NCBI GenBank assembly: GCA_051294375.1
Contig: CM119268.1
Coordinates: forward strand, 10,686,148 to 10,750,147
Direction: 5' to 3'
From: Paraspadella gotoi
Lineage: Eukaryota > Animalia > Chaetognatha
DNA: 64,000 nucleotides
The number at the start of each line of letters is the position of its first letter. The stretch's first letter is position 1. Both the position numbers and the translations under genes were made by a program. Shown piece after piece: positions 1 to 64,000 of this stretch. The notes under the pieces are model-generated. The model did not search any database, was not told the origin of the DNA, and saw only the letters and a program-made list of their open reading frames with translations.

Positions 1-322
1 TTCTGTCCTCTTTTTTTCTTTAACTTTCTTTCTATCTTTATTTTAGCTTTCTTTCTTTATTTCTCTCCTTTTCTCTCTTTCTCAACGCGCCATGAATATG
101 AATGACCGCCCCCAAAGTGGCCTCCCGTGTATCCGCCCGTTCACGCGGAGCGAAAATCTCCGCGCGTTTCTTTCGTCGTCGTTTAACGCGTTTTATCTCC
201 TTTCCCACTGCGATTCTCTCTCCTACGTATTAGTAGATTGTCTCTTCCTCTCCATCCCTTATTTTTCATTTTCACTTCTATTCCAATAATAATTTAATTT
301 ACACTTTTTCTTCCTTCCTCAG

Positions 323-674
323 GCCTCAAAGGAACGCTGCCCCCTACCCCCGGGGCGTTTCCCCATCACCTGCCTCCGACCAGATTCGATCCCGGGACCC
401 TCATGGCTCAAACGCCAGACGTCTGCTTCGATTCCATGCAGTCGCCCCAGTATCAAGAGATCGACTCTCCGAGCCTCAAGATCGCCGGTAAGGAACGGTT
501 TTTCCCACGTGACGGGTTGAAACTAGACCGAATGACGTCGCCAGGACTTTGGCGCGTCCTCGTTTTGTAAACAAACTCCGCTGTAATTTTTATTTCGTCA
601 TAGAAGGAAAATGGATTTTTTTTTCTGCTTTTCTCGTTAACGACGCAATAAAATCCTCGTTTGGCGTCGATTCA

Positions 675-713
<39 letters not shown>

Positions 714-3700
714 ATTCTAATCCTAATGTTTTTCTCTGTCCAGCAATCTCGCATTGTATGACGGCAAACCAGCGGAAACACAGATTTTTTTATTCGTTTA
801 AATGCTTTTCTCAATGTCCTCCCCAGGCTCCCCACTGTTGGCTTCTGTTATTTCTTCTTTTATTTCTCGCATTTCCTCCTTTTCCCTTTTCATTTCCCCC
901 TTGTCTTTCTGTCTTTCTCTTTACCCGCTCCTATTCTCTCTCCTCCTCCTCGGTTTATCTTTTGCTTTTTAACCCCAATTTCCTTTTTCAATCCTTCCTC
1001 GTTTCAAACTCCTTTTCGTTCCTCTGTTGTCACGTTATTTTCTTTTCTTCTCTATCCAGCCCTTCGCGCCCACGCCGGCGAGTCCATCCCTCCCTACGCG
1101 ACGACGACCCTCGTCATGAAAGACGTCTACTCGTCTCCCTTTAACGCGTTGCCGGCGTCTTCTTCGGCATCGGGCGCCGCCCTTTCGCCGCCGGGACACC
1201 ACGGCGCCACCATGATGCCGGGCGGCGGAGTTTCGTCAGGCAATCCTCTGGCTGGGTGTCGGACTTCCTACGACGCCCCGTGGGACAATCCGCTTAATCA
1301 CTGCTGTCCCGAGGCAGCTGCCGCAGCGGCTGCGGCCGGTGGCGGAGTGCCGGGAGGGGCGGCTACGATGCATCCTGGCGGCGGACTCATTCAACTGTGC
1401 GGCGGACCGCCGGGAATGAGGTGAGTCTATTCATTAAAGGACTGCCTTGAGTAAGGTGAGTCAATTGGATGACCCTTGAGAATGAGACAGCCGAAGTCCG
1501 GACGCTGGATACAAAACTATGCGTTATGACTGGAACGGAGGTGAGAGAGACTGACCGATCGTAAAAAAATCCGCTCTAGGCCGCCGATGGGCGCCACCAT
1601 GGGCCACCTCTCCTCTTCGGCGGCGGATTGCGCTCCAATGAGCCACTTGGGCGGCGGCCCCGTGGCCACGAGCCTGGGCATCCCCATGAGCGGCCTGGCT
1701 GCGCCCCTCGGTTGCGTCTACGACGGGCGGGCGGCGACTCTTGGGAGGCCCAAGCATCATGGCGACGGAGGTCCCGGCGAGATCGGCACATATCAGCGGA
1801 AAAAGAAACACAGGTAGGGAAGTGGACGGATAAATGTGCTTTTCTCTCAGACTATTCTTTCTGACAATGACGTTGAGAATGAAGAAAATTAGATTGGAGG
1901 ACGAATTTTGACATTACTTTGACAGATCCTTTTTCCTTTTCAATTTTTCGCTTCTCTTCTCTTCCTTTTCTTATTCTTTTTCTTTTTCTTTTTATCTCAT
2001 TCCTCGTTCCTCCTTTCTCAGGTCTTCTGCAAGCTCAGGTGGAAAACACGGTCATTCCCATCACCTTCCGGCGGGCCTCGGCGGCGGTGGCGCAGGCGGA
2101 TTAAACCTCGCCGACGTGATTCCGCCGCCACCGAAGCATCCGCCCCCGGGCGGCGAGTATTCCCCGCCGGATTCGCCGCTTTCGTCAGCTAGAACGAGGT
2201 CTCCTCAGGTGAGACGAGTATGGTGTTTTTGCTTGTTTGTCATTCGACGTTTTGCGTTTTGTAGTTAATTGTTGATTTATGGACGTACATTCATCAAAAA
2301 CGTTTTTCCGTCATGGCGTCGGAGCGAAGTTTCACGCGACTTTTAAGCCGCACCGCCTTCATCACAAATCCTCAAACTTTGCTCGTAGCTTTTCAAAAGA
2401 TTTTAGGCGGAACGCAAAAATTTTCCACTCAGCAGTTTCTCTCCTCATGGTCGGATCCCATATTTGTCAACTTTGAAAGGGCGAAGTGTTTTTATCGCCA
2501 ATTGTTCCCGTCGAAACGACGCTTCGAAACCTGTGGCTGTGCTTTTTTTTTCTTATTGTTATTCGTTTAATTTTAAATCTCGAATTGATAGAAACTCTCA
2601 ACCCTTCCTGTCCCTCGTCCACTTCCAGTGCAACTGCGTGGCTCCTGGTCGATTGATCAGCTCCAAGAGTCACCACAGCAAAGATTCCTTCAACCTGGAC
2701 CCCACCCACCACGGTCATCTCGACCACGCCCACGCGGCGCTCGAAAGTCCTCACGACCACGCCCACCTTCCCCACCTGATCGGCGGCGGAGGCGTCTACG
2801 GGACCCCCAAGTCACCCCGGTGTTCGGGGGGTGGTAGCACCGGTGGAGGGCATTATACCTACATAAGCGAGTTCGGCGGCGACGCCGTCTCGCGCGCCGG
2901 AGGCATGATGCCCTTAGGTAGGAATTGAAGAGTGGGGATTGTCGATCCCCGTGTTGGCCAACGACCACCGTTATAAATTCACCTTATATATTCAGGCGGC
3001 GCTCCCGGAGCGATGATGTCCATGGGCGGACCCGCGGGCGTTTACGGCGCCGGTAACTACTACCATCCCGCGACTTCGTGCGGCGGCGGCGCCCCCGGCG
3101 CCTACATTCCTCTCAACTCGTCCAGCAATGGAACGGTGGCCACCGCCAGCACGGAACTTTCGTCTCAGGCTCGTGGATGCTTTGCTATTATTGATTTTAT
3201 TCTAAATTTATCATTGGTAATTCCCGTTATCTAAAATTCATATTAAATATTTTTTTAGGACGGCGAGGAAGGTGCTCCGTCGCCCTTCCATCAATGCGGC
3301 GTCACCGGAACCGGAAATCCGGCGTCGTCCACGAACTCTCCGCATCCGGCGTCGTCCGGCGGTGCTTTCGATTCCGGCATCGACGGTAGCGGCGGCATCA
3401 ACGGCATCAACGGAATGCAGGTAAAAAAATATTTGTTAATAACTAGCCACGGTTTTACTTTCAATGATTATATAAAATATGTCGATAATCAATTTGATCC
3501 TTCAATGACAATGAGATGAAAACAAAACTAAATAATTCCGGAGATGACATGATATTTTATTTTCTCCAGATTTATTTTTTATTTTGTTTTCCTCTTATTC
3601 CTCTATTGCTTATAAACAACTACATCAAAACATTATGCCAAAATCTGAATCTGAGACAAACAATTATATCTGCCCTTTTCTCCCCCCCTAACTCTCTCTC

Positions 3701-3719
3701 CATTTCTCCCTGCTCAACA

Positions 3720-3779
<60 letters not shown>

Positions 3780-4752
3780 TCTCTCTTCCCTTTAATCTCA
3801 GCATCTTCTCGACGCAACCATGGACCGAGAGATTCAGTCTTCCCTCCCTTCCCTCGCCTCCGACCTTTCGGCCACCACCTCCTCACTCCGTCGCGGAGAG
3901 TCGCTGCAGCAGCATCTGCAACAACAGCATCAGCAGCTGTACGGCGGCGGCGGAGATTACCATAATCCCATTATGCCGCAACAATTTCATCACCACCATC
4001 CGCTCATGCAGCAGCAACAACAGCCGCAGCAACATCCCATGATGTATCAACATCATCCTCCCCCTCCCGGTGTACATAATGCTGCCCCTCAGCTGCTGCA
4101 CGGCTTCAACTCGCCGCAGCTCCAACACCACCCCCACCACCATCATCATCCTCATCATCATCATCATCCCCAGGCTTCCTCGCCGCTCGGCGTTCTCCCG
4201 CCGTCGCAGCACTATCTCCCTGGCGGTGTACTGACCCCGCAGCAAATGCAACAGCAGCAGCATCGGCAAATGACTCAGCCGCCGCAGCAACAGCAACGGC
4301 GCAACAACAACGCCTCCGATTCCTCCTCTCGCCCCGGATCGTCGTGCTCTTCCGGGTCTGCTTCGGCTTCGGACGAGGATCCTCGGCGTCATCTCGGCGG
4401 CGGGACGCATTCTTCGGCGCCGCCGCCGCCCACTTCCGGTCCGCCTTCGTCCGGTGTCAACGGCGCCGGATCAAGCGACGACAGTGGCGCTGAATTGCGC
4501 GACGCCGTCGAGCGCGCCGCTCAACTGGCGAGCGCCGTTTCCTCGGCCGCCTCTCCGACTACCTGTCACCGTCCCCTCAATCTCAACGGAGTCGTGAACG
4601 GCGTATCGTCGCCGACGCCCGTGACGGCCTATGGCGGAGTCGTCGTGGGTCCCTTGTCTAGTCCTCCACCCCCGCCCGTGACGTCGGCGCCTGATTCCCC
4701 CGCCTCTCCCATCAAATCGCCAGGTGGGGGAGAAAGAGGAGAGGAACGGTGA
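323..4752 (+). CDS. robo: Roundabout (Robo) receptor, 3' part encoding the cytoplasmic tail; 5' exons lie upstream of the window
   Basis: Phase-compatible exons: 323-487, 1060-1420, 1580-1813, 2022-2208, 2629-2917, 2996-3168 (GC donor; alternative GT donor at 3217), 3259-3420 and 3802-4723/4752. The translation contains Robo-type motifs in the expected order: CC0-like QYQEID, CC1 PPYATTTLV, CC2 LNLADVIPPPPKHPPP and CC3-like PPPPPV. The true stop is uncertain: TGA at 4750-4752, or splicing at 4724 to a further exon near 5648-5808. Confidence 0.85.
677..712 (+). repeat. (CCG)n trinucleotide microsatellite in a robo intron
   Basis: Perfect gcc/ccg run; it accounts for the poly-Pro and poly-Gly ORFs in the track. 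Confidence 0.9.
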
Positions 4753-7700
4753 TGTTTTAATCCTGGGGATAAAGGGTGAATCAATATTAAAAGAAATATG
4801 TCCTGGGTTGCTTTTTACATTCCGGGAAAGCTTAAGTGTTAGTTAAGTTACGACAGCTTACCTAGAATGAGAACCCTTACCAGTCCTAAATGTATTAGGA
4901 GAGCTGCATTGAGGCATTTTGATCGCACGACATTCGCTTTATTAGTCTTTTTAGTTTTCATTGTTTTGTGTAACTTGGATTAATCCACCGCAAATTTATC
5001 ATCCTATGACGATCAGGGTATTGTTCTTAAATAATAAAATATTTAGATTTCGATTATTAAAATTAACTTTCTGCCCTGATTGTTACATTCTTGTATAAAC
5101 CTGTAGTGTTGATATTTAGTTTTGTTGATGAATTGAAATAATTAGTTACCAGCATGATCAACTTTTAAAATTCCGACTTTTATCATATTTTATTTTTCTT
5201 TAAGAACCACTATTCCAGAAACTACATCCGCATGGTTTTTTTTATATTGCTTTCTTTTTTGAAGCTGTTATCGGTACATTATATGATTAACTTAATAACT
5301 AATCAACCTAATGTATGGTATCCTCTTTGTTCAATGTGTTCTTTTCGTTGTATCTTTTATATTTTTAGTTTTTTAAACATTTTACTTCCTTGCCTGAGCG
5401 GAATGCAGTCCGATTTGTTTTACGTGAAAAATAATATTAAATTTCGATCTTGGTTTTGTTTTCTTCGCACGTGTTACTTTATTTTGCCATAAAAACGAGC
5501 TGTTTGTTTTATTTCGTGATGAACTTCTTTTTTTAATCATTTGTTTAAAAAAAAAAATACACTTAAAAAACTGACTTGATTTGACCCCTTTTTTTATTAA
5601 TCCCTTTCAACCTAAACGTTTCCAATTATCTACCCTCTCGGTTGAAGGACCTAAGTCACATCGGCTATGGAGAACGAGAGACTCCAAAGCAAAGAAATCG
5701 TCCGTGAGAGACGATCGAGGGAACAGTCAGTCAACCAATCATTCACCGAACCAGCCAACCAATCAGTCCACCAATCGAGATGCTAAAAAAGAATACGGAT
5801 ATTTATAAATTTGCTCCATCAAGAAGTAAAGTTTGTTTTTATTAAATTTCTTCCATCTCTTTCCCTCCTTTTTCTCTCTTCCGCTGCTGGCATCGTGGAT
5901 TCCGTAAATTGGAAATTTCTCTTGCATTCTCTCTCCCGCGCCAGTTGTATTGGCTTCTGGTCTCAATTCGGCCGATCAGCGTCTTATAGCCTGAAAACGC
6001 ACACCAGAAGACTTTTTTTTTGTGCCGTCTTCGCTCTCTCCAGACTCCACGTCACTATACTTGACTTTTCCCTCTCGTGTCATTTTCCGCCTTTGAATTC
6101 CTTCGTACGAAACAAATTGGAAAAAAGAAAAAAAAATATTTGGATTAACACCAGCCTGCATCCACCCTTTCGTCAACGCTTTCCTCCTTCCATATTATTT
6201 CACCTCCCCCGCCCCGCCCCCCCCCGAAAAAATCTCACAAACGGCTCAAAACAACGTTGATATCGAACTTACTGAATTCCGTGATGCGACGTCAACGACG
6301 TGACCCTCGCACGACTCACGCACGTGACCTCGCCCGCGCAAAAACATCCGTTGCTAACTGTCCCTAGTCGGCGCCACCGACATCTGGTCCCCCCGCGGTG
6401 AGAGACGGCAGGTGCGGTCGTCCGAACTTGATTCGGACCTGGCATCTGTCATTTGCGGCGTGGCTTGGTTGACCCTTGGGCACTGACTCCTTGCCACGGC
6501 GTCTTTCTCATCATCCTGCGGCGCGACCCGCGAAGCGCCTCTTTCCGTTACCCATTGGGTGAGTTATTAAAACCACCACGGACCACGGAGTATATAGCGG
6601 TATATCTAATAGTTTATACCTAAATGAATATAGTTATAAAATTCGGTTGAAGTTTAAAATGAAATTAAAAGTTCTAAAAAATTTTTAACAAAACATTTCG
6701 TTATTCGACAATACGACTAAAAAGTTAGAACTCGGGGCTTTTGTAGGCATGTCTTAAATTTTTACGAGTCATATCGAGATTCCAAAGAATGGCTTCTGTT
6801 GCGCAACAAAGAATTAACATCATTAGCCATAGAATGGTTGCGCGTCCAGAGATGCGATAACAGATGATGAAAAAAAACGCCGCTTCTCTCCTCCGTTTCC
6901 ATGACAATGAACGGAGGAACGTATAAAGGGATGGAAAAAGGAAGGGTGGATTGGACATGCAGACAATTCTGAGAGCGAGGGGAGGGAAATATATAGGAAG
7001 ATGCAAAGTTCTGGATTTAGCATGAAATGAGTACGAAACTATTAGTGAGAAGTGCTTTGTCATAATGTTGGTGAAAACCCTGCTTTTTCGATTCAAAATT
7101 CTGCCGAGATTTCAAAAAAATGGGTACATATATCGCGACAAGCTTTTGATGAGCCCATTCTATTGCAACGTGCGCTGCAATGGGATTGAGTTTCTTCATC
7201 TTCGCCGATTGTGAAGAATGAAGGAGAATGAAGCCACGCAGCTGCATCGAAGGTCGCCGCTGCTGTTGCTGATCCCGTATTCACTGCTGCCGCTGTGCCT
7301 CTGTTCCAATCCCTCTGTTTAGAACAGAGCGAGGGATGAGAATGGGAGAGGGAGTGAGAGATGGGATGCATCTGTAGTACCACCGGGTTTTTTGGAAATA
7401 ATTTTTCGAGGCCATCAATTCATAACCATTTAATGAGGAAAGATCTTTTTAAAATTTACTTATTTTGTTTATCATTGAAATTGGAACAACCAATATAAAT
7501 ATGGTAGATAATTAAAAATAACAGAGAAGCGAAAAAGAAACGTGCTGCTGTTTTTGTTCCACTATCGCTTATTCTCTATCTATTCAACAATTTAGATGGA
7601 ATATTGGGAGGTAAAAATTCAGTTATTCAATATTCTTTTTTTAAATTCTAAGTTATAAAAGATATTAATTCAAATAATTAGAAATGTATGTATATGAAAT

Positions 7701-10700
7701 TTGTAGATTTTAGTTCTACATCAAGTGATGTATTCCTCGAATCAAAATATATATGATAATCATTATGATCATTTCATTATTCGTAAATTATTTTTTGTTG
7801 CTCTTTTTTAAGTTATCAGGATGCGTTTCTTCGGCAAAGCCGTTGAGGGCTAAAATTTTCGTAAAACAAAAGATATCGTTTTATTCACGCAACTTGGTGC
7901 TTAGGACAGATCAAGTCAAGTATGGTCTGAACTACGTAAGGTAGACTCTCGAATTAAAAACTTTGTTTCACGAACGACTGCTTGGAGTAATCAACACCAA
8001 GTCACGGGTTTTAACCTTTTTGATGGATCTATCTTATCTTATGGCTGAACCTGAGGGGAGTAACATATCTTGTTTTACATATATTTTAGACCAACGGAAT
8101 ATATTTTTACAATTGCTCAATTTGAAATAATAATTTTTTTAAAATATAGGATAAAATTTTGCCAGACTAACTAATGTAGCAACGGGTCATGAGAAAATGT
8201 TTCCCTGTAATCAAAGCAGTATCTTCAACCCAGATACTTTGTTGTTACAATAATGTTTACAATAGTTTAAAGAATATCATAGAATAGGCGGATTTTTTCT
8301 ATCTCCTCTTCTATATCACAAAAATATACTGTTTATACATTCAAAAAATAATTGCTCTTATTTTTTTTCCCTTCTCAGACGGTGCGACATCTGGCGAATC
8401 AAAAATCAAGATATACAAAGACAAAAAACTTTTGGATAGATAATCTCATCCCTTTTTTTTGGTTACTGTTCTGTTTGTCTAGTTTTTTCTTTTTTTTTTC
8501 TATTCACATTTGGCTTCGTCAAAAGCTTTTCCAAAATTCTTGACACGAAATTAATTTTCGAAATTTTACGGTTGGAACCGTTTTGCACTTTGTACCAGAC
8601 ATAAAACATTCAGTTGGATCTTTAAAAATCGCTAATACCCCAACTACCATCATGTTCAGCTATCGTTCACCCCTACCATAACTTTGTTATCTTAATTTTT
8701 CTTGGCTTCAATTTTACTGTACCAAAATATATATATATATATATTTCAGTAGATAATAAATTTGTAAAGCTAGTTGAATTAATCTATTTGCGTAGCCTTC
8801 GTGCCGGATGATAAACATAGGTAAAAATATTTGGTAATTGGTTTCATTACCTTTTTCCAACACCATTTTTGGAAAACAAACGGACGAATGTCTGAGTCCT
8901 TGGCGTTGACCGAGATGATCCCTGACTCCTTTCTCTGTAATATTTAATTTAAAAAAAGGTGAAGTCGAATTTTCTCGACTAGCGGAAGCTCAATTTTCTG
9001 AAAGGGTTTTTTCTTACTCGTATTTTCTCCTCTTCTCGCACGCAATTTTTCCCCTTCGAACCTAGGGATTGTATTTTTTTTTTTTAACAAAAAAAAAAAG
9101 AAAGAAATCATCAAAATTTTACAAACAAAAACCTTACTCCAATTGCACGCCGCTATACTTAATTTCTGAAAAATGACCAGATTCAAATTTTTAGTTCTTG
9201 TTTTAATATTTTTTCACTAAATTATTATTCGGAAATGTTTCGAATAAGCGGACTTTTTATTATTATGACCTGTAGTTAATGCGTTAACTGTAAATATTTC
9301 GAACGGAAATCTCTTTTATTTATTGTTTAATTTAGATTAAATCTTTGGTTATTTCGTTTCGCTTTCAAATCTAAAAAGAGAATAGTTATACCTTTGTTAA
9401 CAAAGTATTATAAAACAGTTAAGAATTCCTAACAATGTCATTGTTTTGACTGATATTGAACTAATAGTGATACACCTGTCGTTATGTTGAGAAGGAAAGC
9501 AATTTAGGTCTCGCCACTATTTACAACTTATTTCGGCATTATTAATATACATATTCATTCCAGTCAAGTATCAACCAAATTTCTATTAACCTGTTTATAA
9601 GGTAGAGGGCGTTAAAATTAATTAAAGAATTAATTAATTAATTACAATCCCGCAGGTCTTCTCCTTTTTTTTAATAATGTTACGATTTTTTCGAAAATTC
9701 TTGTTGCGAAACCTAAAATATATTTCCACTTCGAATAGTGATTGGTGACGAGTATGAAACATTTCTGCACGGTACTTACTTCGATGATATTAAACGATTA
9801 ATCTTTGTCAGAAAATGCACTCTTAAACCTCAGTACGTAATTTGGATATCGAACGAATAAAGACAAAATCTCGAGCGAGTGATTCGATATGGACCTTGTT
9901 CATAACATTTTAAAATTATGTAAATTTCGTTGCTAATTATTTGTAAAAAAAAGTCTGTTTCTTCTTGTAAAGTTGATCCTAAAAAAATGATATAAGTATG
10001 AACTGTCTTTTTTTTTAAAGCTTACAAGCAATGCACAATTGCATAGTGCAAAGATTCCTAGCTCGAAGCAATAATCATAGAAAGCGTTGATTGTTAACGC
10101 TAAACCAGTTTTCAGACGAAGGGTCGAACCAAATAGGTTGGAACTGGAAGTAATTTTTTAGTCGCCGGGCGCCAGATATGAAAAAAAAAGCCGTCGCTCG
10201 TTCTTGGCGCGTGACGTCTCGCCTTTTAATACAGGATAACGCGGAGCGCGAGTGCGCGTCGCAACGACGAATCTCCCCTCCCGTCGCGCGACGCGTACCC
10301 TTTCTCCCCGGCGTAGTCGCACGCTTCATCGCACGCGCGCTTCAACGTGTGTCAATAGCAAGACGATACGCGACGCGGTGGATTTATTGCGTCTCCGACT
10401 TTTTGCTCCAACTTTTATTCCCTTTTATTTTCCTCCTTTGAATTTCGGGGTCAACTCGAGCGAAAGTTTTCACTTCCACACATTTTTTGTCGAGGGCGGG
10501 TTGAAACGTGGGGGCGGGGGGGGGAGAGAGATTTCGAAAGAGTCTCAATTTTCCCGTTCTTTTTTTTATTTTTTTCCTATTTTTTTTTTCATTACTAATT
10601 TTCTTTTGTTGCTCCTTTGTTCTCTGTAAACTTTTTTTTTAAATTCTCCTTCCATAATAAAATCCACTTTGGTTTCATGTTGAAATCTCTGTCTACTTAC

Positions 10701-11665
10701 TTAAAAGCGCCGGTGGTAAATATCATTTATGTTTAAAAACTACTTTTTTTTTCTTTCAAAGTAATTCCTTTATTTTTCTTCTTTCCTTTCTCCTTTGTTC
10801 TTCACCAGTTTTTTTATTTCCGTTATCTTCCTTTCTTCCCCATTGCTTTCGATCATTTTTTTCATTTCTTCTCTGATCTTTTCCCCTTCATATTTCCTTT
10901 ATTTTCCACCATTTGCTCAATTTCTCTTTTCTTTTCCCCTTCATCTTCCTTCCTTTCTTCTCATCTTCCTTCCTCTATTATTTTCCACCATTTTCTTCAT
11001 TTCTCTTTTCTTTTCCCCTTCTTTTTCCCCATCTCCTTTTTCCTCTTTTTTTCCACCCAGGACTCTGGCCATATAACGGTCGCACGGCAGTTGTTTGCCT
11101 TTATTATCCACAGACTTTTCTTTTTTGGATTTTGAGCTCGAATCTCGAAATCCGTCGAGATCAATGAAAACCGAGGGGGGGGGAGATTGGGGGGGGAGTC
11201 GCGAGCGGGGAGGGCGATTGGGTGAGGCTCGCTGCCCGGAGGCGATGGAAGAGAGAGTCGGACGTCGGTAGAGATGGTCGAAGGCTCGGGAGAAGTTGGA
11301 GTTTTCGTCCAAAAGAAAAGGAATATGACAAATAAAGGTCAACTATCAAAAACTTTCGTTTGAAAAAAAAGAAGAAAAAAAGATGTAATCGTATTATCGG
11401 AATGAATTCTAAAGATAGGTACTTTAAAAATAGAAAATTAACTAAACAGACGTAGCTATTTTTGCTAATTAAAAATCCTCTTTAGGACCATTTGTTTTTC
11501 TCGTGGAAATTCCATAACACGCCATTTTCTCATTTCAGTCAAAAACCCAAAGTTTTTTTTCTTCCTTTCTCTTCTTTCTATCTCTCGATCCCTCTTCGTA
11601 CTTTCGACTCCATTTTTCTTCTTTTCCTATTTTAATTCCCCGTTTTTTTTTTCATTCATCTCAAC

Positions 11666-11736
<71 letters not shown>

Positions 11737-12581
11737 ATCAAAAGGAATTAAATTTTCTTCCCCCCGTTTCTGTCTCTCAATTCGATGATTTCATGACTCC
11801 GAGATTCGCCCATGTCTACTTTCCTAATTTTTATATTTTCCTACAATCCCTAGACTATGTCCCCTTTTCAGGAAAAAAGCTACGGATTTCAGGGGAAAAA
11901 ACGTCTTTCGACGAAGATTGATTGTTTAATGGTTTCCTCTGAAATCTCCAGTTTAAAAGAACCCGACAGAAAATCAATGAAACTCGGGGTCGGATTTCGG
12001 AAATGTTGAGCGATGTCTGTTTGTATTGTAGTTTGTAGATTTTAGTTTTATCTCTCGGGACGACGATGACGACGAAGGTAAAGACCCAAGGAACCGACCG
12101 TTTGAAAATTAAGAATTTTGTTAGTTTGTTTGGTTTTTTTTTTACTAAAAATAAATAAATCAAGGTGTTTTATAAATAAGAAATTGGTACAACCAGTATA
12201 AAAATTATCCCTTCATTTAATAAATAAGCTATCTTTCCCCTGACTTTGGACATATATTTTAGAGGAATCCAAGTTTTGAGACTGTATTTTCGGGGCCAGT
12301 TTTGAGTGGCTCCTAGAGTTTTCTGGGTGGACCCCTTTTTTTTTTAAAACTAGTTCCTCAAAGCTCCCCCCATTCCCTCTTTTTGGGCCCGAGAGAGGAA
12401 AGGTCTCGACGTCAGAGTTAAAAGAGATTTTGTTCTTTGAGATTTCGAGTTCAACGCAAAGAGACGCATTTGCCAAAAGAACAAGTTCGCCGATCCCATC
12501 TGATCAGTGGTCACTGTCGATTCCCCCGAGGCTGAACAAATGTTTCCTGACCTCGTCTACCCAGCCAAAAAAATATATAGT

Positions 12582-12839
12582 ATGGCAACAGCCGGGTTGC
12601 CTGTGATGCCCATTGGGATGGGGCATCTCACTGTTGGCTTTGGGGGCTTCCGACCCTCAGTGACGCCTCCAGTCACTGGCGCGGTTACCCTAGGACGGTC
12701 TCGCTTTGCCAACGCAGAGGGAAGTCGTGAGGACTGTGGATGGAACACTACGCTTGGGATGGTGTGTTCCCCCTCTGAGCCAATGGATTTGGCTGAAAGA
12801 TGGTGGACGCGAGGCGGTGTGAATATACCGCCACAATAG
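12582..12839 (-). mobile_element. SINE-like dispersed repeat, family A, copy 1 (carries a twister motif)
   Basis: About 255 bp, nearly identical to 22394-22650. On the minus strand it has an A-box-like TGGCTCAGAGG, a B-box-like GTGTTCCATCC, the twister fold, two 3' hairpins (GATGCCCC/GGGCATC and GGCAAC/GTTGCC) and an AT-rich tail. Confidence 0.8.
12633..12713 (-). ncRNA. Twister ribozyme-like motif, circular permutation type P5 (family A)
   Basis: Minus strand reads GTTGGC-AAA-GCGA-GA-CCG-TCCTAGGG-TAA-CCGC-GC-CAGTGAC-TGGAGGC-GTCACTG-AGGG-T-CGG-AA-GC-CCC-CAAA-GCCAAC. Pairings: P5 GTTGGC/GCCAAC, P2 GCG/CGC, T1 CCG/CGG, T2 GC/GC, P3 7 bp, P4 GGG/CCC. The UAA cleavage motif and the GA catalytic motif are intact. 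Confidence 0.8.
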
Positions 12840-14174
12840 CCAATTTTCGCTTTCATGCTCATCGGTTTTTTTTTTTTTTTTTTTTTTCAATCAAAACTAA
12901 TTCGTAATTCAAATCGATACGGAACCAGCGAGCGATTTCACGGGTTCTATTTTTAGCTACGCCGCGTTTTCGCGATTAAAAATGGCGAAATTCCCTCCGC
13001 GCGATTGGCACGTTTTCTCTGTCGTTTCTCTCTCTCCGTCAGGGTTTTGAGTTTGCGCTAATTCGTTTCGACGTGAGTGAAGCTTGGCCTGGAGTTTTTT
13101 TTTTTTTTTTCTTTTTGGGAACAGCTTCGAACTCTCACATGACATTTTCGTGTCACAGTACCTCCTAATTCCTTTTTTATCCTTTGACGTTTTTCCTTTC
13201 CTCCCCCCGCCCAAGAATCCAAGATCGCAATTAATTTTTCGTTTCGAATTTTCGTTCACGTTTTTTTTTCTCTTTTCCCTTTCGTTAACTCACTTCTTTG
13301 CTTTTTTTCCCCCTTTTTCTTATTTTTTTCCTCATTGACTTATTACTTTTTACTTTCCCCGTAGATTTACCCCATTATTTTCTCTTCCCTTTCTTCCTCC
13401 TTTCTTTTCCGTTCAATTTTACCATCTAAGTTTCCCACAATATCTAATCTTCAGTTTCCCCCCTCAAATTTTACATTTCTTCCCTTTTCCCCTTGCCCAC
13501 TCTCCCTCTAATTCCCCCCCCCACTCTTTCTCACCCTCTTTATTTTTCCCCACTCTCATTCCCCCCTCCCCCCTCCGTTCTCATTTTCCCTCCCGTTTCG
13601 CTCTGTCGGTTCTAAATACGAGAAAGGCCTTCGGAATGACTTTTGACCTCCGGCCCCTTGACCTCTTTTTATTTTTACATGCGGGCTTTGAAAAACGACT
13701 AACGGGGAAAGAAAAAAAAAAACCTTTTGTAAGAAAAATATAGGATGGAAAAACTTTTAAGGGATCGTTGCAACAGTCTTTGTAGTTTGTAGGAAACGGA
13801 AATTATTTCCCTGAACGTGAGAAAAAGAGTTTATTATATAAAATAAACGAATTTAACTCTAAACTTTATTATTTGGAGAGAAGGCTTTCACTTTGTGGCG
13901 AATTTTTTTTTAATAAAATGATTGATTTCTAATATCCGCGTACACGGGCCGGAATTTTTTTTATAAAAATTGTTTTCTGCTATGAATTAATTTCTCAGTT
14001 TCGCATCAAATGAAACGAAATTGGAGTAAAAAAAAAATTCGGAAGCTTTTCTTAGGAGAGAAGACGAGTCTCATCTTTTTTCAAAAGATCTCGGGTTCAA
14101 TTCCTGACGACTTCAATTTTTTTTTCGCTTAGGGAAGACTAGGCTATTTTTTCCTATTAGCTCCAGCTATATCC

Positions 14175-14300
14175 TTACAGGCTGAGAACTGCCCCCAAAC
14201 TGGAACGACCTGCGCGACGTAAGGAGATCGAACCAGGTACCCCAACAATGCCTTCCAATCTTACCGATAAATACCCCGCGTCCATGATGAAACCAATATT
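14175..14300 (-). mobile_element. Probable tRNA-derived SINE head fragment
   Basis: The minus strand has TCGGTAAGA followed about 25 nt later by the B-box GGTTCGATCTCC. There is no complete cloverleaf. Confidence 0.35.
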
Positions 14301-14954
14301 GGGCACCTTTTTCCGAGATCGCCCCCCTTTAGTTTCCTTATCCTTAAGCTGAATTTTGAATGAAAGCCGAGAGTAGTCGCCCTTGCGTATTACAAAAAAA
14401 TTGAGGACATATTCTATCGAAAACAACAACAACAACGACGATAACGACAACAACGACGGCGTTCTAAATAAACATTCTCCCCCACATTTTCTCTCTTCGT
14501 TCCGTCGACTTCGACGCTGCTATTTTTTTTCCCTTTCCTCTCTCCAAATGCGGAATCACGTATTTTAGACCAGAAGGGGTGGGGGGGGGGGCAGGGTGGC
14601 GCGGGGGTTTTATGAATGGAGCAGGGGAGGTGGGGGAAGCGCTCGAGTGCGGGATTTTTCAAAGGTCAAATAAGTAGTTGGGTAAAAGATTTTACACTTA
14701 ATTTTTTTTTTACTCGAATAATTTTATGAAAATTATGGAATTTAAAAAAGAAGAAGCATAAAATCGCATTTAATCCAACCGGTCAAAGTTAGTTGACTTA
14801 GTCCAAAACGCCGAGGGAGTCGCTTCGTGGGTGATGAAGCGTGGATCGCTCCGTGGGTTCGAGTCGCTCTGTGGGTAGGAGGCGCTTCGAGGCAAAAGGA
14901 AAACAGGAAACTGCGAGAGAAAGCAGAATTGCTAAAAGGTGGAACTCGAGAGAG

Positions 14955-14985
<31 letters not shown>

Positions 14986-15209
14986 GAGACAGAGAGAGAG
15001 AGAATGGCGCTAAGTGCCACTGGAATAAAAATATATCCGATAAAAAGGTGAAGTAGAAAGAATTTTTTTTTTTGTACGATGCGAACTTAATTTAACGTTA
15101 ATAAATATAATAAATAAATATGAATATAAATTGATATTTGAATAGGAATCGATTCCGACGGGAATCTGTTGTCGAAGAATTCTTTCTTTTAAATTCTTTG
15201 ACTGGTTGC

Positions 15210-15332
<123 letters not shown>

Positions 15333-15496
15333 GATTCAATTCAGAGAGAACAGAAGAGAGCGAAAGAATATTGAAGATGCGACCTCTCTCTCTCTCACTA
15401 AACTGCAAAACTGTCACTCTCTCTCCTCATAATCTCTCCATCGAAAAGGTCGACCCCTCCATCAACAATCTTCCTCCCGCTAAAGGTCGCTCCTTT

Positions 15497-15945
15497 ATCT
15501 CTCTTTCCCTTCTCCCCTTCGCTCGCTCGCTTGCTTTGCTTGCTTGCTTGCTTGCTTGCCTCGCCGGTTGATTGGTTGGGATTTCTTTCTTTTTTTATTT
15601 GTTTCTTCCTGTTTTATTCTTTATGGTCCATACGTATGTAAGATTGCGTGGCGAATCCTAAATTCGACTCCCGTATTGCTTGGTGAAATTCAGCTCGTCC
15701 CATTGGCTTGGACACTGGACAGTGGACAATGGACATATGGACAGCTAAGTACGAGTTCACCAACGGTGAGTTCCGGGTACAATCCCCTCGCGGTCATGCT
15801 GGTTAAAGTGTGATGGTGTCGGCATGAACACGCCAGTGACATGGGGTCGTCACTGGAGGTCCAAAGCCCTGAGCGCCAGCTTTCGGGAAATGCCTCACAC
15901 CCCAGGCATCACACATGTCCCCCCGTTGCCTTTATATGAACATTA
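15497..15945 (+). repeat. Duplicated segment (copy 1) containing (GCTT)n and the family B SINE-like element
   Basis: Colinear similarity to 29729-30675, where the segment is interrupted by a MITE. Confidence 0.85.
15798..15880 (+). ncRNA. Twister ribozyme-like motif, type P5 (family B, copy 1)
   Basis: GCTGGT-TAAA-GTGT-GA-TGG-TGTCGGCAT-GAA-CAC-GC-CAGTGAC-ATGGGGTC-GTCACTG-GAGG-T-CCA-AA-GC-CCT-GAGC-GCCAGC. Pairings: T1 TGG/CCA, P5 GCTGGT/GCCAGC, P3 7 bp, P4 AGG/CCT. A B-box-like GGGTACAATCCC lies just upstream, and the 3' end reads GGCATCACA...GTTGCC as in family A. Confidence 0.7.
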
Positions 15946-16208
15946 ACTAAAGACGCATTTGACGTCCAGTGGAAGAACAGCTTCCTATTAAATGATAGGT
16001 TTGATAATTTCATTGGTTCTTATATTACTATTTTTGTACGCAATTATAAGTTATTAATTATTAACAATAATAATTTTTAAGTGTGGTTTTTTCTTTTCTC
16101 TTTTCCGTTTCTCCCGTATCCTTTCTGTTTTCAGCATATGAAACGCTCTTTCTATCCTTTCCATTTTCAAATACATTTTTTAAAATCGTTCTCCTTATCA
16201 TCAACCAG

Positions 16209-16852
16209 GTTGAAACGCTACTCGCTCTACTTTAACGGGGATGAAGTGTTTAAAGGTCTCGTCACAACTTTCGTCCTCCAAGTAGAAGGCGACGCCGACG
16301 ACATCCTAGAAATTCGCGCCTCCGTCGAGACCGAGAGGCATCCCGTCGCCGTGACCACGCCCTCTGTCTTTTACGACGTCGCCCTTCGTCGCGTCCTCTT
16401 CGCCGCCCCGAAGACGACTAATTTCTATCGTCAAGCTTGGTTCTTCGTCGTCGTTATCGTCGCTGCTTTCGCCGTCGTCGTCGTCATTGTCGTCATCGTA
16501 GTTCGACGATGTTAAACTCAAAGAGGGAAATCAACTCCGAGATCAGTTCGGAGCTCGAGAACGAAACTTCCGCTGCCGCCGAGGAAAAGACAGAGGACCC
16601 TGGCGGACGATCCTGTCGGGGACGCGACTTTTCTTGAAGCGAAAAGGCGAGCGGCGGAAATAGAAGGTCCGGCCCGGAAGACCAAAACCTAGGGCGAACC
16701 GAGAGAACGCCCAGAAGAGAGAAAGAGACGGTGGCGCCCATAACCCTGGCGCTGAGAAAAAGCAGATATATCTTCGAGAAAGCGCCTCGGACAAACCCAG
16801 AAAACGACGGGATAGAAGGCGGAATGTGCAGGATGCGATAACTCATATTTAA
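16209..16852 (+). pseudogene. ush2a: Usherin (USH2A)-like terminal exon: last FN3 remnant, transmembrane helix and tail, disrupted
   Basis: After the acceptor at 16207-16208 it reads LKRYSLYFNGDEVFKGLVTTFVL...TTPSVFYD...KTTNFYRQAWFFVVVIVAAFAVVVV. From memory this resembles the usherin juxtamembrane region (LKEYVLTDGGRRVYSGLDTTL...KTPLIQYD...STEFYSELWFIV). There is an in-frame TAA at 16513-16515 and a frameshift near 16664-16690, after which the reading ends ...DAITHI* (usherin ends DTHL). No upstream usherin exons were found. Confidence 0.7.
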
Positions 16853-17617
16853 ACTGTGACAAGTGCAGTATTTTTGAAAACATAATCCCCTGTTAATCGG
16901 CTTTACATGGTAGATTCACTCGTTAGTAAATATGTTCAAACTAATAAAACATGTTGTTTATTTTTATACTAATATACATAAACAACATTGAAGCAGAAAT
17001 AAATGAATATTATAAACAGAAAGTATTTATTTTTGTTTTACGATTTAAAATTAATGCTGCTGAATATAATTGTAAATAGAAAGTGTAGTAGCAAAAACTG
17101 GTTGTAAATATTAATATAATAAATAAATCTTGAACGTTCGACTTGACGTCAGGTGAATTTTTGATAGATTTTCTGAATACTTTGCAGTTGGCAGTATCTT
17201 GAACTTATTTTAGGCCAAAATTCATTACAACGAAATACAACGATTAAAGTGCTAATATCAAGAGTTTTGCAAACGTTTTAAAAGTATTGACAAAAAATAT
17301 CCATATTTAAATGAAGTCTTTAAAATTTACTTTAAGGTTCACTTGATTCGAAATCTTAATTTTTTTTTACTTTTGACGTATGAACATTGAATATATAGTA
17401 TTCTCTAAATTCTAATGTATTACCGCCAGCTATATCGACAAAAAAGTATGATTCTGTAGAAAACGAAAATACGAGAAAATAAAGGTAGGGAAAAAGTTGA
17501 AGAATTGTGATGATGAAAGAGAAGTAGAAAAGAAGTGAGACGAGCTCTCTCCTGATCCCCTTTTATCATCGCTCGGACCAACTTGACCTTACGGTCTCCT
17601 CGGCCCTATTACTGTGT

Positions 17618-17675
17618 CCGGTCAATCTAAGGTCATTGTCAAAGCTAGGGCAAAGTGACCGTGTGGATTGACCGG
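17618..17675 (+). ncRNA. Candidate pre-miRNA-like hairpin
   Basis: CCGGTCAATCTA/TGGATTGACCGG, GGTCATT/AGTGACC and GTC/GGC give about 22 bp with an 8-nt loop, in a GC-rich island inside AT-rich DNA. The expressed strand is uncertain. Confidence 0.35.
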
Positions 17676-18682
17676 CTCGGAGAAAGAGGAGAGAGGAAGG
17701 ATTTAGAGAGAAAGACCGTTGGTAAGTCGCCTCAATTCATTTTTAAAATTTTATATATTATATATTATATATTTCAAAATCATAAAAGTATATATATGAA
17801 ATTGGTACAACCAGTATAAAAATTATCCATTCATTTAATAAATAAGCTATCTTGTCCCTGACTCAATATAAAATTATAAAATATACGTAACAAAATATCA
17901 TTATGGGTCTTCATTTTTGTTTCTTTAAAATTTTAGATGCTTCACTTTACCCTACAGCGTTTGGGCCATTTTATAAGTCACTTTTCGATGGGTCGATCTG
18001 TCGGTCGGTATGTCTGTCCGTAGGTCTGTCCCACTTACGTTAAAATTACATATAGATTAGATTAGATTTATTCAGAAAGACGGGCCGATGAAGGCCTTGG
18101 GTCGCGGTTACAAATGATCTCGGAACAGTGAACAATTAATCACAATTAATCATCATAAATCACTGTTTCGTAAGTTGTACGGCTAAAGATTGAATCGGAA
18201 GTTAATCGTTTAATTCGCCTATACTATAGTTGGTTGCTCAATGCTCAATGCTCAATGCTCATTTGTGAAGACAGGAAAAAACCGCCTTGAGGAAATCCTA
18301 AAACTGTAAGGAAGAAAAGACGTAATTTCGATGCAGTGCATGTCATAAATTACAAGGGCAAAACTTTTTTTAAGTCATGTCATGTCATGTCATATCATGT
18401 GAATGTCGGGAAGAAACTTTCGTGAAGAACAAAGGGAAATAAACGTGAAAATAAAGTCACTTCGGCGCAACACATTGGAACCACCGTTCTTGTTATGCTT
18501 CAAAAATCATTATCGAAAAGAGTGATTAAAATTTAAATGATTAATAAAATTCATCCCACTTTTTTTACAATGAAATTAGTTTGATATTCAATGTTCTGAC
18601 ATCTAATATTATGTTATCTTTAAAGTTTAAACGCCCGACTACCTATTCTAGTTTTAGACGAAAAATTAAATAAAGTTGGTAA

Positions 18683-25333
<6,651 letters not shown>

Positions 25334-25370
25334 AAGGACTGATATATTTATTATTATAATTTATATAGTT

Positions 25371-28300
25371 CAGAGATGCAGACGCGATCCGGGAGGCGGA
25401 GTGGAAACGCGCGGAGGGGCGCATGTTTTTTGATGTTTTTGAGGTGGCGAACTTGGACAAGAGTCAAAAATTGGGGAGAAGGGAGGCGAATGCGGAGGCG
25501 CAAAAAACGTTGCGCGTTCGCCTTTTGTGCTTTTGTTTTTATCGGCGAAAATCAAAAGGTTTTTGCCAAATTAAAACCTTTCTATTGTTCCAAAAATTGT
25601 TCTTTTTTTTTAAATTTAGATATTGCTAAATTCTGAAGCGTTTATCAGCTGCCATTGGTTTTTTATTAACATATTTTTTATTCAAAAAAAATTTGGTTCT
25701 GTTTATATCTATTTTATCTAATAAGTTGTACATAAGCATATATTTTATATCTTTTTCTTTTAATGCATTCATTCACTCATTATTTTTCTTTTTATTTTAA
25801 ATAAAAGATAATTTGTTAATTTATTCCTATGAATATTTAATTAAATTTGTTAATTTATTCCAATGAATATTTAATTAAATTTGTTAATTTATTCCTATGA
25901 ATATTTAATTAAATCATTTATTTATAATTCTATTCTATTTATTTATTTACTTTATTGATTTTATTAATCAAATAATTTTTTTATCTAGCATCGTTTTTTA
26001 AACTTGGATCTTTTTTGATTTGCATTATTATTTTAACTGGCATCATTTTTTCAACTGGCATAATTTTTTTAAATATGGATTATTTTTTTATTTATATTAT
26101 TTTACAACTTGAATCATATTTTTAATTTGCATTATTTTTTTAACCTATATAATTTTTTAAATTCCATTATTTTTTTAATTTTGTATTTTTCCAACTTGCA
26201 TCATGTTTTTATCTTGGATCATTTTTTTAACTTGCATTATTTTTTTAAACTAGCTTCATTTTTAAACTTGTATATTTTTTTTTGATTTGCATTAATTTTT
26301 TAACTTGCATCATTTTTTAATTCATTTATTGTTTTTAATTTGCATTATTTTTGAAACTTGCATCATTTTTTTTAACTTCCATTAGGTTCCGCGTATAAAC
26401 GTTGCATTTAGGAAAAAAACGACTCTTTCCACTATTGTTCAGTTGTTACTTAAAATGTTAATTAACCTTGTACCACAACACAAATTAGGCCGAACGAAGG
26501 ATTGGTTAGAAACATCTCCACCCGTTTCTATGATAAAATAGTACCATTTTGGCAACTTTTAGCCTTGAATGCCAAGGAAAGTTGAGAAAAATTTTTTACT
26601 TTGGAAATCCGTTCTTTCTTATCTTTTTACCTCTGGGTAAATTTATTAGCTTATATCATTTATAGTTTGCCTATGAATTAATTTTAAAGTTAACAAGTCA
26701 AAAAGTTGGAGTTTCAGTCTTTATCATAATTTGTTAAACAAAATAAATCAAATTGGTTGAAATTAACAGAAAATATAGCCTATTGAATAAGCTTTTAACA
26801 CCTATAAAATTATCAAAAAAACTTTTTTGGTTAAGCCACAAATAATTTTTAAAGACGTCTTTTAATTTGTGACTTTTTGTGACTTGCATTTTTTTTTGAT
26901 AAAGAGAATATTTTCAACTCATTTATTAGTTTTAAAATATGAGGTACATACTGACCTTGATTAATTAAAAAAAACCGCATCCTTTTAACCCAATGGAAGC
27001 GTCAGGACTTGTTTTTTCTCAGAATCGACAGATTTTGCGGAAAAATTTTTGCAAAATCTGTCGATTTACTAAATTTGCTAGGCACACACAAATTGAAAAA
27101 AAAATCATGCGCTACCGTTCATTTTCTTTTTATAATGCATTTTAAATATTTTGTTTGATTTGGCTCAATGTAGACGTAGTGAGAGGAAATAGGAAAGGCA
27201 AAAAGAAAAGGAGAAGGGGAGAGAATGAAAGAGGGGGTAAAATGCAAAAAACGAAGGCAAATGGGGAAAAAATAGTGAAACAATTGTAAGGTAAGAAAAG
27301 AGGGGAAAATGGAAAGAAAAAGAGGGAAAAAAGGGAAAGAATGAAGATGAGAAAAAAAGGTGAGGAAAGTGCATGAGTGACAGAAAAAGGTAGGGCCAAA
27401 AAATGGTAAGTGACTGCGTGAGAAGTAAGGGAGGAAAGAGGAAGAGAATAATATAAAGTAAGAGAAGAAAAGAATCAGGAAAAGCGTATGAAGGAAAAAA
27501 ATTGTATCAGATAATTTGGCGTCTTACCTAAAATCTTTTGTGTAAGTAAAAGACATGAGGATTCTTATAAGAATTCGATCTTTAAAAATCATCTGTACCA
27601 TAAAAATTCAATCATACTTTTTTAAATAATAAGCAGTTAATGAGATTAGATTGACAATCATTGAAGAAATCATGTCTTACCGTATTTTTAACTCATAGAA
27701 ATTTACATGGGAAGTTCTAAGTGATAAGGAGATAACTTGAGACTACCGTTTTTTTTAAATGAAGAAAGCTTCGTACTAACCAATGAGATCAAGAAATATG
27801 GTAATTATTTGTAGTTCAGATTTCGTTGTTTAAAAGACACTGATTGTATGCGAAACCTTTTTTTTTTATTTATAATATTTTTTTGATTTACATATTTTTT
27901 GATTTGCATTATTTTTTAACTTACATCATTTTTGCACCTTATATCATTTTTTTATTTTAAATCATTTTTTATATTTCGCATCATTTTTTGAATGCATAAT
28001 TTTTTTGAATGCATAATTTTTTAACCTATATCATTTTTCAACTTGCATCATTTTTTTTCAAATTGCAGCATTTTTTTAAACTTGCCTTATTTTCTTAACT
28101 TATATTATTTTTTAACTTGTATTATTTTTTTCTTTTTTGTAATTTTTTAAATTTATATATACCTTTTAACTTATATGGTTTTAATTTTTATGTTAAAATT
28201 TAAATTTCAATTTATTTATAAAAACAATTCATAAAATTGGTACAAACAATATAACAATTATCCATTTGTTATTAGTTTGTAAAATATTTAATTAATTATA

Positions 28301-29304
28301 TATAAAAATTATTAATTATTGTTTTAATATAAAAAATAAACTAATTAATTAATTTAATTATCGCTAATGATCGTCATCAGATCCAGCATTTTTGCTTTTT
28401 TTTTTTATCTAAGTAAAACTATAAACTTTCAGCTTGAATTGAAAAACAAGAAGAAATTTTTTTCTAATGCCAAATAGTAAAATATACAAAATTACGGTAA
28501 TATTATAATTTTTTTAAATAAATTACACAATTCAATTTTTTACTGATTTGGAATACTACTAACATTTATGGATTTTTAATATGATTATTTTTAAACAATT
28601 AGTAAAATAATATCTTTCCTTTTTTTAATTTAATTAATTATATTAAAATTAATAAAATGTTTGATTGGAAAGTAAAAAAAGAAAATAGAAAAAAAATAAG
28701 TAAAATAAAAAAAAAAGGAATACAGAGAAAGTAAGAGAGAGAGAAAGAGGAAAAAGAGTGAGTGAAGAGAATAAAGAGTAAATAAAAGAAAATGAAATAA
28801 AGTCATATAAAATAAATTTTGTCCTTATTCTCAATAATATCCTTTTCCTAAGTATTTTTTAGAAGCTTTATCTCTTCTTCCCCATTTCTTTTTTTTTTTC
28901 TCTTTCTTTCTATCTCTTTCTTTCTCTTTCTCCTCTCTCTCCCTCTCTCTTTTTTAAAATGTCTTGCAAAAATTGTTTAAAATATATATTTTGTTAAAAG
29001 ATTTGAAAAAAGTTAAAACATATATACATTTAAAAATAAAAAAAAATTTATTTATTTATTTATTTATTATTTTAAACATAACAAATTGAAAGTTTTTTCA
29101 TGATCCATTGATCTGAATTAAAAAAACATATCAAATACAAAACTATAAATAATTTTTAAAAACAAAAAGCCGGAGGCGTTCAAGAGGCGAACGCGGAGGC
29201 GATCCGGGCTAAAAAATGAGAGGCGAACGCAAAACCGGAGGCGAGGGGGGTCTCCGGAGGGCGGGGAGTGGAGGCGGGCGAAATTCACCGCCTCCAGCAC
29301 CCTG
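25371..29304. mobile_element. Non-autonomous hAT-type DNA transposon (about 3.9 kb)
   Basis: 8-bp TSD ATATAGTT at 25363-25370 and 29305-29312. Imperfect TIRs CAGAGATGC...GCACCCTG. GGAGGCG motifs cluster at both subtermini. The interior is AT-rich with no transposase ORF. Confidence 0.8.
25980..26380 (+). repeat. Degenerate ~20-bp AT-rich tandem array (consensus like TTTTTTAACTTGCATCA); second array at about 27880-28170
   Basis: Repeated aacttgcatcattttt / atttgcattattttt units. There are also three copies of a ~35-bp unit at about 25810-25915. Confidence 0.8.
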
Positions 29305-29917
29305 ATATAGTTAAAACTCAAAACCGCTAAAATCCGCTACGGACCGTATAAGCCAAAACCTAATACTAACTAATAAATACTTTTGTCAATTTTTAAATAT
29401 GATAAACCTGAGTAAACGAGTAACTGCAAGAAAAAATTCAATTTCAGGAAGGGTAGTTATTTTTCTTATATAATTTGAATCCATTTCATAATTTAGTACC
29501 TCATTGGAAAATCTGTTTCTCTCTTAATTTTAAGAATCGCTATTTATCGCATTAACTGAGGATCAAGGAAACCTTTCTTGACCTATTGAAACCCTTGGAT
29601 ATTGTCAGTTGTGATAAACCTGGGTAAACGAGTGACCTATAGTTAAAAAGTCGTTTTTGTCAATTTTTTAAAAGAAAAATATGTTGGCTATGTTAAGGAA
29701 AAATTATATTACTATGTAAAAACAAAAGATCTCTCTTTCCCTTCTCCCCTTCGCTCGCTTGCTTTGCTTGCTTGCTTGCTTGCTTGCCTCATCGGTTGAT
29801 TGGTTGGGATTTCTTTTTTTTTTCTTCATTTCTTTCTGTTTTATTCTTTATGGTCCAAACGTATGTAAGATTGTGTGGCTAATCCTAAAACTCAGCTCGT
29901 CCCATTGGCTTGGACAG

Positions 29918-30461
29918 TAAAGCGTAGTAAAAATTTTAAATTTAACTTTAATTAAAATTCTAAAAGTGAGGAACGAATAACATTATACTAATGAACATTT
30001 ATGTATAAAAAAATTAATAATAATATAAAATAATAATTAATATAATATAAAATTACAATTTACGCAGTAGGCCTTATACTAGTACCAATCCAATAAATGT
30101 TGAAATTTCAAAATAATTTTTTGTAAGATTTTTTTGCTGATTTGGATTCGTCATGAAAAGTTGATATAAAGAAATATAACTCTTTTTTAAAAATTCTTTC
30201 ATTAGGTTGATCAAATATAAAAAAACCTATATTTTAAGCTGAAAATTAAAATTTTATATATTAAATATAGTTTTTTAAATTCTTAACCACTTAATAAAAT
30301 AATTTTTTAAAGATTTTATAAGGATAGTACTATATATAAATATAGCCTACTGCGAAAATTGAAGAACATAATTTTTTTTTTTTACAAATTAATGTTAACT
30401 GATGGTATGTTGTTCATAATTGACATTTAGAATTTTCGTATGTAACTTTCACTACGCTCTA
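29918..30461. mobile_element. hAT-type MITE with long imperfect TIRs
   Basis: 8-bp TSD TTGGACAG at 29910-29917 and 30462-30469. Ends TAAAGCGTAGT...ACTACGCTCTA, with inner inverted motifs CGCAGTAGGC/GCCTACTGCG. Absent from the paralogous copy near 15710. Confidence 0.85.
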
Positions 30462-30476
30462 TTGGACAGCTGTCAC

Positions 30477-30559
30477 GCTGGTTAAAGTGTGATGGTGTCG
30501 GCATTAACCCGCCAGTGACATGGGGTGGTCACTGGAGGTCCAAAGCCCTGAGCGCCAGC
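30477..30559 (+). ncRNA. Twister ribozyme-like motif, type P5 (family B, copy 2)
   Basis: As 15798-15880 but with TAA-CCC at the cleavage site/P2, which weakens P2. The element ends GTTGCCATAATAATA. Confidence 0.65.
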
Positions 30560-30925
30560 TGTCGGGAAATGCCTGACACCCCAGGCATCACACATGTCCC
30601 CCCGTTGCCATAATAATATATTTAACTTGTAGATGGGGAGGGAAAAACTTTTTATTTCTTTATATGAACAATTGAAGTAGATAATGACTATTATTGTAGC
30701 CTGGCCTATTGATAATCTAATTTCCAATTTCTTTGCTTTTCGTACTTTCATTCGATTTAAAACAAACCCAGACATCGCGGCAAATTGTCGCCCCATTCAT
30801 GTTTTCGATTAAACTCTCCCGCCATTCCGCTTCTCTTGACTTTGAGTCATCATCTATTCTTATCCCACATTCTGATCGGGCTACTTTCGATTCTTGAGGC
30901 TTGACACAATCACGCGTTTCGATTT

Positions 30926-30940
30926 TCGAATTGCGCAGTT
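30926..30940 (+). promoter_or_regulatory. 15-bp motif TCGAATTGCGCAGTT upstream of IAP paralogue A, shared with paralogue B
   Basis: An exact copy lies at 41138-41152; the flanks are otherwise dissimilar. Confidence 0.45.
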
Positions 30941-31371
30941 TCGAACGAGAGGTTTCCAATTTCGGTCGACAATATTCGTTCTCGTTTCACGTTTCAACTC
31001 GTCGGTTTGTGATTTTAGTCCTCTAGTCCTGGACTCTTAATTTTTATATACTTAACTCGAATGGTTTTCACCGAGAGTAAACATTGGAACTATGACGCTT
31101 CGGACGAAAACGAATACTCGTCCGAAAATCTCGATATGACGCTCGTCCCGGTCTGCCGGGGAAAAATCCATCTCGCGTCGCGACGATTCGACGACCGCTG
31201 GCCGTGGTGACGACGATAAACTCGAAGACCCGCCCACATTTCCGTCGATCGAAGACATCAAAGTCGGGGTCATCTATCCATTACGACTTGGATCTTGAAC
31301 ATCCACTCAACCCTCAACCGGAAGTGACTTTCGATTTAAGAAGAGCATCTGATTAGATCCTTTTCATTCTC

Positions 31372-34189
31372 ATGGCTTATCTTATACGAACCAAGACTGC
31401 GAGAGAAGGGCGACAGCCACCGTCTGAAAGGTTTGAGAGAGAGTGACTGTTTCCCAAGTAATCATATACACTATACACTAGACCTTGCCATATATGAAAA
31501 GTTTTGAAATCAAAAAACGAGTATTGTGTAAAAGGTGCCCATACATCATATGAATTTTTTGAACATTTTTTTTCAAAAATAAATTTACAGTAAATGCTGC
31601 CAACTTTGAAAAAAATGAAAAAAAATGGTAAAAAATAGACTTTTTGCTAAATATCTTTAAAAACTTTAATGCAAGAGGAACGAAACCCAAACTATCTTGT
31701 AGAGCGGAAAAAAATGACGTTATGTTACATTACCTTGCATTACAAATTTAACGTGAATTTTTTACTAAGTAAAATTTTTTAAAAACCTATGTTTTGGGCA
31801 ATTTTTGATAAAACATTTTTTAAAAATGATACTTTTAACAAAAGTTTGTGAAATATTTTGTAAAGAAAATTATGGCGAATTGAATAAAGAAATAATTGCC
31901 TTTGTTTTGCTGAACAGAATTTTTAAAAAAGCGATTATCGCGGTTAACAAAAGTTATAATTTTTTTAAATTTAAAAAAATCACTTTCCTTAATTAATTTA
32001 TTTTTTATTTAATAGCGTTTGAACTAGGGCTAAAGGGAAAAAGGGAATGCACTTTCTCAGCAAGTAAAAAAACAATAGTAAATTTCCTGATTTGACAATG
32101 GGAAATTTAATAATTTGTGCTCACCCAGCTCATTAAAGTTTTTTTTAAATTTTTATCATTTTATAATGGAATTATGACTTTTATAATAAGGTAGCTTTTT
32201 TTAATTTTTTTTCTATATAAAATATAAAAGAAAAATTGACAAAGCGACTTAAATGATTTAAAAATTGATAAAATGAGACAAAAAGAGTGAAATTAATGAA
32301 AGTTAAATAACTGAGAAAAGAGCAGTTGCTTGGCTGTTCTGCCGGTACGAGAAAAAAAGAGCCTATAGCTGCCAAAGAAAAAAAAACTAGTATATTCTAT
32401 CTTTTTTTATCTATTCATGATTTTATAGTTAATAATCTAAGTCTATTGTAAATAGTTGATTTAGTTTTTTGACATAAAATATAATTTTTAATTCATCTTT
32501 GATTTTTATTCATTTCATATCTTTTATAGTTGATGAAGTTTAATCAAACAAGTTGAATCTATTCTTAAATTAATCAAGCAAGCTTAATATTTTTTCAAAG
32601 TCTTTTACACACCTTTGATTAAGCCAATTATATTTAAACACAAATTATAATTCAACTCAGTTTTGGAGAAGCTAGCTTGACCAAAGGTAATTTCATGAAA
32701 AAATAGAAATAACTAGTTTTTCTTTCTTTGGCACTCTATGATGCATGGACCTTTTTTTTCTCGCATCCGGTAAGCAGCAAGCAACTTTCTCCTCAGTTTG
32801 CTTAAGTTTCATTAATTTTACTCTCTTTTTTCTCATTTTATCCAACTTTTTAATCATTTTAATCGCTTTTGTCAATTTTTCTTTTCTCTTTTTATAGAAA
32901 AAAAATTAAAAAAACTACCTTATTTAAAAGACATAATTCTATTATAAAATGATAAAAAATTAAAAAAAACTTTAATGACCTGGTGAGACAAAATATAAAA
33001 GTTACCCATTGTCAAATCAGAATTTACTATTTTTTTATTTACTCTGAGAAAAGTGCATTCCCTTTTTCCCTTTAGCCTAGTTCAAACCTATTAAATAAAA
33101 AATTAATTATTAAGGAAAGTGATTTTTTAAATTTAAAAAAAATTTATAACTTTTTAACCGATAATCCTTTTTTTAAAAATCTCTTTCAGCAAAACAAAGG
33201 CAATTATTTCAATTATTCAATTCGCCATAATTTTTTTTACAAAATATTTTCAAACATTGTTTAAACAATATCATTTTTTTAAAAATTTATTCAAAAATTG
33301 CCCAAAACAAATAGGTTTTTTTAAAAAAATTTTACTTAGCTAAAAAATTCACTTAATTTAATGCAAGGTATGTAACACAGTCAATTTTTTTCCGCTCTAC
33401 AAGATAGTTGTGGGTTCTGTCGTTCCTCTAGCAATAAAGTTTTTAAAGATATTTAGCAAAAGTCCATTTTTTTACCATTTTTTTTCATTTTTTTCAAAGT
33501 TGGCAGCATTTTACTGTAAATTTAATTTTTTGAAAAAAAATGTTCAAAAAACTCATATGATGTTATGGGCACCCTTTTACACAATACTCCGTTTTTTGAT
33601 TTCAAAACTTTTCATATATGGCAAGGTCTACTATACACAGTATACAGTATGCAGGCGAAGATTTGCTTTACGTAAACCCTGCTCAATTTCAAATTTATTT
33701 TCTCGTCCACTCTCCTTCCTCAGCATAATGGACGAAATCGGGCGCCACCGCCTCCGTGGCCTCGACTTTTACCACGTCAAGCAAATCGCCGGCGAAGACA
33801 CTGGCCTCTTCGAAACTATGAAGTTCGAGAGCAACAGATTTGCGAGCTTCTACGACTGGCCCTTGAAGGTTTAAATTTAAAAGACTTACATTAAAAGCTG
33901 AAAAAGAACATTATTTAGTTTTAAAGGCATGTGGTGGTGACAGAGAGATACAGGGTAAATATCGGTCCATCCCATTTTCTACATTTTCTACATAACAACG
34001 TAAGCTGCTCAGGCGCTACGAAAGAAAGAGGCACCAGAATATTGTTTTTGAAGTTTATATTAAAAAAAAAAATCTTAAAAGCATAAGGATCAAGCCATGA
34101 TGATAGTCATTCATTGATGCGATGATAGTCATTCAATCATCGTAAATAAAACAAACAAATGCGTTATGAGTGAAAGAGAGAGAGAGAGA

Positions 34190-34247
<58 letters not shown>

Positions 34248-34575
34248 CTGGACAGTTTTTCCCGCCAACGAAACGCAATCAGAATTTTTAGGGAAAAATC
34301 TTAAAAGCAATAGGGATCGAGCCAGCTTTCGATGGTAACCAAATATTAATGCGATGATAACTAAATATGATGCGATGATAACCAATAATTGATGCGAAGA
34401 TAATAAAATAACTGATGTGATGATAATCAAATGATTGATGCGATGATAGTCATTCATTGATGTGATGATAATCATTCATTGATATGATGATAATCATTCA
34501 TTGATGCGATGATAGTCATTCATTGACGCGATGAGTCATTCATCGTAAATAAAACAAACAAATGCGTGTATGAAT

Positions 34576-34654
<79 letters not shown>

Positions 34655-34806
34655 TGAGAGAGGCTGCAGTCAGTTTCACTCTCGTTTATATAAAGAATAA
34701 TCAAAATTTTAGAAAAAAAATTCACGAAAATCTCGGATGTAAATTTGGGATTTTGTATTGAGAAAAAAGCGCCGGAATAAATGGCGGAATAAATGAAGAA
34801 AAAAAG

Positions 34807-34871
<65 letters not shown>

Positions 34872-35575
34872 TAGAGAGAAGCTGGACCGCCCTGCAGAGC
34901 TGAACTCGTTTTTTCGACGTATCTGAGTAGGGACGAACTCTTTTCCTTTCTAATATTTTTTTTACTTATTAAAAAAAATTTTATGTCCTCATCTTAAAAA
35001 AGTTTTAATCTTGAATGAAATTTTAGATTGTTCTTTTTTTTAAGAAGAAACCAGACCGAGGTCAAATTTCATATTTGCATATTTAACTAATTTATAAATA
35101 TTTATCCCAACTCAAATAATTATTATTTTAAAAAAGAATAAAAATGATTAAATATATACACTAAAAAAAATTTACAATTTTAAAATTTTAAAAATTGTTA
35201 GAATAACAAAAAAAAGTAATGTTTAATTTGACAATATCTCTCTTCTCAACTCCTATTTTAGATATAATTTTGCCAATAGTGGGCCGACCGGTCCAAAGTT
35301 ACAGTAATAAACAAAAACAAAAAAAATTTTTTTGTTAGAAAGTTATATATGTAATTAAATTAATCCGCGCAATTGCCGGACATATAGCAGCTATATGTAC
35401 AGCAGCAAGCTGATGTACATGTGACATTGCCTGCATTTTTTTCTAAAATGAATCCATGAAAATCTCGGATGTAAATTTGGTATTTTGTATAGAGAAAAAA
35501 AATAAATGGCGATAATAAAAGTTTTTAGAAGGAAAAAAATAATAAGAATTTTCAAAAAACGAACGATCGTACATT

Positions 35576-35642
<67 letters not shown>

Positions 35643-35856
35643 CTGAACAGAGCCGGAACTCGTTTACTCGTTTACTCGTCGCCTGGTGAAAAAAAAAAGT
35701 GACTAAAAAATTTTTTTTTGTAAAAAAAAAAGAGAGAGAGAGAGATAGAGAGAGCCGGAACTCGTTTAATGACGGAGGTGAAAAAAAGGTGACTAAAAAT
35801 TATTTTTGTACAAAAAAAAGAGATAGAAAGAGAGAAAGAGAGAGAGAGACAGATAG

Positions 35857-35901
<45 letters not shown>

Positions 35902-35979
35902 AGAGCCGGAACTCGTTTACTCGTTTACAAGTTTAAATTTTTTTTTGTAAAAAAAAAAAAAAAAGAAAAGGAGAGAAGT

Positions 35980-36020
<41 letters not shown>

Positions 36021-36376
36021 AAGTTTTCCCGCCAACGATACGCAATATTAGGTCACTCTTGTTTATATCCGGTGATCTGCGTCAAGTTGATTTTTTTTAT
36101 ACACGTAACGTTTCCGTTGCCATCAAAACGCGTTATTAGGTCATGTTCCTCGACATTGTTTACTCGTTGCCCCGCAACGGCCACGAAATCCAGGTCAAGT
36201 AAGTTATTCTTCACATTTTCTCAAAAAAATCCACGAAAATCTCAGATGTAAATTTGGGATTTTGTATTGAGAAAGAGAGCGCGGAATAAATGGCGTATAA
36301 TAAGTTTTTAGAAGGAAAGAAATAATAAGAATTTTTCAAAAAACGGTGGTAAACAAAGTGAATAATTTTTTTTTTG

Positions 36377-36424
<48 letters not shown>

Positions 36425-38641
36425 AGAGAGAACGGAGGGAGACGGAGGGAGAGAGAGAGAGAGAGAGCCTGACTCGTTTTTTTTAAACGATTCAGAAAGG
36501 CCGCGCCTGATCAAATATATATGTTTTTTAGAAAGAAAAAAATAATCAGAATTTTTCAAAAAAACGAACGATCACGCAAGAGATCGCACACAAAGAGACA
36601 GACAGAGAAGAAACTCGTTTTTAAACGATTCAGAAAAGGCAGCGCCTAAAAAAAAATATATAAATTAAAAAATAAATAAAAGAAAGGCAAAAAATGTTAC
36701 AATGGTTTACAATTGGAAACTTTTCAATTTTTTCCAATCGCAGCTTGTAAAAGATTTTTATTTTTATTTGTATTAAAATTAAGATATAGCTTCTCATTAA
36801 AATCCTTTGAGTTCCCATTTTATTAGAATTTTAAAAAAAATTTTTGAATTTCATCTTCAATATTATATACTGCAATATGTAAATTAGCTTAAAGCATTTC
36901 TATATACTAATTTGGATATTATAATCAGTACTATAATCTCATTTGCATATTGCAGTAAATCATAATGAAGTGGAAATTCAAACAAAAAATACTTAAATCC
37001 AAATGTAATGAGAAAATATCAAAGCTATTTTAAATTGAGAAGCCATATCTAAATTTTAACTTACTATGATTGCACACTTTTGTAAAACTCTATCATAATT
37101 TATAAATAATTTTTATTAAAAAAAAAACGGTAAGTCACAGCCAAACCTATAAAAGCGTAGTACTTTTTATAGTAAAAAACAGCGTGACGGCCGACGACGA
37201 CGACGACGACGTCACAAAGAAGCTCACCCGAATCAATATCAAGCCTGAACCGGCTTCGCCGGTCATGGCTGTGATAATAATATTCGTGATAAAAGTTTTA
37301 CGTCTGGAGGTGAATTGGAGTAAAACGAAAACTTTTACAAAAACGTAACGAAAAGAGAGAAATTACACAAGCTGAATTGTTTATTCTACAGAGTGGCACT
37401 CAAATCAAAACAACGACAACAATGAGGTTTAGTGTCATTTTAATTCGCTTCTTATTATTTATGATCAATGAAACTCTTCTTTCTTTTCCAAGGATGTCGA
37501 CGTTTACCCAATAAAACTGGCCAAGGCGGGATTCTATTTCTCCGGCGAAGGAAAAACAACGACCTGTTTTGTCTGCGAAGGAACCGTTCATGATTGGTCA
37601 AAATGGGACGACCCGCATATGGTTCACAAGCAGAGGTTCCCGCTCTGCGACTTTCTCAAGGGAAAAATCAAGGGCGTCCCAGCAAGAATGGACGAGCAAC
37701 TGCTGCGCCATCGCGAGGATTCCTCGAGAATCTTGAGCGAGCTGGAGAAGCTCGACGAGCAAACGACCCAAACGACAGAGTACTTGGCCTCCATACCGAA
37801 CATGACGGACGAGCAGCTTGGCATCCTCAACTCCACTCCATTTGAAGACGTGAATAAAAGGCTCGCGTCTTTCTCGACGAGCTGGCGGGATGCTGGCGAT
37901 GCTCCCGGTCCTGCAGGCGCCGCCTGCTGCGCCTATTCATGGCCCGGCGACGACGCACCCTCTGCTGAGGGACTCAGCGCCGCTGGGTTTTTTTGCGTTG
38001 GTCCCTTGGATTCGGTTCGATGTTTCCGCTGCGGGATCGTCGTCAGCAATTGGAAGAAGGATGAGGAGCCTTGGATTCGTCATGCCATGTATGCACAGTT
38101 GTATTGCACAGTTGTATTGCACACAATGCATTAGGCAATCTCAAGTCTTCACGAATGTTTTAAATAAACACCGCTTCTATCTTTATTTAAAACATTTTTT
38201 ATTCTTTCTTTAGATGTTACAAATCGCAGAAAAAATGTTGAAAGGCCCAAGAGAAAAGTTTTCAAGCTAATGCAAGAAAAAAAATCCGTCTGAACAAAAC
38301 GGTTTTTTTTTAATACGTATCAATTACTGACAAAAATTTGAGAGACTTTTTAATTTTTTGGGTTTTAAAATTAAAAACTTGTTTTCAGGATGTCTCCCGC
38401 CTGCCAATTCATCAAAAATTACAAGGGCGAAGGCTTCGTCCAGGAAGTCCTCGATGGCCGCATCACTGGAGGACTGGTCGCCCCCGTCGATCCTCGACGG
38501 CCGAACCTTCCTTTGCTGCCGTCGCTGGCTCCCGATCCCGACGTCGGACGAAAACTCCGTCGAAACGACGCAGGAGAAGCTAACGCGCAGCAGCCGACTA
38601 CGTGGGCGTGTCTTTATTCGAAATCGCCGAAATCTATCTAA
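31372..38641 (+). CDS. Inhibitor-of-apoptosis (BIR-domain) protein, paralogue A: two BIR domains, no RING
   Basis: Exons 31372-31430, 33724-33868, 37493-38088 and 38389-38641 (phases 2,0,2). BIR1: MKFESNRFASFYDWP..KLAKAGFYF..CFVC-x16-H-x6-C. BIR2: RLASF..WP..LSAAGFF..CFRC-x16-H-x6-C. Confidence 0.9.
31479..33630. mobile_element. Foldback-like non-autonomous DNA transposon (hAT-type TSD) in IAP-A intron 1
   Basis: Inverted arms of about 940 bp (31479-~32420 and ~32693-33630) start with TAGACCTTGCCATATATGAAAAG and flank a spacer of about 270 bp. Exact 8-bp TSD CTATACAC at 31471-31478 and 33631-33638. Confidence 0.92.
34090..36660 (+). repeat. Compound higher-order repeat in IAP-A intron 2
   Basis: A ~22-bp unit GATGATARTCATTCATTGATGC (34095-34545), three copies of AAAATCTCRGATGTAAATTTGGKATTTTGTA (about 34727, 35459, 36236), recurring (GA)n tracts and GAGCCGGAACTCGTTT units. 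Confidence 0.8.
36770..37060. mobile_element. MITE-like imperfect palindrome
   Basis: Inverted pairs TAAAATTAAGATATAGCTTCTCA/TGAGAAGCCATATCTAAATTTTA and TACTGCAATATG/CATATTGCAGTA. The TSD was not resolved. Confidence 0.55.
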
Positions 38642-39399
38642 ACTCGCGCGAGTGATCAGCTTTTTTATGGTTATCACCGGCTCACTGGGCTGAGAGTAGA
38701 CTGATGTTGTTGTAGTAGTTTTAATTTTTTTTAATTAGAGCTCTAATATGCTTTTTAAATTGCATTATTATTTTATTATTTTATTTTATTGTTTTATTAT
38801 TTATTATCTATGTAGTTAAACCCATTTAGTGTGCAGTTTATTTTACTTATGATTGTTATATAGTATTTCATTTTATTATTGGTTGTGTTGTGGCAAGAAT
38901 CGACAATGATTTTATTCTCCAACAACAAATACAAAAATCAACAAGTTGTGGCGACGAAGGTTTCGTCACCACGGGGTCAACCCGAGTTGGCCACTATGTT
39001 TAGCCATTGCGAGGGAAGCAGGTTACTGACACACACTCTCTCTCTCTCTCGCTACTTGATCACTGCCTCGCTCTCTCTGTTTAGTCTCATATCATGTTCC
39101 TTGAACGTCTCTCTGTTCCTATTATTTAACTTGCCGATAAATATGTATTATGTGCCTCTACAAAGTGAAAATGCTAAGTGTAAAACGGTAAACAATAACT
39201 TTACAAGCAGCCGGCTGAGGTCAGCAGGGAGAGAGTCACTGATGACCGTGGTGACCGGTCTGCGATTGAATGAGAGAGAGAGAGAGAGTTCTTGATCTGA
39301 TAAGGTCGCGTGTTGTGGTTGCCTCTAATTTACTAATTTACAACAAAGTGGACGATATTATTTCTTTGTACCAATAAAGTTTATAAAGAATTATAAAGC

Positions 39400-39640
39400 T
39401 TACAGTGTAGAGGCTGGTTTTACAGGGCGCCACACCCGCAGCGGTGTCACCTCGTGGCGACAGCGAGACAGCATGTTCATGTAGTCCAGAGCTTTGGATC
39501 TGGCAGTAGGCCCATGCCTACAGGCGGGTTACCCGGTCCATCCCACTTTTTACATGACAACCTCAGGGCTCGAACCAGGGACGCACTGAGGCGCTGCGAA
39601 AGAAACAGCTTTAATCCATCTGTAGTGATAGGACCACCAG
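39400..39640 (-). mobile_element. tRNA-headed SINE-like element, family D (carries a twister motif)
   Basis: On the minus strand the canonical B-box GGTTCGAGCCC (about 39566-39576) precedes the twister fold. It is followed by 3' hairpins (ACACC...GGTGT) and GGCGCCCTGTAAAAC. The element is GC-rich within AT-rich intergenic DNA. Confidence 0.65.
39478..39556 (-). ncRNA. Twister ribozyme-like motif, type P5 (family D)
   Basis: Minus strand reads CATGTA-AAAA-GTGG-GA-TGG-ACCGGG-TAA-CCC-GC-CTGTAGGC-ATGG-GCCTACTG-CCAGA-T-CCA-AA-GC-TCTGG-AC-TACATG. Pairings: P5 CATGTA/TACATG, T1 TGG/CCA, P3 GTAGGC/GCCTAC, P4 CCAGA/TCTGG. Confidence 0.8.
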
Positions 39641-40194
39641 AACAGCTTATATGAGAAAAAAAAGATTTATTTCATCTGCGATACGGTTTCATGATTTTAA
39701 CTACCCAATAGTCAAGCATACACCTCATTAACAAAAATTAAATCCTTCAAAGTTCACATTGTAAACTTACATATTTTTATAGTAAGAAACTGAAAACAAT
39801 TAATCTCTTTTTGTTATATAATTTTTTTTTTTACAAAATGGGCATCTGTTAACTTATGAGCCGTTTTTATGTTTTTCATTGGATATCAATAATGAAAATA
39901 TATTAAGTATTTTATAATGTACTTCTTTATTATCTTTAGAAAGGTCATTGACATAGAATGGAATTGAAATACTCCTGAAAATTCAAATAAAAAAAGCTTT
40001 TTTTTTGTTCAATTCTTATCTCAAACGCAACAAAAATATTTGTCCAAAACATTGTCCTCAAAAATTAAAAAAGATGTTTCTATAAAATTTCTAATGAAAA
40101 TGAGCGTCAGAGATAGGACTGACAATTTGTTGAGACTCTAAAGATAAAGAATATATAGAAGTCAAAGCGTCAATTCGAGGGATTAAAAAATTTT

Positions 40195-40602
40195 TTTTAT
40201 TGATTTCTTTATTTCTTCTTTATTGATTTATTCATTTCTTTACTGATTTATTTATTTATTTATTTATTTATTTATTGATTAATTGATTGATTGATTGATT
40301 TCTTTATTTCTTTATTTCTTTCTTTATTTCTTTCTTTATTTATTTCTTTATTTCTTTATTTATTTATTTCTTTATTTCTTTCTTTCTTTATTTCTTTATT
40401 TCTTTCTTTCTTTATTTCTTTATTTATTTCTTTATTTATTTCTTTATTTATTTCTTTATTTATTTCTTTATTTATTTCTTTATTTCTTTATTTCGTTCGT
40501 TCGTTCGTTCGTTCGTTCGTTCGTTCGTTCGTTCGTTCGTTCGTTCGTTCGTTCGTTCGTTCGTTCGTTCGTTCGTTCGTTCGTTCGTTCGTTCGTTCGT
40601 TC
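40195..40602 (+). repeat. Compound microsatellite: (TTTA/TTTC)n followed by (TTCG)n
   Basis: Directly visible; it accounts for the FISL and SFVR repeat ORFs. Confidence 0.95.
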
Positions 40603-41095
40603 TCTCCTTTATCGGGCCGATGACGTGAGATCTATTCAGTAACTGAAATTAGCTTCCAGCTCGAACTTATTTCAGTTAATTCAGAGCTGAGACTATGAAC
40701 GTAACCAAATCTTTCTCCTCGTCCTGCGATTCGACGTTATCTTAGATAAGATCTTCTTCCTTTGCCAAACGATCGACCCAGATGCCAAAAAATTATATTG
40801 TTTTAATGGGAACTGAAGGATTGATAGTAAGATCCACTTTTAAAGTAAAAATTCTGCTTCTTCAGAAATTTACCCTCTGAGGAAAATGTTTATAACGTAG
40901 CAACTATCCTAGCTAGAATGCTACAAATTGGTACCAAAAAAAAAGGTCAAGTATTTTTCTCCTAGTATGAAAAAATTTTATAACCTGATTGCTCTTCGTT
41001 TCGATTATATTACAAGTTTTTTCGTATCACTCCAAATTGAAGTCCCTGAAGTTTGACTTTGAGTCATACATATATTCCTGTCTCAGTCGTTCCTC

Positions 41096-41152
41096 TGATT
41101 GGCCGCCGTCCCGGCATAAAAAGCTACGGTGACCGGATCGAATTGCGCAGTT
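41096..41152 (+). promoter_or_regulatory. Putative core promoter of IAP paralogue B
   Basis: Reverse CCAAT box (CTGATTGGCC), TATA-like CATAAAAAG at 41115-41123, and Inr-like GCAGTT about 30 bp downstream within the motif shared with paralogue A. Confidence 0.45.
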
Positions 41153-41704
41153 ACTGACGACCAGGCCGCTTCCTTTTATTGACATCTTCCCTGGAATATA
41201 TATATTTATATATATTTGTTCTAAGTTTCAAAAGTTTACAATTTTACAATTGTTATATTTGAACTTGTATTATTGTTGTCTTTCTTTTCCTTTTCTAGAA
41301 GAAAACAAAAAAAAACTTATTCGGCCACGCTGACCGTCTCCGTCGCTTCAGTACGGACGCGGAGTGGTCATTTGACTAAAACTTATAATTCCTCCGCTTC
41401 AAATCGGGCATACATGCCATGTACGCATGGATTTAAAAAAAAAAGATTTTTTTCTCGTTGTCGACCCGAATCGTCCTCTAAATCTCGAGCGTAACGTCGA
41501 AATGACGATTGGGTTGGATCGTGCCGAAGGAACGGCTCTCCTTTCTCCTTTGAATTATCGACTATTCGATGAAAAATGGCCGTGGAAACTTTTAACGGCG
41601 TGAAGGACTCTTTGGTCTCCTACGTCTTTCTCGTCCTCGTGAATTCAACCGCAGAAGCCCTTTAGAATTAAACATATAATCTCTTCTTTCGCCACATCGT
41701 CGCC

Positions 41705-44232
41705 ATGTCGGAGGGGGAAACGGAAAGGTAAAGCTATAGGGCGATGGACGGACATATCCAGAGCTGGCCTACGGAGAAGGGACGACCTTGTCTACTCTTT
41801 CGGAGCGAGGAAAATCAATCAATCAATCAACCAAACTTTCAATTTTCTTCTTCTCCGTGACAGATTGGAGGAGGTGCTCGGTCTTCAACTCTCGCCACAC
41901 GACGTAATCCTATTGACGGACAGAGGAGTTGGGGTCAACGAAAGGATGAAATACGAAGGGAACAGGCTCGGCAGTTACCTTAATTGGCCTGTTCAGGTTA
42001 TATTTATACAACAAAATGTTGCCTAAAATTATTTTTATAAGTTATCATTGCTTGAAGTTAAACATTTGTTTTTGATGACTAGATTTGCTTATAATGAAAT
42101 AGTGTAAATCTTCACTATCTCCACCCGCCTGATTATACCAGCGCAACCTTGGTGGCGAATAAGCGAGCTTTCCCCCTTACCGCTAAGCACCTTAGGGTTC
42201 GCGCCCTCCTGGTGTCAATGCCGGACGGGACAGTTCTTATTGCATAGTTCTTAGTCGAGAAACCTTTAAGAATAACTGAAATGAACAAGATCTCAAGTCC
42301 TTGGCTGTATTTCTTTTAAGTACACCATTATGGTTACGGCGGTTCCGTCCTGATATGTATCGCTTCATAGCGCACGAAAGGAAAATCGACATATTTCTTT
42401 CTTTACAGTGTCCGGTGAGCCCATTATTACTGGTCAAGGCTGGTTTTTACTTCTCGGGGGAAGGAACTACGACGACCTGTTTCGCATGCGAAGGATCATT
42501 CTCTGATTGGACGAGCGGCGACGACCCTCAACTCGTTCACCGTCAGAAGTTCCCCCACTGCCCATTCGTGACCGGAAAAATGCCCGACATTTCGCTTACG
42601 TGGACCAGAAGCTACTTAAGCCGAAACCCTCTGACCCTCTTGATCTGGTTCAAACTTGTTGAATTGATCAATCTCTCAGCCGAGTCGAGGAGGCACTTGG
42701 CCGACCTCCCGCGCATGACGAACGAGCGGCTTGGCGTGAAGAGTTCCACCCCTTTCGAAGAGAGGGAGGAAAGGCTGAGGACGTATGGTTATTCATGGCC
42801 GCGTCACAGCGCTCCTTCTCCCGAGAAGGTAAGTGACGCCGGCTTCTTTTATCTCGGCTACTTGGATTTCGTTAAATGCTTCAGTTGCGGCGTGGTCGTT
42901 AGCAATTGGACGGAGGATGAAGATCCTTTGACCAGACATGAAAGGTAATTAGAAATACCGGTAGTTTAAAAAAAAAATACTTTTTTAAGATAAAATTATA
43001 GGATTAATAAATTGTTAAGTGTCATCGCATGCACTGAGTAGTTTGAATTAAAAAAAACATTGATTTGGGATAGTGCTGAGTATTATTTTTATTTACACCA
43101 AGCATTCATTTGGCTGGTTCATCTTTCAAGGCCAGATAAATTATGGTGAGCTTAAAAAATTATTTACAAGTAAGAGAAGGTAAGAGAAAGAGGAGATTCT
43201 CTCACTTGTAAATACTTTTTTAACCTCACCTTGAAAAATTAACCAGTCAAATGATTTGAATTCATAGTCTAAATAAAAATAATACTCAGCACTGTATCCC
43301 AAATCGATGTTTTTATAATGTTATATTAAAAAATAAATATTCGATATCCAAATGAAAATGAATTCATTAAGGTTTATTACTACAATAGATTGAAAAATTC
43401 AATCTCATTGAAGATCATATTAAATAATCAACTCTTCCAAAACATTTTTTTTCCTATTTTTACAAATGCAAATAGATGAGAGCTTTTTCTATATTTGGGT
43501 CTTTTTTTGCATTCGAGGTTGTCTCCAACCTGCCAATTCGTTTGCAGCCGCGGAGAGGAACGAAATGATGAAAGCGATGCCATAGGCGATCACGCGGACG
43601 AGGAAGATCGTTCGTACTCCGCTCTTGACAATCTTCTTCGTAGTTTGAGTGGTGCTTCTGGGGAATTTCAGGAATTCCGATCGAACACCTCAGTCGGTTT
43701 TACCACCGGAAGTCGTCGTGAAAGCGAAAATAATTTTACTCTTAGCAATTTTACTCGTTTCTCAGAGTCTGTATCAAGTATTGATACTAATACTAGCGGT
43801 TATCATTCTGCTTGGAATCAGAGTGGTGCCTCTATCGGTAATACCACTGATGGCGATGTTGAGTGGGAAAGCGATAATAATTTAACGCTTAACAGAGATG
43901 AACGTTGGTTATCCGCGTCAAGTATCGATACCAATTGCGTTGCGATCGATAAGAAAAATGATGTCACTGTAAATTCTAAGAAAGGACCCGCCCCAGATGC
44001 TTCCTCTAATACCGCCCTCGCCCCTGCTGACGTTGAGGAACTCCCGCCTGTCCGTAACGTCGTATTTTCTTCGGGCGATGCCGACGATGGAGATGTTCAG
44101 AGTTTCTCAGTCAACTGCGTTCACCACTTTAAATCCCGCAGCCTTCCAGTGGATCTGTTGCCGAATCCGGTCACGAGGGACCGTGGATTTGACAACCGTA
44201 GAAAGAAATTGCGGAGGTTGAATTCTTTTTAG
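41705..44232 (+). CDS. Inhibitor-of-apoptosis (BIR-domain) protein, paralogue B: two BIR domains, long Ser/acidic tail, no RING
   Basis: Exons 41705-41727, 41864-41996, 42409-42944 and 43518-44232 (phases 2,0,2, same positions as paralogue A). BIR1: MKYEGNRLGSYLNWP..LVKAGFYF..CFAC-x16-H-x6-C. BIR2: RLRTYGYSWP..DAGFFY..CFSC-x16-H-x6-C. Confidence 0.92.
43052..43314. mobile_element. MITE-like imperfect palindrome in IAP-B intron 3
   Basis: AAACATTGATTTGGGATAGTGCTGAGTATTATTTTTATTTA is mirrored by TAAATAAAAATAATACTCAGCACTGTATCCCAAATCGATGTTT, with an inner ATTTACAAGT/ACTTGTAAAT pair. Confidence 0.7.
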
Positions 44233-44430
44233 ACGCGTTAACGCCGTCTTTGTTTTTAATTTTTTTTTTTAGCAACAATCAAAGTTTAAAAACTAAAAAA
44301 TTATGGACATTTTTTGTAGATATTTGGTTGTTGGTAATATAATTATTCCCTCTTTCTACGCAATGTTTATACATAGGTTCATTTCGAGAGCAATAAACAT
44401 TGAGTATTTTTCCGTTTTTCGAATTACGTC

Positions 44431-45345
44431 TTTTTTAGTCGGATCTGCTTACAGCAGATCCCGACTTTGTCGGTCCGTCGGACCGCCCCCTAAATTTTGT
44501 CGGACACTCACTTATATCATGTCAGAAAATCGAATTATGACAAATTATGCAAAAAAAATGATGTCCGTCCGTCCATTCATCCATCCGTCTGTGTGCCTGT
44601 TTGTCTGTCAGTTGGTGTGTTTGTCTGTCCGTTTGTCCGTCCGTCCGTCTGTCCGTCCGACCAACCTTAGCAAAAAACTCCAATTACTCGTGATTGGATG
44701 GATGGATTGGGATGAATTTTTGTGTGTGGGTAGGGAAGTGTGTGATTGAGCTGGATATGAAGTTTCGATGGAAGCGTGTGAGTGGAAATGTGTTTAAAAT
44801 TAAATGGAAAAAACAACAAAATCTATTTCCCTATTTGAAAGTCAATTACTCATGAGTGGATTGGGCAATTGTCTTGAAATTTTTTATGTGGGTAGGAAAG
44901 TGTGTGATTAAGCCGGATGGAATCGTCTGAGAGGAAATGAGTTAATATGGAAAAAATAAAAAACCTGTTTCACTAATTGATTATGCTTATTTTTTTTATA
45001 TTAAATGTAAATGTAAGAGTTAATCAGTTAATTAATCAATTAGTTAATTAATTAATCAGTCAATTAATCATTCAATCATTCAATAAATCAATTAATTTGT
45101 CTATTAATTAATAGATAGATAAATTTATTTATCAATTAATTAATTATTTAATCAATCAATCAATCAATCAAGTCAATCGTTATCGGCTTTATTGTCGTCG
45201 TCGCCATCATCGTCGTAGCTTTTGTCGTGGTGAGTGACGAAGATACCTCGAAACAAACATTGAAAATAACTTGAATTAATTAAAAAAAATATTAATTACC
45301 GCTAATGATCGTGGGCAGATGCGACATTGTTTGCTCAAACTTGTT
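44431..45345 (+). mobile_element. DINE-1/HINE-like (Helentron-associated) non-autonomous element
   Basis: Begins in a T-run. It has a 5' subTIR GTCGGATCTGC with a nearby inverted copy GCAGATCCCGAC, a (GTCY)n microsatellite, a duplicated CAATTACTC..GGA core, a 3' subTIR GCAGATGCGAC and a terminal stem GTTTG/CAAAC followed by TTGTT. Related fragments occur near 17930-18050 and 47300-47420. Confidence 0.65.
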
Positions 45346-48300
45346 AGAATTAAAAGTACATATATCATTATAATTACTTGAATCTGATTAGAATGATCAC
45401 AATATTAATTTTAAATTGTTAAACTGAACTGAAAAAGAGACTAGATCTTTGGGGTTGTAATGATAATTTTATGCTCAAGTACTATTTTTTCGAAGAAAAA
45501 AATATTATCCTAATAAAAAAAACAACAACAATAAAACAAAAACTTGTATTAATGTATTTTATATTTAAATTATCAGCATTTATAAAAAAATTAGAAGAAA
45601 ATATTAAATTTATTCTCAAAAAAAAAAATATTAACAAAAAAATTAAATTAAAAATTAACAGAAAAATCGCAAAAACTTTTTATTTGTTTACAAACAACGA
45701 TTTATTTTAAAACTTGAAAAAATACGGACAATGTTTCGGCTCATGTTTCGGGCGGTTGGTCGAGGTGCCGGGCTCCCGACTTCACACCGAGATTGAGATC
45801 AATAGCTAAGACAATAAAAGGTGTTGGCACAGAGGACGTTCTCTTCATCTGAGGTTAGCGTTTGCTCTGTGCTGCCCGAAATTTCATCATCCGAAATGTG
45901 GTAGAGTTCGTCTCGAGCTTGTCGACGTCTATCCTCTGCGACCATCTTGAAAAAAAAATATTTAATAAAACAAATAAATTGATATTTCGAAATAAAGGTG
46001 TCCCGAAAAAAAAAAATAAATAAAAACGAGTATTTTTTTAGGAAAATTCCACGTTCACAAAAAAGTTGAAGAAAAACGTCATGCAATGAAATTTATACTA
46101 ATTTTTTAAATTTTCTGACCTATTTTGAAGGTGAGCATGCGCTTGTTAGTACGCATCGTTGTTTAACGTCTTCTTGGAAATTGTAAAAAAAATTTAAAAC
46201 TATATCCATTATCCAGTTATTTATCCACACCTGCGATTCGTGCGTGAATCGCCGGCGACATCGCTATTAGAATGAACTACAACTTAAGCTTCAGGATGTC
46301 TTTTTGCCAAGGTGTGAGTGTATCTTTGGGTTCATCGTTCATCACTTTGGACCACTTAGTTCAGTCAATTTATTGATATTTTAAGATTATTTATGATAAT
46401 TGATGACTTGTTTCTTCGTCGTCAGTATTTGAATATATTATAATTATATACATTTTTTTAGATTGTTAATTGTGAAGAGTTATTGTTCACATTTCTTGCG
46501 GTGATAAAACAACCATCTTTTTACAAAAATCGAATTTTTAATAGGACTTTAAACACTGATGTTGACTATTAAATCCTAAACCTCGGTGGGATTTACTCTA
46601 TGTTTATGTTTATTCTGAGTTTAATTTTTAATTTTCTTCTTTTAAATTATCTGATTTTAAGATTTGAAAATTTTTAGATTTTATCCCATACTTCTACTTC
46701 CTAGTTAAAATTAGTTCTTCATTTCACCAGTCATATAGAAACTGTATTGATTTCTAATTTTTTTTATACTCTGGAGCAGGCGCATAAACCCCCAACGCAG
46801 GTTGCAAGGCCTGGACTGAATAGAGTCAATGTTTTTTACAGTGGCACGTTTGGCAATGTGCAAGGTCAAGTATTTCGTAACTAAGGAAAATTATTCTATA
46901 TTATTCAATCAAAAATCATGAACATAGTAACGAGAGAATTAGCAATTAAGATCTATTTTCATTACGTCCCATCTTTGATCTGTTTTCCCTTTTCAGTGTA
47001 TGTACCGTAAATTCGCTTAAGCTTTTGCGGTTTAACTCAAACTCTTTTGCAATATACGTAATTATATATTAATATATTTTGCCTTCATGTATTTTTTTGT
47101 TTTTTATATTTTTTTGAATTAATGGTTATGATCGAATTGCTTGCGCTTTTGTGTTGGGAGAAAGAATAATCTTTTTTTTTTATCTTTGAAATTCTAGCTT
47201 TCAAGGTGATTAGTAAAGTTACTTTCGCTTTTGCTCTCTCGCCTCAGATTTGTTTTAGTATGGAAATGTTTTTGAATCGTTTTAAGTTATCATGTGTTAT
47301 GTTTTTATTTACGCCGCGAGTACTTGCTGAGCAACTCTGTAATACACTTAGGTGTCGGTCGGTCGGTCGGTAAGTCTGTCTATCCATCCATTGGTCTATC
47401 CCACTTACATTAAAAATGCTTAAATTAATAATACTTCATCAATTTAGTTCATATATTGTCGGAAGGTAAGGTACCATAAAAGACCTTTAACGTGCACATG
47501 TATCATATCATCAACCACGTGATCAGCTTAAAAATGATCATTTGACCCAAAATTTAATGCGGAATAATTCAGGAGTCATTTTTGTTAATAGTTGTCAGAC
47601 TAAAGAATCAGTAAATAATTATTAGAATGTATTTCCTACTTATGTAGTCATATGATCATACAGAACTACAGTCACGTGATCATAAAGTAAACCTATTACT
47701 AAAAGCAGAATATTTCAAGTAATATTAGGTTGATTTAGTTAAAACCTTACAGATCAACCATCGAACCTATATTATATATAGATTTTATAGTAATATAGTT
47801 ATGTAATTACCCTAAAATACTCATAATAAGATAGTTACTGTGGTGCAACACATTAGAATTACCGTTCTTGTTTATCTTTTAACAAGTTATGTGGTCGTCA
47901 TACATGCAAAATAACAATGCTGATTTGATATACTTGCTATATTGATATGCATTTTCAAAAAAAAAAAAAAAATGGTGATTGTGCTTATATGAAATCTTAA
48001 ATATATTGGTGTTTGATAAACCGATCAGAAAAAGTTATTGGATGTTTTTAAAATTATATTCTTGTAAAAACTCCTTGACATTTATTTGTATTAATAAATT
48101 TTCAATGATGATGCGACAAAAAGTAAATATAGTAGTATAAGCAAATAAAGAGATTTTAGATAGTTGTAAGACCCTTTTTGGCTCTTTAAATTTGGATCTT
48201 TCATGGATTGAAAAAATTGAAATGTTTTCTCTATATTGGTGGCGTAAATTGGATTTTGCGCCATGAAGAAGTGAAATGAGTAGACGAGATGGCGTCTCCG

Positions 48301-48524
48301 GGCGTCGGCGTCTCCCTTTGTAACTCGAGACGGTTTTTTTCCCTTCCATTTTCTTTATTCATATTCCCCGGGATTACAGCAGTCGTCGTCGTTGTCGTCG
48401 CTATCGTCGTCGCCGTTGTCGTCGTCGTCGTCTTTTTATCGTCGTCTTCGCGGTTGTTGTCACGCTCGCAGCGGTCGGCCATTGTTATGAGGATAAACCC
48501 ACTGGGGAGGTCGGCGCTCTCGGG

Positions 48525-48630
<106 letters not shown>

Positions 48631-48718
48631 AATACAGTTGGATCCGGCATCATTCTCTCCGCGCCAAGGGGCGGCAGGTGTTCTTTTCTCTACCGAGAGA
48701 AATAAAAAAAGAAAAAAA

Positions 48719-48752
<34 letters not shown>

Positions 48753-50140
48753 CGCTGGAGATGTGATGCTAAAGTGCCACTAGACGATGCGTCTTGGATT
48801 TGCTTGAGCATTTTCAATAAAGACGCTTTCTGACTTTTGAGAGGAAATAAAAACACCCATCAATCTACTGTATATAAGATGGTCATAGACGCATTAATAT
48901 TTTTAAACTTCTAACTTACAATAGCAAATCCCGATGTAATGCTTTTATCCAATACAATTTATCCAATTCATTGATAAGAAGGCAAAGCAATCTGGTCTGG
49001 AAGTTAATAAAGATTAAAGTAGACTGAGAGAGTCTTGAATGAAAGCCTGCATATTAATAATATCATCTTGTAAGAGGAACGGAGGCCTTAACTAATAAAG
49101 ACAGGGAATAAGATGAATAAATTTTTATAATGGGAATACAAACTTCGTGACTTTTAAGCAGCTAACTAACATATTATCTAAAACTGGAAACCTTTGAGTT
49201 TAACTATGCTCTTCATTCTCAAAGAATAAAAAATCACTAAGTGAAAGAAGGGGTTTTTGGAATGATATAATTTTCGGTTTTTTTTTTCATCTGGGAACAG
49301 AATTTGTTTTGTTTCGACTAACAGAAAAAACATGTTAGCGCAGTTAGTTTTTGTGTCCATCACAAGAGAAAAGAAGGGTGTTTGTATAAGAAAACAGTCA
49401 TGTACATTTTTTTCTGTCATTGTGGAAAAATAATAATAATAATCGTAATAATTATCATAATCGTAGTAATACGGCAACGATATAATCAATATAGCGATAT
49501 TACGGAATGGTGTTTGTGTTGAATTTTCGGTTGTGGGTGTAAAAAGAAAATCGAATCGCATTTCCCGAATTTGGTGCAACAGACACAAGAGCAGTGCAAC
49601 GCGCGGAAAATGACAACGATATGTCATTAAAACCTAACGGCGTTAATAGTCAACATGACACAGATAGACTAAAATGGTAACGAAAGCAGTTTGAAGGGAA
49701 TGTCGCGATAAAATCGATGACAAAATAATGATTTCTGTTAAATTATTCAAAACTAAACCGAAAACTAAAAAAAAACAAAACATAATTAACTTTTAACATA
49801 AAATCAAAACAAAATCCAAATGATAAACATGTAGATAAAAGCCTCAAAATTGCAATACTACTACAATATGATTTTTCTCCATATTCGACAGCGATTACTT
49901 TTGGCACAACAAAAATTCAGGGCAAAACTGTCACCAAATTTTTTTTTCTGGGGTAATGAAACTGAGAAGGGGGAAGAGTCAAATGATGCGTAGGGAGAAC
50001 ATCCGGGGATGGCTGACATCCGGGAATGGCGCACATCCGGGGACGGAGGCCGAGATGGGCGTGTAAGAGAGTTGAGGGATAAAGAGGGGGTTGAATCTAA
50101 AGCAGAAAAGGCCTGAAAAATTCATACAGCGATCAAAATG

Positions 50141-50200
<60 letters not shown>

Positions 50201-50793
50201 AATTTTTTTTTAAAAGGAGAAACAATTTTTTTCCGTCTCTCTCTATATTTTTACCCTTCCCTTTTTCTTTCGTATGCAAATGGAATTCATGGACATGTTT
50301 TATCGCTGAAAATAAAAAAAGATTAAAAAAAAAACTAAAAGAAAAAAAAGAAAAAATGAAAGTGAGATGTTAAAATCACAGACGCGGCAAAAAAATAGAA
50401 ACGTCTCTCTTTTTTTTCTTCTTTTCTTTTTTTTCGCGCTCAACGGAGTCACAGTTGGATTTCTCTCGGTTTATGGTTCGATCTTAAGTCCGGAATGAAG
50501 TTGTCGTCGTCGTCGTTGTTGTTGTTGTTGTTTATTATGAGGATGATAATGATGATATCTTTTGTGTTTACCGTCTTCTTCGACATCGTCACGAGAGTAA
50601 AACGAAATAATTGATATTTTGGCAGACGATAAAAAAAAAAAAAAAAAAAACATTCGTCGTCTTCTTTGGCGACGCCAGCTCGCCTCTCTCGTTCTTATCC
50701 AGCGCGCCATCTTTCGTCATCGTAGAAAGAAAATCCTCTCCAGGTCCCCGGATCGAATCCCGACGTCGAAGGTTTTTTTTTTTTATTGCTTTC

Positions 50794-53700
50794 TCATCTT
50801 CGAGATTCGAAGTTTAACGTCTGAGAAGAAGACAACGAAGACGACGGAAATGATATCGACGATGACGAAGATGATGATAACGAAGAAGACGAAAACGAAG
50901 AAGTCGTCGACGACGACGACGACGACAACGACCTTAGTTCCGCCTCGAAGAGTCGGTCGAGTCTGGCGACGAAGAGCCACGTCGCCGTCGCGAGAAGAAC
51001 GAACAAGAGTGGACTCCGATTTAACGTCGTCGTCGTCGCCGCCGCGTTGACGCCGCCGTCCGGCGACAGCGCCGGTTCGTCGTTCTCGTTCGACGCCGAC
51101 GACGAAGACAACGCCGGAGATTTGCCCGCGGCGTCGACGGTGATGACTCGAAGGATTTTGGGGGAAGGGTGGACGCGATGTTGGGGCGGGTTGGGTCGAG
51201 AGTCTTTGCCGCCGACGCCGAGCCTGCCGTCGCCGACGCCGGCGCCGCCTCGACCGCGCCGATCCTCGATTACCGGAACTCCGCTCAGATCGGCGGCGTC
51301 GATGGAATTGTCGAAGTCGGAAAAGGCGCCGCCGAGACCGGGTGGGCGGAACCACGCCGGAGGGTGGTGGACCGAGGGTCGGTGACGATGAGAGGACGGC
51401 GCTTCGTCGCCGAGAGTCGGCGCCGGGCGCGATCCGTGGCGGTGACGCCCGTCGCCGCCGGAGTGGACTCGTTGTTTGTGGGATTTTAAGAGATAAGACA
51501 AGTCTTGTTTGCAGCAGACTCGGAAGGTAACCTGGTTGGTTGAGGAGAGGGGCGGAGAAAAAGAGAAGAGAAGAAAAGAAATAAAGGGAAAATGCAGAGA
51601 AAGAGAAGAGAAGGAAAAGGAAGTGAAGAGAAAAGGAATGGGAAAAGAAATGGAAAGGAAAAAGAAGAAAAGGGAGGATGAACAAAAAAGAAAAAAGAAA
51701 AAAAGAAAGAGAGAAAAAGAAAAGAGAAAATAAAGGGATAAGAAAGGGAAGAGGAAAGGAAAAATAAAAGGTTAGAGCAGCAATTTGGTCAGCACGTGCC
51801 TCGTCGGGATGCGGCGGCCTGCCTTATTAGAGGACTTACCTTCATGTGGTGAGTCTTGCAAACGCCGCCTTTCAAATTATCGGTCCCGTCCGCCTCGCCG
51901 GTCGATGTAGAGATGAAGTGATAATCCTGACCGGGTTCGAACTCGAGACCCTATGGGGATAAGGAGAAGGGGGAAAGGGAGAAAGGGATAAAGGAAAGGT
52001 GGGAAGGTGAAGGGTAAGGAGGCAAGAAGAGAAATGAAGAAGGGAGTAAGTAAAGAAAGAAGGGAACGGAAAGGGAGAAAAGGGACAAATTTTGATCAGG
52101 AACCAGGAAAGAAGATAAAAAGCGTTTTGATTGAGAGGAAAAAGAAAAATGGTCGGAGCGACAGAGGATTTAAAGAAAAGAAAGAGGAGATTTGTGAGGA
52201 GAGAGAGAGAGAAAGAGAGAGAGAAGAGAGAAGAAGAAAAAAAAAAACATAGACAGTGCGAATATGGGAAGAAGGGGGGGTAAGAAACGAAGAAGAAGGA
52301 AAGGGTTGAAGCGAGAAAAGCTTTTAGATGTCGACTCTGGGGACGAGACCATCAAAAGACCAGCTTCCTCTCTCCATCTGTGCTCTCTCTCGGATCTCTC
52401 TCCTCAGATCATCTCATTCTCTCATCTCGTACATCGTCTCATGTCTCTCTCATCTCTCATCTCTCTTCTCCTCTCTCAATCTCAATTGGCTTTCGCGACC
52501 CCTTCTCGCACAACGGCACAGTGGTCGCGTTTCAGTCTTCATTTTCTCCTTTCGCTTCATTTCTTTCCCCGTCGAACAAACAAGGAATGAAGAAGATCGG
52601 AGATGAGATTAAGATGAATTGGAGATGAATTAGAAATGAATTGTAGATGAATTTCAGATGAACTTCAAATGATGTGCTCCACGAAGTAGATTTACAAAGC
52701 GAGAGGATGTTATATAAAATAGATTCTTTATATTACGAATAAAAATTTGAAAAAGCCCAGATTTTAATAATGTACTTTAATAGCAGTTTAAAGTCATGGT
52801 CAAACTCATTGTAATGAAAATCATAGTCAAAATAAAAAAGAAATTACTAACGACAGCAACCACAGCTACAGCAACGACATAATCAACAGCAAAGACATAG
52901 ACATAGCATCCAACCTGCGGCAGAGGAGAGAAGCGAGCGAAGTTGACCCTGAATGCTGAGGCTTTGAAAGGCTGCGCGCAGTCGAAGATCCACTTGGTGA
53001 CTGAAGGATTTCCTGACGTGAGATTCACTTCGCACGAGTCGTATTCCGCTTTGGTCACCTGACGAGGGGGGGGGGGGCGGTCGGAGGGGGGAGGTGAACG
53101 ATCTTCACATCTTATATCATTCGAAGCCAACGAAATTTTGGGTTCTTTCCTTCTGTCATGACGACTGAATGAATATTTAATGAAATCGTTAATTTTAAAA
53201 TATTTTTTTTTCTCGTTGATGCAAATGTTATACTTTTAATTTACTATTGATAAGTCGTCAATCATTGGTCAATAACCAAGAAAAGAATGAATATTTCTGA
53301 GATATTTTGGTAATAATTAACAACAGATAACTTTACTCTTTTGTTTTGAAATTTTTCTTTTCAAAATTTAAGCAAAACCTGACAACTTTACGAAAATTAA
53401 TAAGTAAAATTGATTAATTTCCAGGAGAAGCTAGATAACCTCATAGGAAGCATAATTTTAATTAATTTTTTTATTTTTTATGCAACCCCTGGAGGATGAG
53501 TCAATATTCACTTGCAAAAACCGTTTTAAAAATTCTTTACAAATTTCAAATATGGTTCATAAACGATAAGCCTTTTAAAAGACCAAATTTAAGAATAAAA
53601 TTGTCAAGTTTCTCTAAAGATTTCTGACGCGCTAGTACTAACTATTTAAAACAGAAATGAGAAAACGTTTCGCTGATTTCTTCAAGCATTTTACCATAAA

Positions 53701-56700
53701 TGAGTATGCGAATGGGTACAACTGAAGTTGACCATGTCTTCTGGATGAAAAAAAATTTTTCTTCAGTTTTTATTAAAAATTTTAGTATTGTACCAATAGA
53801 TAATGAGATACTCCATTGCTTGCCGGAAATTTTATTTAACAAAAATTTGTATCTGCGTAGTTCAAATCCTTATAGTTTCTTTAGAATTGGTAAAAAAAGT
53901 TATTTTCTTGAATTAACTTTTGAAAGAAAAAAGATTAGCAATGGTGGCCATGGTATCAAATTAAAGCCCTATCATGGACATCTTTCAAAATAGTTTTTAT
54001 TATATTTATTCCATAATTTATTTAACAGCTTTTTTTAATTAGGGTTAAAAGTATAACAGTTTTTGCATTAAAATTCAATGAAGGCATATGAATTTTTTAT
54101 TTTTCTTTTGTAATTTGAGAAATAGGAAAGACTAAATTACATTTTGATCCAGTTAAATTTTTTTTCACTGCATAAATTGGCTTGTATTTTTCAGTTAAAG
54201 TAAAAACAGCACAATTGTTGTATAGCCTTGGATAAAATGTCTTTTTAAATATTAAAAATGATAAATATAAAAATGTATTCAGCTTAGAACTAAACAGTCT
54301 GGATGTCTACCTTCTTCTCTGTGAAAAAAAATCGTCATTTTCTTTTTCTCTATAACTGCATAACACAAAAGCTGACACACTGCTTGTTCTAGTCATTATA
54401 AAATTTTAAAAAATTACATAGCTGGCAACATAATTTGTACAAAGCAAGACATATATTGTGTTTATATCATGTATTGATAATTCTTCTTTTAATATAAACA
54501 ACTTATATACTAGAAATTGTAATTCTAATTATTTATCATCCATTTTAATAAGAAAAAAAAATTTCGCGTAATAGCAATGGAAAGGCTGTTCATTGTATGA
54601 CTTAATGATCGAATTTTTTAGGTTTTCTTTACTGCCCCCATTTTCACAAGACATAAAAGGTCATGATTATCATGTGTTCGATGTCCAGATTATCTCTATT
54701 ACTCTTTCCTGCAACCTGCATTCTGAATTTTCTTTTTTTCTCTTTCAAATGTATTAAATCAAAAAAAAAATATTATTTAGAAACGATCAGTGTGGAGGAT
54801 GTCTATTGGTTTAAGCCTTAGTTTACCCACTTCCCCGATGGAATTTTAAACGAGTTTTTTTCCATTTATTCGAGATTATAATACTAACGTATTTAGTATT
54901 GTTTCATAGCCTCAGCACTAGAATTTCCCTCACTCCAGAACGCCCATGTGATAACGTGATGTAGTGTAGAGTTAAAACTTCAGTAACAGTAATAACATAA
55001 CAAACATATTTTCATAGTTTCATTCAATAACATACTTAGGTAGGCATTCTCCGGGAGTGTGAACAAGTTATTGTTAATCTTCTGCCGCAGGTTTGAATCC
55101 TGGCGCCTCTAAAACTCAGTATCAACCTTTTCTAATCCTTGACGAACGCTAAGCAAAGATCATTGTTTTTACGTTACGACGCCAGATTTCACGCTGCGCA
55201 CGACCCCTCTCTTAACACTCCCCCCTGTCGTACACGGACACTAATCACAGAGACGGTCTGTCCACACCCGCTGCTCTTGTCCTGTGGCAGTAGAGCCGTC
55301 TGCAATTTGTCATCAGCATGCAACCCGGTTTTTATCCCCCCATGAGTTTTCGGCTCCGCTTGATGACCCCATTGAAGCACCGCTGAACGGGCTCAGCTTA
55401 GCATCTCCTTTGAACCCCAGCAACTCAGTTGGCTCCAAATTTGATGGAGGCGCCAAACTTCCCCCCGTCGGCATCCCGAACGCCACCGACTCCGGGATTC
55501 GTCGATCTGCGTTGTCTCGACGATTTTTGGGCAAACCGGCGTCGTCTCCTTTGATGATGCCACTGCTTATTGTCGCTCCCCCGTTGCGTTCATGGGCCCC
55601 GATTTTTCGATGTCGTTCTCCTTTTTGCGTTCAATCATCTTGTCTGGTGGTTGTTACTTCAGTGCATTGGCTGAGGTCAACAGAAAGAGATGAGGGTGCG
55701 ATGTTTGGGTGCAGAAACCGATCACCATTGAAGTTTCTTTCTTGATTCCTCCCCCCTCTTGTTATCACAGATTAATCAATTTGTCTCAAACTTTGCATCA
55801 CTCAGTTTCACGTCTTTTTCAAAACTTTGTTCAAGCCTTAGTTCAAGCCTCTTCAAATTTTTATTAACTTCAGTCTTTAAATTTGTGTACTTTCGTGGTT
55901 CATTGCTGGACCAACGAATAAAACGAATCCTAATTACAGCCCCATCCATTGCTTCTCTTTTTTTACTTCTTTTGGTATAGTTGCAAGGTCCACAAACTTA
56001 TAATAAAATGTTTTTTGTTTGACACAACTCCACTGTTGTCGTCTCTCTGAGCCAAAGAAGACCTTTACTTTTCCCTCATAGGGTTCCTTCCTTCAACTCA
56101 TGTCCATGCTATACACATCCAAGCCTTTATTGAATGTGTCATTAATTTTAAACAATTCCAGAGTTTTTCCTTTTCACTCCAGAAAATTTCACTTCACACC
56201 CATCCTCTTGAATGTGAGTCCTCAAACAAAATTTTAGTTTCCACCTCCATACTTTCTTCAGCTGCCTCCAAGCAGTAAGATAAAGGATTCCTCCCCTCCT
56301 CCTCCTCTCGTCTTTCTTCTTTCTTATCTTTTACGAGTATCATAACGATTATTGGTCAAATATTTTAATCAATATTAGCAAGTTTTAATGTGAGACCAAG
56401 CTAGCCAGATTAGTAATTTTTTTTTTTTTTTTTTCATTTTTTCATTTTTTCATTGAAGACTGATCTTGTAGGCCGCAATGTTTCATTGATCATTAGTTTC
56501 ATCATTTAAATCGTCATATTTTTTCTCTTTATCTACAAAGTAGAGGCGATTTTAAACTGTAGTGAAGGAGTTTCCGTGATACTAAGTTGGATCAAACCGT
56601 GTGTCATTAAACCGTTAATCTTATACATTTTCCATCTTTATGGATCTCCTTTATTTCATACGAGGATTTATAGACAATTATACAATGAAAGCAGCAGGTG

Positions 56701-59168
56701 AGGCTCCCCGACGCTCTTCATGTGAATGACCTTGTAATCTACACAACAGGAAACTGTCCCATGAGATTGATTGTACAGCAAGCCTTCAACACTCAACAGC
56801 TTGAAGTTAAGCTCAAAGGATTGAATTGCAAAAATTTCTCCTTTCACACAAATGATACAGCGCCCAGCTAATGGCCAGCAATTCAGTGTTCAACAATGGC
56901 ATTTTAATTGCATTTCTCCGAACGTCTTCACGATTACAGGCGGATGGGTGGCCGATTGATCTCTCCTCGTTTCTCCTTTGACAGTTTCTTCCGCAACCTT
57001 TCCACAACTTTTTCCGCATCCTTTACCGACAACTTCTTTTCGCGACTCTTTCCGCAACCTCTTCCACAACTTTTTTCCTCAATCTTTTTCCGCAACGTCA
57101 TTTGAAACTTCTTGCGGCAGCAACTCTTTCATCAGCAGCACTCTTTTTGCAGGAAATTCTTCGCAGCGGACTTTCTTTAGCAGCAGCTTCTTTGCAGTAA
57201 CGTCTTCTACAGCAGCCTTTTCAAACGCAGATTCTTCAGCAGCATCGTCTTCAGCGGCATCTTTTTTTAGCCAGCAACTTCTTCTGCAGACAGCTCGTGA
57301 CAGGCTTCTCACGCAACAGCCTCAGCTTCTTTATTGGTTTTTTCGCATGCGGCCGGCGGTGCAATCAGGATCGGCGCGCCCATTCATTTTCGGCAGAGGT
57401 TCCTCGTCGGATCGGATCGGCGGTCAGGCAATTCCGTTTTTTGCCGTCGTCCTCTCCAATAACTCCTTCGTTGAGACTTCTTTGTTCGTCCGCCTTCCAT
57501 CTGCCCATCCACTTGACTCAGCCAGAACCTTTCAAGTCTCTGTCTCTCCTTGTCTTTCTTCAAGTTTTATGTTAACTGACATATAAAATTCTCCTTCTCT
57601 ATTTGCCTTTCCTCCACCTTCATTATTCTTTCTTCGCGTTTCTCTTTCGAATTTCTTATCAATTTTTCTTCCAAGCTCATCCTCTTTACATCCACCCCGT
57701 CTTGCTCTCTCCTTTTCGTATTCTATATTTCGTTCGTTCTTTCTCTTCTTCTATCGCTATAACACTCTTTCTCTGCCATTTCTAGTCCATTGAACCAACT
57801 TGGAGAATCATCTCGCAAGCCGGATTGAGACGACGTTCGTTACCATAGTCTAGCTTTTGAGACGGTTTGACGCTGATCTTGTCGGCTCTCAAGACGGTGC
57901 AAGACTCTTGTCGTGGACTTTGGCTGACGAGCGACCATCGGCGACGTCGCCATCCAATGCTAGATGTCTCTAAACGATGTGTTCTCGGCGAGGCGCCTCG
58001 AGACCCGTCCCTTATCGTAGCTCCTCTTTGGATCTCACGCGATCAAGGTTAATGATCTGCTGCCTCTGCTTGCTGCTCTTCGGCCTCGATTAGGTTTATT
58101 AGATTAATTTGTTGAATTTAGGAATTATGTTTAGTTTAATTTAATCCCCCCGGATTATATGACATATAAGTTTTTTAATATTAGTATTGTTCATGCCTCA
58201 GCACTAGAATTTCCCTTCACTCCAGAAACGCCCATGTTGTAACGGTGAGTGTAGTGATAGAGCTTAAAAACCTTCAGTAACAGCTAATAACATTAACAAA
58301 CATATTTCTCATAGTTCATGTCATAACATACTTAGTAGCATTTCTCCGGGGAGTGATGAAAAAGTTATTAGTTAATCTCTGCCGCAGCGTTTGAATCCTG
58401 GCGCTCTAACTCAGTATCAACTTTTCTCATCCTTGACGAACGCTAAAGCAAAGATCATTAGTTTACGTTACGACGCCAGATTTTCACGCCGCGCACGACC
58501 TCTCTTAACACTACACTCATTGGTTAATATTAATATTTATATTGCTTACATGATATTTTGCGTAATCAGAGAAACGTTTTAGCTCGTGTCAAAAATATTG
58601 GATAAATAAGAGTAAACGTCTCTGACAAATAAAAAAAATTTATAGAGGAATCTAAGAAGCTGTTTTAAAAGTTTAGTTAGTTTTTTTGTGTTTTTTTTGT
58701 GTTTATTGCTGCTTAGAATTAATTATCTCTTCTCGACTAAAACATGCCAGTATTTTATATTATATTTTATAATATATTATATTACATCTCGTCTTTCACG
58801 AGTTACTGACTCAGTAATCTTTCTCCCTTATCTTGCCACTTCCCATTCGACGTTGCCACAACCCGCCGTCTGTTGCCACCTGCCCCATTATGCGCCAAGG
58901 ATTGTGTTCATCTCATTTATTTCTTTCTTCCGGAGAAACAGTGCAAGATGGCGAGGACGACGACGACGACGACGACGACGGAGGGCAAAGACGACGACGA
59001 CGACGACGACGACGACTACTTTGACGAGGGACTGACAGAAGTAATCAAAAATAATCGTCGGTCCTCGAAACCACAGGCGGGGTTTAATTCTAAAACGAGG
59101 AAAAGGATTGGTAAGGGAAGTGGAGGAAAGAAAAATGAGAGAAGAGAGAGAGATGAGATGAGAGAGAG

Positions 59169-59199
<31 letters not shown>

Positions 59200-60045
59200 C
59201 GTGTGAAAGCGAGTGTGGCTCCCGATTTAATTTGACGCGAAAACTGGAGTTAATTCTGTTCGTGAATGAGGAATCGTTCATCACAGGAAGACCGCGCCTC
59301 CTCGTGTGAAAAGAAAGGAGTGAACGGAGGCCGAGGAAGAAAAAAACTGTGAAGAAGTGTGAAGAGTGAAGGAATACGGGTTAAATTGTGAATAAAATCT
59401 AAAGGACTTTTAGGGGATTTGGGGGAAAGGAGAGACAGAGATGTGATGAGGAGTGTGAGGAAAAAAGTAGGGAGAGGGGAAAAAGTAGGGAGAGGGGAAA
59501 AAGTAGGGAGAGGGGAAAAAGAGCTTCCATGAAAGAGAAAAAAAAATAGAAAAAAAAAAGGATAAAAGAAAATTGGGAAACTGGAAGAAATTAGGAAAAG
59601 AGGAAGAGGAAGAAAGTTTGAGTGAAATAGTAAAAGGATTTTACAGAGACTAAAGAAATTGAAAAAGGGAGGATAAAAAAAAAGGAAGAAATAATGGAAA
59701 GAAAAAAAAAATGATCGAAAAAAATATATTGTACTATGATGAAACGAATTTATGGAAAAGAAAGGAGTGATCCAGAAAGAGAGAACAAAACGGGAGAAAA
59801 TAAAGGTTCTGTTGTAGTGTTTACGACATCATAAGCTAACGGAAATGAAAAATTCACCGAGAGAATAATAATAAAAAAAAATCAATCCGAAATTCCGAAA
59901 AGAAGAAAGAGACCTCTTGCGAGAATAAAGGGAGAATCTTTCCTCTTCTTTCTTCTCACTTTAAAAAAAAAGACATGAAATGTTATTTCTCTCCTTGAAA
60001 ATATGTTTGTTTACAAACAAACCCGACTGGAGACAGAATGAAAAA

Positions 60046-60084
<39 letters not shown>

Positions 60085-62082
60085 CGGGAGAGAGATCTTT
60101 TCCTTCTTTTCCTTGAAAAAGAGTAGAGGAATAGTCCTTCTGTGTTTGTTTACTAATTACTCTCTTTTGTTATGCTTCACTCGAGCCTCGTTTTTTTTTT
60201 CAGGGACAAAACCATATTTTTTCCCCCCTTCTTCTTCGCCAGAGACTAAAAACATATTTCGACTCTTTTTTTTTTCTTTTTTTAATTCATACGTTGGATT
60301 ATAATTATTTTCGCCTCGGACTTCAGTTTCGTTTAAAAAAAAAAAAAAATGTTTTAAAACATGGAAAAAAAGAGGGAAAGAAATAGAACCCAAGTTTTAA
60401 AAATAAATAACAAGAGAGGCTCTCGCCGACGTAATAAAAGAAAATAATAATAAATAAAAGGAAGGAAAAAAAAAAGAACTGGGGAAAAAATGGCCGTCGG
60501 TGCTGGCTGAGGACAATAAAAACGCTTCAATGGCTGCCTCTCTTACGCCAAAAGCAAGAGTGGGGGCGGGGGGGGGGTAGGTTGGTGAAATTCCCGGGAC
60601 GATATGAGTGGAGGGAGGGAGGGGAGAAGCTCTACCGTGACTGTAATCGTGTCAGAGGTTGGAAAGAAATAGAATAGTGTTAGGTGGAGAAGAGGGTTGG
60701 ACGTGACTGGTGAGGTGGTGCGGTACGGTGTGGCGAGTTGGGATGTGTGAGAAGGTGGTGATAAAGGAGGAGGAAGCTGATTAGAAAATGGGCTTCTGTC
60801 AGGCAGATCTCATTCCGCAAAGCCCATCCTTCTGGGGGGGGNNNNNNNNNNNNNNNNNNNNNNNNNNNNNNNNNNNNNNNNNNNNNNNNNNNNNNNNNNN
60901 NNNNNNNNNNNNNNNNNNNNNNNNNNNNNNNNNNNNNNNNNNNNNNNNNNNNNNNNNNNNNNNNNNNNNNNNNNNNNNNNNNNNNNNNNNNNNNNNNNNN
61001 NNNNNNNNNNNNNNNNNNNNNNNNNNNNNNNNNNNNNNNNNNNNNNNNNNNNNNNNNNNNNNNNNNNNGAGGCAGGCTTTGCTAACGTGGTTCCATCTTC
61101 GGCTAATCACCTCTTTTGTCACTTATGTACGTTTCTATTCTGGGCCTTCGAGAGGCTTTATGCTCGCAATCACGGCTCTCCCTTCTTTGCGCGAGACGCA
61201 GCCGTCTCACCTCTCTTCTCTCTCTTTAATCTTTCCTCTCTCTTTAATCTTTCCTTTTTCTTTAATCTTTTTCTTCTCTTTAATCTCTCTTCTCTTTTTT
61301 TTTTTTAATCTCCTTGTTCTCATTTTTTTCCCGCTTTTCTCCTTTTATATCTCGCTCGAGCGCCGCTATTTAAGCTTTAGTTTCTTTCTTTTTAATTTTT
61401 TTTTAAAAACAAAATATTAATAGATCTTTTTCTCGTCTATTTATCTTTTCGATGATTATTCAAATTTTTTTTTCCTTTTTTTTTCTTTTGTTTTTGTTAA
61501 TTCTTTTTTGTTTTAATTCTTTTTCTGCACTAAAGTTATTTTCATTTTTTTCCCCATCTAATTTTTAGTTTTAGATATTCAACTATTTCAGTCTTTTTTT
61601 TTTCTCTTTACCATCTTTATTCTATGTATACATTCTTTTGAAGAGCAAGTACTATTGATTACATCACTTGATTACTTGTTAGGCTTCTTGATCCCCTAAA
61701 AATAATTGATGCATAAAAAGGTTTTCTCGCCTGCTACGCTTTCACCAAACTCCCTTCAATCTACCTGATACAATTTGTAGTACTCGGGCTTCTTGCTTTT
61801 CCCGTGCGCCGCTTGAGGGCAGTGGATGTCGATGGAATCTCCGAGTCGCACGTGGATGACGTAATCGCCGCCTGCGCCGCCGCCGCCGCCGCCGCCTTCG
61901 CCACCGTTGCCGCGCCGTGAAAACATTCGATTGGATTTATTCCAATAGATGGCGGGGAGACGCTGGTTGGTGGCGCCACCGTCGAGGGAGGAAAGGAGAA
62001 GGAACGCCGTTAGGGCGAGGCGCCGGAGCCAGATCGACGACGNNNNNNNNNNCGACGACGACGAAGACGGTGAGAATTTCAT
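50794..62082 (-). CDS. efn: Ephrin (Eph receptor ligand), four exons
   Basis: Minus-strand exons 62082-61765, 53058-52915, 51950-51840 and 51531-50794, all phase 0 with GT-AG introns. After a signal peptide it reads LPAIYWNKSN...VIHVRLGDSIDIHCP...EYYKLYQVTKAEYDSC...FDCAQP...FARFSPLPQGLEFEPGQDYHFISTS...GGVCKTHHMKVTFRV, with all four ephrin cysteines. A 10-N gap lies in exon 1. Confidence 0.93.
54892..58510 (-). mobile_element. Degenerate LTR retrotransposon in ephrin intron 1
   Basis: Direct repeats of about 325 bp (54892-55217 and 58181-58510) begin TGTTAAGAG on the minus strand. A polypurine tract GGGGGGAG abuts the 3' LTR. There is an internal RNase H-like fragment, ELLAISWALYHL, and the internal ORFs are heavily frameshifted. 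PBS and TSD were not resolved. Confidence 0.8.
60842..61068. other. Assembly gap (further gaps at 62043-62052 and 63033-63400)
   Basis: Runs of N. Confidence 1.
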
Positions 62083-64000
62083 GGTGTCGATAGAAATCGT
62101 CGGGTCGGATCGATCACCAAGAAACAAGCAATAATTTTGCAATCAGCGAATCGGGAGGAGGAAAAATGTTTGGTCCTGTTTGCTGCTCGAGGGGGGGGGG
62201 AAATGTGCTCGTTTCCTCGTCGCCGGATAAAAAAAAGCTTAGTTTAAAATGTAGTAAACAAACTTTTTTGGGTTCGAACTTGTCCTATTCTCGCGTTTTG
62301 CATAAGCTTGGGCGAAAGCGCTCGACCGCTTGTTTGTTTTCGATCTAGGTCCCACCTCCTTAGTGTATGCTTGGCGAATGCTTGAAAAAAAACATTACAC
62401 TCGGTGGATGCGAAGGAGAGGAAAGAATCGATTCGCGAGATTCTCTTTTATTTGTTTTCGACGAAAACAAATATTCCTTCCTCGGTTCCCTTGCGCCCTC
62501 TATTCTTTTTTTTCTGTTTCGTTTAGCGATAGGATTTTTAAATCTTTTGTTTTCTCTCTTTTTAGAGTTTTTTTTTGTGGAGAGTAAAAGGTGCCGAGAG
62601 ATGAGAAAAGTTTTTTTTTTAGTTTTAATAATTTTTTTTATAATTAAAAAATAATTATCTTTTTTTGGATATAATGAAAAAAATTGTTGAACGTTAGGGA
62701 ACTTAAAAAAAACCAAAATTTAATCCGAGGAATTCGTTTTATTAGAATCTGGGGATTTGTTTATTCCTTGCGACATCGAAAGTCCGTTTTCTGCTACAGC
62801 GTTGTCTCGATAAAAACGAGGAATGTTTTTATTTAGAAGCTAATCCATACAGAGTTATCCGATAATACTACATTTCTTTGTCCTTGCTCGTAACTTAATA
62901 CTACGAAGCGAGATACAGTTACAACGAGCTCGGGTTACGACTAAATCCGCCGACGTCGCGGTTCGTCTTTGGCGAACTCCGTTTATTCGATAAATCGGAT
63001 TTTAACGCTTCTTTCTTTTTTTTTTTTTTTTTNNNNNNNNNNNNNNNNNNNNNNNNNNNNNNNNNNNNNNNNNNNNNNNNNNNNNNNNNNNNNNNNNNNN
63101 NNNNNNNNNNNNNNNNNNNNNNNNNNNNNNNNNNNNNNNNNNNNNNNNNNNNNNNNNNNNNNNNNNNNNNNNNNNNNNNNNNNNNNNNNNNNNNNNNNNN
63201 NNNNNNNNNNNNNNNNNNNNNNNNNNNNNNNNNNNNNNNNNNNNNNNNNNNNNNNNNNNNNNNNNNNNNNNNNNNNNNNNNNNNNNNNNNNNNNNNNNNN
63301 NNNNNNNNNNNNNNNNNNNNNNNNNNNNNNNNNNNNNNNNNNNNNNNNNNNNNNNNNNNNNNNNNNNNNNNNNNNNNNNNNNNNNNNNNNNNNNNNNNNN
63401 NAAAAAAGATTAAAATCGGTTGAGAGTCGCGAAATTCAGAAATCCGATGCGAATCTGCGGAAAGGGAAAAAAATTGTTAAAAGTATCGTTAAAATGACAA
63501 ATGGTTGATTGCGTCGATAACGGCGATATTTATCCGGGTTAAAATATAGTATTATTCTACAATATTGTTAAGGAAATTTAAAAAAAAAAGTTTATTGTTC
63601 AGCTGGATTCGCCAACTTTTGAAGAAATGAGATCCCGAGTTACGTTTTTATTGCAATAAATTTTTTTATGAGAAAAAAAAAAGATAAATAAAAAAATACG
63701 AGAAAAAAAACCAATAAAAAGGAATGAAAATTCCATCGGATGTCATCGTCGTCGTTATCCTCCGAGGGTCCCGTCGAGCCAGATGGAGAGCGAGTGACGA
63801 GATGGAGTCAGTCTCTCTCTTTCTCTCTCTCCCTCCCTGTCTCTCTCTCTCTCTCTCTTCGCGTCGACCTTGAATGAGTTAACTCTCTCTATCCGTCTCA
63901 TTCTCTCACTCTCGTTCACGCGCGTCGGCGCCGTAGAAGAAGCAGCAGCGATGGAAAGCGTACCGGAGACTGTATGCTCTGGTATAGTTTCGGTGGTGGA

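What the first reader, a model, noticed from the sequence alone, without database searches (positions are those of the whole stretch)
12582..46826. Four divergent SINE-like families each carry a type-P5 (circularly permuted) twister ribozyme with covarying pseudoknot
Seen in the sequence: six copies (12633-12713 -, 22445-22525 -, 15798-15880 +, 30477-30559 +, 19250-19325 +, 39478-39556 -) from four families that differ in primary sequence. All share one layout: P5a, A-rich linker, P2b, GA, NNN, short P1, (U/G)AA, P2a, GC, P3 hairpin, P4a, U-N'N'N'-AA-GC, P4b, P5b. The T1 triplets covary (CCG/CGG, TGG/CCA, CGG/TCG, TGG/CCA), and P3, P4 and P5 differ in sequence yet still pair. Established knowledge: this matches the twister core (U-A cleavage site, L4 loop U-NNN-AA-GC, T1/T2 pseudoknots, GA carrying the general-base G), and closing at P5 is a known permutation. 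Inference: each family has a Pol III B-box-like motif just 5' of the ribozyme, and families A, B and D have hairpins and a tail 3' of it. These would be tRNA-headed SINEs whose conserved central domain is a self-cleaving RNA that could cut off the tRNA head. Six copies in 64 kb suggests a high genomic copy number. I do not know of a described SINE superfamily defined by a central type-P5 twister domain, but I cannot check the literature.
Basis: partly seen in the sequence, partly recalled or inferred. Interest (0 to 1): 0.93.

Follow-up and report, generated by a model that had tools for sequence, protein, structure and literature searches.

The report
Twister ribozymes inside animal LTR-like repeats
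Four short repeat families in an animal genome each carry a rearranged copy of the twister RNA fold, predicted to cut itself, and the one family I could examine across the genome has the ends of a retrotransposon long terminal repeat rather than of a tRNA-headed SINE, so it is likely an animal counterpart of the plant ribozyme-bearing jumping elements called retrozymes.

Summary
Six copies in four families have the type-P5 twister layout, with both pseudoknots paired in 6 of 6 and compensatory changes. Rfam's P5 model misses them all. One copy lacks the catalytic G; families B-D have a bulged P2.

The SINE reading is weak. No tRNA head is detectable, and only family D has a clean B-box. Family A, the only one seen in bulk, is a 255-bp repeat with hundreds of flanks, two sharp ends (TG...TA, 5 of 6 inverted), a fixed 4-bp target duplication and common variants that avoid the ribozyme core. 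One contig shows a primer-site-like flank and one flank consensus is purine-tract-like. Copies keep the uncut ribozyme.

Best reading (0.5): solo LTRs of a retrozyme-like element that uses twister instead of hammerhead. Against it: no paired LTRs seen, no terminal CA, and B1 and D have 6-7 bp flanking repeats more like non-LTR insertion. Cleavage is untested. The scan had already noted variant P5 twisters in repeats of other genomes (e1-9983527, e1-7276099).

The parts
12581..12835 (-). Family A copy A1, whole 255-bp element; starts TG, ends TA, 6-bp terminal inverted repeat with one mismatch
   Evidence: Loose-end clusters at 12577-81 and 12835-8 in three runs; 94.5% to A2 over 255 bp
12633..12713 (-). 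A1 type-P5 twister fold, canonical spacing, all core letters present; predicted cut just 5' of 12686
12836..12839 (-). 5' copy of the 4-bp target duplication of A1 (3' copy 12577-12580)
12581..12632 (-). 3' domain of A (two hairpins), homologous to the 3' domain of B; no common variants
   Evidence: 0 of 300 shuffles reach the A/B score; 0 of 52 positions vary
22393..22647 (-). Family A copy A2; twister 22445-22525 with A in place of the general-base G at 22512; flanks match at 3 of 4
15497..15930 (+). Family B copy B1, about 435 bp, with a 150-nt pyrimidine-rich and microsatellite 5' extension; flanked by a 7-bp direct repeat (15492-15498, 15929-15935)
15798..15880 (+). B1 type-P5 twister fold, 3-nt P2 5' strand; predicted cut just 5' of 15827
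29729..30612 (+). Family B copy B2, split by a foldback insertion at 29915-30464 and lacking the T-arm-like segment of B1
30477..30559 (+). B2 type-P5 twister fold; predicted cut just 5' of 30506
19177..19325 (+). Family C copy: 5' hairpin, stem with T-arm-like hairpin (19228-19237), twister 19250-19325, predicted cut just 5' of 19275; both ends uncertain
39403..39643 (-). Family D copy between 6-bp direct repeats (39644-39649, 39397-39402); perfect B-box 39567-39576; twister 39478-39556, predicted cut just 5' of 39530
33962..34030 (-). Decayed family D fragment; keeps the 5' part up to T1 and has lost the rest of the twister core
   Evidence: nhmmer E 0.006; alignment

Best explanation
These repeats carry a type-P5 twister fold predicted to self-cleave, and family A, probably with its relatives, is likely the solo long terminal repeat of a retrozyme-like LTR element. 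Shown: the fold, its covariation between families, the ends of family A, and that common variants in A avoid the core. Inferred: a full element with two LTRs is transcribed; the twister in each LTR cuts and releases a unit-length RNA without a poly(A) signal; a host ligase closes it into a circle, which rebuilds the ribozyme across the joint; a Gypsy-type reverse transcriptase copies it from a tRNA primer and its integrase inserts it with a 4-bp duplication; solo LTRs arise by recombination or directly from the circle. This explains why a ribozyme that cuts in mid-element is both conserved and inherited whole.
For: Family A in runs X1 and X2: 7,996 and 11,641 contig records laid, 936 and 1,040 of them only partly; the listed loose ends cluster at 12577-81 (213 and 225 contigs) and 12835-8 (136 and 152). 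The three listed 5' flank groups read A at -4 and T at -3, and the main 3' group starts AT, which fits a fixed 4-bp duplication in a roughly symmetric A+T-rich target; A1 has an exact 4-bp duplication, A2 3 of 4. The one X9 contig continues past the 3' end with TGG after two letters (primer-site-like; about 4% by chance). The 5' flank consensus of 16 X10 contigs shows an A run and four G (purine-tract-like). Of 19 variable positions, 15 lie in the 5' 122 nt, 4 in the 81-nt ribozyme and 0 in the 3' 52 nt (Fisher p 0.007 for ribozyme plus tail against the 5' part; 0.09 for ribozyme alone); all 4 lie in loops or improve a pair (p about 0.003). No depth step and no listed loose end at the cut site. 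A and B share the 3' 50 nt, C and D the 5' stem (0 of 300 shuffles each); A, C and D start with TGT. Plant retrozymes have 300-400 bp LTRs, 4-bp duplications, PBS, PPT and solo LTRs (PMC4918200, passages). Natural twisters tolerate P1, P2 and P4 imperfections, and about 94% cleave (PMC11662667, type P1 only; abstract, passages, sections 31 and 35).
Against: No paired-LTR element was seen; no genome is held. The end is CA followed by TA, not CA, and there is no AATAAA; both are conserved in animal Gypsy LTRs (PMC3601003, passages). The primer-site evidence is one contig from another organism code, matched to no tRNA. The purine-tract evidence is a plurality consensus with 0.47 agreement that the DNA runs do not show. 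Two 3' groups (29-40 contigs each) could be tail variants, and 651 loose-end rows were not shown. B1/B2 share 150 nt upstream of their internal TG with no purine tract, their 3' flanks are unrelated (73 of 500 shuffles), and B1 has a 7-bp and D a 6-bp flanking repeat, which suits target-primed insertion. D has a perfect B-box. Bulk data exist for A only, and X1 and X2 are one study that may be the assembly's source. In whole-element folds the P5 helix falls from 0.53-0.99 to 0.00-0.22 (pseudoknots ignored).
Confidence: 0.5

Rival explanations
1. SINE-like non-LTR elements with a decayed Pol III or tRNA-derived head and a central twister. Uncut RNA is copied by a LINE enzyme; the ribozyme is slow, switched off, or used to trim transcripts.
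For: Perfect B-box in D (0 of 1000 shuffles) and A-box-like motif in A (5-9 of 1000). T-arm-like hairpins end 9-11 nt before P5 in B1, C and D. 6-7 bp flanking repeats in D and B1. Short, interspersed, mostly full length. Hammerhead-bearing Pol III SINEs are known in Schistosoma (PMC6765202, passages).
Against: No tRNA by ARAGORN or Rfam; relaxed hits are near chance. No family has both boxes by my patterns. B2 lacks the segment, and a joint that skips 12729-12783 (both box-like motifs of A) has about eight times the depth of the other listed joints. A has a fixed 4-bp flank pattern and no clear tail. An active ribozyme would truncate a SINE (PMC5786205, passages), yet the core is the conserved part.
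Confidence: 0.27
2. Non-LTR elements that move through a circular or multimeric RNA (non-LTR retrozyme-like), or non-autonomous derivatives of RTE LINEs whose 5' twister was permuted.
For: The P3-L4 part resembles the twister-P1 model and the Schistosoma sequences in PMC8501958 Table 1. Twisters head RTE elements. The whole A element folds stably (z -3.6).
Against: No tandem copies in the window and no head-to-tail joint among the 15 of 86 joints shown. Copies do not start at the cut site as RTE copies do. RTE tails seen in the Kojima 2018 supplement passages do not resemble the A/B tail (ten search terms only).
Confidence: 0.13
3. The fold is kept for structure (protein binding, RNA stability) or is a recent relic and does not cut.
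For: No Rfam P5 score; bulged P2 and almost no P1 in B-D, where the canonical register would put U or G at the general-acid position; competing folds in context; A2 has lost the general base.
Against: Catalytic letters are kept across four diverged families and in family A in bulk; P1 and P2 flaws are tolerated in tested twisters.
Confidence: 0.1

Closest known systems
Twister ribozyme, type P5 (permutation named in PMC10085705 and PMC6765202, passages; Rfam accession RF02684 taken)
   Same: Strand order, T1 and T2 pseudoknots, L4 loop, GA and N^AA core
   Different: No hit to the Rfam P5 model; bulged P2 in B-D; sits in multi-copy animal repeats. The large test of natural twisters covered type P1 only.
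Plant LTR retrozymes (Cervera et al. 2016, PMC4918200, passages)
   Same: Ribozyme inside a 250-440 bp repeat, 4-bp duplication (family A), solo copies, hints of PBS and PPT
   Different: Twister P5 rather than type III hammerhead; animal host; paired LTRs and circular RNA not seen here
T-variant twisters at the 5' end of Perere-3, an RTE LINE (Liu et al. 2021, PMC8501958; parts 1 and 3 of 9 and passages)
   Same: Twister in an animal retroelement; similar P3-L4 sequence; weak P1
   Different: There type P1 at the 5' end with copies starting at the cut; here type P5 in mid-element with copies keeping both sides
Metazoan non-LTR retrozymes (PMC7761336 and bioRxiv 10.64898/2026.07.22.740005, passages) and Schistosoma hammerhead SINEs (PMC6765202, passages)
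   Same: Short non-coding animal repeats with a self-cleaving motif
   Different: Those are tandem, carry type I hammerheads and lack LTR features; these are dispersed singles with twister

Membership tests
Twister ribozyme, type P5 | Strand order opened at P5 with a closing P5 helix | tested here: met
   6 of 6, 6-7 bp
Twister ribozyme, type P5 | T1 and T2 pseudoknots and the L4 loop | tested here: met
   6 of 6; T1 has two pairs with double changes
Twister ribozyme, type P5 | General-base G | tested here: met
   5 of 6; A2 has A. No common variant at this site in family A
Twister ribozyme, type P5 | General-acid A at +1 followed by A and a 4-bp P2 | tested here: inconclusive
   Canonical spacing in A1 and A2; in B-D only if P2 carries a bulge
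Twister ribozyme, type P5 | Score above Rfam's cut-off for the twister-P5 model | tested here: not met
   No P5 hit at E<=10
Twister ribozyme, type P5 | Site-specific self-cleavage | not testable with these tools
   Needs an in vitro assay or RNA end mapping
tRNA-derived SINE | tRNA-like 5' head with spaced A and B boxes | tested here: not met
   None in A or C; near chance in B1; D has a B-box only and a weak cloverleaf, 12 of 500 shuffles. Box patterns were recalled, not from a call.
tRNA-derived SINE | 3' A-rich or tandem tail and variable-length target duplication | tested here: inconclusive
   A: fixed 4-bp pattern, no clear tail; B1 7 bp, D 6 bp, single copies
tRNA-derived SINE | Pol III transcription | not testable with these tools
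   No suitable RNA data
LTR retrozyme or Gypsy-type solo LTR | 4-bp target duplication | tested here: met
   Family A only
LTR retrozyme or Gypsy-type solo LTR | TG...CA short inverted termini | tested here: inconclusive
   TG start and 5 of 6 inverted, but the end is TA, two letters after a CA
LTR retrozyme or Gypsy-type solo LTR | Two LTRs around an internal region with PBS and PPT | tested here: inconclusive
   None in the window; one PBS-like contig and one PPT-like consensus; no genome
LTR retrozyme or Gypsy-type solo LTR | AATAAA signal of animal Gypsy LTRs | tested here: not met
   Absent in 5 of 5 elements checked
LTR retrozyme (as defined in plants) | Type III hammerhead in the LTR | tested here: not met
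   Twister instead; no hammerhead hit
LTR retrozyme (as defined in plants) | Accumulating circular RNA | not testable with these tools
   Only contigs of guessed RNA runs were available
RTE 5' twister (Perere-3 type) | Ribozyme at the 5' end, copies starting at the cut | tested here: not met
   Family A starts 149 nt upstream of the predicted cut; no depth step there
Non-LTR retrozyme | Tandem units with a type I hammerhead | tested here: not met
   Single dispersed copies, twister

The most novel reading that the evidence does not exclude
An animal superfamily of LTR-type retrozymes that uses a circularly permuted twister in place of the hammerhead, replicates through a circular RNA, lets the ribozyme replace the poly(A) signal, and is invisible to Rfam because it carries a variant P5 fold.
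Probability: 0.35. Interest if true: 0.82.

Novelty: new variant of a known kind. Interest (0 to 1): 0.62.

Why it matters
Twister ribozymes have one described genomic job in the papers I could read: trimming the 5' end of RTE LINEs (type P1). A type-P5 twister conserved in the middle of abundant animal repeats needs another job, because cutting there splits the element. If these are LTRs, it extends LTR retrozymes from plants to animals and from hammerhead to twister, showing that the ribozyme class is interchangeable. If they are SINEs, it directly tests the idea that SINEs cannot carry active ribozymes. Either way the variant escapes Rfam, so eukaryotic P5 twisters are likely under-counted. 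Nine paper searches listed no paper on P5 twisters in animal LTRs or SINEs; the library lacks most subscription papers, the original twister paper with its lists, and Repbase and Dfam.

Tried and rejected
Rfam at gathering score: nothing. Degenerate pattern scans for relatives: 1 and 1 hits in viral contigs, 17 in metagenome contigs, 4 in prokaryote genomes; all 23 lacked a convincing P3, P4 and P5 on inspection and were rejected as chance. No whole genome is held. No RNA holder is listed for family A; X9 and X10 are only guessed to be RNA, and X10's uneven depth was not used. A1 and A2 as the two LTRs of one element: rejected, because the outer flanks do not match and each has its own duplication. 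B1 and B2 as a local duplication: rejected, because the 3' flanks are unrelated. Two loose P1-type descriptor hits at one site near 2548 are within chance (28 of 200 shuffles give one). Weak matches to C at 25636 and 23072-23092 (E 0.008, 0.34) were not counted as copies. Bulk ends for families B, C and D were not obtained, so their ends rest on one or two copies each. Look-ups of earlier findings by sequence and place were empty.
Full report
Observation. The six stretches exist as stated and parse into the type-P5 twister order. A loose descriptor recovers 5 of 6 against a shuffle mean of 0.085 (maximum 1 in 200). T1 reads CCG/CGG in A, TGG/CCA in B and D, and CGG/TCG in C; T2, L4, P4 and P5 pair in all six. 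For ten named pairs 60 of 60 cells pair and four pairs change on both sides (six sequences of four families, so supportive rather than a formal test). A profile of the six finds no further copy, and nothing at the right end of the stated range matches. Rfam reports nothing at gathering score and never the P5 model; only partial P1 matches of 13-23 bits appear.

Likely activity. A1 has canonical spacing and every core letter. A2 has A at the general-base position, a change that lowered mean cleavage from 0.76 to 0.54 among tested natural twisters (PMC11662667). B, C and D have a 3-nt 5' strand in P2; with one bulged base on the other strand they keep N^AA, while in the canonical register they would lack the general acid. 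The same paper reports tolerance of P1, P2 and P4 flaws, for type P1 only. Whole-element folds disfavour P5, which could mean an off state or no activity. Cleavage is untested.

Host and abundance. The window is from an animal (ephrin and BIR exons). Family A is held by runs of two organism codes and two biofilm metagenomes. Laying four runs on 12480-12960 gave 7,996, 11,641, 1 and 455 records, with cover essentially confined to 12575-12840. Summed depth is no copy number, but 936 and 1,040 partly matching records imply at least hundreds of insertions.

Selection on the fold. Of 19 positions with variants at 3% or more, 15 lie in the 5' 122 nt, 4 in the ribozyme and none in the 3' 52 nt; the four fall in the P1 loop, the P3 loop (two) and a mismatch that they turn into a pair. 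A1 and A2 differ at 13 sites in the 5' part and one in the remaining 133 nt. I chose the set of free positions after seeing the structure, and some variants are private to A1.

Ends of family A. Listed loose ends cluster at both termini, giving a 255-bp element that starts TG and ends TA with a 6-bp inverted repeat (one mismatch). The three listed 5' flank groups fit A-T-purine-pyrimidine and the main 3' group begins ATAT, with roughly symmetric A+T-rich sequence beyond; A1 has an exact 4-bp duplication. That pattern is expected of an integrase (established knowledge). One contig in X9 continues with TGG two letters after the end, and the 5' flank consensus of 16 contigs in X10 is purine-rich; both are thin. 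There is no sign of copies starting at the cut, unlike Perere-3, although 651 loose-end rows were not shown. The end lacks a terminal CA and there is no AATAAA.

Other families. A and B share their last 50 nt, C and D share a stem with a T-arm-like hairpin, and all four have a similar 5' hairpin (by eye), so they look like one lineage. But B extends 150 nt further 5', B1 lies between 7-bp direct repeats, D between 6-bp repeats (a 6-mer near unknown ends can be chance), and B2 is split by a foldback element and has lost the T-arm-like segment. No bulk data were obtained for B-D, so the class of these three is open.

The SINE claim. Only D has a perfect B-box; A has an internal A-box-like motif; no element has both by my patterns, and cloverleaf scores are near chance. 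Kojima 2018 argues that an active ribozyme behind a SINE head would truncate the element (part 2 of 5, passages and supplement passages read). Here the ribozyme is the conserved part and is inherited whole, which an element with two ribozyme-bearing repeats and a circular intermediate explains directly (PMC4918200).

Verdict. Real type-P5 twister-like RNAs in abundant animal repeats. Most likely solo LTRs of a retrozyme-like element (0.5), then SINE-like elements (0.27), other non-LTR routes (0.13) and a non-cutting fold (0.1); the families need not all be one class. It works like a plant LTR retrozyme but fails that family's hammerhead test and has not been seen with paired LTRs. Papers seen: PMC8501958 (parts 1 and 3, passages), PMC11662667 (abstract, sections 31 and 35, passages), PMC5786205 (part 2, passages, supplement passages), and passages only of PMC4918200, PMC7761336, PMC6765202, PMC10085705, PMC3601003 and bioRxiv 10.64898/2026.07.22.740005. 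The original twister paper was not held; its supplementary lists and those of PMC11662667 and PMC8501958, which I did not open, may include eukaryotic P5 examples. The scan's own earlier notes describe variant P5 twisters in repeats of other genomes and hammerheads in solo LTRs of an animal and a fungus; these are unchecked leads.

Noticed in passing
window 29915-30464: A+T-rich foldback element of about 550 bp with terminal and internal inverted repeats (inner arms 72% alike), inserted into B2; likely a MITE.
   Followed up: partly
window 37472-38134 and 42280-42948 (+): Two related exons with paired BIR domains (inhibitor-of-apoptosis proteins), about 70% alike in DNA.
   Followed up: partly
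window 23629-24216 (-): Fragment of a reverse transcriptase (Pfam RVT_1, E 8e-5, below cut-off), non-LTR-like by eye, 1 kb from A2 and not joined to it.
   Followed up: partly
window 61756-62142 (-): Ephrin exon with a glycine-rich insertion.
   Followed up: partly
window 31592-33511: Nested inverted repeats (92 nt at 92%, 108 nt at 75%, 97 nt at 72%): a foldback element of about 1.9 kb.
   Followed up: no
window 25925-26372 and 27855-28203: Two arrays of a degenerate 17-18 bp T-rich minisatellite.
   Followed up: no
window 12171-12245 and 17789-17863: A 75-bp repeat, 93% alike, unrelated to the twister families.
   Followed up: no
   Followed up: partly
window 12728-12784 (table 5): A joint that skips 55 bp of family A has about eight times the depth of the other listed joints, suggesting a deleted subfamily that still multiplied.
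   Followed up: no
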